A stretch of DNA of 64,000 nucleotides from contig JAWMAR010000131.1 of the NCBI GenBank assembly GCA_036785375.1, positions 310,001 to 374,000 of the forward strand, in the 5' to 3' direction. A program made the position numbers and the translations under genes. Shown here one piece after another: positions 1 to 64,000 of this stretch; the first letter of the stretch is position 1, and every line of letters begins with the position of its first letter. Origin of the DNA: Leucoraja ocellata (taxonomy: Eukaryota). Under the pieces are notes generated by a model. That model was not told the origin of the DNA. It ran no database searches and saw only the letters and a program-made list of their open reading frames with translations.

Positions 1-229
1 CAAACCAGATGGTAATATTCCCGGACAAGATGCTTTCCGCCGCCGCTGCGTAGAAGCACTGGAGGATCCTCGGAGACACTCTGAATTTCCTCAATTGCCT
101 GAGGTGGTAAAGGCGCTGCCTTGCCTTACTCACGAATGCCGAGTAGTGTGATGCCCATGTCATATCCTCGGAGATGTGGACTCCCAGATATTTAAAACAG
201 TTCACCCTATCCACAGGATCCCCATTTAC
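1..229 (-). mobile_element. Rex1/Babar LINE RT C-terminal fragment, running off the window edge
   Basis: Minus-strand translation reads VNGDPVDRVNCFKYLGVHISEDMTWASHYSAFVSKARQRLYHLRQLRKFRVSPRILQCFYAAAAESILSGNITIWF, with the FKYLG..I..DL.W and QRLY.LR.L motifs typical of Rex1/Babar. Confidence 0.85.
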
Positions 230-314
230 CCCTTGATGCAACAGCGTCTTCTGGTTGCCAGCTGTATTGCCTCAAGAGTTGCATGCATGCTGTATTGCAT
301 AGCAAGTGTACATG

Positions 315-655
315 AGTGTAGTGGTTAAGGCACTGGATGAACTGAGAGCCATCATTAAAATTGTGGAATGTACATTTATACAACCAAACTAAATCTGGAA
401 TTTAAAATAAATACTAATCCCTGTAACTCTAAAAAAATGTAAAAATCTACCGAGTACACTAATGCATTTCAGAGGAAAATGTTGCCTTCCTTGTATCTCT
501 AAACTAAACTAAGCTAAGCTCAATCCTTGCAGCCATACATGTGAATCCAGATCCACTAAAATGCTTGACCATAACAGCCTCTTCAATTTAAGGGTATTTA
601 AGGTTAGGCAATAAATGTTTGCCTTGAAAACATCATTCAAATCCCATGAATTGGA
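315..655 (+). mobile_element. Old chondrichthyan tRNA-derived SINE with an inserted HE1 tail (491-520)
   Basis: A-box-like tgtagtggtt, then taaatctggaatt, cactaatgcattt, catgtgaatccagatccac and a tail ggcaataaatg...atcccatgaat. Paralogous to 6935-7230; the tail is shared with 1200-1545. Confidence 0.5.
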
Positions 656-974
656 TTGTAAAAATCTAGTTTGGCTTCAACTTCTCATATTCTTGGCCCT
701 CCGAAAAAATCAGATGCATATTTAGCAGACAATTCTCAGTCCTTGAAAACATGTTTTGCCCTTGTGCAACATTTTGTCTTTAAGTAACATTCTTTAAGTA
801 ACATTCCCTTTTTTTAATTTTGTAAAAGTTCCATAATTACTTTGTTGCGTCCATTTTTTAGCTGTTTCACTTAATTGACTTCACTTTTTAAGATAAGGAA
901 GCCTTATTTCATGTAGAAAATACGTGTGAACTATGAGTTCCAATAAGATTGGCAATAAGACAAGGTCACATTAT

Positions 975-1150
975 TAGTACAAAAACTGGAAGAACACAAT
1001 GGATCAGGTTGCACCCGTGAATGGAAATGGACAGGTGACATTTTAGGTTGGGACCCTTCTTCAGATTGATGGAGTAGAGAGGACAGCTGATAAAAATAGG
1101 TGAGGGAACAGGGTGAAACACGAGCTGGTAAAATGCAAAGTAACCTGGTT
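975..1150 (-). mobile_element. Penelope-terminus-derived element, diverged single arm
   Basis: ggtgacattttaggttgggacccttcttcaga is antisense to the ctgaagaagggtc...gaaacgtcacc motif. Confidence 0.65.
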
Positions 1151-1199
1151 GGATGGCACCTGATCGTCACTTAAACCATCACTTATTTTATCAGCAGTA

Positions 1200-1545
1200 T
1201 GTGTACAAAATTGCACCACCGCTTTCTCAAGATTATTTTGCCAACACTTCTTAAACGTACAAATGACTACTTCTTCAAAAGACTAGGGCAGCATGCAAGA
1301 ACACTGTCCCTTGCAAGACTACCCCTTCCCGAGTCACACAGCAAATAAGAAATAAATATACAGCTATTCATTGTTGTTGGATCAAATTCTTGGGGCTTGC
1401 TGTTTAACAGGTAATCTACAGACAGCTGACTGCATGGAAGGTAACAGTTATAAGAAGATAGCTTGCTACTGCCTTCTCAGGAGCAATTAAGGATCAACAA
1501 TAAATGATGCCTTGTTAATGCAGTCCCACGAAAATATAATAAAAA
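1200..1545 (+). mobile_element. Old non-LTR retrotransposon 3' end (CR1/L2 group)
   Basis: Degenerate gactagggcagc...gtcacac...ttctcaggagcaattaaggatcaacaataaatg tail, similar to 590-650. Confidence 0.45.
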
Positions 1546-2644
1546 AACGCAGAACAACTTTCAGAAGCAAATGTATCTAGAATATATCATCCCAAATAAC
1601 AAATTAAATTTCAAGTAGGAAAATGGCAGTATTTCATGCAGCATAAACGCTTCTGAGAATTGAGATGATAAATGATCTTAAAGAATGAGTACTTTGACTT
1701 GGAAGCTTAAACTTATTTTAATCTGCCATTTAATCAAACAATGCATCTTTATATTGATATTGTAGAGTAAAGAAAAGTAACTGCTGGATTTAATAGTGTT
1801 TTATTACATTCTGACAGTGATGCTCAGCTAACCCCTCACTACTAGCTGAACTTTGCACCATGCTGTTATCCAGGAGGCCTCCTGTTTCTCTTGGGAGAAG
1901 GCAAAGAGCTATGGAGTCATAAAGACTACAGACTTTATACATTCAAACTAATGCAAATCTAAAATTAGTCAATAGAGGTATACAACAGACAGGTTTTCTA
2001 TTCATTATAAAGATACTAAATTGTGTTTATGGCACACAGTGCACTGCAGTTTTAACAGCATCACAAATAAGATTGATAGCAGGATTGTGACAAGCTTCAT
2101 TGGAATGGATGAAACACCATAAATTACAGGCCATTTTATGTTTTCACAGTCTTTTACACATGGCTCGGTTTTGGTAGTGCATAGATTGCACAATAATGTT
2201 TCTCTTATTAATTTAAAAGTGATTAGTAATCTCAAAGACTTCTAGAAGGTAAATGTGAAAACAAAACTATAAATAATGAAACAACTTGCGCCTTGACTGA
2301 TCGGAGGACACCCAGAGAATGTACCGACGATTTCTGCCTTGTAAACTCACCTGATGTGCTCTTGGACACTTGAACGAAGGATTTTAATTTTTAGTTATTT
2401 TTCCTGGTTTTAATGGGTGGTGGGGGCCTCAAAAGCATTAGCTTGGCCTCTGAATTTTTATGAAAAGGTTCCTTTTATCAATGAGGCTCCACAGATCTGA
2501 GTGTTTGAGATGGCAGACATATTTTGATGTGCTAATTTAGATTTGATGATGGAAATTACCCTTGGCTGCATTAGGTTGGAGGTGGTAAGATTGATTATAT
2601 GGTTGAGGAATTAAAAATTCAGAAAAAATAAATTTGGAAAACAA

Positions 2645-2906
2645 GGTTTAGGTTTGTTCTGAGCACACTGGGTTCCCCAACAGCCCAAAATGTGCAACTT
2701 GGTACGTTGTTTGCCCACTAAATGTCTGCTAGAGTGCAGATGAGTGATGGAATCTTGCGATTTTTGGGAATGTGTGGAGAATGAAATGGGTTTGGATAGG
2801 ATTAGTGTAAAAATGGATGCTCGGTAGAAAAATGAGCACTTGAAGGCAGGCACGACCTCAATGGGCCGATGGGCCTGTTTCTGTGTTGTATCTTTCCGTG
2901 GCTCTG
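2645..2906 (+). mobile_element. Degenerate V-SINE/CR1-type 3' region
   Basis: Ends in tgggccgatgggcctgtttctgtgttgtatct, the tail shared by the HE1 and CR1 copies in this window. Confidence 0.5.
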
Positions 2907-4937
2907 ACTAACTAAAACAGCTGCTATATCCCATCATTGATCATGATTCTCCTGCAACTGCCCTCTGTCTCTTTAACTATACCTCCCCATACCGCTCCAC
3001 CCCGAACCCAGCTTCTAAACTGGGCTGGAGAACGGGTTGTGTTAAAATCATATCTGGTTGCCCGTTTGACTTTGGGCTCATTCCGTCATTTGGAAACAGT
3101 GGTCCCACAAGTCAATTGCTCCAAAACAGTGTCAATTCCAATATTTAAAATTTGCAAGCTTTCCTGAGGAAAAAGTAGATCAAATATGAATAAGTCCAAA
3201 ATGGTGTACTGCAATCATATGCAAAAAATGTTCGGCATTGTATGTGGTTTCTTCCTATTAAGGTCAAATCCTCCTTCGAGTTTTAACAGGCAATTTTGAA
3301 TGACAGGTTTGGGAATCACAATAATCCAATTATAAGCATCTATCCTGACAAAACTCTATTTAAATGATATAATTCCCTCCCCCCCAACACAGACCCCAAC
3401 ACACACAATTCTCTTAATAAGATTATTTGTCTTGTTTGTGCTATCTCAGCTAGACTGACAGAAAAACACACCACCTCCTCAGTACTGAAGCCATTTTACA
3501 GTTGTTGCTCCATAGGACATTTTGAGAGTTTTCCCCTGTCTGGCATTCTTTTGAAAACAGAACAGTAGTTATCATTCTTCAGACTCTGAAACCCAGTCCT
3601 GACAGAATCCAGATCAGTTCTCTTTGCCAAAAAGTTGATTTCCTGTTTGCTGGAGTCATTTATCACAGACACTCCCATCTGTGCTGTTTGCACTTGACAG
3701 AATGACACGTGTCATTTATCATATGAGCTGTAAAAGGCTGTGGGAATGGGAATTGAAATCCTTTTGGAAGTGCTGGGTATGCAGTGCTTGATCATTAAGA
3801 TGGTCGTTTCCAAAAAGGGTTGTTTACTGAACGGGAGACATTTCTACTGATGGTACTGATTCTTAAGACAAAATTTAGCCAATTTAATTTTATATGCTTC
3901 AAATTTATAGCCAAGTTCTACTTTGTTGAATCATTTAGTTTAAAATAATATTGCCACAAGAAATTTCTGACTTACAGATCAAAACTCTATTGGCCTTAAA
4001 GGTGGCATAACGAGCTCCAGTAATGCTTTCATTTACTTGTCGGAAGAGTTAAAATTGCAGTCTTTGTGCATGAAGCCTTTCCTCTTGAATCGCCGATGCC
4101 AGAAATCACTGCTGATATTGGCAAAGGTTGAACCATTCTAGGATAGTGGGATACTCCATTGTTTTCTATCCTGGCTAATAGAAATTCACTTTAAGAACCT
4201 CATTTGACTTTCTATGTTGATTGTGATTATTGTCTACAGATGAACCCTTGTTAAGAAAACCATGTATTGGCAATTCCCAATGCAAAGTTTAGTCTCAATC
4301 ATCAAGTGATATAGGAAACTATTATCTATTAAATGAACAGTGAAATGAATAAAAGGATTTTAAACACTACTTAAAAATAAAAGAAAGACTTTGTGAAGAA
4401 ATGTTTTTTCAGCACATAAAATGTTTGCACTAAATCTTTCAGGTGTTAAAACCAGTTTGTGAACGATACTCCAACGTGACGCATGCTTGTGTTGGATTTA
4501 ATGCATATAAATGCACGTAGGGCTTTGTTTGCTCGTTGCTTGCAGTATACTGCAACAGTTTAAATATTTTGACTGGCATCCATGGGATTTTGTATCTGCA
4601 TAACCAGTCTCAAGTAAGTTGTAATATTTTTTTAATTGAGAATTGAGTAGGTGGACAAGAAAGGGTTAACACGCTGATTTTTATTTTAACAGTTTTAACA
4701 CTAATGCAGTCGCAAACGTATACAGAGAACAAACAACACATGGTTGAGAATAAAATGACATTGTATTTCCAGTTAACTGTGATAGCAGCAATTATGTAAC
4801 CTTAAACACATTACCACGGGGAAAAAGAATCAATTGTGCAAAAAATAAATGTTTTCTTGTTTCTACATGTTCAATTAAAAAATATATATAATATGAAATG
4901 AATATAAAATATTTGTGTGCTGTTGCTATTCTCTCAG

Positions 4938-4970
4938 TGCCCAGCAGTGGGAAAAAATGCAGTATTATAC
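4938..4970 (+). other. Candidate 33-nt frame-preserving microexon
   Basis: Acceptor gtgtgctgttgctattctctcAG and donor TAC|GTAAGT; 33 nt, open in all three frames. No protein match recognised. Confidence 0.3.
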
Positions 4971-6419
4971 GTAAGTGAATTTAGTTCATCCTATGGCATG
5001 TAAAAGACGATTATGTGCATTCACAATGCAGAGACGGAGTACTAAGCTTGAAGAATCACTGTGGAACTGCTAGTATTTATTTGTAGCTGCACATTATAAC
5101 TAATTTAACCAATTCTTCCCATTTTGAATGACTTTGTGGCATCTTTTCCTGCATTGGTCAGGTCACAAGTACATAATGATTAGGAGATTCCTACAACAGT
5201 CTGTTTTTTTAAATCTTTTTCATTCCTGAATGCAGTCTTTTCCCCCCTGATGATTCTGAATGTTGATAGTCCTGTGCATGTAAAGTAAATCATGTAGTAT
5301 GCTGTAGTTCAGGGTGTTTTAGAAAGCTGGCTTTTTATATTGTCTTAACTAATTGAGTTTTCCTCTAGTGCATTCATTCGTGTTAGAATCGTAGGAGACA
5401 TTGGTGCAGTGTAACCTCATCTGTCCTACAAGCTATTAAAAGATATGCAAATTGTGTAATCTGTAAATTAAATGTAATTGTGCTTCATAATATCGTGCCA
5501 TGTAGACACAGTAGTTTTAAATGGTTATACAGTGTTGAGGTGATCAATGACAAAGCAATTATTCCAATGTTTTTAAAACACCTTAAACGCTGATTATTCA
5601 TGCTCCATATTTTAAAGATTGATTCGGTGTTTGTTGTAGACAGAGAATGTTTATCTCCACACCAGACAACTTGTGTTTCTATGGTGTGGTATCTGAAGGT
5701 GAAATGTTTGTGAACAAAAACAAAAGCTCTGTAAGATTTTGAGTCCTGAATGAACATGAGACATCCAATGAGATGAAACCATGGATAAATTTGCACATTT
5801 CTTCCAAAGATCTGGGTGTATATCCAGTTCATCAACGGAGAAAAGATGGCTGCATCTTTAATTATGCATGAAGGTGTTAATACTCCTGTTCATCGGTATC
5901 AGTGGTTCGAACATCTACTTCTCAACCCCATCTATCTCATCTTCCCGGCCCTAAAATCCAATAATTGTGCCTATATTTCGTTGTAGTTCCAAATAGGAAG
6001 TACAACCTTGTCCTACAGTTGTATTCTCACTCTATAGGCCATATTTTGCTTCTCTTCACTAGTAACAAATATAACCATGTTAGAACCATGTTATTAACAA
6101 GGCTCCATGATAAAAAAAAAATGCAATGTAGTCATTGTAGCTTATTTCAGTAGCAATGAAGATTGATTGAGAAAATAATTCCCTGGAAATGCTCTTTAGG
6201 TTTGCAAAATGTATGTTGCATTCAATATTAAAGCCTATTTGAATCTCCCATTAGAATATGTGAAATTGGGCAAAGGTATGTTCAAAGTAGAACTGTGCTG
6301 CTTTGAACACTTAATTCATGAATCAAAGGGCATGTGCCATTACTGTAGTGATCACAGGGCAGTCCAACATCTCTCTATACTGTCCCTTATAACATTTTCC
6401 TTTCCCCTGACGAATATGG

Positions 6420-6491
6420 AAAAAGGGTCTTGATCTGAAACGTCGCCCATTCCTTCTCTCCAGAGATGCTCCACCGTTCTGTGTCTATCTA
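6420..6491 (+). mobile_element. Penelope-terminus-derived fragment
   Basis: agggtcttgatctgaaacgtcgcccattccttctctccagagatgct. Confidence 0.7.
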
Positions 6492-6934
6492 TAAGCAATC
6501 TCTTTCTCTCTCTCTCTCCATGACAGCTGCAGACCAGCTGAAGGAAAAGATTACCATGGAGCTATAGGGAGAAGCAGCCATGTTTATAGTGTGTTTCTCA
6601 CCATCCATGTGGTCTAATGCTGCCAGCCTGTGTATAGCCAACATTTTCTGCTATAATTGATGATGTTGCGTGACTAACTCTGGAAAATCACACAGGACAA
6701 TTTCCCGTTAAGAGCAAATTAAATGGGAATTGCTCACTGCTAACCCAACCACAAAAAAATGTTTTTGCATTGTTTTTGCATGTAAAATGTGTCACAAGGA
6801 GTCAAATCTCCAGGCGAATTGGGCAGAGATTGTTCCTTGGTTACATGTGATACTTGGCATTACTGTGTGTTGTATATGAATTCCACTTCCAAAATTCAGT
6901 TCTATTAGGTACAGTCGTGAGGCAGCAATTAAAT

Positions 6935-7230
6935 TACTGGATAATTCACCCAGTGGCCTTGACTAATATTTGACTAAGAGTTCAGATATCTGAGTTCAAA
7001 TCTTAGCATGGCTGCGGTACTTGCATCCAGTTCATAATATGGAATTTAATAAAAAAGCATTAATTACGAGTGATGACCTCAGGTTTACCGTTTTGTTGTA
7101 AACATCTGTCTAGTTCATCAATGTCTTTTAAGCAAGAACTCTGATATCCATACCTAGCCGATGTACATATTGACAGCCTACATGTAACTCCAGACCTGCC
7201 AATGTCCTTTAAATGACCTCTGAAATGTCC
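6935..7230 (+). mobile_element. Old chondrichthyan tRNA-derived SINE
   Basis: B-box-like gagttcaaatc and gcctacatgtaactccagacc; paralogous to 315-655. Confidence 0.5.
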
Positions 7231-7456
7231 CAACAAAATAATTAATACATTTAAAAATAATGCATTATCATGCATTTAGCACATATAACCAAGTACCAAT
7301 TCTTACCTCGATATCGTATCCAGTTGAGAGTTTGAAGTAATCAGGTTTTAAACACGATTTCTTGCCATGTGCTGGTGAAAATAACTGGCATGGATCATGC
7401 TGTGGAGATAGAAAATCGCAGAATCAAGGCTGCAAGGCTCCAATGGATATTAAACA

Positions 7457-7652
7457 GCACACAACATGCTAGAGTAACTCAGCAGGTCAGCATCTCTGGA
7501 GGGAATGGATAGGTGACATTTTGGCTCAGGGTCCTTCTTCAGGCTATCAACATGTTGCCTATCCATTCACTCAAGAGATGCTGCCCAACCCACTGAGTTA
7601 CTCCAGTACTGTGATTTACTCAAGATTCCAGCATCTGCAGTTCCTTGTGTCT
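7457..7652. mobile_element. Palindromic Penelope-terminus-derived element
   Basis: Arm gagtaactcagcaggtcagcatctctgg is inverted relative to gagatgctgcccaacccactgagttactc; ends in ccagcatctgcagttccttgtgtct. Confidence 0.8.
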
Positions 7653-7684
7653 GCAACAGTTATTACCTTTGTTGAGATGCTGCT

Positions 7685-8245
7685 TGCCCTGAGTCAAGAA
7701 GTCATGGTGCAGCTTTATTTGGTTTGGGTAGGTTGCATTTGGAGCATTGCCTGCAGTTCTGTTCACCCCCTTACAGAAAGCATGTGGAGGCTTTGGAAAG
7801 GGTGCAGAGGTTGTTTACCAGAATTATGCCTGGATTAGGGAGTATTAGCTACAGGAAAAAGTTGGACACACTTGGATTGTTTTCTCTGGAATGCCGGAGG
7901 TTGCACAGGGACTTGATAAACATATATAAAATAATAAGAGGCATAAAATCAAATACTAGAGGGCATAGCTTTAAGGTGAGAGGGGAAACGTTTAAAGGAA
8001 ATGTGTGTCAAGTTTTTTTACACAGAGGGTGGTTGGTGCCTGGAACACGCTGCCAGGAGTGGTGGTTGATGCTAATATGATAGTGACATTTAAGATACGT
8101 TTGGATAGGCATATGGATATGCATTACAAGGAGGGATATGAATTACTCACAGGCAGATAAGAGTTGGTCTTGGCATCATATTTGGCGTAGACATTGTGGG
8201 CCGAAGGGACAGTTTTTGTGAAGTACTGTTCAATGTTTTATGTCT
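7685..8245 (+). mobile_element. CR1 (HER1-like) LINE 3' fragment
   Basis: ORF 7724-8080 reads LEHCLQFCSPPYRKHVEALERVQRLFTRIMPGL...LGLFSLECRRL...TRGHSFK, the CR1 ORF2 C-terminus, followed by a gtgggccgaaggg tail. Confidence 0.9.
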
Positions 8246-9235
8246 CCTGTTGTGGACATCTACCTGGCAACAAAGGAGAAATGGTTTGTGAGAAAGTTGA
8301 GTACATTGCCGTGTGTATGTAATGGCACTAAAACGCACCATTCCCCTCAGCGTTGATGTTATTGAGCTTTTCAAGTGCCTATAAGAGATTACCCCAAAAG
8401 TTGGCCACTTTTCTTGTTTAGTATTTCAACATCTTGTGCCGAAAGATTGGAATTCAGCCATCTTTATTTCACCTAATACATGAGAATGCCAGCACCAATG
8501 CTGGCAAAGTAAGAAAATATTTCAAAATTGGGACATCCTTGCTTTAAAATAATGTTGTCCTGATTTGCTTCACTTTAAGACCACTGAACACAACTTGCAC
8601 TTTTCATAGATGCTACTGCCTTCCATACAGACAGCTGCTATGTGATTGTGGTATGCTGACTGGGAGGAAATTAATCTTCCTTTAAGGAGATCCTTCCACG
8701 GCAGCCTGACTGGAGGGAGCAAGGGCTCTGTGGCCAAGGAAGGGCTCCAAAGCAGTTTGCAGGTCCCTCACTCTACAAAGGTCCACTGGCATCAATTATT
8801 TTTATAAAATATAGGTTTACGAGGGATGCTCTTCCATATATAAAAATGGAATCCCAAGAGTCACTTTAGTTCATCCAAAGTTCAGTACTTTCATCATAAT
8901 GTACTCCACATTTTATCGTGAGTTTTTTATGTGGGTTGAAAGTCGTGACCTTTGATCCACTTTCTGATGTTCAGTAATTAAAACGAGCCAAGCATGTTGA
9001 TGATGTCATCCCGTGCACACAATACAAAGGGGAAATGAACCCAATGTTAGGTACTAATCACGATAGGAAATGACCGGTCAAATTCTCCAGTCAGTGAAAA
9101 TTCAGCAATCAAATACCTCAATACAAGCAGAAACTGCCTTTTTTACGCATTAAAAAACGATGAAAATTGATCTAACGTCAGGACGCCAGACCTTCCTTTC
9201 TAAAGAATACCAGCATATGAACGATTAAAAAGTGA

Positions 9236-9450
9236 ACACACAAGGAACTGTAGATGCTGGTTTACAAAAAAAGGACACACATGGAGTATTAAGCAGGCCA
9301 GGCAGTATCTCTGGAGAACATGGATAGGTGACGTTTCAGGTTGGGACCCTTCTTCATACTCAAGACCCGAAACAAATGGATAGATATCCATTTTGTGTAG
9401 AGATGTTGCCTGTCTCGTTAAGTTATTCCAGCACTTTTTGTGTCTTTTTT
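9236..9450. mobile_element. Palindromic Penelope-terminus-derived element
   Basis: caaggaactgtagatgctgg...ggtgacgtttcaggttgggacccttcttca followed by the inverted arm gacccgaaac...gagatgttgcctg. Confidence 0.8.
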
Positions 9451-10069
9451 TCATTATAAGTGTTTAAGGACATGAGCCATTCTAGCATGAATATCTCCAT
9501 GTGATCTACTATAAAAACCTTCCCAGTGGGGGCATCGTGGATGAATGGTTGCATGGTCTAATAATGGCATGCTTGAAAGGTCGTACCTGTAACTGTGTCT
9601 GATTGACATGTAGCGGCTTCAGGACGTGCTCTCCTAATTCTGTTCTTTAAAGCGGCCACTCCTAGAGGGATATATCATGCAGCATATTTGTACTTGACTG
9701 TCAACTATGTATGAAACATCTATTAGAGTGCTGATATTCTATTGTATTTGGTGGTTATTCAGTAATATGAGCAGATGTCCATAGATGACTGCTCCTATTA
9801 CTAATTGGTCAAGGCATCAATAAACAATATAGAGAATTATACTCTAGTGGTAATGTTCATGTAAAGACCAAAGAAGGAAATTTCTGAAATAGTTTCAGAT
9901 GATCAGCATGTTTTCAGTCCATGTTTACAGTCCATCAAGGACGGAGGAAATGCTTGAACTGGTTCTCGGTAACGAGATGGGTCAAATTACCTTTTCAACT
10001 TTTCAACTTTTTTAACAAATGAGTGGAACTGAATTTGGTAAGAGTGCATTCTAGCTGGTACCAGATTTA

Positions 10070-10361
10070 CTTTAGACTTGAGACATACAGTGTGGAAACA
10101 GGCCCTTCGGCCCACTTAGACCGATCAGTGATCATCCCGTACACTAGTTGCACTATCCTACACACTAGGGACAAATTACAATTTACCAAAGCAAATACTA
10201 CAAACCTATACGTCTTTGTAGTGTGAGAAAAAACTGAAGCACCCTGAGAATACCACACAGTCACAGAGAAAACGTACAAACTCCATACGGACATCACTCG
10301 TAGTCACGATCGAACCTGGGTCTCTGGTGCTGTAAGGCAGCAACTCTACTGCAGTGCCACT
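10070..10361 (-). mobile_element. HE1-like V-SINE
   Basis: Antisense tail (atacagtgtggaaacaggcccttcggcccac), V-domain (gaaaacgtacaaactccatac) and tRNA-like head. Confidence 0.85.
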
Positions 10362-10789
10362 GTTCATCTGAGGCTGAGAAACATAGTTGGGGTACAGTAG
10401 AGTGGCAGCTTTAACCACTGCCTGCAATCTGACCTACAGAGAAAGATCCTGTAGCTGAAATAGAACACAATCCATTTCATCTACCCCACCCCCCCTCACA
10501 CCCCATCCCACCCTAATCAAATCTAGATTTTCCTTGTCAAATGCCATGAACAATAGACAGAACATTAAAGAAATCCTGGGAATTATAATTATAATATGTT
10601 TCATAATTGCCCAGTGCAATCAACTATGGTAATTTGACCAGTATACGAGTATATCAGATTGCACAGCAAAGAAAATTAACACATAAGTTTGTTTGCACAA
10701 CAGAATTGATTTGAAGAGCAGAATACAACAGCGGTCACCTGGGCAACTAAAGGAAAAAGCAATATATGTAAGACAAAGCAGTTTGCAAA

Positions 10790-10875
10790 AGGATCCCGAA
10801 CACAAACGTCACCTATCCATGTTCTCCAGAGATGCTGTCTGACCTGCTGAGTTATTGCGGCACTTTGTGTCTCTT
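10790..10875 (+). mobile_element. Penelope-terminus-derived single arm
   Basis: aaacgtcacctatccatgttctccagagatgctgtctgacctgctgagtta. Confidence 0.75.
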
Positions 10876-11134
10876 TTAAAAATACATGTAAGCTGCTGAG
10901 ATCAGGCCAGTGCCTTCAGTCAACATGCTTCACATATTTGATGTTGCTGCTCCAATCCCAGATTTTGCATCAATGTCAAAGATGCCTCAACCACTAAAGC
11001 AGGCATAAATAAGTATGACCATGAAGGCTTGCATGAAGAGAATGAAAGGCCAGGCTGTAGCTGAGGCATTATCTAGGAATCTACCACTGAGATTCCGATT
11101 CGTACATTTTCAAATTACGGCTACCTTCTTTCTA

Positions 11135-11278
11135 TGTAGGAAGGGACTGCAGATGCACACAATGCTGCAGTAACTCAGCAGGACAGGCAGCATCTGTGGA
11201 GAGAAGGAATGTGTGACGTTTCTGATTGAGACCCTTTTGGCCAGAGATGCTGCCTGTCCCGCTGAGTGTCTGTCTACT
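11135..11278. mobile_element. Palindromic Penelope-terminus-derived element, internally deleted
   Basis: ctcagcaggacaggcagcatctgtgg is inverted relative to ccagagatgctgcctgtcccgctgag. Confidence 0.75.
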
Positions 11279-12106
11279 TTCTTTCTACGGTTAGTAGGTG
11301 GAACTCGGGTCCAATCACCATAGGGAATGCCTTTTCAAAATCGAATCACTCATTTTTATGATCATTCTTTCTTGTTTTAAAGCTAAAAATTTCTGATAAA
11401 AGATCATTTTTAATACATTTATGTGATGTTTTGCCTATTAGTTTAGCAGCAGCTTTCACCTATTTATGAAGATTAAATGCCTCTATTAAAATGGAGGACT
11501 GGTATAGAAGCATGTCAAGCATTCACCTGTTTTTATTGGAAAAGTTATCTGGCGTGAATGTAATTTTCTTTTTTTTTGATAAATAAAAGGAATTTAAAAT
11601 TAATGCAAACTATTTGTAATATTTTTTGCTCTTTAAACCTTTGATGGTTGTAAAATGTCTTTTACGATCAGGCCTGACATTACTTATGTAAAATAAGCAT
11701 TGGAAAGGTAATTCTAAGTTATGTTATGAGAGTGACAAAGGAAAGGAAATGTTAATAGGGGACACCTGATAGACAAGAGCAGCTTGCATGTGTGCAGTTT
11801 GCACCTTATTTCGTAGTTCCTTCCCTGAGCTTTGGAAACAATTATATTTAACTCGTGCTCTTAACATCCCAACACATGGCATTGGGGTTGAACAAAAGGC
11901 GGACGGTAAAGTAACACATGAGAGGGGATAAAATGTATGCAGAGAATGAGTCAGATGAGACGATGTTCATATTTATGGATAAGAACTCTGTTTTAACATG
12001 TTGGTTGATGGGGATTATATTTAGATCAGCAATGGCCGAACAAGACTCGGTGCTGGACACCATATGAGCAGAAATGATTTTGACATATTGAAGTATATGA
12101 AAGGAA

Positions 12107-12166
12107 CTTTGGTGTCATATGACTGTACTTACTTCTAATAATATAAAAAATAAAAAAAAATAAAAA
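12107..12166 (+). mobile_element. 60-bp A-tailed retro-insertion with a perfect 17-bp TSD (L1/Tx1-style)
   Basis: gaagtatatgaaaggaa at 12090-12106 and 12167-12183 flanks a short sequence that ends in an A-rich tail. Confidence 0.8.
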
Positions 12167-12607
12167 GAAGTATATGAAAGGAAAGGTATGATCATCTCTG
12201 TGCTTATTGGCCTCAAAAGTATACGAGATTTGTTTTTCTAGGTGAGGTTATGATGGCAATCAGAAAAATAATTAAATCTGCCATACCTAGTTTGCCATTC
12301 ATGTACTGTGACCCGGAAGTTAAATGTGCCCACATTTCTCAAGAAATGCCAAATTCAAGAGTACAGTCCATAGAGACCAGAGATGCCACGCACTCCATAA
12401 ACTTGGCATTATTTAAATGTGAGTTAAGGTGATGGCCCATAGGCTAATTATCCTTTTAATATAAAGTGTTAAAACCTCAAAATTAAGGCCCTGCCTAAAC
12501 TGCGGAGGAGTTTCAAAATATTGCGACAAAGTTGTGGATAAGGTAGACGAGACTGGAACAAAAAGCAAAATCTCCTTTAATCAATGATAGTAATTTCTAA
12601 ACGTCAA

Positions 12608-13799
12608 TAATTAGATTTTTTTTTTGGGTGGGGGGGACAACTTTAACTATATAGTTCTACCTTTTTGAAAGATTTAAATCAAGCCATTAAATCATGCTTT
12701 TAGAGAGTTTAACCTACTGTAACTATCATTTTCTTTCACCACGCATCCTGTGGGGCACTGCAATTCATTGTTCCAATCGAGGAGCCCAGTGCATGGAGAG
12801 ACGAAGCTGGTATATGACTAGGCAGGCAGCAAGGCTGGTCAAGATAAAGGTCAACAACTCCAGACTGCTAAAATGGAGGCCAGACATGAGCAGCTCGAAC
12901 AATCCAATTCCATCCTCGATTTGTTTCCTACCCTATTAACTCCACCATCAATCTATGGCCCACTAGACCTCAAAGGCATCTTCAGCCATCCCTTCCATTG
13001 TGCAACCAATCTCATGGCACCACACAAAAGGCGAAAGATCTCTGTCTGTAGTTAAATACACAAATACTTATGTGGCACATGATCATTTGTTTCTTCTGCG
13101 CAGCATAATAATTTTTCAGAGGTGCATGGCATGTAACTGATGTAGTCATTTCTACTGAAATGATATAAGGAAAATACCCTGGAGCGTAACTTTCCCAGAG
13201 CACTGGGAGGGGGGGATCAGACCTAATTAGAATCAGTCCTTCCTAGGTCCTGATATAAATCAGTTAAGGGGTGAGTGCCTAGATGCAGGTATGAATGGAT
13301 TTTGTGTTTCACTTCTGCCCCTGTTGACCTATGTTGACTTCAAGCTAAACGACGCTCAGAATAACTTACTCTCTCTTTCCTGGAAACTCATCAAAGATAC
13401 TCTCCTTTTTGTGAATCCCGTTTTTATTGTTCATCCAGTTTTGTGCATAGTTGTGCATGTGCAGATTATGCCTCATGAACTCTATACTGCATGTATAAAG
13501 TTTTTTTCCGACAATGCCAGTCCAGGTGCACTGCTGTTAATTGTTCACAGAGTGTTGCGTTTAGTTATTGTTTATGAGTTTTTATATGCCTAGTCATATA
13601 CCAGCTTCATCTCTCCATGCTCCTCGATTGGAACAATGAACCGCAGTACACCACAGGATGCGTGTTGAAAGAAAATGATAGTTACAAAAGATTAAACTCT
13701 CTAAAGCATGATTTAATGGCTTGATTTAAATATTTCAAAAAGGTAGAACTATATAGTTTAAACTGTCTCCCCCCCCCCCCCCAAAAAAAAATCAAATTA
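12608..13799. repeat. Long inverted repeat, ~215-bp arms (12608-12824 and 13587-13799) around a ~760-bp spacer
   Basis: aactatatagttctacctttttgaaa...gaagctggtatatgactaggca is the reverse complement of tgcctagtcatataccagcttc...tttcaaaaaggtagaactatatagtt. Confidence 0.9.
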
Positions 13800-14269
13800 C
13801 ATACATTGAGTTTTACTGAGTTGCATTGTTTGTGCGTGTATTTTTGTATTCTAACCTACTACTTTGAGATGGAGGGAGATCATTTGGCCCATCAAGTTCA
13901 TGCTGGCTCCAAATAGAGCTCCATCCATTCCATCGCCCTCTCTTTTACTGTCTTTCAAACCCTTTCACATTTTCATCTCCTTTGATTTAATTTTTTTATT
14001 TTTCAAAACTCATGACTGGTAAGGTGTCTGCAAATGCACTTTTCCTTGAATGAAAAGTGGTGACAACCAATTGATGTCACTTCTAACTGTTTGCTTCCCA
14101 GCATGAGCTGGGATTGCTTGCCTTTGTTAGATGAGCATTAAGTGACACCCTTCAACGCACACTGCTGCTTTTTGAGCTTTGCCAAGGAAATTGGTCTGTG
14201 TTGTTCCTAGAATGTTTATTTTTGATCACTAGCTGAACATTTGTCTTTCACTTTACTCTGTGCTAGATT

Positions 14270-14323
14270 AAGTTAAATTTCATGCCTACCTTTGTGTGAA
14301 GTTAAATTTCATGCCTACCTTTG
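14270..14323. repeat. Direct 25-bp duplication with a 4-bp spacer
   Basis: aagttaaatttcatgcctacctttg occurs twice, separated by tgtg. Confidence 0.9.
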
Positions 14324-15024
14324 ATTCCTTAGCACATTCTCCCATCACTTCAATTATGCAACCAACCTCATTCTACCACATAAATGGCCCCAAATCTAAA
14401 CCTCACCCATGCTATAAAACTCTGACCCTGATCACCAGTCTTCCCCCTCTCCGTCCCCTCACCCCTTCCCTTCACCCTTGACCTTCTATCCCATCTACAC
14501 AAGAAAATGGCTCTGCTAAAGAGCTTGGCATAAAACCTATGCCATACAGATCCTGACAGAAATCGCAAATGGATCTTCAGAAATGCAGTGGAGTGGGTGA
14601 GCAATTCCTGAAAGCACATTTCCACTTTTTGTGGTCTACAACATAGAAAAGATAAACTGTAAATAATGTCTGCTGGTGCATCTACAGCATGTCTAAACCG
14701 ACAGACCATAATGTCTAGTTGAAGAATGCATGATGAAATTAGTTTTGTCCAGGACCCCCAATCAAATTACTATGTTTCAGATCACATTTCTGTCCATTAC
14801 GAGGAAGGTTTTGCACAAAGGAGTGGTCCTTCACATTGAGCATGGCCCAAACATTTTAGCAGTCAACACAATCTCAGTTCCTGGGAGGGCAACTTTACGA
14901 CTACTTGGTTGAGCGCCACCAACTATTGTCAAGCATCACTGAGAGAAAGAGAGTAATTCTGGTTGACTTTGCTTGTTTGTTGAAGCATGGAACCTTGTAT
15001 CTTTCTGATCTCTGACTCCGATTC

Positions 15025-15370
15025 AGATTAGTGTTTGTCACATACATCGCGGTGCAATGAAATGTTGTGTTCTCATGAACCTCATAGAGCAAACAGTGTA
15101 CCTGGCCACAATGAGTGCAAAACAATGGAACGATGTAAAGATTTCAGTGGCATCTAAAGTAATGCAAAATAAAAACAAATGCAATAATGAAATGTGCTAA
15201 TGCGAGAGAATTATGAGTAAAAGATGTGGCAGCACCTTCAGAAAAGGAGTGTGAAAAAGATGTTTGGTTCAGGAGTCTAATAACCATGGCTGGAAGAAGC
15301 TATTCTTAAGTCTGGATGTCCATGCTCCTGTATCTTTTCCCAGAAGGTAGAAAAGATAAAAGGGAAAGGC
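15025..15370 (-). mobile_element. Degenerate Rex1/Babar-type 3' tail
   Basis: tttgtcacatacatcgcggtgcaatgaaat...ggttcaggagtct...ggaagaagctattcttaagtctgg is antisense to the tail at 21330-21620. Confidence 0.5.
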
Positions 15371-16029
15371 CAGGTTGGCAGGTATCATTATTGATTTGTG
15401 CATCCATCCTGATCTCCATTAGGCAGACTGTTGCATCTTGAGAATGACTCCTCAGTTTAAAAAAAAAACTAACATCGTTTAATTCAAAGCAGAACTGGCA
15501 AAACAATTATACAAAGGATTTCAAATCTTGGAATGAACAGATGATGCTTAGAGGATTAGTGATGGATTAAAATTGTCCTGTTTGTTATTGTTATTCAGTG
15601 GTTAAAACCCAAAACATTCCTATATGCTAAAAAACATTGCTTGTCTCGAACTTATTAAGAAGGGTATCTGTGAACGGAATATCCCATCTGGCAAAGTTCT
15701 GAGATTAAATTTGGCACCAATCACCTTGACTTGGCTCACAATCCTCAGATTTTTGTTCAAATCAAAGACCCATACAGTACCGTAAAAAAAAAAGTGTTTT
15801 TATGGTAACCATACAGATGGAGCTAGGCATAAAGAAGGGCAGCAGTTAACACACAGCTAATGAGAACACCGGGGTCTAGGCACAAATAAATAAACCGTGG
15901 GGTGAGGCAGTTGTGTAGTGTATTGTGAAATTAGTGATAATTGAAAAGACATGAAAAAATGTAACTATTAAAAGATTATTACTATAACAACATTACAAAC
16001 AGTCAAACAAAATGAAGGGATGTCATGGT

Positions 16030-16322
16030 CTTAGACGTAAACAGCATGGCAACAGACTCTGAGGCCCACCGAGTCTACACAAACCATCAAGCACCCATTT
16101 GCATTAATCTGACACTAATCCCTTTTCATTCTCCCCACGTTCCTGTCAACTCCCCCCAGATTTGACACACTTCAGCAATTTATAGTGACAAATTAACCTG
16201 GTAACCTGCAAAGTCTTTGCGGTGTTGGATGAAACCAGAACACCTGGAGAGCACAGGAGTTTAGAATTGAATCCAGGTCACTGGAGCTGAGGCAGCACCA
16301 CTACGAGCTGCCCACCACCGTT
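16030..16322 (-). mobile_element. Diverged HE1-like V-SINE
   Basis: ggcccaccgagtc tail, gaaaccagaacacctggag V-domain and ttgaatccaggtcactggagctgaggcagc head. Confidence 0.7.
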
Positions 16323-16539
16323 TCCCCAAATGCAGTTGTTTTTAAAATTGGAGGGAGAGCTGTCCAAATATGCTGTGGTGTTAATATGGTTATGAGGAGT
16401 TTTTGTTCAAATAGGGCACGGGTGATACGGAGAAGGAACATTATTGCATTTATGTCAACATATCTTTATATTGCTCTGTAGGTTTTTGTATTCATTACAC
16501 AAGTTAGGGGCTGAAAAGAACAATAATACTACTACTATG

Positions 16540-16725
16540 TGCTGGAATGTGGAATGAGCTGCCTGGGGAAGTGGTAGAGGCAAGAATGGAAATAACATTT
16601 AAGAGGCATCTGGGCAAGTACTTGAATGTGAAGGACATAGAAGGAAATGCAATTAATGTAGGCAAGTGTATAGACATAATGGTGGGCCAAAGGTCCTGTT
16701 TCTATACTGTAGAACCCTATGAGTC
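16540..16725 (+). mobile_element. CR1 3' fragment
   Basis: Translation WNELPGEVVEA...TFKRHLGKYLN, followed by the tail. Confidence 0.8.
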
Positions 16726-17120
16726 TATATCAATTACAGAATAGAACCACAATTGCTTCAGTCTAATATCATAGCAGAATTTCAGCGTGTGATCTATATA
16801 TGGAAGTATGAAAGGCTATTTTAATCTTTCCAGCAGCATGTTAAATCACTACTGTGAGTCAGCCTTTTTCTTTGTGAGCTTTTTCTTTCTATAGAAAGAG
16901 AAATTGAACAATGTCATTGATGCACACAATATCTGCACACAGGTGAAAGTTTAAATTTAACCCAGTCTACAACTGGAGACACAAGGGGAAATGCCAATGC
17001 TGGAATCATGAGCAAAAGAACAAAAGGCTAAAGTAACTGAGCAGGAGGGAGACAAAAAAGCTGGAGAAACTCAGCGGGTGAGGCGGCATCTATGGAGCGA
17101 AGGAAATAGGCAACATTTCG

Positions 17121-17715
17121 GCCCTTGTTACGAGTGGGGGGGGGGGAATAGGGAGTGAGAGCAGAGCTACGGGGTATGGAAGAAACCCTGGTGAGAGCCT
17201 CATCTATAGTAGGAGAACCCCCGTTCCCTGAAGAATGAGGACATCTCCGATGCCCTGGTGTGGAACACCTAATCCTGGGTGTAGATGCGGCGTAGACGGA
17301 GGAATTGGGAGTAGGGGATGGGGTCCTTACAGGAAGCCGGGTGGGAAGAAGTGTAGTCCAGATAGCCATGGGAGTCAGTGGGTTTATAGTGGATGTCGGT
17401 CAGTAGTCTATCACCTGTGATGGAGATAGTTAGGTCTAGAAATGGTAGGGAAATGTCGGAAATGGTCCAGATGTATTTGAGTGCCGGATGGAAGTTCGTG
17501 GTGAAATGGATGAAGTCAGTGAGTTGTGTGTGGGTGCAGGAGGTAGCACCAATGCAGTCGTCGATGTAGCGGAGGTAGAGTTTGGGGATAAGGCCCTGGT
17601 ACGCCTCAAACAAAGATTGTTCGACGTACCCTACAAAGAGGCAGGCATAGCTAGGGCCCATCCACGTGCCCACAGCTACGCCTTGTATTTGGAGGAAATG
17701 GGAGGAGTCAAACAA
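17121..17715 (-). pseudogene. Penelope-like reverse transcriptase fragment (frameshifted)
   Basis: QIQGVAVGTWMGPSYACLFVG...YLRYIDDCIG...LPFLDL...IHYKPTDSHGYLDYTSSHP...IPYSQFLRLRRI are diagnostic PLE RT motifs. Confidence 0.92.
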
Positions 17716-17744
17716 AAACCTTAACAACTTTCCTTTAACAACTT

Positions 17745-18135
17745 TTCATTTGCAACCGCAGGAAATGCTACACTTGTCGCTTTACCTCCCCCCTTGACTC
17801 CATTCAGACAGTGGTTTTTCCAGGTGCGGCAGAGGTTCACCTGCATCTCCTCCAACGTCATCTATTGCATCTGCTGCTCTAGGTGTCAGCTGCTGTACCT
17901 CGGTGAGACCAAGCGTTGGCTTGGCAATCGCTTCGCCCAACATCTCCGCTCGATTTGCATTAACCTACCAGCTCTCCGCACTTCAGCACTTCAGCTCCCC
18001 CCTCCCATTCCGAATCCGACCTTTCTGTCCTGGGCCCCCTCCATGGCCAGAGTGAGGCCCACCATAAATTGGAGGAGCAGCACCTCATATTTTGCTTGGG
18101 CAGTTTACACCCCAGCGGTATGAACATTGACCTCT
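17745..18135 (+). pseudogene. Penelope-like GIY-YIG endonuclease fragment
   Basis: FTCISSNVIYCICCSRCQLLYLGETKRWLGNRFAQHLRSI has the VIY...CxxC...YxGET...R..H pattern. Confidence 0.9.
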
Positions 18136-19499
18136 AATTTCAGGTAGTCTCTGCTTTCTCCTCCCCTTCTCAGCTCTCCCTCAGCCCACTGTCTCCGCTA
18201 CTTCCTTTCTTCTTCCCGTCCCCCCACCCTCACATCAGTCTGAAGAAGGTTCTCGACCCGAAACGTTGCCTATTTCCTTTGCTCCATAGATGCTGCCTCA
18301 CCCGCTGAGTTTCTCCAGCATTTTTGTCTATCTTCAATTTTCCAGCATCTGCCGTTACTTCATAAACAAAGGAACTGAGCAGATCAGGCAGCATCTGTGG
18401 AGGGAATTAATAGACAAGGTTTTGGGTCTTGATTTCTTCAAATATCATCTGACTTCATCAGTCTGAAGAAGGGCCCCAGTCCAAAACGCAGTCTGCCCAT
18501 TCCTTCCATGGATACTGTCTGGCCTGCTGTGTTCCTCCAGCCTTTTGTTATTTGCCCAATCTATATATGTACCACTTTACAAGTTTCAAATGGATGTTTG
18601 CAAATTTGACCTTGTGGTCATTCATTGAAATCCTTTGAAAATGAATGTCTGTGATGCTTTTAGAAAAACAATCATTGGTGGCAGTACTGTTGAGTGTATC
18701 TAAATATATAAGAAAACAGCAATGAACCTTTATATTGTATGTTTAATAACCATATCACAGCTGATTGTGAGCAGCTAGAAAGATCATATGTGAGATGCAA
18801 GCTGTTCGTTATGAAATTATTTACCTTATCACATGCATATTTGTCATTCAAAGCTAATAACTTCTTGATTTTTTTTAAATTAAATGCAAGTGATCAACAA
18901 TTATTTTTGAAAATTATTGGCCTCTTAAAACCAGGGCAAGTGACTATTTTGTTGCCATTTTTGTGAGGAGAGAGGTGTAATTAGATAAATTCAGCTCGTT
19001 GAACAGCAGTTAGTTAATTGAAAACCATACCTTAAATAATGGATACATCTACCCTGAAATAGAAGTACAATACAATAGCAGAGCAGGCATCTAGGTTTGT
19101 TTTGTGCTTCCATAACAGAATTTTGTATGTTAATTATAACATTTACATTAACGCTCATGAAAATATTTAACAAATGAAATTTATTGTGCTCTGCATGGCT
19201 GGATGCATTATTTCCAAAAAACCATTGTTGCGATTCTATTTGTTTACATTGTGCATGAGATGCAGGTGTTCAAGTTAAAATATTAGTATCTTCAACAATT
19301 CATTATGATATTACCATTAACTCCATTTTTCTTTTTTTTTTCCTGCTTTACCGCAAATGCCCAAAATTTGAAAATAGTTCAACAGAACTTTGCTTGTCTT
19401 CTGGTTAAAAAATAATAATCACAAATAAATTTGCAAAGAGTTCTCCTCAGTTTGTTAGCAAAATGATTAGTACTCACTCCAAACTGAGATGCATTGGTG

Positions 19500-19703
19500 G
19501 ATAGACACAAATTGTTGGAGCAACTAAGCGGGACCGGCAGCATCTCCGGAGAGAAGGAATGGGTGACGTTTCGGGTCGAGACCCTTCTTCAGACTCCTCT
19601 CGACCCATTCGTTCTCTCCAGAGATGCTGCCTATCCCGCTGAGTTACTCCTGCTTTTTGTGTCTATCTTCGGTTTAAACCAGCATCTGCAGTTCCCTCTT
19701 ACA
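19500..19703. mobile_element. Palindromic Penelope-terminus-derived element
   Basis: Inverted arms gcgggaccggcagcatctccggagagaaggaatgggt and acccattcgttctctccagagatgctgcctatcccgc. Confidence 0.85.
19565..19592 (-). ncRNA. Minimal hammerhead ribozyme core (PLE type)
   Basis: Minus strand reads CUGAAGA-A-GGGU-cucg-ACCC-GAAAC-GUC; stem I is only about 2 bp. Confidence 0.6.
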
Positions 19704-20721
19704 TAGAAAGAAGGTAACCTTACTTTAAAAATGTACAAATCGTAATCTCAGTTGTAGATTCTTAGAGAATGCCAAGTAACAGCAAACAAGATCCAGCATG
19801 ATTAGTACTTAGGAAAAGCTGCAAGGCCATCTTTGCAAAGTTGATCACATTAGAATTAGCATTTGATGCTAACTAACAGCGCTTCGAAACGCCCCCAACA
19901 CTTTTTGATCACCGTTTTTTATTTCAAGTATAAGTAGGTTAGCAGTAAATCTTAGCTTCACTATTGACACCCACATCCCCTGCATGACATTTTTTTTATG
20001 GTTTATTTGTCAAATTAAAGGAAAAATCTTGATTTTCATTAATCTAATTGGTATTATGTCAGTAGTACATCAGCCTAAAATGGCTGATCAGACTGTCACT
20101 GTTGGTCATTTGCAGATGTGGTATTTGCTCGGTAATTTATGCTTGATTGTTTAATTATTTTAAGAACAGTTTTAAAATTAGATTGTTCTGCAGTATAAGG
20201 AGGGGGTGAGGGGAATAGAATGAAAAAGTCTCAGGCAAGAAAAAAATCCTGCTGCATAGTCTGAGCAACAGTAGAACATATGTGGGAGATATTAAATTAT
20301 GCTTTCAAAAGTTTAAAATAAAAATCATTAATCTCCAGTTACAATGATATGCCAGACATTTAGCCAGAATTATTCAGAATTATTTTTTAAATCTGCTGTT
20401 TAAGGTGAAGAGGTAGCTAAAAACATTTTTGATTTTGCTTTCCTACTGCTTCCATTGATTGTTATTAACCCTCTTCCCCACACATTACAAGTGAAAGATA
20501 TTATGTATCCTGTCCACATGTCTGTCCATCTAGCTGTTTTTCTTTAAAATGCAGCAACCATCTTTATTAACTTTATTGGAACTTAAAAAAACCAAGCAGA
20601 CCTTAAACAAGCCAGTGGCACATGAGAGTTCATGGTACTTTTTTTCCTGTAGTTAGAATCTTTCCTCCTGCATACCTATCCACAGAAACCAACACTATCT
20701 TAATTTAAACATGAGGAGTAA

Positions 20722-20896
20722 AGGGCCTGTCCCACTTAGGTGATTTTTTAGGCGACTAGGCTGTTGCCACATGGTCGCCGGGGTGTCGCCTGTATGGTTG
20801 TGAGTAGTCTCCTCAGTCGCCCAAAGAGTCGTAGCGTCTTTCGTCGCCGCTGGATTTTCAATATGTTGAAAGCTTTTCGGAGACAGTCGGCGACTG
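20722..20896. mobile_element. Truncated PIF/Harbinger-type MITE (one terminus)
   Basis: TAA followed by agggcctgtcccacttagg, internal gtcgcc/ggcgac repeats, CpG-rich; no second TIR seen. Confidence 0.55.
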
Positions 20897-20944
20897 TAAG
20901 TTTGAGGTCAATGAGCATAGCTTGACTTCTCCTGATGATCCAAC

Positions 20945-21640
20945 ATGTAACCAATTGGATAATCGATGAGCGGAAATCTGACCTGGATCCAGTACATTGA
21001 TGAAATCACAAAGAAAGGTCATTACTTCATCAGAAGTTTGAAGAGATATGGCATGTCACTGAATACTGTCAAACTTCAACGGGTGAATGGTGCAGAGCAA
21101 ACTGACTGGTTGTCTCACAGCCTTGTTCGATATGTTGAGTACCCAAGAACCAAAGAGGCTGCAGAAAATTATGGACATTGCCCAGTCCATCAAGAGTGTA
21201 GATCTCATTCTTCACAATCAAAGGCATCCACAGGAATCACTGCCTCAAGTAGGCAGCTAATATCATCAAGGACACACACCACATTGGCTTTGCTCACATT
21301 TCACTGCTTCCATTGCGTAGAAGGTACAAGAGCCTGCGAACTGCTGTCTCTGGGTTCAGGAACAGCTTCTTCCCATCAACCCATAGGTTCTTGAACCACT
21401 CTGTACAACCCTAACCAAAATCCTACCTCAGCAATAAACTAGTATGGACTTTGTATAAGGGTCGCACTACATACTTGTATAGGCATATATTGGTCAGGTT
21501 ACCTTGTATAATTGACCATTTATAATATTGTGTAATGTATATTTAGTGTTGTATTACTGCTTTAATATACTGTGAAAGCTGCAATAAGAGTTTCATTGCG
21601 ACGCTTCCTGTGCATATGACCTCTTCACTTTTGACTTCTT
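20945..21640 (+). mobile_element. Rex1/Babar LINE 3' fragment
   Basis: NLTWIQYIDEITKKGH..YFIRSLKRYGMS, then ggttcaggaacagcttcttccc and a tail tttcattg...gtgcatatgac. Confidence 0.75.
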
Positions 21641-22759
21641 GGCTTGTATTTCAATAAGCCTCTCTGCCGAAACAAATCTAACTTAAGACCCCCTGAAAAA
21701 GTTCTTATTAACCATGTGACTATTCAGTAGCTCTAATAGCCAGATTTTCCTGATGTCAAATGGTGACATTTGACATGACACCATGGGCCATTTCAAAACA
21801 TTAGAAATACTATATAACTGTATTTATGTTGTGTCCACTCATTTTTTTGTTTTCTTTTGATACTGGATAACTGAAAAAGGAATGTTTGTGTGGGTTTCCT
21901 GCTGTAAACACTCTAGTTTAGGTTTTGTCTGTTGCTTCAGCTAACTTAACTGTTCATGAAAGTAGTACAGAGCCCAGTCTCAAAGAAATCATTATAAAAT
22001 ACTATATCCCACACTTTTAATTGCAATCATGGCTGTTTGTGATTCCCACAAGATGTTATAACTGCAATTAAAAGTGTAATTTAAATGTTAATTAATTATG
22101 TTCTTATTCCAAAGAGAAATGAGTGCTTTCTTGTACTCATTTCCTAATTGCTCCACCAAACTGCAATGAGTTTGAATAATTTTGTTTGACTTAGTAAAAT
22201 CTTTATAATATTGATTAGGGAATTTAATATGTTAATACTAAGTAATAAGCTGTGACAATGCAGGTTGTTCATCGGTTTTTGATTTAAACAACAGAATCTA
22301 TGAACCTGTGTTGCAGGTATGAAATAATTTGAATCCACACGTACCTGAATTTCCTTCCTGTTTTGTATGTTTTATGAGTAATTATTTTTTCTAGTGGCTG
22401 ATCTTCCATTATATTGCAAACAGTCAACCTATTGTGACATTTGTAACCACATGGGTTTTAAGTCATTGATGGTCAGTCGTTTTCACAGACCAGTAAGTCC
22501 TTCAAAACTTAATTAAATAGAATCGAGCAATTCCTTTCATTTACAAAAATAAAAGGTAAATTAATTATTTACATATGATGCTTTTTAAAGGCATTGCATC
22601 AATAAATACGCTAAATACATGTAATTATTTAATATCATGATATATCTAAAGTTAATTGTTGAATGTAGAATTAATATTGTAGAAAAATATGGAAAGTTGC
22701 TTTCCGATAGCCTATTAAAGAAGATTTCAATTTTTAAGGAAAGACTTAGATTTATATAG

Positions 22760-22850
22760 TGACACAAGAGATGGCAGATGCTGGAATCTAGAGCAAAAAG
22801 TAAAGTGCTGAAGGAACTCAGTGGGTCAGGCAGCATCTGTGGATGGAAAT
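22760..22850 (-). mobile_element. Penelope-terminus-derived single arm
   Basis: gcagatgctggaatc...ggaactcagtgggtcaggcagcatctgtgga. Confidence 0.7.
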
Positions 22851-22869
22851 CAACTGAAAATGTATATGC

Positions 22870-23440
22870 TACGGTTCATGACCTTATGAAGCCCCAGAGG
22901 AGTTTCCCTGCCAAGAGGTACACTATGGCAATGTAGGAAATACAACAGTCACACTGCCGTCAGCTGTGTCTGACAAACAGCAATGAATTGATGACCAAGT
23001 TATCTTTTCTTCAAAAGTGATGTTTGTTTAAGGATAGATATTGATCTGTACATTTAGTTTAGTTTAGAGATACAGTCTGGAAACCCTTCAGCCCTTGACC
23101 CACAGACCTGCACATTAACACTATCCCCCACACACACACACACACTAGGGACAATTTACAATTTTTACAGAAGCCAATTAACCTACACACCTGTACTTCT
23201 TTGGAATGTGGGAGGAAACGGGAACACCCGGAGAAAACCCACGCAGGTCACCGGGAGATCGTACAAACCCCATAGCACCCTTAGTCAGGATCGATCCTTA
23301 GTCTCTGGAGCTGTAAGGCAGGAACTCTACCGCTGTGCCACCGTGATGCCTTGGGGAGAACATTTCTGTTCTTCTTCAAAGTAGTAACTTGTGACCAGAT
23401 GGGGTCTTGCTTTCAAATCCAGTCCAAAGTTGGATTCATA
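22870..23440 (-). mobile_element. Deu-domain SINE (SacSINE1/AmnSINE1-like), interrupted by an HE1 SINE
   Basis: aatgtaggaaa...acaaacagcaatg...gatgtttgtttaaggatagatattg [insert] ggggagaac...tcttcttcaaagtagt matches my recall of the Deu domain. Confidence 0.6.
23053..23350 (-). mobile_element. HE1-like V-SINE
   Basis: (tttag)n tail, gtgggaggaaacgggaacacccggagaaaacccacgcagg V-domain, ctctaccgctgtgccaccgtg head. Confidence 0.9.
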
Positions 23441-24990
23441 GTTGAAGTATTTAAAAAGAGTTTGAAGGCCATGCATTTTTTAAATTTTAGGGCGGAATGC
23501 AGCAAAGGGGACATGGACATTCCCAACAAAACCATGAAAGCATTGGGGAGATGTACCTGGGGATTAATATCCTCACTATTGCTATCACTATCAATGGCAA
23601 CGTAACTTCCTGATGCACAGGAAAAGACTGTGGAAATGGGTCAACAATGTCGTATGCCTCTGATGTTAAAATTGCACAGTGATTATACAAGACTATCCCA
23701 TCAGTATAACATTAGCAGTCAAATAGGGCTTTCATTTTCTGAATTCGTCTGGCAACAGTTAACTCGGATATCATAATGCAGATATTTCATCAATCTACCG
23801 TACATCTGATATTCACAGCCCTATTTTACAGGGCAGATGCGTCCTCGTCTGATTTTGATTCCTTTTATGAATTTAGCTCCAGATCCACCCCCTTCCAACT
23901 CATTGATTTGACAATAGTAAGTTACCACTTCATAATGGATGTTAGTGCCAAATAATGTTCTTTAATTATATGGAGCAAACAGTGCCTTTTCCTCTGTGAT
24001 TTATTGCATCCATGACTTTTAACCCAAACAGCATTTTCGTTTATGCTTTAAAATATGTTAACTCTTTGAATTATTCTTTGAAATGCTGCAGTTAGAAAAA
24101 AAAATCACATTTGTGGTGGCTGATCTTCTGATGAGCTAAGTTATCAAAAGATGTTTCCATTGACTGTATAATTATGTGAAGATAACAGGGGTTTATTGTG
24201 TGAATTCATTATTCTCAACAAAGTAGTTGAAACAGAGGATGTGAAATTATAGGATCTGATCAACAGACCAGCTTGCATTCTCTATCTGTGAGCAGCTGGT
24301 TTTAGTCACTGTAAGTTGTAAAATATCACTGTTTCCTAAAACTAATACAGCTGGGAAATTTTGTGCCAAATTTCATGCTGTGTGTCCTTCATGCTCCACT
24401 CTTAAGAAACGACCATGTTTCTAGTCTCCCAGGCTGCCGGTCAATACCTTCAAAGATGGATGCTGCTTTAAAGCAAATATTGATTGTGGATATTGAAGAT
24501 ATGGTGCCATTTGTCATTGCTAATATTATTTAGAGTTATTGTTAAAAGCTGCAACATGAGAGGTGGCCAGGTTTCGGGGAAAACAGGAGAATATAGAGCG
24601 TTTCAGCAATGATAGATGACTACACAATGTTGGCTTTTATTGCAAGCGAGCAGTTGGCTGCTGTTTGGTTTACCTTTTTCCAAGAAAAACAGTTTGATGG
24701 GTTATGGAAGTGAACAGTATCATTCTGCCATAAAAGACATGAACCTTCCAGGGTGGTCTCTTCACGAAGGGAGCAGGGAGGTTAACATCTTTGCAAAATA
24801 CTTTCAACATGAATAGCAGTTTTACAGAATTATTAAAAGGAACTCTACCTTGGCTTAGAAGCTAAAGCTTCTTACAAAGGCTTTGCTTTTGAAAAAGCAT
24901 CATTTATGAGGTGTGGCGTACTTAAAAGGGCGAAGAATTTATTTTATAGGACATTGATAATATTTTCCTTTTGAACAAACAATATATATT

Positions 24991-25120
24991 TCTGAAGAAG
25001 GGTCTCGACCCAAACGGTCACCCATTCCTTCGCTTCAGAGATGCTGCCTGTCCCGCTGAGTTACTCCAGCTTTTTGTGTCTATTTTCGGTTTAAACCAGC
25101 ATCTGCAGTTCCTTCTTACC
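24991..25120 (+). mobile_element. Penelope-terminus single arm with a 13-bp TSD
   Basis: Starts tctgaagaagggtctcgaccc; aatatatatttct occurs at 24981-24993 and 25122-25134. Confidence 0.85.
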
Positions 25121-25424
25121 TAATATATATTTCTACATATATATCTTGATAAAGTATGTAAGAGATTGTTAGTAAATTTTGAAACTCATGGGATTGATGG
25201 CAAAGTATTGACCTAGCTAGTAAATTGGCTGAGTGATATGAGACGAAATGGGAATAATGAACAGAATTCATGCGAGTCCTCGCTTCCTCTGAGGCGCTAT
25301 GGATTCACGATACAAGTCGTGTAGAAGTGAGCTGTGTAAACAGGTTTGCTGACACTAAAAGCAGGCAGCTACATATGCAATGTAGATTACATTAAATTAC
25401 ACAGAGATAATAGAGCAGAATAAG

Positions 25425-25745
25425 GTCCTAAGGAATAGTAGAATTAGGCCATTCGGCCCATTAAATTTCTCTATCATTCAAAGATGTCTGATCTATCTCT
25501 CCCTTCTAACTCCATTCTCCTGCCATCTCCCATAACCTCTGGCACCTGACTAATCAAGAATCTATCTATCTCTGCCTTAAAAATATCAACTGACTTGGCC
25601 TCTACAGCCCACTATGGCAAAGAATTCCACAGATTCACCACCCTCTGATGAAATAAATTTCTCCTCATCTCCTTCCTAAAAGAATGACCTTTAAATCTGA
25701 TGCTATGACCTCTAGTTCTAGACTTTCCAGCTAATGGAAACATTG
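25425..25745 (-). mobile_element. CR1 (HER1-like) 3' end
   Basis: agaattaggccattcggccca...gaattccacagattcaccaccctctga is antisense to the copy at 32570-32970. Confidence 0.85.
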
Positions 25746-26532
25746 CACCTCCCTCCCAATCTAAAATCACTGTCCGTGGCCCCTCCAACTTCTTGCTTGA
25801 CTAGTCCTAAGATGGAGGGAGGTCTGCCGTATGCTGGAGTTCAATAACATGGCCTGAGTGGAAGCAGGATCTACAATAGTCTAATGAGGAAATCCTGCCC
25901 CTAAACCTCCTCTTTACTTTTTGACAGCAAGCAAAGCTTTAAACAATTTTAATGTTCAGAGCTATTAAAATTGGAGTGAATCATTTAAAGGAAATTAAAA
26001 ATCACCTTTTTTACAAAAACCCCACATCTGGATTAGCACAAACAGTTCTGAACATCTCATCGTGAAAAGGACACAATGGTTGAGGAGAAAGTGCTGTATA
26101 GGTTTACCACTATCATAGCTGAAGTAGATTAACATGGGAGACTGCAAAATTGAGATCGCATTGACTGGATTTTAGACGGTTAACTGTTATTTAGTTGGTT
26201 TTCATACTCTATTTGAACTGATTGACACATTCTGGCTCCAGTGGCCATGGTCTAAAATGAGCTAAGCCTCTCGAGAGTGATGTTAGGAAACGGCAACACA
26301 CAGAGAGGTTGGCAGAAATGTGAACTCTGTTCTGTGTACGAGAATTTAATCTCAGTCAGTTATTAATCTTAATACCTGAAATTGATAGAGTTTGCTCACA
26401 AAAGATATAAACCAATATTGGGAACATTGTGGCCATGTGGAGACAGGTAACACATCACCCATGACCCCACTGAGAGCGGAACAGCGAGAAGAAGTTCAAC
26501 ACTCATATCCTCATGTCTTTTGATCTTGCATG

Positions 26533-26763
26533 TGGGACGACAGATTGCGCAATGGGCTAAGTGTTCGGCTGGCGACCGGAAGGTAGCCGGTTCGAATCCC
26601 GCTTGGAGTGCATACTGTTGTTGTGTCCTTGGGGCAAGACACTTCACCCACCTTTGCCTGTGTGTGAATGTAATGTAATTATGTGTGTAATTATGTGAAG
26701 CACTTTGGGGTCAATGCAAGTTGACTAAAAATGTGCTATATAAATAAGATTATTATATTATTA
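26533..26763 (+). mobile_element. Young tRNA-derived CORE-type SINE with an L2-like tail and a 7-bp TSD
   Basis: A box ttgcgcaatgg, B box ggttcgaatcc, CORE-like gtgtccttggggcaagacacttcaccc, tail gtgaagcactttggg...gtgctatataaat plus tta repeats; ttgcatg at 26526-26532 and 26764-26770. Confidence 0.8.
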
Positions 26764-28171
26764 TTGCATGCCACAGATACTGACTTATTTCCAGTAAAGT
26801 GCACCAGGTAATCATGTCTGAAGTAAACCCAGTAATACAAGTGGTTCATCGGGATATCAGAATACAGAGAGCAAACACAATATTCACATGCATGGATCAG
26901 GTACTACATAATGGTTAAATTCATCGTTCCTGGACATCTCAGATGCCCAACATCCACCCTTACTACATTACTCCAATATCACCCCTGGCTACACTCAGCA
27001 GCATGATATAGTGGCATGAAATTTCCCAATTGGTTTGAAAGTGATCTCTGGAATGGGGGATACTAAAAAGATGAACGATCTTCCATCAAGATCACTATTA
27101 AAATGAGTGTAATGTTCAAATAATTTCTTTTCTGTCGCTGTTTGGCTTCCAACTGATTTCACAAATGCAGCGCTGAAGAGATATAATGGTGGTTCTTAGG
27201 TTAAACAAAACTCTGCATTTATGTTGGTTTTCGTTTCATTCTCAGCCAATTAATGCAGTATAATTAGAAACTGTTTTCTGTAATTTACAAAGTATGATGT
27301 AGCTCCTAAAATTACTCGTTTAAATTAAATTAATGTTCTCTGTGAAGTTTCTAAAAATATGTAACTTCAAACACAAGTTGCAAGGTGAGTGTAATTATCT
27401 GTGTGAACTTAATTTTCCAATTTGAGGGAAATGCTTTTGTCGATTTTTTTAAGAACCTGGCCCAACCTTCTTCAAATACAGAATGCCTCCCTGTGACCTC
27501 CAAGGTGCCTTCCAGGACATGTCTCGTTACAGATAAAGGTCCACGTGTGCCTGCTCAGCTTCAAGACAAGTATACTCCAATAATGCAGCTGGCACCAGCC
27601 TGATAGCATCTGTGTTGCCCTGCAATAGGCCTGGTAATACAGGTGCTCTGGAGAAATCTTGGCAATCTGTTTAGATTACCCCAACTTCAGTGTGTAGTCG
27701 GAGACTTCCTTCTTTTGGTATCAAATTCCGTGTGTTAGTTGCATTTACATAAAATATTTTTATTCTGAAGCAGGACTGTAAATGAATTATGCTTTTTCCT
27801 ATCGCCCATTATAATTACGATACGATACAATAGAACTTTATTCATCCCAGGAGGGAAATTGGTCCATTATGGTTCAATGGTCCATTACAAAGTTCAGGGT
27901 CTCCCATTTAGATAATCAGTGACAGGCCCATGAACAGCCTGAGAACATTTGGACAAGAATATGGTTCCCTCTCATTTTAACTGGTTAAACTATCAGTTAA
28001 AAAAGCAGGCAGAGGGCGGGCAAATTAATTTATTGCATGGTGGATATTGAAATCATAATATGTCCATTTATTTTAACTGTGAGTATATTTGTGAAGCTTG
28101 CAGAATTTTAGAACTGTGTGAGTTTTATAAAGGGTGTAGTTATTGTTTAATTAGATGGAACAAACATTCTG

Positions 28172-28310
28172 TCATAGTCATAGCGTGATACAGTGTGGAA
28201 ACAGGCCCTTCGACCTAACCAGCCCACACCGGCCAACATGTCCCGGCTACACTAGTCCCAAGTGCCCGCTTTTGCTCCATATCATATCCCTCCAAACCTG
28301 TTCTATCCAG
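28172..28310 (-). mobile_element. CR1 3' tail
   Basis: tcatagtcatagcgtgatacagtgtggaaacaggccctt...ctacactagtccca. Confidence 0.7.
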
Positions 28311-28374
28311 GATTTGTCGAGGAGTATTTCAGTGATTAAACTAATAACAAATCCTGGTTCTATTCTTGGATTTT

Positions 28375-28905
28375 CAACCTGAAATGTTACAATTTTCTCT
28401 TTCTGCACAGATGCTGCCTGACCAGCTGAGTTTTTCTAGCCTTTTCCATTTTTATTTCTGTTTGACAAACTAGTCCTCTTGTAACTATATAACTCTTTGC
28501 ACTCCCTTCTTCTCCCTTACACCTGCCCATTCTTCCACCTCCTTCCCCTGAGCCCCACCTGGACTCACACCAAATTCACCCCTCCTCCCCCCCCCCCCCC
28601 CCCCCTTCACCTACATTCTTTCCTCTAGCTTCACAATCCACAACTCTTCAATCCTTTTGTCTCACACCTTCTGTTTTTTTTGTCTCTGGCATTTGTACAA
28701 TTATCGGCTTATCAAAAAAACCTCACCTGTAACAACCTCAGGGTTTTATCCTTCCCCTCCTCTCTTCTAGCTTTGTTTCTCACTACCCCCCGACAATCAG
28801 GCTGTCATCTATCCATGTTCTCCAGAGATGCTGCCTGAACCGGTGTTACATCAGCATTTTGTGTCTTTTTATTTTGTAAGCCTGCATCTGCAGTTCCTTG
28901 TTTCC
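28375..28905 (+). mobile_element. Penelope-like 3' region fragments (an old arm plus a pyrimidine-rich 3' UTR and terminus)
   Basis: agatgctgcctgaccagctgag near 28410; C/T-rich tract; ctatccatgttctccagagatgctgcctga...gcatctgcagttccttgtttc. Confidence 0.65.
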
Positions 28906-29705
28906 ATTCTCTAATCCTCTCGCACACACAATTTCTGGTAATTTATCTGTGGAATGGCAAATGGTAAACTCATTCTTTGTGATTGTATTTGCATTTTCTT
29001 AAATTGTGGATCAAATATATAGGAGATGAGATCACGTTTACTAAAGCACACACACCAAAGCCTTGAAATTATACCATGAGAGAACAGATTCGGCTGATTA
29101 ACTCTTTCTCTGCAGTTTAACAAAGTCATTAATCTGCTTAAGGAAGAAAAAAAAAGAGTCAATAAATTCCTAGCACAGCAGAGAAAATTAAACTTACAGA
29201 AAATCTGCAAATCCTACAACTTAATTTAAAAACCATCACAAGATAACTTTGTAAAACTATTGTACAATGTTACAACAATAGGAATCGCGAGTGCACTTGT
29301 ATTTGAACAGTGGACTCGCTGTCAACGGAACTCTCAATCTCTACAATGAAGAATGATGATCTGCAGTGTCACAGAATACTTGCAAACCAATCTGTTAATC
29401 CCAGGGGTAACATCACAAAATCTAAGTACTTCTAACCTTGAGGAGACCCCTACCTCCAGCCCTTATGCACAGTTAAAATCTTTCCTGAAGTTCGAAGGAA
29501 TGCAATTTTGCCATGTAGCAGGAAATCAGAAAAGAGATGCAGAAACTAAATGGGAGCAAGGGGACCCTATTAAAGGGAAATGAAAGAATTGCATGGCTTG
29601 GAGCTTCAATTTGCTGACCTCTGCTGAAAATTTGTTTTTCATGTTTATACGATTGTGGAATGCTACAATACCTAACAAGACCGCTGACTTGTTATCTCGC
29701 TTAAG

Positions 29706-29797
29706 ATGGACTGGACACAAAATGCCGGAGTAACTCCAGGCAGCATTTCTGGAGACAAGGAATGGGTGATGTTTCGTGTCGAGACCCTTCTTCAGAT
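29706..29797 (-). mobile_element. Penelope-terminus single arm
   Basis: gacacaaaatgccggagtaactc...gtttcgtgtcgagacccttcttcaga. Confidence 0.8.
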
Positions 29798-30262
29798 TTT
29801 GCTTGTCTCTCTCGACATTCAGTTTGATCTGAGTCTCCTTCATTCTTTTTAATAATTTTATGCAGCGTTATAATTTTAATTTAAAGTATTTACAATAAAC
29901 AATGGTTTGACCAAAGCATTGCATATGCCACCCATTGAGAATTATAATTCCCCAGTCCACCCCTCAACTTTGTAATGATTATTACATTTATGTTCTCATG
30001 TTATGTTCTCATCAAACAGTGTACATGATGAAACCCTATCATAGTATGTCGATCTTTACTACTTTACCCTTTATCCTCCCCAGTTACAATTTTAAAAGCC
30101 CAGCCTCTTGCACCTCTGCACAACTAAAGCACTTTATTCTTGATTAGTTCCAATGGATTTACACTTTAATCTTTCCCTTGGTTTTATATTCGTCTCACAG
30201 TGCTTGAATCTCCTTTAATTCCTCTGACTTTGACCATCTTAGTCAAGCACAATCTGACAAAA

Positions 30263-30444
30263 TCAAATAGCTGCAGATGCTGAAAATCTGAAATTAAAAC
30301 AGAACACGGTGGGAACACCCTGCAGGTCAAGCAGCGTCTGTGGAAAGCGAAATAGGTCAAAACTATTTGCCAGAGTTCCTTGTTGACAAATGCTGCCTGA
30401 CCTGCTGAGTATTTCCAGCATTTTCTCTTTTTATTTACAATCTA
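30263..30444. mobile_element. Older-subfamily palindromic Penelope-terminus element with a 14-bp TSD
   Basis: ctgcagatgctgaaaatctgaaa...tgctgcctgacctgctgagtatttccagcatt; acaatctgacaaaa at 30249-30262 and 30445-30458. Confidence 0.75.
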
Positions 30445-30879
30445 ACAATCTGACAAAACCTTTGCTGGATGAATAAAGCAAACCTTTACTTACACATCAC
30501 AGAGCACAACTTATTCAGAAATTATATTTTAATGAGCAATCTACATACCTACATAGTGAACCAAAGGATAATTGAGCCAATTAAACCATTAATTAGTAGT
30601 GACTTTCTTTTGTCACAATTTTTAATTACCAAAAAATATATGATAAGATCACTGTTAACTTTTCATATCACAGTGTACAGCTGAAATACTTGTGAAGATA
30701 TCTATTATAAGATTAGTCTTGGGTTAGCATTGTTTAATCTATTTGAAGTGATATTGCGTACGTTAAGAACATGTGATAACAGGAGCTAGAGCAGTCCTCA
30801 CAAGCCTGTCTCACTATTCATTATGATCATAGCTGCTATACCCCAGGCCTGATCTCATCTATGCTAATTTCTCCTTGCT

Positions 30880-31615
30880 CACAATTTGGAGTTTTGTGAG
30901 CAATTTTTGGCACCATATCTGAGGAAGGATGTGCTGCCTTTGGCGAGGATCCAGAGGAGGGTTACAAGAATAGTCCCAGGAATGATTGGGTTAACCGATG
31001 ATGAACTTTGTCGGCACTGGATCTGTGCTTGCTGGAGTTTAGAAGAGTAGGGGATCCCCATTGAAACATACAGAATAGTGAAATGCATGGATAGAGTAGA
31101 AGTGTAGAGGATGTTTCCACTAGTCTAGGACTAAAGGTCATAGCCTCAGAATTAAAGGGCGTTTTTTTAGGAAGAAGATGAGGAGAAATTTCTTTAGCCA
31201 GAGGGTGGTGAATCTGTGGAATTCTTTGGATTTGCTATCCCTTCAGCCACTTTCTTTAAAATGCCTTGCTGAGATGCCTGCATAGAGTGGACATGGAGAG
31301 GAAGTTTCCACAAGTGGGAGAGTCTAGGATCAGAGGCCACAGACTCAGAATAAAAGGACGTACCTTAAGAAAGGAAATGAGAAGAAATTTCTTTAGTCAG
31401 AGGGTGGTGAATCTGTGGAATTCATTGCCACAGACAGATGTGGAGGTCAAATCAATGGATATTTTAAGTCAGAGATTGACAGATTCTGGATTAGTAAGGG
31501 TGTCAGGGATTATGGCAGGAGAAAGGGGTTGAGAGAGAAAGATAGATCAGCCTTGATTGAATGGCAGGTAGACTTGATGGACTGAATGACTCAATTCTGC
31601 TCCATGAACATGAAC
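30880..31615 (+). mobile_element. Two tandem CR1 (HER1-like) 3' fragments
   Basis: aaatttctttag.cagagggtggtgaatctgtggaatt occurs twice; ORF reads SRIRGHRLRIKGR..RKEMRRNFFSQRVVNLWNSLP. Confidence 0.88.
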
Positions 31616-31757
31616 ATGTGAGGTATTGGAACCTTGTGCCTGCCTCCCTTCACTCTTTTTAGTTTTTTTTCCCCAAAGTATTGTCCCCTGTAATAGGGAT
31701 TGTTTCAAGTTTTTCCCTCCCATTTGAAAATAGTCCTTCTTTTATCCTTGGGATGTA

Positions 31758-32117
31758 CAGGCACCTGGCGTTTTACATGGGGGTTACGGGCTTGAAAAGC
31801 AGCGCGTAAATCAAAAAGCGCTTAAATCAAATGTGCCAGGCACTGCTCGTGACTATGCTGCCAATTGAAATAATTGAGGGTAAATCACATCATACAACAT
31901 TGCAAAGTGCGCCCTCCCATCTGTACAATGTTTTCTTTCTCTTAAGCAAATCTGAACTTACAAGATAACTTTGAAAACTGATATGTAAGTTTGCTGGACA
32001 TAAATCTGAGCGCATTATTCCGAAAATAGCACATAAATTAAATTTTGATAGGAATGAGACAAGAGCATTATTCTAATAACACGTAAATCAAGGCCGCGTA
32101 AAACGCGAGGTGCCAGT
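31758..32117. mobile_element. Tc1/mariner (Tigger-like) MITE
   Basis: TA then caggcacctggcgttttac at the left; gtaaaacgcgaggtgccag at the right (imperfect ~19-bp TIR); subterminal cgtaaatcaa repeats. Confidence 0.7.
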
Positions 32118-32569
32118 GGGCAGTATCGTCCATGGGGAAGATGATGCAAAGTATTAATTATTTATATTTCCTGTTATTAAAATGCCAGGCTTACGAAGTG
32201 CAAGTCCACACACCTATTTTGCCTATCCTTTATATATCCATAGAAGTTCTTATTTATTTTTGTAATCATTCGCCAATTTACTCTCTTAATCATTTTTCTC
32301 CCTCCCAAGTATTTTTTTATCTTCCATTCTGGGTCCTGAAAAAATCCTGTTCTGGTCTAGCACCAGCTTTAATGGACCAATTATATTAACCACCAATGTT
32401 TCATCTTTCCAAGCAAATCTCTCACTCAGATTTGGTTGATTTTCTGCTGAGTGCATATCTGCCATTACTCATCTACTGAACACTCTTTTTAAGCCTATTT
32501 TCTCAGTTCACTTTGTCCAACCTATACTTCATAATCATGTCATTGCCCTTACTAGATGGCATTTGAGCA

Positions 32570-32970
32570 TTTGACGGCATTGGGCCTGTACTCGCTGGAG
32601 TTTAGAAGAATGAGGGGGGGGACCTCATTGAAACATACCCAATAGTTAAAGGCTTGTGGATGTGGAGAGGATGTTTCCACTAGCTGGAGAGTCTAGGACT
32701 AGCGGTCATAGCCTCAGAATTAAAGGACGTTCCTATAGGAAGGAGATGAGGAGGAATTTCTTTAGTCAGAGGGTGGTGAATCTGTGGAATTCATTGCCAT
32801 TGAAGGTTGTGGAGGCCAAGTCAATGGATATTTTTAATAGATAGATTCTACAGATGTCAGGGGTTATTGGGAGAAGGCAGGGGAATGGGGTTAGGAGGGA
32901 GAGATAGATCAGCCATGATTGAATGGCGGCGTAGACTTGATGGGCCGAATGGCCTAATTCTGCTCCTATT
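32570..32970 (+). mobile_element. CR1 (HER1-like) 3' end
   Basis: ORF DVERMFPLAGESRTSGHSLRIKGRSYRKEMRRNFFSQRVVNLWNSLP, then a gggccgaatggcctaattctgctcct tail. Confidence 0.9.
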
Positions 32971-33934
32971 AATGATTACTTTATTTAAATTGAGAGCACT
33001 GGTTATGGACCTGAGGTGTTTACCCTCAAACTCCATTCGGTATTCTTCCATGCTGTGGTAGAGTTAAAGTTGATTAATCCCAACTAATTGTGAATTAAGA
33101 CATAACAAAAAGAAAAGTAAATGTCTTAAATTCTGCTTAACTATGTTGACGCTATCCTTTCCCATTAAAATGTGTTAGTTTGTTTTAGGCAAGTCCAAAG
33201 AGAGAATAGTCCAGAAATGATTCACCTTGCATTATTGTGCGTTTTGTGGTGAGTTATCTCCCAAAGTGGGTTCAGCTAACAATTGTCTGCGAGCTATTGT
33301 TCCTACTTTCTACTTTGATCTTTGTCACTGGTCCAAAGACTTGATTTATAATAACTATCAATCTTTCAGAGTCATTCATCAAGGTCCTGTTTCAATTCAG
33401 TAGCTCTTTGTTTTGTATTACACAGAAAAGCTGTCATTCATTACATGCAAATGATGTTTGGCCATTTTGCTTCTTTTCAGCAAAGCACAACTGCAAAAGG
33501 TTAGCTTTAAGCTGGAAAGATTGTTTGCCACAGTAAATACAAATCTTTTTTTATACCTATCATCATCTTGATCAGAGCAACCAAAACAAATAATCTCGTG
33601 TACACTTGATCCTGAGAATTGGCCTGTGCAGAATAACAGCATTCTCCATTGTTGCCCCTTCTCGTCTTTAAAAAATATAATGCAGTCTCATTAGCACTGA
33701 AATCTGACGGTGCAAAACCGGAAAAGCTGGCATAATGCAAGTGAAGATTTGTATCAGAAATGTTGCTGAGCAATTTTGCACTTTGGAGAATTAACACCAG
33801 TTTATAATAGTGAATGACACTTTTGATAAAGGATTTTGTCACATTGGCCACTGTTCTTCTAGTTCTATCACATCCAAATGACATCAGCAATATTGTAACA
33901 CCAGAATTTGTCTCAAGCAAGATTTCCAACTACC

Positions 33935-34737
33935 CCGCGATGGTTTTCTCGCACATGATGTGCGGGATTGTGGATTAAAGGGTCGCTGTAAAATTGACCC
34001 TAATGTACAGGGAGTGGATGATGAATTGGAATGACATGGAGCTAATGTGGATGGGTGATCAATGGTCGACATGGATAGTGTTGCCAACTGTCCCGTATTA
34101 GCCTGGATATCTCAAATATTAGGCTAAATTGGTTTGTCCCATGCGGGACCACCGTTGTCCCATATTTGACTGCTACTTCTCGGGTCGAGAAGACTGTCGG
34201 GTCGGAGTGCAGCGTCTGGCCCCACCTCACCCGTCCCGACACAGTGCAGCCCATGGAGTGCAGCAGCAGCACCTTGCCCATGGTCCCGTCGATCGGCAGC
34301 CCGGCCAGCTGCCCGACCTTCGCACCTTCGCTTACCGCCTACCGCCGACACCACCCCCATGGCCAATCATCGGTTCATGAGTTGGATGGGTTGCAGGACT
34401 TTGCGTGCAGCAGAACACAAAGCCCAGCCGGTGGGCCAGTTGAGGAGCTTTGGCCCGGGCGCTGGACTTTGCGGGCGACGTTGCATACCCCCGGCGTCCA
34501 GGCAAAAACTCTTCAGCTGGCCCGCCGACTGGGCTCTGTGTGCAGTCCAGCACCCGGGTCAACTCATCATTCACCCAACCACGGCCGAGTCGGTCAACAA
34601 AATGCCATCGGGAATTTGTCCCTTACTTTGACCTTTTGTCCCTTATTTGGGAGTGAGAAAGTTAGCAACCCTAGGCGTTGACTTCGTGGGCGGAAGGGCA
34701 AGTATCCATGCTGCATCTCTAAACTGAAACTAAACTA
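33935..34737 (+). mobile_element. HE1-like SINE 3' half, split by a hAT element
   Basis: gtaaaattgaccct...gatcaatggtcgacatgga [insert] ggcgttgacttcgtgggcggaaggg...tctctaaactgaaactaaac. Confidence 0.75.
34076..34673. mobile_element. Non-autonomous hAT-type DNA transposon, GC-rich
   Basis: TIRs tagtgttgccaact and agttagcaacccta; degenerate 8-bp TSD gacatgga/ggcgttga; subterminal tgtccc repeats. Confidence 0.75.
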
Positions 34738-35399
34738 TAGAGCTCAAAGGAGGTCCTGCTTGCAAGTTGGTAAGGAACTTGAAGTCCATGTCAATGAATT
34801 CACATAGGTCAATCTCCCTTTAAATGAGGACATCTTCATCTCTGTACTGCAGGCTTGTTTTGGTGTCAGCTGTCTGCATTGTTTGGTGTGTAATGGAATA
34901 CGAGATGTGTTGTCTGAGAAGCAGGTCCAAACTGTACTGGTTCACCTATTCTGATAGTTACATGGTCTCTTCTTGAATCAGAGATGCCAAAGTTAGACCT
35001 CCTTTGTATGTAGAAACTTAACAATCATCTGCATTGGGTGTACAGGACATAAGGAGATAAACTTTTGAGTTAGGTTTATACAAAACAATTCCATGCATAA
35101 AACAGTCCATAAGGAAGGGAGCTAAATAAATGTCCACAATATTTCACTATTGTTGAATTTACAAAACTGAGATCCTGGCATTACTTGGGTCATAAATAAA
35201 TTAAAAAACTGTAAATGCAGGAAACACTGAGTAGGTCAGCCTCCATCTCAGTGGAGAGAGAAACTATTTATATTTGGTGACTTTTCAACAAACTGAAAAG
35301 TTGTTTTTCCTCTCAGAGATGGATCCCACATGATCTTAGCTTTATTAAAATAATGTTCACTTTCAGATGAGTGGATTTTATGAATTTTTTGGTACTTTA

Positions 35400-35530
35400 A
35401 ATGATAGGTCTATAAAGGGCAAAATATACTGTTCCGTCGCAGGGTAATGGGATCAGTGAAGATGGGCAAGAGGTTTGGCATTGACGTGGTGGGCTAAAGG
35501 GCCTGTTTCTGTGTTGTATGACTCTCTGAT
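35400..35530 (+). mobile_element. CR1/SINE shared 3' tail
   Basis: gtggtgggctaaagggcctgtttctgtgttgtatgactct. Confidence 0.6.
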
Positions 35531-36004
35531 TCTTAAAGAATGAATGGGAATCCCAGAGTGACAGCTTCAGCAAAAACAATTGTTTTCACTGTTCAGAACT
35601 TGCCTGGCTGCTTCCCACCGTGAACATAACTATCCTCAGTTATATTCCCATAGGTGTATTGCTATCTCATTGATGTCAAAGTGGAAACTATGGGAAGAGT
35701 TGATGGTACATTTTGTACATTGAAGAGGACAGGTCACAGTCTGTGAACTAAACCATTGTAAAGATGTAATTAATTTTAAAGTCAATACAGTGTTTTGGCT
35801 ATACAGTCACAGGCTGTAAATGAAGGTGCTGTACGGCATGTTTCATTTCTAAATGGACTGGGGAAATTATATTAGTTTGGTAACATTTTTCTTGTATATT
35901 GTTTGAAGGCAAAAGTTATGAATTTCCACAGAAAAGAGGAAAATATCATCTAAAGAGCAGTTCATTTTTAAAGCATCTTAGCCCTTTATTTAAATGTTAT
36001 AAAC

Positions 36005-36281
36005 TACAGTGGCATAACTTGTAGAGCTGCTGCCTCATGGTGCCAGAGATATGGGTTTGATGCTGACCTCAGGTGCAGTCAGTGTGGAGTTTGCACGATC
36101 TCCCTACGACTGCATGGGTTTCCTCTAGGTGCTCCGGTTTCATCCCACATTCCAAAGGTTTGTAGGTTAATTGGCCTCTGTTAAAAACAATAAAAGATTC
36201 CCTTAGAGTGGAGGGAGCGGATGCAAAAGTGGAATCTCTAGTGTGCACGGGTAATTGATGGTCGGTATGGACTAAACTAAA
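36005..36281 (+). mobile_element. HE1-like V-SINE
   Basis: gtagagctgctgcctca head, gtgtggagtttgcacg...ggtgctccggtttc V-domain, actaaactaaac tail. Confidence 0.85.
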
Positions 36282-37639
36282 CATTTTGAAATGTAAACAC
36301 TGCTGCGTTTTAGACAAAATATGGGCGACAAATGTGTACACATTATTTCGATAATTGTATGTATGGTCAGTTCCACATTGTTGTGCATTTAGATAAGAAA
36401 CAGTGTCCAGGGCATAGTCAGAACTTGCTACAAGAAGAGAGCGAGCAAGCAGGACATTTCATGCCAATTTCAACAATGAGCGTTCTCTTAATATTGGAGA
36501 ATGCTAATTCATGCATGTGAAGCGATTATTTTCTAAGATAAGACCCCGGTAAATTGATGCTTGCCATTGATGTTGAACTTTTTGTTGTTTCTTGATCCAT
36601 TTTTGTTAATACATTTCAGTTTATTTCCAAAAATGTATGCGCCTTTCAGGTGATTTTTCTATAATTTCAAGATTGAATATAGTCGTGCTTGAACGGCATT
36701 GCTATTTGTTTTAATTCATCCCGAGAACCATATCCTCCACCTGTGTGCATACTTCCGCTTTTGTTCAACGGTATCTTTCCAGTTTCTCCATTGGGTTGGC
36801 TAATTTTGTTCTGGTTTGGTGCATGTTTCTGGTACTTGTGCAATCATGGGGAACTAGATTGAGAATGCCTCACCTCAATTTACATATTCTTGGATATGAT
36901 GAAGAGAGGAGTTTTTCATTGTACCAGACCGATTGCATTCCAGTATACTGGACTGCCTTCAAATCCAAGTCCTAAATGATGGTGTTGAAAAACCATTGTA
37001 CTGTCTAAATTGAAGGGATGTTTTAAAAGTGGCAGCAGTTGGGAATTGGACACATTTCACTGATGAGGCTCGAAGGAAAGTGTCTGCGAGGCACTATTGC
37101 AACACTTCCAAGACTGTACTTTCCAGTGGGGGCTATTTTTCCCCCACTTCAAACTAATTCCATGCAGCTGCATTATATTACTCAAGAACCAATGGAAAGA
37201 TATGGTGGGACAAGTTTCAAATTATAAAGACTGACCCTAGTCAGAATGTGCACAAAATAACTATGTGGGGAATCAATAACAGCTATTGAGTGTTCTAGTC
37301 CAGAAATCGTACGCCTGACATTAACAAATCACATCTGCTCAGTGAAATATTGTCAGCCAGTGTTTTAGAGTGAAGCCACTAAAACCAATTATTTTGTTAA
37401 GTAAATTTAATGGAATAATCATTTGGTTCCTCTTTTTTTTCATCCTTAATGTACTAATTATTTCATAATAAAGCTCAAAAATCCTCTTGTAACTGAACCT
37501 CAAAGTATACCTATCTATCCACTGTGTTTAGGAGTTGCATTCTATGCCATGACCTCATGCTTTTGGGTCATTGCCCCATATATTTGCAAGGCCCATGGTA
37601 CTAAATCAGCAAGGGTGCAAGGAAGAGTGAAGTAAAGAT

Positions 37640-37813
37640 GTGTAGGAAGGAAATGCAGATACTGGTTTACACTAAAGAGAGACACAAAAACCAATTAACA
37701 CGGCGGGTCAGGCAGTATCTCTGGAGAAAACAAATAAGTGGCGTCACCTATTCCTTTTCTCCAGAGATGCTGCCTGACCCGCTGAGTTACTCCAGCATTT
37801 TGTGTCCATCTTC
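37640..37813. mobile_element. Palindromic Penelope-terminus element with an imperfect ~13-bp TSD
   Basis: gcgggtcaggcagtatctctggagaaaa is inverted relative to ttttctccagagatgctgcctgacccgc; flanks agtgaagtaaagat and agtgaagttagat. Confidence 0.8.
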
Positions 37814-37909
37814 AGTGAAGTTAGATAATGGGTGCATAAGATGTTGAGGTGGTTAGCCTCATGGGCAGACTGAATATCAGTGGGAAAGTTTCTGCAGAGA
37901 TCTGGCACG

Positions 37910-38560
37910 CAAGTCAAATCAAGTCAAATTTATTGTCGTATGCCTAACTACGATGAGGTACAGGTAAAAAGAAAATCCTTCTTGAAGCAGTAAGACAACG
38001 AACAACACACCAAAACCAAATCACACACTAATTCTACCGTGAAAAGAAAACGACTACATAAACAAGATATTACGCAAAATACAATTAGAACACAATTCCA
38101 TGGTAGTGCAAGTGGTGGTCCTTGGTGTTACATTGCTGAGATAGTACTATGGTTCTACAGGTTGATTCAAGAACCTGATGATTGTAGGAAAGTAATTGTA
38201 CCTGTTCCTGGTGGTGTGGCATCATCAGAATTGCCCAATGACATCAGCGAGAAGAGTCCATAGCCTAGATTTGGGGTGAGTGCGGTATCCTTGAAGATAG
38301 ATGCTGCCATATTGAAGTGTGTAGATACTTTGGATGGTGGGGAGAGCTGTGCCTATTGAGGAATAGGCTTCGCTCACCACTCTGCAGCCTCTGGTGTTGC
38401 TGCACATTGGATTTGCTGTACCAGGCCTCAACCACCAGTGTACTTTCTACAATGCATCTGCAGAAGTTTGTTTCAGTATTCGGTGACATCCGACATCACT
38501 TTACACCTCAAAGAAAGCAGAGGCACTGGCGTGCCCTTTTCATGATTACGTTCATGTCCT
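37910..38560 (-). mobile_element. Rex1/Babar LINE 3' fragment
   Basis: Antisense tail caagtcaaatcaagtcaaatttattgtc; minus ORF MSPNTETNFCRCIVEST. Confidence 0.7.
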
Positions 38561-38786
38561 GACTTCCCAGAGAAAACTGGAAAGGGGAGAAAAACAGAGG
38601 AGGGGGTGGGAGGAGTGGGTGGGTGGGAGGAGGGGGTTGGAGGGGGATTAGAATGGAGATTGCAGGTGATCAAGGTTAGATTGGCAGTAAAGTGAGGGAG
38701 CAAATTAAGAACATTCAGTTTAAGGGTGCATCAGGGAGGCGCAGTCTGTTTATAGGGACGTTACTAAGGTAACTTGGAGAACTACA

Positions 38787-39060
38787 TTTAGTTTAGTTTG
38801 GAGATACAGCAGGGAAAGATGCCCTTCCACCCACCGATTGACCCCATATACAAACACTTTCCTACACACTAGGGACAATTCACAATTTTACCGAAGCCAA
38901 TTAACCTACAAACCTGTACATCCTTGGAGGGTGGGAGGAAACCGGAGCACCTGGAGAAAACCCACATGGTCACAGGGAGCACTCCTTACAGACAGCACCC
39001 ATAGTCAGGATTCAAACTTGGTCTCTGACGTTGTGAGGCAGCAACTCTGCCACTGTGCCA
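38787..39060 (-). mobile_element. HE1-like V-SINE
   Basis: tttagtttagttt tail and gtgggaggaaaccggagcacctggagaaaacccac V-domain. Confidence 0.88.
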
Positions 39061-42000
39061 TCCTCAAACTGTGGCTACATCTGTCCCATAAGAAGTGCTA
39101 GAGAAGCATTTAATTTAATTTGTCCGTCCAGCAGACTTTGCCTCTCTTTAGTTTCCAAAGCCCTGGCAAGCCAACCAAATTTGGAAGAGCGATAAAAAGA
39201 CAATGAATAGCCCTTGTCCTATCGAGGGGCTCGTTAGTTCATCAATCTGCTTGCCCCAAACTTCATCTTTGTATCGTCAATAGTAGCAGCAGGTTTAAAG
39301 TGGTGCGGACTGGAGTTTGGAATGATCAATCCATCGGTGAAACTCCCATTTTTGGAGGTTGGAATGACACCCCCATTTGTTCTCATTTAAATCTGCCTTG
39401 CTAGTTCCAATGATTCAGATGCATGTCAAATTTGCATGACACCCTTTGAAGAATGATATAATTTCCTTGTGCACTGGTCAGCACTCTCCCTTTGGCCAAC
39501 ATCGCCAAAAGATTGATTAACTAGATGCTCATTTAATTACTTTATCATCGTACATACCAACAGTCACTGCATTAGGGTAATTCATTATGTATAAATCATT
39601 TTGAACAGAAAGAGAAGGCACTAGATGGCTGACAGTTCACTTGTCTGAATACTTTTTTTTTTGCAGATTTAACAAATTAACTCCAATGTCTGTCCTGAAT
39701 GTTATATTCAAAATTTCTTTTTTGTTTTTGCTTTTATTGTACGTGATGTTCTCGGTGTAACGCCGATGTAAAAAGGATGTAGCTCCTGCCGGTAAGAATC
39801 ACCATTGTTCTCCCGTTCTTCACTGGCGTTATCAGCAGTTGCCGAAGTGAAAGAGATAAATTGTGATGCTCACCTTCTTGGTCAAGCTGATTTGTGCCAA
39901 CTCCCAAGACTGAAGGCACAATCAATTGTAAAGCTTGGCTTGAGTCATACATCAGTTCACAACTGTCCAATTCCATGACGTGGTGACAGACTAGTTCTTC
40001 CCAGAAACCAATACAGATAATATAGGCTTTGAGATAACTAAATCAAAGAGGTTGGTAGTTTCAAATACTTGCCATGAGGTATCTGGGTTTCGATGGTGGA
40101 TTTACTGCGTTTCCGAAGCTAGTTTTTGAAACATGACCTTTTTTTCACCTAACCTCACTTCTCATCATCCACTGCTGTCCCACTGCATCGAACGGTAGAC
40201 GTGGTTGAACACACAGCCTCTGAAAACAACGCCGTGCTTTGCTGGCATTCATACTGTGCACACATTCATCAGAAATCCACCTCTCCATCACTTCAGTGGG
40301 GTGCCAACCGCATGAAATAAAAAATAGTGAAGAATTTCAGTCAAGTGTAAAGGATATCTGTACGCTCACATCCCACGTGGAACATCAATACCTACATTTT
40401 TTTTCTTCACATTAGAAATGTACTAAAAATGTAAGCATTTATCGTGTTCTCCTGATCTTTACATTATGAAGCTACAGTGGTTTTGAGAATGCTTCGCAAG
40501 CCAGCTCTTTCTTTTAAGAGACTGAGTAGTGTTTTTTGCTGGATAAAAGACACTTTCATTCTAATACACTCCAATACATTACTTATAATGGGCATTTCTG
40601 AGGATTAAGAGCTGCAATGTTTCTGTTTTGTTGGCACTAAGACATGGTCATGCACAGTATTTCCTATAAATTATTAGCACCACGACTACATTTGTTTAAA
40701 AAAATTGAATTCTTTTACTGTCTCCTGTTTTCAAAATTTGTTATAAATATGTTTCATAGAATTTACCATTTATTTTGTTCCCCTGCATCCATAATTTAAG
40801 TGCCTCTGCCTACTATATAAATTTAAAGGGTGGATTTTCCAATAGATTTTACATCTCTCACCTGCCAATATTTCTGTTTGTCTTTTATTCATTTTCCAGG
40901 ATGCCAACTGTCCTTCCTCTTATCTGTATTTTTCTCATTCATTGGTTATGGTTCAGTATTGTAAATTGTTATCTTTCTTTGGTCTTTTCCTTTTGTGCAA
41001 TTTTTACTCATTCTCTCATCATTCATCTTGATAAGCCTCCAACTGTAAACTCTTAACATGGGATTTACACAATTGCATGAATGAAAAGTCAGAGTATAAA
41101 TGGTTCCACTCCTTCCACTGCACAGAATGCAGCTGGCCTCACTTCACATGACAGCATCTTATATCAAATGATAAAAACGTAATCTCCAAATGAAAATAAT
41201 GCAGCTCATTATGTGGCAAAACATCATTTAGTACTAAGACAAAAGCAAGCTATTCAACGGAAACCTAGAGAACAGCAGCATACCCTTCGCACTTCAAGAG
41301 TTAATTGATCACAGCCATTCTGGAGAGGCTAACGTGTCAGTTTAACCTTCTGCCTAGTACGGTGAATGCTTTTTAAGTGGTGGGAACAGCAGCTTTTTGT
41401 ACAGAACATGAAGTGCTGAGAAATGTTTCTTGTAATGCATTATTAAGGATGTGTTAAGGTTGTTTGAGCGGAGACACTGTGGAACAAAGTAATGCGGTTG
41501 TAAAAATGATAAACAAGAATTCAGGCTGTATTATTTTGCCCATAGCAAACTGAATGCGGCTCAGGGCAGTGTGGTAATTGGATAAAATGCTTCAGCTAAA
41601 ATCTGCAGAGTTCATTTTCATTCCACTGCATTTGAGACAGGCATGCCACAATATTTTGTTAGTTCAGTACAGAAAATGGTTTGGCAGGAAATATTCAATG
41701 AGCAACTTGGACTGCTCAGCTTATGCACTGGTAAGTTAAGTATAGGAGGCCTGTGACAATGACATTGTGCAATGATATTTGGTATCAACAGGATTTGAGA
41801 TACAGTAAGCTACCACACGGTATGCTCAATTTAATAAAGAAAAAAATCATTCATCTGTTTGGCTGCTTCCTCTAAAGGGAGCATTTTCTCAATGCATTCA
41901 CCATGTGTTGTGCAATGATTGCATACATGGAATACTTCATGCACCATGTTCCCCCCAGACAGTTATTGAGGATTGAGGTTCTTGTCCATCTCTGAAATCC

Positions 42001-42754
42001 AACAACACAACCTATAAATTCGGACCTTTGATGGGGCACTCTTCTGATCGTTGAAGAGGGAATCATGATCTCTCAAAAATGAATGTGTTGTGCAATTGTG
42101 AGTAATGACCACTCACAGCGCCTTCTTTCAGTTCTTTTTAAGGAAGCATATGTTAAAAGCAGCATGTCCACTGTGAAACGGATTTGATGTTGGAGCAACT
42201 TCATTAAACCGCATCTTCAGTGATCTTCCCACTGTGACCATAGAACGCTAGTTCAACTCTCTCACACTGCCAATCTTTGTATCTCCTCCAAAGTGGTCAC
42301 CCTGATCGTTATCATCAGTGCTGTTAACCTAACATCACAAAATTAAGTCAATAGGAAAAATAAACAAACAATAAAACAGATTGCATTCATCACTTCTTTC
42401 CAGGTAGGATATGGAGGCAAGCCTTCAATTAAACAACTTCAAATGAATCCTGTTAAGATGTAACTGACACTTATTATGAACACAATCCAGTTACAATTAA
42501 GTCGTGTCAGTAATTCTTGCTGATTTCTCTCACATATCTTTGTGAAGATTTGAAAAATATGTTTAGATATTCAATACATATTTTAAATTCTTAAGTGGAG
42601 TTGGGATATCTCCTCAAATGTATACATCTGTCTATTTTTTTTAAAATAATTTGGAAGCTGCTCTGAAATATAATGTCAAATAATTAATTTATATATAAGT
42701 ATGTATAAATGAAACATGCATTACCATTAATTACTTTCATGACTGATCCCTATC

Positions 42755-44440
42755 CCTTTGCCATTTTCCAGCACTGTCTTCACATCCCTTGGTTCCTTTA
42801 ATGCCCAGAAATCTATAAATATACATTTTGAACGAATGCAACAAATAAGTGTCTACAGCCCACCAGGGCAGAGAATTCTAAAAGTTTGCCAAGGCTCTCC
42901 GCCAAATAATTTCTCCTCATCTCAGTCCTTAACAGCCTACCCTGTATTCTCAAACTGTCTCCTGGTCCCAGCCACCTTAAGCAAGCAAAAATATCCTGTC
43001 TTCTAGGCCTTGATAAACGTTGTTTATTAAGTTCTCCCATTCTTCTAAACTCTAGTGAATACAGTGAATCCAACAACCCTGGAACCTGACGCATCTTTGC
43101 TGCATGACTTTTATGACAAGCATATTTTTTATTTGGTAAGAAGACCAAAACCATACACAATACTCCAGTTGCAATCACAATGGTGGCACAGGGGCAACAT
43201 AGCTGTGCAGCGGTAGAGTTGCTGGGTTTGACCCTGACTATGGGTGCTGTCTGTACGGAGTTTGCACGTTCTCCCCATGACGTGGGTGGGTTTTCTCCGG
43301 GTGCTCCGGTTTCCTTGCACATTCCAAAGACGTACAGGTTTGTAGGTTAATTGGCTAGATACAATTGTAAATTGACCCTGGTGTGTAGGATAGTGTTAGT
43401 GTGCAGGGATCACTGGTCGGCATGGACTCGGTGGGTCGAAGGGCCTGTTTCCACCCTGTTTCTCTAAGCTAAACTAAACTAGACTAGACTAGATCCTGTG
43501 CAACTACAATAATATTTCCATCTTCCTTTATTTAAATCCTTTTGTAATTAAGGCTGATATACCATTTTCTCAATTAACCGATTGCTGTTTCTGCACATTG
43601 GTCTCCAGCAAGGTGCAAGCACACCAAAGTCCCTTTGAACATCACCATTATCCAATTCATGCATTCCATTATTCTGTTTTATGCAATAAGGAAATAATAT
43701 CAGATTTCTCCTCACATATTCCATCTGCCAGGTTCTTAACCACCTATTCAGTTTGTCCATATATTTACATCCGCCTCCATACTCACGGTTCCACCTCGTT
43801 TAGTATCATTATCAGATTGTGAAAGACTGGGATTCAGGTACTAGTTCCAGTGTTACCTCATTAGGTTGAGCTGCCATTTATTCTCAGTCTTTGCTCTGCA
43901 TCTGATAACCAATTATCAATGTCTGTCAGCATTTATCCCCAGTTCCATGTGCGCCTTGATGACCAACCTCCCGTGCCGGTCTTTATCAAATACCTTTTGA
44001 AAATCCAAGTGCACCACATGTATTGGCCCTACCCCTTATCTATTCTGCTTCATACCTCCTCACAGAACATGATTTTATTTTCACTACCCGTTGTTGACTG
44101 CACAATCTTGTTATTTATCAAGGTCTTCATTATAGATTACAGCATTTCCGTTGGGTAACAGGCCAGTAGTTTCATGTGTTTTCTCCCTCTTTCACTGAAA
44201 AGTTGGATCACCTTAGTCCTAATCCACAGGAACAATTTCAGAATCCATAGACATTTCAAAGAGGATACTATCTCAATAAACTCTGGAACTAAGATTTTAG
44301 GCATTTATCCACTTTAAAACTGCCCAACTTTTTGATTGATACTAATTCCTTCATTTCTTCTTCAGGCTATTCCCCTGGTTCTCTCAGAAGTTCTGTGTGT
44401 TCTTCTCCAAAAGCAGACGTATAGTCATTATTTAATATTT
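42755..44440 (-). mobile_element. Old degenerate CR1 LINE, interrupted by an HE1 SINE
   Basis: Minus-strand remnants LYSLEFRRM, RTEMRRNY, RWLRTWQMEY and DVQRDFGVL; aataccttttgaaaatccaagt (the DFQKxFD motif). Confidence 0.65.
43191..43492 (+). mobile_element. HE1-like V-SINE
   Basis: gcagcggtagagttgct head, ggagtttgcacgttctcccc...ccgggtgctccggtttcc V-domain, (ctaaa/ctaga)n tail. Confidence 0.9.
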
Positions 44441-44544
44441 CTACCATTTTATGAGTAAGAGAAGTTTCATTGCTGTAATTTTCAATGATTCTTCACCAAC
44501 ACCAGAGGTGACATCAAGGTATGAAGAGGTGACATTCCCATTTA

Positions 44545-44672
44545 TATTATGGTATATGGACACACTTATCTGTTTTGTAGTAAATGCCTACTATGTTCTG
44601 TGTGCTGAAGCAAAGCAAGAATTTCATTGTCCTATACAGGGACATATGACAATAAACTCACTTGAACTTGAA
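44545..44672 (+). mobile_element. Rex1/Babar-type 3' tail
   Basis: aagaatttcattgtcc...catatgacaataaactcacttgaacttgaa. Confidence 0.6.
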
Positions 44673-44704
44673 GGTGTGAAAGGTGGTTTCTTCTTGTATT
44701 TCTA

Positions 44705-44945
44705 AACACCTGGGGGACAACCTTTTCACACAGAGGGTGGTGGGTATATGGAACGTGATGCCAGAGCAGGTGGTTGAGGCAGGTACAATAACAACATTTA
44801 AAAGACGCTTGGACAGGTACATGGACAATAAAGGTTTAGATGGATATGGACCAAACATGGGCAGGTGGAACTAGTGTAGATGGGGTATCTTGGTTGGTAT
44901 GGACAAGTTGCGATGAAGGGTCTGTTCCCATACTGTATGACAGTG
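44705..44945 (+). mobile_element. CR1 3' end
   Basis: Translation LFTQRVVGIWNVMPEQVVEAGTITTFKRRLDRYMDNKGLDGYG. Confidence 0.88.
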
Positions 44946-47194
44946 TCCTCTACCTGTAGACTGAAGCAACTAAATTCCCTATAGAGGATGCGCTCCATGC
45001 AAAACTGGGAGCCAAACTAGCTGAAATACATCTGATATTTTAAGAGCACCTCTGCTTGATGGCTCATCCATTTGTTTGATGCATGATTTATGTATTTTGC
45101 ATTGCTTTTTTGTTTGAGGTCATTTGGAGGATGTTCCGAGAATATGATATTGGGACATTGTCCAAGCGTTTTCATCTTGGTTTTCCAGACAAGGGAGTTA
45201 GCATTCTTGTAAGAGGCCCAATGATGCCATTGGATATGGGACCCCCCTGCTGCACATGTTTAGCCAAATGCTCAGTGGAGGAATAGATTGTTTGCAAAAC
45301 CACCACTGGGAAAAATCCCTGTCAGGGCCTTTAAGACCTTAACTGATAGAATGAGCTGGGGTGTATATCCAAAATAAGGGGCAAAGAGTATCACAAGTTT
45401 AAGCCATGCACTTGTAAAGTATCTCTGTCTCTGAGGGAATTTCCAGATCAATCATCATTTCTAAGAGATTCCCGATTTACCTGGCTCTAACTGACCTGGA
45501 GTAAATAAAGAATTTACTGCATAGAATTTTAGAAAAAAAATTACTCTGCTCATTTGTTATTATAATTATCTGTAGTTTTAAGTACTTTGGTGATTTAGAA
45601 TTGCTACCTATGGTAGAGACAGGTGTAAATGGTGACCTATGATCAGGAGATTAAATTGCATGAGATAATTCATTTCATATTCACTCTATTGCTGCAGTCT
45701 GGGCAAAAACCTCTCTCTGTGCCATTGATTAACTACACTCAGGAAATCTGTTCCTACTCATATTGATAAATGTGAGGAGGAAAACTGTTCCATTGAGATT
45801 GCACTTGGTTCTAATTGGGATGACCTGAAGTGAATGTGATTCTTCGCACTTTTCCATTCGCATCTGTCCTCTTTCAGTTCATACACCAGACGTCAGCACA
45901 AAATCAGTGGCATTGTTTCAATGTGTCTCCACAGTGACAGCAGTGACTTTGTGTGATAAAACTACATCAAAACCCCTGGGTATTGCTTCCAAATTTATAT
46001 TCTTTTAAAAAAAATGAAGCCGAACACATTAATCCTATTTGCCCAACGATGTCAATTTATGTCCAATCTATTGTTGGTATCTAAGTTTAGCATTTCCACA
46101 TGCGAGTGCTCAAATATTTTGATGCAAAATTGTGCAGAAATAATAACAGGATGCTGGAACCAGGCACGCACCTAGGTGGTAAGTGAATATACCCTGCACT
46201 GCTGTGTACAGTAGCAAGAACTAAATTCATAATGCAGAAATGCATTGTAAAGGGATAATTTTAAAGTTACCTTAATGCTAGTTGCTGCACTGCTAAATAT
46301 ATTGTTTGATAAACATTAACTCAGATTCAAGTGGCTAAAATATTCACCACATCTGGATTGAATTGACATTGTCCTTCCGGAAAGGATAGAGAAATGTCAT
46401 TGTATAGAAGCAGTAGGGGTGAATGCATTTTATTGCCTCAAACTGAGGAAACGGGTATCTATACTGCATTTAATCTTTGATTTCTTGATGCCAGTGCATT
46501 TGGAAATAAAATGTCTGCAAAGCATATCATTCCCCAGGTCTATCATGTAGTACTCGGCGAGCATAGATCATGTCCACAAATTAAACTTTAAGCAAATGCA
46601 GGAATTTAGTAGTAGCACATTAGCCAATAAACATTAAAAATATTTTTGAATATAGAATCTAAACAGATAACTAGGTAACTAGATAGCTCAGAGATTACAT
46701 CCAATGGATGTTACATCAACATAAAATGTTTCCTTGAGAAGGTTATCGTGTCCTCTGAAATGGTGAGGGGATGAATTTTCCTTCTGATCCCAATAAAAAG
46801 TGTAATCTAAAGGCCACAATTTATTTCAAATACTACTCTTTTATTAAGAAGCTCATTGTGGGAAAAAGAAACAGATAGCCAGACACTAATTTCAAAGCTG
46901 AAGAATGGAAAAGCTGGATGTCTTGCCAAACTATTGCTAAATGTAAATTATCCTTCCCCCAGCCAGGGGACCCTCTGCAGACAGAGGATAAAACCCATGA
47001 TGTTAGTGGGCTCATATGTATGACTTACTAAGGCTACGTCAGGTAGTCAAGGCGTTTCCTTTGATTTACCTGACTTCAGAGGTGCAGCATCCTAATTTAA
47101 ATTGCATTGCAGTGTTATTGAAGCATCCGGTGCACTGGTTAAATAGAGTCATTGAGTCAAACAACACAGAAACTTCTTTTCAGCATAATGACAT

Positions 47195-47590
47195 CATTCT
47201 TAAAGTACGGAGAGCAAAACTGAACATGATACTCAAAATGCGGCCCCACCAACGTCTTGTACAGTTGTAACTTAACGTTCCAAGTTATATACATTACCCT
47301 TCATGATGAAAGCCAATGTACCAAAAGTCTTCTTTATCACTCTATCTATCCAGGGCACCACTTTCAGGAAACTATGTACCTTTATTCCCAGGCATTCCCC
47401 ACGTCACCCCCCCACCCCACCCCTCTCCCTTCCCCTTCAATTCCACAATACACCGCAAGGTCCTACCATTGTTCCTGGCCAGGCTTGACTTCCCAAAATG
47501 CAACCCCTTGCACTTATCTGCATTAAACTCTGTTAGCCATTCCTCAGCCCACTTGCCCAGGCCAGCTGATCAAGGTCCTGCTGTAATATA
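47195..47590 (-). mobile_element. Degenerate CR1 RT fragment
   Basis: caaaactgaacatgatactcaaaatgcggccccaccaacgtcttgtacagt is antisense to the LYKTLVRPHLEYCVQF motif. Confidence 0.7.
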
Positions 47591-47930
47591 TGGCGGATGA
47601 AAAGATGTAGACTGAGATGAATATTCCTTGAAATGTTTCAGAGCTTCTGGAGGTGTATTGGTACATTTAGTTCTACAACAATACCTTGGAATTCCCAAGT
47701 TGTGCTCCTTCTTTCTGTCCCAAGGATTTGCAGGCATCCCACCTCCTCCAACCCACATAGAGTATCTATAAATTGTACTTCCCTTCCTGGGCACTATTTT
47801 ATTAGTAGCTAATTGCAATCGTAATACGCCATCAATATTGGCATCTGTCCACCATTATGGACACTCCTTTGCTTTGGGTGGGACAACAGTTAACTCCATG
47901 GAACTGAAACATAAGGAGCTCATACCACTG

Positions 47931-48218
47931 GGGGGGCATGATGGCACAGCGGTAGAGTTTGATCCTGGGTTTGATCCTGGCTACGGGTGCTGTCTCTATG
48001 AAATGCGTGCATTTTCCCTGTGACCACGTGGGTTCTCGCTAAGTGCTCTGGCTTCCTCCCACACTCTAAAGTACAGGTTTGTAGGTTAATTGGCTTCTGT
48101 AAATTGTAAATTGTCCCTAGTGTGTACGATAGTGCTTGTGCATGGGGACTGCTGGTCGGTGTGGACACGGTGGGCCAAAGGGCCTGTTTCCGTGCTGTAT
48201 CTCTAAACTAAACTAAAC
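47931..48218 (+). mobile_element. HE1-like V-SINE
   Basis: ggcacagcggtagagtt head; gggcctgtttccgtgctgtatctctaaactaaactaaac tail. Confidence 0.9.
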
Positions 48219-49534
48219 ACCGAATTCCATCTTGCTAAAATTGTCTTTGCAAGCATATTTAAAAAACCTGTAAATCATACAAGGAATGAGAGATACAGGG
48301 GAATTATGAGTTATGTAGTTACATAAAAGTGAATGAAACATATTTATTGAGCACCATATACTTACACATTTTTAATATTTTTCTGACAAATTATACAAGA
48401 GTCTTAAATGTAAATCTTATTGTCAGGAATCCTTGAAGGATATTTTTACAGTAAAATATATACACCCACTGTGCTCTTCAATTGTTGTGTCACTAAGACA
48501 ACCAATACAATTATGTCCTCACGAATATAATACAGGCTGCTTGAACATAATACCCTTTCCTCAATTCAGAAGAGGCTGAGTATAATTGTTCTGATTCAGA
48601 ACATGAGAGAAAAAAGATTACAATCACTCCTTCTAGGTTCCCTCAGCAGTCTAATTGTGCAAAACATGTGGTGTTTTACTCACAATTCCTTACTACTTTC
48701 AGAAATTGTACATTAAAATCGGAGCTGTCGTAATTTTATTTGTTGGAGGACCATATACTCACACCATGGCGCCCAGACATCACTTTGTATTGCACTCTAT
48801 GCAAATTGAGTGTTTTGTGTGCCAGCAGCATGGATCCAATGGGTTACATTGTTTACTTTGTGTCTAATAGAGATGCATCTTTATACAGCCAATCAACCTT
48901 GCATAAAATCTCCGCTTAGCCTCGGTGTTGGGTTTTCGTGGAATTTGCGTCAGTGTTTTTGGTCTTGCATGATTGATGAAGCAGGTACTCCCTGTAGCTG
49001 ACCCAATGCTGAGAGTGTGAGGTACCAGGACACAGACAAACTCAGTAACACTGGGGGAGCCACTTCCAGCTGAGGAGGAAGACAGCCCAGATGTATATAA
49101 AAGAAAGCCTAGTGCTCTGCCCAGGCTATCTTTCACCAGTTAGTATGACCCATGTACTTAAACATCTCAACTTGCTACCAAGAGGGATCAGACACTTTGA
49201 TTTATCCCTTGTCTCCTGTTTGAATTAAAGATGAATGTTAATAGCTAAGAGTAGAAAAAATGGATATATTAATTTTTTTAGAATAGGTGAATAAATAAAC
49301 GTATTGCGTCTTACAGAGTTGCCAATTAATCAGTTTTTATAATTCAATGCAAACATTCGAAATCCCTTTCAGTTATTTTTTTTTAATGAATTGCCTATAG
49401 ATGTTTTAACCATTGAAAGATAGCCCAACAGGGATTTGTGTAGAGTAACTAATACACAATAAGTTTACTTCCATCTTGACAATGATCATAATGTAAGAAC
49501 TATTTTGAAGAAGACCCAGCAGTCTTCTTATTTG

Positions 49535-49655
49535 CAGAAACAAAGAACTGCAGATGCTGGTTTTACAAAAAAAAGACACAGAGTGCTGGATTAACTCAGT
49601 AGGTCAGGCAACATCTCTGGATGACATGGAGGGGTGACGTTTCGGGTCGGGATTC
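49535..49655 (-). mobile_element. Penelope-terminus single arm
   Basis: gaactgcagatgctgg...ggtgacgtttcgggtcggga. Confidence 0.8.
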
Positions 49656-49952
49656 TCATTTCACAATTGTTACAATCATCTGTACATAAGAACATATTAA
49701 TTCTACTTGTGGTACAGGAGAGCTGCATTAGATTGGAAGTTCAAAAACATGGGATCCCAAATCAAGTGACTATGGAGGCAAGGGGAAGGGATTTTTTGTT
49801 GCGCACCTTATGCAAGGAACGTTACTTTAAAATATACTTTTAAAATATACTCTAAGATATACTTTAAAATGTAATTTCTTGCAAGCCAGGAGTTTTAGAA
49901 GAGGAACTGCCTCTTATGATAGTAACCCTTGGTGCAACTCCAAAACCAAGAA

Positions 49953-51009
49953 TCTATATAATTAAAAGTTTCATCTTGACCACTTCCTGACTGCGCTGTA
50001 TATTGATTTCAGAAAAGACCCTACAATTTCTTGTTATGTTTTTTGGCCACCTTACTAACAGTCCTCCTCGGCTGAGCAGGCCCATTGATGACAAATAAAA
50101 AAGTTATTTGTATTTTAAAAACCTTGCGATCCTCTCGCCTGTCAATCACTGCGATGAAGATAACGCCCCTTCTGGGGGTGGGGGGGGGGGGTGGGGGGGG
50201 GCAGGACTATAAAACCCCAGATGTCACTCTGCAAGATCGCGAGGGAGAGGCCACGACTCTCATTCTAAGTTGTGAATCAACTGAACTGTGAGTTTGCAAT
50301 GTACTTGCAATAAATGATTTGTTAGCCCTTAATGACAATGCCATGAGTTGTTTGGCCTGCTGCCCTGCCTGTGCTCGAAACTGCAATGCTTTATTAGGTC
50401 TGACTGTGTTTGGAAGGAATCAATGCTTTATTAGGTCCGACTGTGTTTGGTTCAAAAGTCCCGTTCATTTCGTGACTTCCGCTTAGTGGACAGGACGTGC
50501 TGATTGCGTAATTTCCCGTGAGTGCAGAGGTCAAGCTGATTGCGTAATTTTCAGTAAATGCAGAGGTCACGCTGATTGCGGGAGTGCCACTGACTGCGGA
50601 AACCCCAAAATAGAGAGGCCGCGCTCAGCCGTGTGAGTATTCAAGAAAGTTTACTGCCATATATATGGTGTGTGAGTCAGTGAGTGTGTGTGTGTGAGTG
50701 TCTGTTTGTGTGTGCAAGTGTATGTGTTTGTGAGTGTATGTGTGTGTGTGTGTATATGGGTGTGAGTTTGAGTGTGAGTGTGTGTGCGTGTGAGTGGTCT
50801 CAGTGACTGAGCTGCCAGCCCAAGAATCCATTTGGCCCACAATGTCCATAATAGCCCTCTGGAAACCAGTCCCTTTGGCCCACAACACCATGCTAGCGCT
50901 CCAGAACCCCCCCCCCCACTCCCACTCACTTGCCAGCAATATTGGAATTGGAGGAGAGGTGGAATATTGCGTTGGGGGACCAGCCCTCCCGTGTGAAGTC
51001 TTAGTCTAG
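49953..51009 (+). mobile_element. Non-autonomous Helitron
   Basis: A|TCTATATAATTAAAAG at the 5' end and ttagtCTAG|T at the 3' end, with no TSD; contains internal mini- and microsatellites. The 3' hairpin is not evident. Confidence 0.7.
50668..50795. repeat. Degenerate (GT)n microsatellite inside the Helitron
   Basis: gtgtgtgagtcagtgagtgtgtgtgtgtgag and similar runs. Confidence 0.9.
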
Positions 51010-51840
51010 TAACGGATTATAAGCAGGATTGAGCATTCCAGGTCTCTGGACAATTGGACATCTTAGAGACACTTCTCTAGTGACACCTAGAGTAAGCATA
51101 AGAATAGTCAAGCCAAATCTACTCTGCCTTCCAAAAAAATAAATTAAGCTTACCTCTAATATTTAGAACTCTGGTCCAAAAGTTAAAATTGCAGTTTAGA
51201 TATGGACTACAATGTAATGTGGAGCAAGCTTCCATTCTTCCATTTTTGCATTGATGTTTTATGCAGTTTCTTAATCACTTTTGTACACTTCAATCAGATA
51301 TGTTTTGTGCAGCTATCATCATCACTGGCTTGAGCCCATTTACCAGCTTCAGTACCAGTGTACATCACATACATGGAGGAGAGTGATATAATTTCACCTT
51401 AAACATTGAAGCATTTCATTGATTTTCAGCTTCAGATCAATGAGGATGAATATAACAATGTATCCACTATCTAGTAGAATTTCTAAGCTATTAAGTGTAA
51501 GAATTAAAATGTCTGCAGATACTGCTGAAACCATCAAAGATGTTATTATATTTCCATGATGTTCTCAGCCATTGACTACTGAATATATGCTGTAAGTGAA
51601 AGATCTCTCCTGACTTGCTAATTGACTTGAGCCCAGTTGATTAAACAGATGGGTATATCTGTTGCTGAAGTTTAATGTGCTAAATGACAGAAATAATCAG
51701 ATTTTGTAAAAACCAAGTTAACACACTAGGCAGTTCCACTTTTCAACAGATTTTGAACTGATGTAGGTTTAGTCGATTTTTAAGCAGAGAAATGGTACTG
51801 CTACTTCCGTAAGTAGAGAAATACACCAGAACAGCTTCAG

Positions 51841-51938
51841 GCTGAAGAAGGGTCTCGACCCGAAACGTCACCCATTCCTTCTCTCCAGAGATGCTGCCTC
51901 ACCCGCTCAGTTACTCCAGCATTTTGTGTCTACCTTCG
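51841..51938 (+). mobile_element. Penelope-terminus single arm
   Basis: ctgaagaagggtctcgacccgaaacgtcacccattccttctctccagagatgctgcctcacccgct. Confidence 0.88.
51842..51869 (+). ncRNA. Minimal hammerhead ribozyme core (PLE type)
   Basis: CUGAAGA (51842-51848), A, stem II GGGU/ACCC, GAAA (51862-51865), palindromic ACGU stem III, GUC site ending at 51869; stem I is poor. Confidence 0.6.
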
Positions 51939-54399
51939 GGTTCAATGGATTTTGGTTGCTTAACTTGGAGGCCTGAATGTGAAAGCTACGACTTTTCAGG
52001 ATTACTAGGTGGGATCACTCGGAAAGCTTATTTTGTTGCTCAAAATGCCAAAAGACAATGGCAGGGTGCAGGGGTTGCTTGAATGTCTTGAGCATACTCT
52101 CCTGGTTGTCATGCAGTGTGCATCATTAATTGTAGCCATGGAGATTGTAGACTTGGCCATTCACCACTCCCAGCTGTATGGAAAAAAATATGTCTGTGCC
52201 CCTGGGTGAAGTGAAGGGATAAAATAGATGATGTGATAATTTTTCTATTATGAAAAAAAAATGTGTGCATTTTAATTTTAAAGAATCAGTAGCCTGCAGT
52301 ATAAAATATTCAGTAGTCAGAAGAAACTAATTGTTTTGTTTGTTTCTCCACCCAGAAGGTGCCTGTTTCAAATATTATGGTTGATTCTATTTTATCAAAT
52401 CTCCCCCCTTAACTCTTTTGGCAATAGCACATGTTAGTACCAGGGGCTGCTCTTTAAAACTAATTGCACAAGTACAGATCAGTAAATATTTGAGTCAATC
52501 AAGCTGCCAACTTCGGAGGGAACTTTGCAACAGAAAAAAAACCTATAGTAATTACCAAAGGTGAAAAAGTAGGGGTTAGGAAACTGTTGTGTGACAAAAC
52601 TAAAGAACAAAAGTAATTAAAATACTCATTTGTAATTAAGTAGTAATTAAAATGTTACGTGTAACTCAGAGTGCCATTTTGAAGTTTAAATAATTTAAGA
52701 TTATTGTTTAATATGGGTTTATAAGCTCATTAAATCACCTTTCTTTTAATGAAGCATCCGAAAAGAATGGCAGTGCAGACTTCTGTCAAAAAAGCTAAAT
52801 CTTTCCAGACTAAATTAAAAGAAAATGAGGAAGCCTAATGGCTTCTGTTTGGCAGCTTAAGCTTCTGTTTTTACTGTCACCTTCGTTTTATTCATGGTTG
52901 TCACTGTTGGGTCATGCATTATTAATAATAATTTTAGGAACATTTAGCATAAATGCCAGTACAGTACCATGCTAGCTTTCGACACGAAGCAACAGCATAT
53001 TGTTACAATTGCTGGAAATGTTCTGAAAATGATTACACTAGAGAACTACAGCTGGCCCAAATGTCCATGAAATCTGCTGTGATTTATTTCCCCCCCCCCC
53101 CCCCCCCCCCCCCCGTCCCCGCTTACTGCTATCGAGGTAAGTATTTCCCCATTGTGCACCATTTCTAGTTAGGAATTTACGTACACCTTTCTGTTATATT
53201 AATCTGCAAATATGAGTTAAAAGACGACAATGCAAATGTCAAACATGGCAGTTTAATAAAAAAAAGCTGAACCAAATGCAGTAAATCGGTGAGTGACTAT
53301 AAGGAGTGCGATATCGGGTTTGTATTCTGTATTCACAATGGAAATACATGTTTGCCTCTGATGGTCCCATTACGTCGGCATTTTCATTTCCAATGAAGGG
53401 TCAGAACTGAAACAAGAGCCTTCTATCAGCTCTGCGTGTAGGAATTAGCTATTTCCTACATTTTCTGGCTATGTTGTTTGCTGATTTTGCATATTTGCAA
53501 AACTACATTTTCTGACCCTGGATTTTCAACGCACTATATCCTCCATAGAAGAAAGGATATAGTGCAGTAGAGGAAAAATGATTAGAGAAAAATACATTGA
53601 AATCAATCCTTGGGATCTCTAAGGAGGGGTATGCCCCAAATTTAATCTTCTGCCTTCCTCTCTTCAGTGTATGTCCACGATTTTGCCGTAAGGTACCAAC
53701 AACTATCAACCTCTTGTGATCTGGATTTGGCAGTTTTTGAGTTGGTTCATAATGAATAGAAATCTGAACAGTTCCTGCTACCTTGTGGATTTGGAGGTGC
53801 CTGTTGCCTTCAAAAGTGATAGTTAACTTAACTGAAGGAACAAAGTAATCCACTGCACACACACAATACCTCTTTTATGTTGCAGCATAGATTGGCTGTC
53901 ACATTAGAAGCTGATATGCAATTTTAACACGGGGCCAGGAATTTAAAATGCTCAATTAAAAAAAAGCAGTGGTTGCCCTATATGTTCCTGAAAAATATAC
54001 TGATAGGGAACAATGTTGGTTGTTGGCTTTTATTTCCTGCCAAGCTCATGTAGAAATTGTGTATTCCCTGCTAGTATCATGATTAGTATGTGTGGATTTC
54101 TCAGTGGGTGTGAGAAAATCACACTGGCAGTCCAATTACTAGTGCCTATCTTAATGGATGTGTGTCTGTCCTGAAATATACTGTAATATTGCCTCTTTTG
54201 GAGCCTCACCACACACAGATATAGATATCTAAAAGATCTCTGGAATCCTATGGAGCTTCTGACTTTGAGCGGATCTGTGATGAATTCTTCTCAAATTTGG
54301 CTACCCTCAGAAATTCATCTTTATCCATCATGTGCTACATGATCACAAGATCACAAGAGATAGGAGTAGAATTAAGCCATTCGACCTGATATCATGCAG

Positions 54400-54712
54400 G
54401 GTATGATTTTAACCAAGGGGCTACAACAGACCCAATTTGCAGCAAAGGCGAGCATCAAGCAAGGCTGTGTCGTCACTCTTAACACTTTCCTCGGTACCTT
54501 AGTACTGTGATTTATCTCCAATCAGCTTTCCACTGGAGTCAAACTAATCTGCAGGAAAATTAGGAAACTGTTGAGCCTACATCATGATTACTCCATCCTC
54601 ATTCGTTGAGCTGCACTGCATAGATGGTGCTTTGGTCCATGGCCACGGGCCATTCGTACGTAGGTCACCAAAATGCACAAGGGAGTGGGCATTAAACTAA
54701 ACATCTGCAACA
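54400..54712 (+). mobile_element. Degenerate RTE-clade LINE RT fragment
   Basis: atcaagcaaggctgtgtc (KQGCV), ggaaactgttgagccta (GKLF-like), gagctgcactgcatagatgg (decayed ELQYADD), aaactaaacatc. Confidence 0.55.
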
Positions 54713-56684
54713 TATAGTTATTTCAAACTGCCCCATTGCACAATAGCGACTGAGCAAGTCTCTGGAAATTGAGAATCTGTGCTTGGGTTGATGATCTAGA
54801 TGCTATGGAAGCAACAGTTGAATCCTTGGGAAGAGGGAGAGAACATACATAATGTTTTGGGACTGAGTAATGTTTATAAATGGACAGGTTTTGTTTTCCG
54901 ATTGTAAACGTTTGACAAATCATCAACACTACAAATAATAAAAATGTGGACATCCCCATTTGCTCTTGCTGGGACCTCTTTGAGCAAATCACTTCAATCT
55001 TTCATTCGCTGCAGGAAGAGATTCACCTGCAGCCCCAAAGCTTGACAATAACTGGGCACTTACAGTTTCCAGACCAACTCTGACATCGACTTAAATTGGA
55101 TTAATGACCTTTACTGTTTAGCTGCTTTATATAGGAAAGGATTTATCTAACTCACATTTTGCTATCGTATATCACCCACAGTGACATCTCCTGTGATTTG
55201 TCAATTGAGTAAGTACTTCAATTAACATGGAAAGAAAAATTGTTACCAGCCAAAGGTTAGAAGTGCAGCTGGCTATTTGGCTAATGCAACCGTAAACACT
55301 GGGATAATGATCTCATAAGTAATTGTACTCTATACATTATAGTACATGACTTTCTGTTCTAACTTGTTCTTTGTGCTTATCAGAACCTTGTTTAGGTTTG
55401 CATCTTGCAATTAGAGTTGAACTTCCATGAGTTTCACACCAGACCAGCCCAAGATTGGACATGTGCTGTGCACCGGACCAACAAACAAATGCATTGCAAC
55501 AAATGTCTGCAGCAGAATTCCAAAGCACTTTTACCATACACAAAGGCAGAGGAATGAAAGTGGTACTCAGTTCTTAGGTGGTTGGTACAGGGAAGGGGGC
55601 AGAGATGGGGAGTATGGAATAGGGTAGGCATAGGGATAATGGAGTTAAGTCAGGTAGCAATCGAGATGGGGCGGATGGTACTGGTGGAATTGGAAGCTTG
55701 TGGATCAGATCAGATCAGTACACAGAGAGACAATCAGTGAATTTGGTGTAGGATCAGCTTCTCGTTTAGCTGTGAGGTGGATCAGGATAGTAGTTGATTG
55801 CATTGGGGTGAAGATCAGGTGAAGTTGGTTGGAATTCAAGGAAGATTCACTTCAAGGTTTTTTTTTACATAAAGGATCCCTACCAGCCCTTAAGGTGCCC
55901 CATGTCTGTCACACTGGAGCAGGCCTTGCAATGATTACTGAAGTCCTGCTTCTGCATATACGACCCATGTACATGTATCCCAATAATATTTAACAGATGT
56001 GGTATCTGCATGCCTGTCGCTTCTGTTGGATGGGGATTTGTCTGGCTGGGGACATATGTGAGATAAGACACCATCATGTGTAGAGGAAAATTGCGGATTT
56101 TCTGAAAGACGCAGTAAGTTCGATGAACTTTTCGTAACCTTGTCAGCGCCAGAAACCTGGTGACTCTTGTGTACTGCCCAGGTGAGATCTGCTGTATGAT
56201 TTTACCAGGTTGTACACAAAACAAAGCATTTCACTGCACCTAGGTACATGTTGCAGTAAATAATCATAGAATCATTGAAGTCTTAGATCCAATTGAAAGA
56301 TCAATTTACTGAAGAAATGTTCTTGCATAGAACACATTAACATGGTGCTGCATAATCACATTTCTAGATCACTAACTCATATTTGCAAATGCCCTCAATT
56401 TGAATCATTATTTGTACTGAGCTAAATCTAGAACTTTTAAATAAATACCTGAAATTCCATTTCTTTTTCTATTTTGTGCCTCTCCATTTTTGCACTTTTG
56501 ATATATGTAAGCAAGGTGACGTATGCACATGTACAATTTCCTTTTTGAGAGTTGTAAAGAGCTCAATATGTGTGCAACAGAATGAGATGATTAACTAAAA
56601 ATTATTGTTTACTGTCTATTGTATTAGAGATTTGTATTGTAGTTCCAAAATTCTTGGATTTTTTTTTTTTGTGTAAATAAATTA

Positions 56685-56868
56685 TAGTTCATAGATTCAT
56701 AAATGATAGGAGCATTCGGCCAATCAAGTCTATGCCTCCATTCAATCATTGCTGATCTATATTTCTCTCCTTATCCCATTTTCCTGCCTTCTCCCCTATA
56801 ACCCCTGACACCCGTACTAATCAAGAATCTATATATCTCTGCCTTAAAAATATCCATTGACTTGGCCA
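56685..56868 (-). mobile_element. CR1 (HER1-like) 3' tail
   Basis: ccattcaatcattgctgatcta...ctgccttaaaaatatccattgacttggcc. Confidence 0.82.
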
Positions 56869-58562
56869 TTGGCTGTAGTGTAGGTTTTCCAACATACCGT
56901 GTGTACTGACTGACTGAATATATGTTTTTGATAGTTAGTTGAGCAATGCCGGATTTATGGATATTTATTTTTAATGCTGCTTAACTGATCCACTGGGATC
57001 CAGCATCCATTTTTCTGGAAATCCAGAGAGCTAATTCCTAGCATATATTGTTTGAATTAATTTTTATGAAATCCTCAATATCATGGCTGTCAGCCCACTC
57101 GACTAGAAAAGTGCTGAATATTTTAAGGAATGAAATTGTGCAGAAGTTAAACATAATTGTTTCTTTGGATGGTGGTCTGTGCGAATTGAGAGGCAATATC
57201 TTATTTACTAGAACATTTGGTTGGCATCAGTTGCCTAGATTGAGCTGGCATTTGTCAAACTATATGTACCACCCATTCCCTCTGGTGTTTTGTTAATACT
57301 ACTAGGTTACCTCAGCAATAATCAATAAAAGTGTACCTGAGGCATGCAACTTGTTTCAAAGTAACATCATGGCAAGGGTTAACCCCAAACAAGATCTCTG
57401 CCCCTCTAAGGCCAAAATAAATTCATTTCATTAAGATAATTGCTGCAAAAAACGACCATTTGAGGGGCTTTTTAACTGTGGTGGGAAGTCTTAGCACTTT
57501 TTACTCTTACTTCAGGAGATTGGTGTGATTTATGTTAGTTTGAATACAAAGATAACTTGGTCAATGCACCAGCAAACGTTAAGGCAGTGGGAAGTTCCAG
57601 ATTTTATGTGTGTGTGTGTATTACTGACTCTAATATGTTTACTGGGATCAGTTAACATGGAGGAGCAAAGGTGCACTCCTAATAGAAATCTACCCATAAC
57701 TGGGTCCAGATCTTTGAGAAAGTCGTGCAGCAGGATTTCTCCTGGAACAGTTCCTCACCGTGGAGTAACTTGAGAGTCTGGGACTTCTGTTGGAGAAGGA
57801 GATGGTGTTCACATCATGCCGTGTAGGAGCCCAGCCTGAGATCCCCGAACAGGGATCCAAGGTATCTTCTCAGTGCTTGCTTTGGATTGGAATAATCTCA
57901 TTTTCCTATGCCCTTTGACAATTTTTTAATTTAGATGAACCTTAATACAGACAGAAATACTCAGCCTTTGTCCTCTAATTGAATTCAGTTGACAATTGGT
58001 GGGATTTACAAATATTATTCAGCTCGTACATTTGGAAATGATTAAAAAAATCATGTTTGATTATATATTTTTGGTCTTGCCTCCTGTAAACTTTCAGAAA
58101 TCTGGAGGAGAGCACATGGAAAATCCCGAGATTCTCACGTCCTGGTCACTTAAAGGTTTGGCCCTGTTATAGAATCATAGGAAACGTAGAATAAAGACGT
58201 TGGCCATTTGGCCGACTGAACCTATTCTCGTGGAGAGCTACATATTCTGGTCACAACATCTCGCTGTAGGTCAATGACTCTGCAGGTTGCAGCTGCTCAG
58301 AGACACAGCAGAAGATGTTTTGAATGTGATTGAGGGTGTCTGCCTCTCTCACCCCCTAGGGCCATGAGAACCATATGCCTATTACCCTCTAAATGAAAAG
58401 AATGCTCCTCTAATTTTATGACTAATTATTTAAAATCTATGCTTCAAGTCATCTAATTAACAAAATTTTACGATTTACCATCGCAGTATAATTAAACCCT
58501 TGGTCAGTAGGGATCTGTTTACATGAGAATTCAATCACACTTGACCAAAACAAATATTACTG

Positions 58563-58798
58563 TAGATGGACACAAAATACTGGAGTAACTCAGCGGGACG
58601 GGCAGCATCTCTGGAGAGAAGGAATGGGTGACGTTTCGGATTGAGACCTTTCTTCAGACTGATGAAGTCTAAAGAAGGGTCTTGACCCAAAACACCACCC
58701 ATTCCTTCTCTCCAGAGATGCTGCCTGTCAACCTGAGTTACTCCAGCATTATGTGTCTATCTTCGGTTTAAACCAGCATCTGCAGTTTCTTCCTACAC
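58563..58798. mobile_element. Near-complete palindromic Penelope-terminus element
   Basis: ~100-bp arms meeting at cttcagact-gatga-agtctaaagaagggtc. Confidence 0.88.
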
Positions 58799-59189
58799 AA
58801 TTATCGTGGATGATCTCAGTCAACTGTTTTTCTATCTGTATTAAGGTGCATCTCAATTTTAAAAATGTCCATCGGCATAGGAAAATTAAATTGCTCCAAT
58901 CTAAAGCAAGCACTGATGCAGATATCGTCGATGAAATAGTCTCTCCACATCTTGAAAATTCAATGCAAAGTGATCTGCTCATTTGTTTTTCCAATAATCC
59001 TGCATGTCACCCATTTTTCGACGTCTTAATCTTTGGGAAGAAGTCTTTAAGAATAATTTACAGCTTCTGGATTTGTGTTGTTAGTCAGGGGCAGTAACAA
59101 TGAGACATCATGGCCTACTGACAAATGGCTTCCAATCAATAACTAGATAACACTTGCTTAGAGACCTGATTTTACTCCGCAGATAACAA

Positions 59190-59492
59190 GGTTAGAAATA
59201 AGGGGTAAGGCATTTAAGGGGTAAGCCATCTTTTAAGAATAAGGGGTAAGCCATTTAGAATGGAGATGAGGAAACACTTTTTCACATGGAGAGTTGTGAG
59301 TCTGTGGAATTCTCTGCCTTAAAGGTGGAGGCCGGTTCTCTGGATACTTTCAAGAGAGAGCTTGATAGGGCTCTTGAAGTCAGGGGATATGGGGAGAAGG
59401 CAGGAACGGGGAACTGATTGTGGATGATCAGCCATGATCACATTGAAAGGCCGAATGGCCTACTCCTGCACCTTTGTCTATAGTCTTTTGTC
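59190..59492 (+). mobile_element. CR1 (HER1-like) 3' end with a reiterated 5' junction
   Basis: gagatgaggaaacacttttt...gtggaattctctgcc...ggccgaatggcctactcctgcacc; taaggggtaag(g/c)cat occurs three times at the 5' end. Confidence 0.85.
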
Positions 59493-60380
59493 TAAATGAA
59501 TTATTATCAGTAGATTTTAAAGGAAGGTTATGCATGTTAGATATCATTTTGCTCAACGCTGTGTGACTTTAAAGAAGAAACTAACAGTAATAACCAAGAG
59601 AAATCTGGTTAAATGCACATTTAAGACATGTGTCATATTCCAGTCTGTAATATTCCATTATGTTTCAATTCAAACAATCCATTCCCAAGTATTACATTTC
59701 TTGTTAGATGTTGGCATCTTCAGGTTTATCAGAAGAAATCATGACATCAATCAACTTTTCTCAGGAGTCCAAAATAACACCATTCTTCAAATCTAATTAG
59801 GAATATCCTGAAAATAAAACTGCTAGAGTATCTCAGCAGGTCAAGCACCATCTCTGGAGAAGGATAGATGAAGTTTTGGGTCAGGATGGGAGTCTCCTGA
59901 TGCTTGCAAAATGTTCTCAGCATTATCTTACATAACTCATAAATAGTGATGTAGGATAGGTACGTTGGGACATATTTACTGTCTGTTTAATATTCAGGCA
60001 GATTACAGATACAATTAATTTGGTTTATTCTTTTTATAGTGACCTAGTTGATGTTGATTGGTATTTTTTCCGACCCATATTTGAACTTCATTGGATGGCT
60101 AAAAAACCTTGCTTTTTTAAAGAATTTTCCACCAGAGTAATCGGGACTTAGCTGGGATGTATTATTTTGGAGTTTGATCAGTTGAACACTGTTATTTATA
60201 TATTGACCATGTTGGTCTAAGGTATACATGTAAGTATACACATGCAGGTACTACTGTATATTGGGGTGGTTGAACTTTACGCAGGGATATAATAATGGTA
60301 AGAGGGACAATCACACAAGTATCGGCTGGAACTTTGCAGCCTATACAATCAACAAAATACTACTCCAATCGTGTTGTTTA

Positions 60381-60505
60381 AGAAAGAACTGCAGATGCTG
60401 GAAAAATCGAAGGTAGACAAAAATGCTGGATAAACTCAGAGGGTGAGGCAGCATCGATGGAGCGAAGGAATAGGTGACGTTTCGGGTCGAGACCCTTCTT
60501 CAGAC
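60381..60505 (-). mobile_element. Penelope-terminus single arm with an intact hammerhead core (60476-60503)
   Basis: ggtgacgtttcgggtcgagacccttcttcagac; flanks aatcgtgttgttta and aattgtgttcttta form an imperfect TSD. Confidence 0.85.
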
Positions 60506-60559
60506 AAAATTGTGTTCTTTAGTTTGCTTTCTGTTAAAGGAGTCTTTACATCACATAAG

Positions 60560-60755
60560 TTCCTCCAGCTGGGAAATCGAGGTTTTCTGGAGCTCATTAA
60601 CGCCCTGCCACAGAGGTACACGTATTGTTTATTGTGTGTATAATTTGTGTTTATTATGTGTTTTTGTCATTTTTACTATATGTGTAGGACTGCAAGGCAA
60701 CAACATTTTGTGCAAGGTCTGAATGACAATAAAGGCTACTTTGATTTTGACTTTG
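60560..60755 (+). mobile_element. LINE 3' tail (Rex1-like)
   Basis: gaatgacaataaaggctactttgattttgacttt terminus. Confidence 0.5.
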
Positions 60756-61008
60756 TTGGGCAAGATGCAATTTCTGCCCTGTCCCATAGGTTTGTCAGGT
60801 TTTCTGTGTCATTGAGAAGATTCTTACATAATGATTAGCCTCTAATCCACTTGATTAATACAAACAAATTATCTGTGTCCTCTTTAAATTGTGCACATAT
60901 AGATTGGATTACCATATCCCTGTATGAGATTAATGCATAAAGTGCAGGACCAGTGTTGCATCCAGTACAGACGGTGCAGTACAGATGATTGCTGGTGACG
61001 GTGCAGTA

Positions 61009-61472
61009 CGGGTCCCTGCTGGGAGACCGCTTTTCGGGGCTTCCGCAACGGCAACTTCACCCGCCCGAGTTGCGGGGTTGAAGAGTACCTGGAGCCGGGC
61101 CTTACATCATCGCCCGGCGCAGCTTGGAATGGCTGTGGGACTTTGCTAGCACCCGCCGGGGGCTCCAACAAGACCTGGAGCGCGGCCTTGCATCACTCAG
61201 CGCGGCGTTAATGGCCGCGGGACAATTACCATCGCCCGCCGGGGGCTTTGACTCTGACATCGGGAGGGGAATGGGGAGTGCAGGGAAGAGATAAGTTTTT
61301 GCCTTCCATCACAATGAGGAGGAGATGCGCTGTGATGGATGTTTGTGTAAATTGTGTTGTGTCTTGGTTCTTTCTTGTGTGTATGACTGCAGAAACAACA
61401 TTTCGTTTGAACCTCAATGGGGTTCAAATGACAAATAAATTGTATTGTATTGTATTGTATTGTATTGTATTG
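61009..61472 (+). mobile_element. GC-rich non-autonomous retroelement with a (TTGTA)n tail
   Basis: CpG-rich body, hairpin tttgaacctc-aat-ggggttcaaa, tgacaaataaa(ttgta)6; ggtgcagta at 61000-61008 and 61476-61484. Confidence 0.7.
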
Positions 61473-62499
61473 AATGGTGCAGTAAATGCACAATATCACC
61501 CGACTTGGCCAATTATGCTTGCATTGCATTGCCTTGATCATTTGACACAAATGCAGCTGGAAGCATGACCATTAATGCTATTATTTCACTTTCTGTTCTT
61601 CATTTTTGTTGTAAATTTCCAAAACACTTTGTGTGTGTGTGTGTGGGGAAAGAGAACACAAATTGGCTAAATTTGTTCCTTGGAAAGAACTGGAGAATTG
61701 CAACCTTCGGCAGTTGGTGGCTGGTTAGTGGCATTAAAGTGATTAGTGACCGTAACAGTTACCAATAAGCAAAGGAAACATTGGCATTGATGGCTTATGC
61801 TGTGGCTTCTCTTTCTCAGAACGTCCTGCAATCTCAGAAGTGTGCACAATTTATTTATAGCCGGAACGGAGCACCAGTGGTGTACAAGACGTTCTAAATG
61901 CAGATTGGCTGCTGTATCAGGATTTTTGTATTTTTTGACACCCCTGTGTATTATCATAATTGACTTCTGGACATGATATTGTGTTAAAATGAGGTGCATT
62001 TGTTTAAAGCCCTGGAGTCCCTTTCTTCGATTTTACCAAGTTTCAGCTTCATTGTCTGGGTCACATGACCTCTTCACCAGGCCTGTCCAAAGTTATAAAA
62101 GCTGAGTGACAGGGAATGGAGATTCAGTGACAGACCAAATATATGAAAGAAATCAGACTGCCAGTTGCCCATTAGAGTGGCTGCTGTACACGGCGGCCTC
62201 ATCATGTTTGCTTTCAAACTACACTGAGCACCTAAATCAGCAGAGTGAATGCAGATGGAAGTGGACAGTCGAGCTGCAAATGGCTGCAACAATGTCATCA
62301 AACTTTTTCATTCAACTGCAGGAAAGCTTATTATCACCATTGTGTTGCGTGTTTAACTGTTTCAGTGAAGCAATCCAGTGTTTGAGCTACGAGACAAGAT
62401 GATTCCTGAATTGTAACACTGATGGGAGGGTTTTACTACTAAAAAACAAAACTTTGGTGGGAATAAAAGTACAAATTGCAAGCGGATCTGGCGGGAACT

Positions 62500-63200
62500 T
62501 CAGAACAATAATAAAACCTGGACATGTGAAGACCTTTTTGTAATATTGCAAAACATCCCAAGGTTCTTCACAGGAGTGTAGTTAAATACGATTTGCCACT
62601 AAGTAATAATAATAATAATAATAATAATAATACATTTTATTTATGGGTGCCTTTCAAGACTCTCAAGGACACCTTACAAAATTTAATAAACAGAATAACA
62701 AAACATGTAAGCGGAATGAAACAAAACAAAAAAAAAAAAAAAGTAACATAAGGATATTCGGGCAGATAACTAAAAACCTGGTTATAGAGAAATCTTCTAA
62801 GGAACATTTTTATAAAAGAAAAGTGATGTAGACAGGATAGAAATTCAACAAAGCAGTGAAGTTTACAGAAGGAATTGCCAAAGCTTAGGGTCTTGGTCAG
62901 TGAAATCATTGCACATTGAATTCTGGGATGATTAACAAACCAGATTACCCAAGTACATATATCAGGAAGGTGACAATGCTGGAAGAGTTTACTAAGGTAG
63001 AATGAGGAAAAGAGTTAAAAGCAAATGTGAATAACTAAAGTTAGGTAGCAACCACCTGGATCCATTGTGGATCGGTGTGTGCATATCAGTTGCGGATAAA
63101 TGGGATTAGAGAAATGGGAAACTTGCATTGGTAAACATTTACCGATACATGAAGAGTGAAGACAGACTGAGCAATATGGAAAAGTTAAGTCTAGACATTG
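62500..63200 (-). mobile_element. Old L2 3' end with a younger L2-type tail nested at about 62605-62742
   Basis: aaaacatcccaaggttcttcacagg...ggaattgccaaagcttaggg; nested (aat)n-acattttatttatgggtgcctttcaagactctcaaggacacctta. Confidence 0.55.
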
Positions 63201-63450
63201 TAAAGGCTTCTCCAAACTGGAGCGCAATTTGGTTCAAATTTGTTTTTTTAGGATATTCCTGAGGGCATTGGAGTTAGGGTTATGGTTGTGATAAAAGGAA
63301 AGGGGCAAAAAATAGTTTTTTTATAACTATTGGAGGTAATCGTACGTGAGCGTGAAGAGAAACCACAGTTTTTAAAGCTTTTTGTTTCCCATTTGCAAGC
63401 ATTGGCAAAATTGATGGTGCAATTTAGGTGAACTGTTGAGAATTACACTG

Positions 63451-63535
63451 AAGGACACAAAGTACTGGAGTAACTCAGCAGGTCAGGCAGCATATCTGGG
63501 GAACATGGATGGGTGACGTTTTGGATTAGGACCCA
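63451..63535 (-). mobile_element. Penelope-terminus single arm
   Basis: gacacaaagtactggagtaactcagcaggtcaggcagcat...gggtgacgtttt. Confidence 0.8.
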
Positions 63536-63924
63536 GATTTAGGCCGATTGTGTTGATTTACACTGAAATGGTTTGTGGGCCTAAGCAGTACAGTTGCTCC
63601 GTGCTGCATTGGATGTACCTAAGAAAGGATTGGAGAGTTTAGGGTCTCCCGTGCAAAAATATATATTCAGTTAACCATCTGGTTTATTGCTGTGACCACA
63701 CTGACGGCATCAGTTTCTTCTCAACACCCCAGCAAAGGTGAATATGAGGTATTTCTCTTCACAAAGGAGCAGGTTTGTTCCCTGTATTGTGCTAGTGTCC
63801 TCTCGTGGCCCATGTTACTTTTTCAGTGCATATCCATGGTTTATTGTCGCAGAAGCAATGCATGAAGATTGCCATTTCACATGTGATCAGAAGTTTCAAT
63901 GTGTTCAGTAAGATCTTGATAGTA

Positions 63925-64000
63925 CAGGTGCACAACCTTTTATCCGAAAGCCTTGGGACCAGACACTTCTCGGATTTCGGAATTTTTCGGATTTCCGAAA
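63925..64000. mobile_element. Tc1/mariner-type MITE left end, running off the window edge
   Basis: TA then caggtgcacaaccttttatccgaaa, followed by tcgga repeats; the second TIR is not visible. Confidence 0.55.

Follow-up and report, generated by a model that had tools for sequence, protein, structure and literature searches.

The association of a hammerhead ribozyme with Penelope-like element (PLE) ends has been known since 2014, and the repeats described here are not a new kind of element. The minimal PLE hammerhead has an extra nucleotide after position 9 and before 10.1, a G10.1-C11.1 pair and palindromic positions 15.2/16.2 (PMC4209133). An inverted, 5'-truncated arm with a tail of 30-40 bp on one end is also a known PLE trait (PMC3846280, in part; PMC8557442; PMC11167929, in part). 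In PAc, a Poseidon element of Anolis carolinensis, the protein nicks both strands and initiates reverse transcription inside its own RNA, at two sites that bracket the tail and with the RNA uncleaved (Frangieh 2024, PMC11167929, in part). The defining feature of non-LTR retrozymes is a tandem arrangement of units, each bearing a full hammerhead (PMC7229834 and 10.64898/2026.07.22.740005, both in part). Literature searches for this element listed no paper about a skate family, and the supplements of 10.64898/2026.07.22.740005 may include the present one; the two supplementary files searched of the minimal PLE hammerhead study contained no shark or skate term.

We analysed a 64,000-nt stretch of Leucoraja ocellata DNA (the window). 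An nhmmer profile built from nine window copies found 32 arms at E<1e-3 in the whole 64 kb, spanning 981-63545, and the top match in a reversed-window control had an E value of 0.66. The arms form 23 loci, one per 2.8 kb, which cover 4.8% of the window and agree with the count of about 20 copies made in a first, sequence-only reading of this DNA. That reading had placed the repeats at 7457-63535; they are indeed dense there, but two loci lie further left, an old minus-strand arm (981-1070) and a solo plus-strand arm with an internal deletion (6419-6492). This density is far higher than that of Penelope in D. virilis and Adineta vaga. Nine loci are head-to-head inverted pairs, which hold 18 of the 32 arms, and the remaining 14 are solo. 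The sequence-only reading had not mentioned inverted pairs. The 3' ends of the arms were bimodal, in two groups about 35 nt apart, with 18 arms stopping at or before profile column 113 and the other 14 carrying a tail as far as columns 127-140. Tandem Repeats Finder did not report the unit in any of its 17 rows for the window.

Identity to the Penelope terminus at 18233-18368 was 82, 86 and 89% for the three best copies and 64-94% for the others. Together with the insertion marks described below, it upholds the suggestion that the unit descends from Penelope termini. The copies are a set of age classes rather than a single homogeneous family. A tree of 29 of the 32 arms was poorly resolved, with one of 26 branches starred. 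Pair partners were often not mutual nearest matches (ranks 1-26; identity 0.81 within pairs against 0.74 overall), and the solo copy at 60509 clustered with the termini of the coding remnant with weak support (87/69). In sequence, each arm is an element terminus that begins with a minimal hammerhead, the copies decaying after insertion. Internal deletions were common within arms, and arms that we class as old lie at 22767-22883 (minus, solo, with a tail), 28374-28445 (plus, solo) and 35213-35285 (minus, a weak match at E 5e-4), with older solo arms at 49541-49656 (minus, with a tail) and 59803-59886 (minus). With the unit tried as the start of an ORF, translations of five arms gave no convincing match among 17 relatives, and a database search returned four short unnamed ORFs without domains and nothing else. 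Pfam scans of 16 and of 50 long frames, which short exons would escape, contained no host exons.

We found the hammerhead motif at the coordinates and in the form first quoted for it: 19565-19592 on the minus strand, in the short arm of the pair at 19493-19705; 51842-51869 on the plus strand, in the solo arm at 51836-51948, where the first pair of stem I is lost; and 60476-60503 on the minus strand, in the solo arm at 60375-60509, which has a tail and a 10-bp target duplication. A strict minimal-hammerhead descriptor matched only these three copies in the window, and coordinates, reading and descriptor agree that they are the minimal PLE hammerhead core. The claims of an extra nucleotide after A9 and a palindromic stem III are also supported by the match to the PLE type I hammerhead (PMC4209133). 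A Markov null gave one strict match in 40 x 64 kb, and since all copies go back to a common origin, the probability that matters is about 5e-5 for each 140-nt unit. A relaxed core pattern gave six matches in the window against 0.27 expected, and none of 100 shuffles reached six. Like the published minimal hammerheads, these copies have the core, the extra nucleotide, G10.1 paired with C11.1 and a palindrome at 15.2/16.2, and they lack loop 3. They are mostly single motifs, dual ones lying on opposite strands 100-700 bp apart (PMC4209133). Stem I has 0-2 contiguous bp across copies, close to the first estimate of about 2 bp and like the 2-bp helix I of D. virilis Penelope (PMC4209133). No copy has a helix I of 4-5 bp, as in Schistosoma, and stem II has 4 bp here whereas the examples in the same study have 6-8.

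Most copies of the motif are damaged. The whole motif is spanned by 13 of the 32 arms, six of which keep all invariant nucleotides and the NUH triplet, and an intact hammerhead (invariant core, stem II and palindrome) is present in 3 of 32. The minus-strand solo arm at 29711-29798, for instance, keeps the core and has a broken stem II and palindrome. At G12, 10 of 24 arms carry a change, which in nine is G>A at a CpG. The excess conservation of core over flanks that the first reading had asked about was marginal, with P 0.037 by Fisher test, 0.063 by site permutation and 0.45 in young copies. In stem II, 75% of cells were paired with one double change, a level that 455 of 500 shuffles also reached, so that no covariation signal emerged. 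In the covariance-model check, no hammerhead was among ten Rfam matches in the window at E<=10, which would be no surprise where loop 3 is missing.

The type I hammerhead with its palindromic stem III would be in keeping with a non-LTR retrozyme, whose tandem units self-cleave as dimers, circularise and reinsert. Retrozymes have been reported in one chondrichthyan genome and a pLTR origin has been proposed for them (10.64898/2026.07.22.740005, in part); like the window copies they are PLE-related and encode no protein (PMC7229834 and 10.64898/2026.07.22.740005, both in part). Unlike retrozymes, which in the 2020 paper have canonical ribozymes and circRNA (PMC7229834, in part), the window copies are dispersed, solo or inverted, and their motif is minimal and mostly dead. 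There were no head-to-tail copies in the window; the closest neighbours on one strand lie 357-1332 bp from each other, the spacers between them are unrelated, and the copies are neither permuted nor cut at the cleavage site. Ends of the 32 arms did not pile up there, and at most two or three arms, all ambiguous, start near the cut (columns 38-39). Folding of seven monomer windows was no better than that of shuffles (z 0.25-1.83) and never gave the hammerhead fold, with a stem II probability of at most 0.05 in five copies. For dimers, the catalytic skeleton was predicted to lie between -13 and +7 kcal/mol, and alternative dimers between -42 and -78. The predicted folds of both monomer and dimer disfavour the active ribozyme form. 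Given the few intact arms, the altered G12, the 2-bp stem I and the absence of tandems from the window, the description of the family as retrozyme-like did not hold, and we regard a retrozyme origin as highly improbable.

The loci carry marks of insertion. Target duplications of at least 10 bp with at most one mismatch flanked 9 of 23 loci compared with 3 of 300 random intervals, and those of at least 12 bp flanked 6 of 23 compared with none of 300. They are 10-15 bp long and 72% AT, against 60% for the window. PAc likewise has AT-rich targets (PMC11167929, in part), and we count the 8-10 bp duplications of D. virilis and Adineta vaga Penelope (PMC2377424 and PMC3846280, both in part) as a likeness. 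Duplications were found at the solo plus arms 10777-10877 (12 bp) and 24986-25121 (exact, 13 bp; tailed, with G12 and A15.1 mutated), at the older solo minus arm 63441-63545 (13 bp), and at the inverted pairs 11135-11274 (14 bp) and 37639-37820 (10 bp), the latter joined at the stem III palindrome. An old pair at 30266-30424 has a 12-bp flanking direct repeat.

A tail of about 35 nt sits on exactly one arm in all nine head-to-head pairs, with P 0.0017 under independence and 0.010 by permutation. At 7459-7646 a short minus arm faces a tailed plus arm, and at 9242-9445 a tailed minus arm faces a short plus arm. In the most complete pair, 58555-58798, both arms reach the hammerhead, with an intact core at 58630-58657 on the minus strand. 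Penelope in D. virilis and Adineta vaga similarly shows inverted pLTRs, an optional tail on one of them, and solo pLTRs (PMC2377424 and PMC3846280, both in part). The target duplications and one-tail pairs support the proposal of insertion by the Penelope machinery, and the warning that the family could be mislabelled as a MITE was well founded, as the inverted pairs do resemble MITEs. That they are in fact MITEs of a DNA transposon, Penelope-like by chance, would account for the long inverted repeats (hairpins of -110 to -157 kcal/mol). However, a MITE has fixed terminal inverted repeats and a short duplication of fixed size, whereas here the paired arms are unequal, 14 loci have a single arm, the duplications vary over 10-15 bp and the repeat directly adjoins the end of a GIY-YIG ORF. 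We give this reading a negligible probability.

Short copies could also be longer insertions later shortened by deletion or by recombination between termini, as proposed for Adineta solo pLTRs without duplications (source available in part). Internal deletions are frequent in the arms, hairpin centres are deletion-prone, and 14 of the 23 loci have no duplication above background. Yet intact duplications directly flank the short solo copies 24986, 10777, 63545 and 60509, and deletion would not repeatedly halt at the same few bases. Later shortening is therefore very unlikely.

The only Penelope ORF pieces found in the window lie in a Penelope/Poseidon-type remnant at 17046-18369, with reverse transcriptase (RT) on the minus strand and GIY-YIG on the plus strand. 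It is itself an insertion in which two 5'-truncated arms meet head to head, their termini facing outward, and shares the architecture of the short pairs, with one tail and a 15-bp target duplication (one mismatch; 17030-17044 and 18368-18382). It splits an older inverted pair at 18370-18548, whose minus arm resumes at about 17045-16985. The left arm comprises a short tail-less terminus (17046-17129, minus; 94% identical to 18258-18329), joined by an internal deletion to an RT fragment (17122-17745, minus) with a YIDD motif and thumb, stops and a frameshift; its best named match is an Amblyraja radiata (thorny skate) protein, at 82%. On the plus strand follow a linker and frameshifted GIY-YIG endonuclease fragment (17732-18147, stop at 18145; PF01541 E 0.002, under the curated cut-off), a putative UTR that is 84% pyrimidine (18148-18239) and the hammerhead with tailed terminus (18240-18368). 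The hammerhead, at 18240-18267, has one stem II mismatch and a GUU triplet. The remnant's protein relatives have RT and then GIY-YIG, and the order of EN+ PLEs (RT with C-terminal GIY-YIG) is found in the remnant and not in the short copies. We infer the label 'Poseidon' from this domain order, from the host group and from the short linker between RT and EN in the relatives.

The arms share a 5' boundary. Among 16 arms that reach the hammerhead, 13 end at most 10 nt upstream of it where 2.1 were expected (P 1e-9, under a crude constant-hazard null and with three anchors off by one base). In four solo copies this boundary is directly adjoined by the target duplication. The boundary lies at an Initiator-like motif (YYANWYY fits; BBCABW fits at 5/6), seen in the remnant as TCAGTCT across 18235-18241, at the 3' end of the UTR. 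An Initiator-like motif and a palindrome near the pLTR 5' end are known in D. virilis and Adineta vaga Penelope (PMC2377424 and PMC3846280, both in part). The Initiator match is to a short, common motif, and the same bases are readable as a splice acceptor. Probable pyrimidine-rich UTRs at 1070 and before the tailed plus arm at 28802-28900, whose hammerhead is deleted, were recognised from composition alone, with alignment scores within the null.

We consider that the repeats are probably short copies that were dead on arrival, solo or inverted pseudo-LTR ends left behind as successive subfamilies of an autonomous Penelope/Poseidon-type retrotransposon inserted. The window holds a single coding remnant, so parents for the remaining age classes were not seen there. 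By the PAc model, priming at both nicks, one from each initiation site, would produce head-to-head pairs. We give about an even chance to a transcript that starts a few nucleotides upstream of the hammerhead, in which case reverse transcription begun at the 5' copy of the initiation site would run off the RNA end after 100-140 nt. Such run-off would explain both how abundant the short copies are and why they have a 5' boundary in common. On the overall reading of dead-on-arrival ends, the ribozyme is cargo in the short copies and not required for insertion. The window resembles PAc in having two ends that bracket the tail about 100-140 nt past the hammerhead, and we count the insertion of uncleaved RNA by PAc as a further likeness (PMC11167929, in part). 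It differs in having no start codon at stem II and no full-length or partial-tandem copy; no direct pLTRs from a partial tandem were found in these 64 kb. A 5' pile-up at the hammerhead, present in the window arms, is not described in the available part of the PAc report.

A true non-autonomous mini-Penelope, in which one or a few short master loci, solo or hairpin, are mobilised in trans again and again by Penelope protein, would also yield a common 5' boundary and the short-plus-tailed layout of all pairs. Such loci would be either transcribed themselves or read within host transcripts. In Adineta, pLTRs suffice for trans mobilisation (source available in part), and Chlamys has PLEs that are putatively non-autonomous. 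An identical 15-nt centre occurs in two pairs that differ in age (18442/18457 and 58663/58662). Furthermore, 19704-19773, the 3' flank of the 19493-19705 locus, is 87% identical over 70 bp to the flank of the 11135 locus, and a 12-bp direct repeat surrounds the former (19463/19798; 5 of 500 null intervals reach 12), as in 3' transduction. On the other hand, this boundary is repeated across classes that share 64-94% identity with one another, some of which include members with a UTR, and the eight short pairs have seven different junctions. Local inverted duplications were also seen outside the arms (12608-12824/13587-13799), and no tRNA head or internal promoter was found in the unit. These points make a mini-Penelope, and with it the separate non-autonomous family first suggested, unlikely. 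Within the preferred reading of dead-on-arrival ends, we tentatively suggest a fuller scenario, itself rather doubtful: the RNA would start at the Initiator three bases before the hammerhead, priming at the 5' site would mass-produce ribozyme-headed inserts of 100-140 bp, either single or as two-armed hairpins with one priming event at each site, and some would move again together with flanking sequence (11135 to 19705).

The practical value of the analysis is that hairpin repeats which abound in this genome are shown to be PLE ends rather than MITEs. On the mechanistic side, the rule of one tail per pair and the fixed position of the 5' boundary offer countable genomic tests of two-site internal initiation, a model so far based mainly on one in vitro system, and suggest a reason for the many solo PLE termini. 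If run-off and re-mobilisation are real, the genome would hold a very large natural record of the PLE mechanism in vivo and of the birth of non-autonomous PLEs.

The UTR at 18148-18239 is alternatively readable as a GT-AG intron. We rejected a spliced template: such an intron can be drawn, but no upstream exon is common to the short copies. Copy 60509 has a 5-nt hint of one. In D. virilis Penelope, the start is 46 nt ahead of a 75-nt intron, which terminates at helix I (source available in part), which differs from the arrangement here. Read through past the endonuclease, a zebra shark protein gives a peptide compatible with the hammerhead core and its spacing, as in 1 of 6862 windows.

The window is non-coding DNA with 39.6% GC. 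Using a profile made from nine copies within it, we searched the whole window and found 32 arms (copies of the Penelope terminus) at E<1e-3, with a best E of 0.66 in a reversed-window control. These arms form 23 loci, either solo arms or head-to-head inverted pairs, and total 3076 bp (4.8% of the window), bearing out the dense repeat family described in the sequence-only reading. Their identity to the terminus of the Penelope/Poseidon-type coding remnant at 17046-18369 is 64-94%, and they therefore represent several age classes. Nine of the 23 loci are flanked by direct repeats of at least 10 bp with at most one mismatch (null 3/300), and these repeats are 72% AT. The 3' ends of the arms are bimodal: 18 are short and 14 carry a further tail of ~35 nt, one of the 14 being classed from its continuation past the remnant. 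Exactly one tailed arm was present in each of the nine head-to-head pairs (P=0.0017 assuming independence and 0.010 in a permutation test). Truncated inverted arms with a 30-40 bp tail at one end are already known from Penelope-like elements (PLEs), according to excerpts of two reports (PMC8557442, PMC3846280). Excerpts of a study of an anole element (PMC11167929) describe a tail between two internal reverse-transcription start sites, cutting and extension of both target strands, and normal insertion by hammerhead mutants. We conclude that the repeats are short PLE terminal insertions, a kind already known; our literature search on this element found no skate-specific report.

The remnant at 17046-18369 is the sole Penelope coding remnant in the window and a single insertion with a 15-bp target duplication. 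The left arm carries the reverse transcriptase in minus orientation, where a deletion has joined it to a short terminus. In the right arm, a linker and GIY-YIG are followed by a pyrimidine-rich UTR, then the hammerhead and a tailed terminus. Among named relatives, the reverse-transcriptase fragment is closest to a protein of Amblyraja radiata (82%); rays and sharks come next, at 66-72%, which makes it likely that the window comes from a skate. The remnant sits inside an older arm, which resumes on its far side; this young copy within an older terminus (17030-18382) agrees with reports that PLEs tend to target their own ends for insertion. At 18144-18239, a GT donor at the endonuclease stop, a long pyrimidine tract and an AG right before the hammerhead could represent a retained intron. 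A second pyrimidine tract and AG lie upstream of an ATG within the terminus unit.

The three hammerheads that had been quoted, at 19565-19592 (minus), 51842-51869 (plus) and 60476-60503 (minus), proved exact in position and sequence, and are the only three matches in the window to a strict minimal-hammerhead descriptor (null: one match over 40 simulated windows). An Rfam scan of the window gave no hammerhead match. The identification was upheld. The motif carries the features listed for PLE minimal hammerheads by Cervera and de la Pena (PMC4209133): positions 9 and 10.1 are separated by an additional base, G10.1 pairs with C11.1, and 15.2/16.2 is palindromic. That study found such hammerheads to be mostly single, probably from truncated PLEs, with pairs on opposite strands, and weakly active even as dimers. 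In the window, 13 of the 32 arms span the motif; six keep all invariant nucleotides and three are fully intact. A Stegostoma protein reads through beyond the endonuclease for 120 Pro/Ser/Leu-rich residues, and its terminal peptide is compatible with the hammerhead core, spacing, stem II and palindrome of the window arms, being the sole fully compatible window among 6862, as judged at the protein level, not DNA. This peptide offers independent support for hammerhead conservation. At non-CpG core sites, 8/130 cells were off consensus versus 94/747 downstream (P=0.037 by Fisher's test and 0.063 by site permutation); for six young arms the values were 3/60 and 30/355 (P=0.45). The core pattern fits selection in the parents followed by neutral decay once inserted. 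Stem II showed no covariation among arms.

In the copies, stem I is 0-2 bp, and folding predicted a stem II probability of at most 0.05 and alternative dimers far more stable than the catalytic form. The motif of inverted pairs is buried inside long hairpins, and G12 is changed in 10 of 24 arms, nine times by G>A at a CpG. These features count against hammerhead function in the window copies.

Sixteen arms reach the hammerhead 5' end, and 13 of these end within 10 nt upstream, against 2.1 expected from the within-unit truncation rate (P about 1e-9, under a crude null model and with three anchors off by one base); the commonest end is 3 nt before C3. Only three run on into pyrimidine-rich sequence (78-84% versus 30-50%): the arms at 981-1070 (minus) and 28802-28900 (plus), and the remnant's right terminus, 18233. 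Four solo copies have their target duplication no more than 10 nt from C3, indicating that this boundary arose at the time of insertion. The boundary bases fit the Initiator consensus YYANWYY, a short and common motif, with +1 at the modal arm end. They are also readable as a splice acceptor, and excerpts of two reports place one at the corresponding position, before the hammerhead, in D. virilis Penelope (PMC4209133, PMC2377424). The Initiator-like motif overlaps a 9-bp near-palindrome, which could favour joining. As the simplest reading, we infer that the Penelope transcript may start just upstream of its ribozyme, and that reverse transcription of such a transcript, when begun at the 5' copy of its start site, would give a short run-off product.

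Alternatively, the short copies could be a separate non-autonomous family, as suggested by two inverted pairs of different age with a common 15-nt centre and by two loci with a common 70-bp 3' flank and perhaps an outer duplication of 12 bp (a frequency of about 1% in null intervals, with 23 loci tested). However, the eight short pairs show seven different junctions, and one 5' boundary is common to all age classes. A tree of 29 arms was weakly resolved. The 70-bp flanks (11065-11134 and 19704-19773) are 87% identical and in inverted orientation, beside inverted-pair loci 8 kb apart (11135 and 19705), and may reflect 3' transduction or local duplication. Two local inverted duplications, each ~1 kb apart, were also seen: 12608-12824/13587-13799 (87%), with no arm nearby, and 57855-57960/58826-58932 (81%), whose start lies 28 bp away from an inverted pair. 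The label 'retrozyme-like' did not hold: retrozymes are defined by tandem units in the excerpted reports (PMC7229834, 10.64898/2026.07.22.740005), and the window arms include no head-to-tail copies and thus fall outside that definition, so we rejected this reading.

Other repeats accompany the arms. A second dispersed family of ~300 bp (10066-10363, 23049-23344, 36006-36186, 38783-39060, 43208-43479, 47947-48218) presumably resembles an elasmobranch HE1-type SINE. LINE 3' fragments lie at 8015-8117, 25437-25743, 31007-31603 (partly tandem), 32570-32966, 44723-44825, 56713-56867 and 59254-59438; we take their translation to resemble CR1 ORF2 C-termini. A Pfam PF09004 match at 2-271 (minus, E 9e-11) is presumably, as is usual in such DNA, a LINE reverse transcriptase C-terminal piece and not an ALKBH8 gene. 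Finally, a long GC-rich hairpin at 34408-34541, with a weak miRNA-like Rfam score, is possibly the relic of a small DNA transposon.
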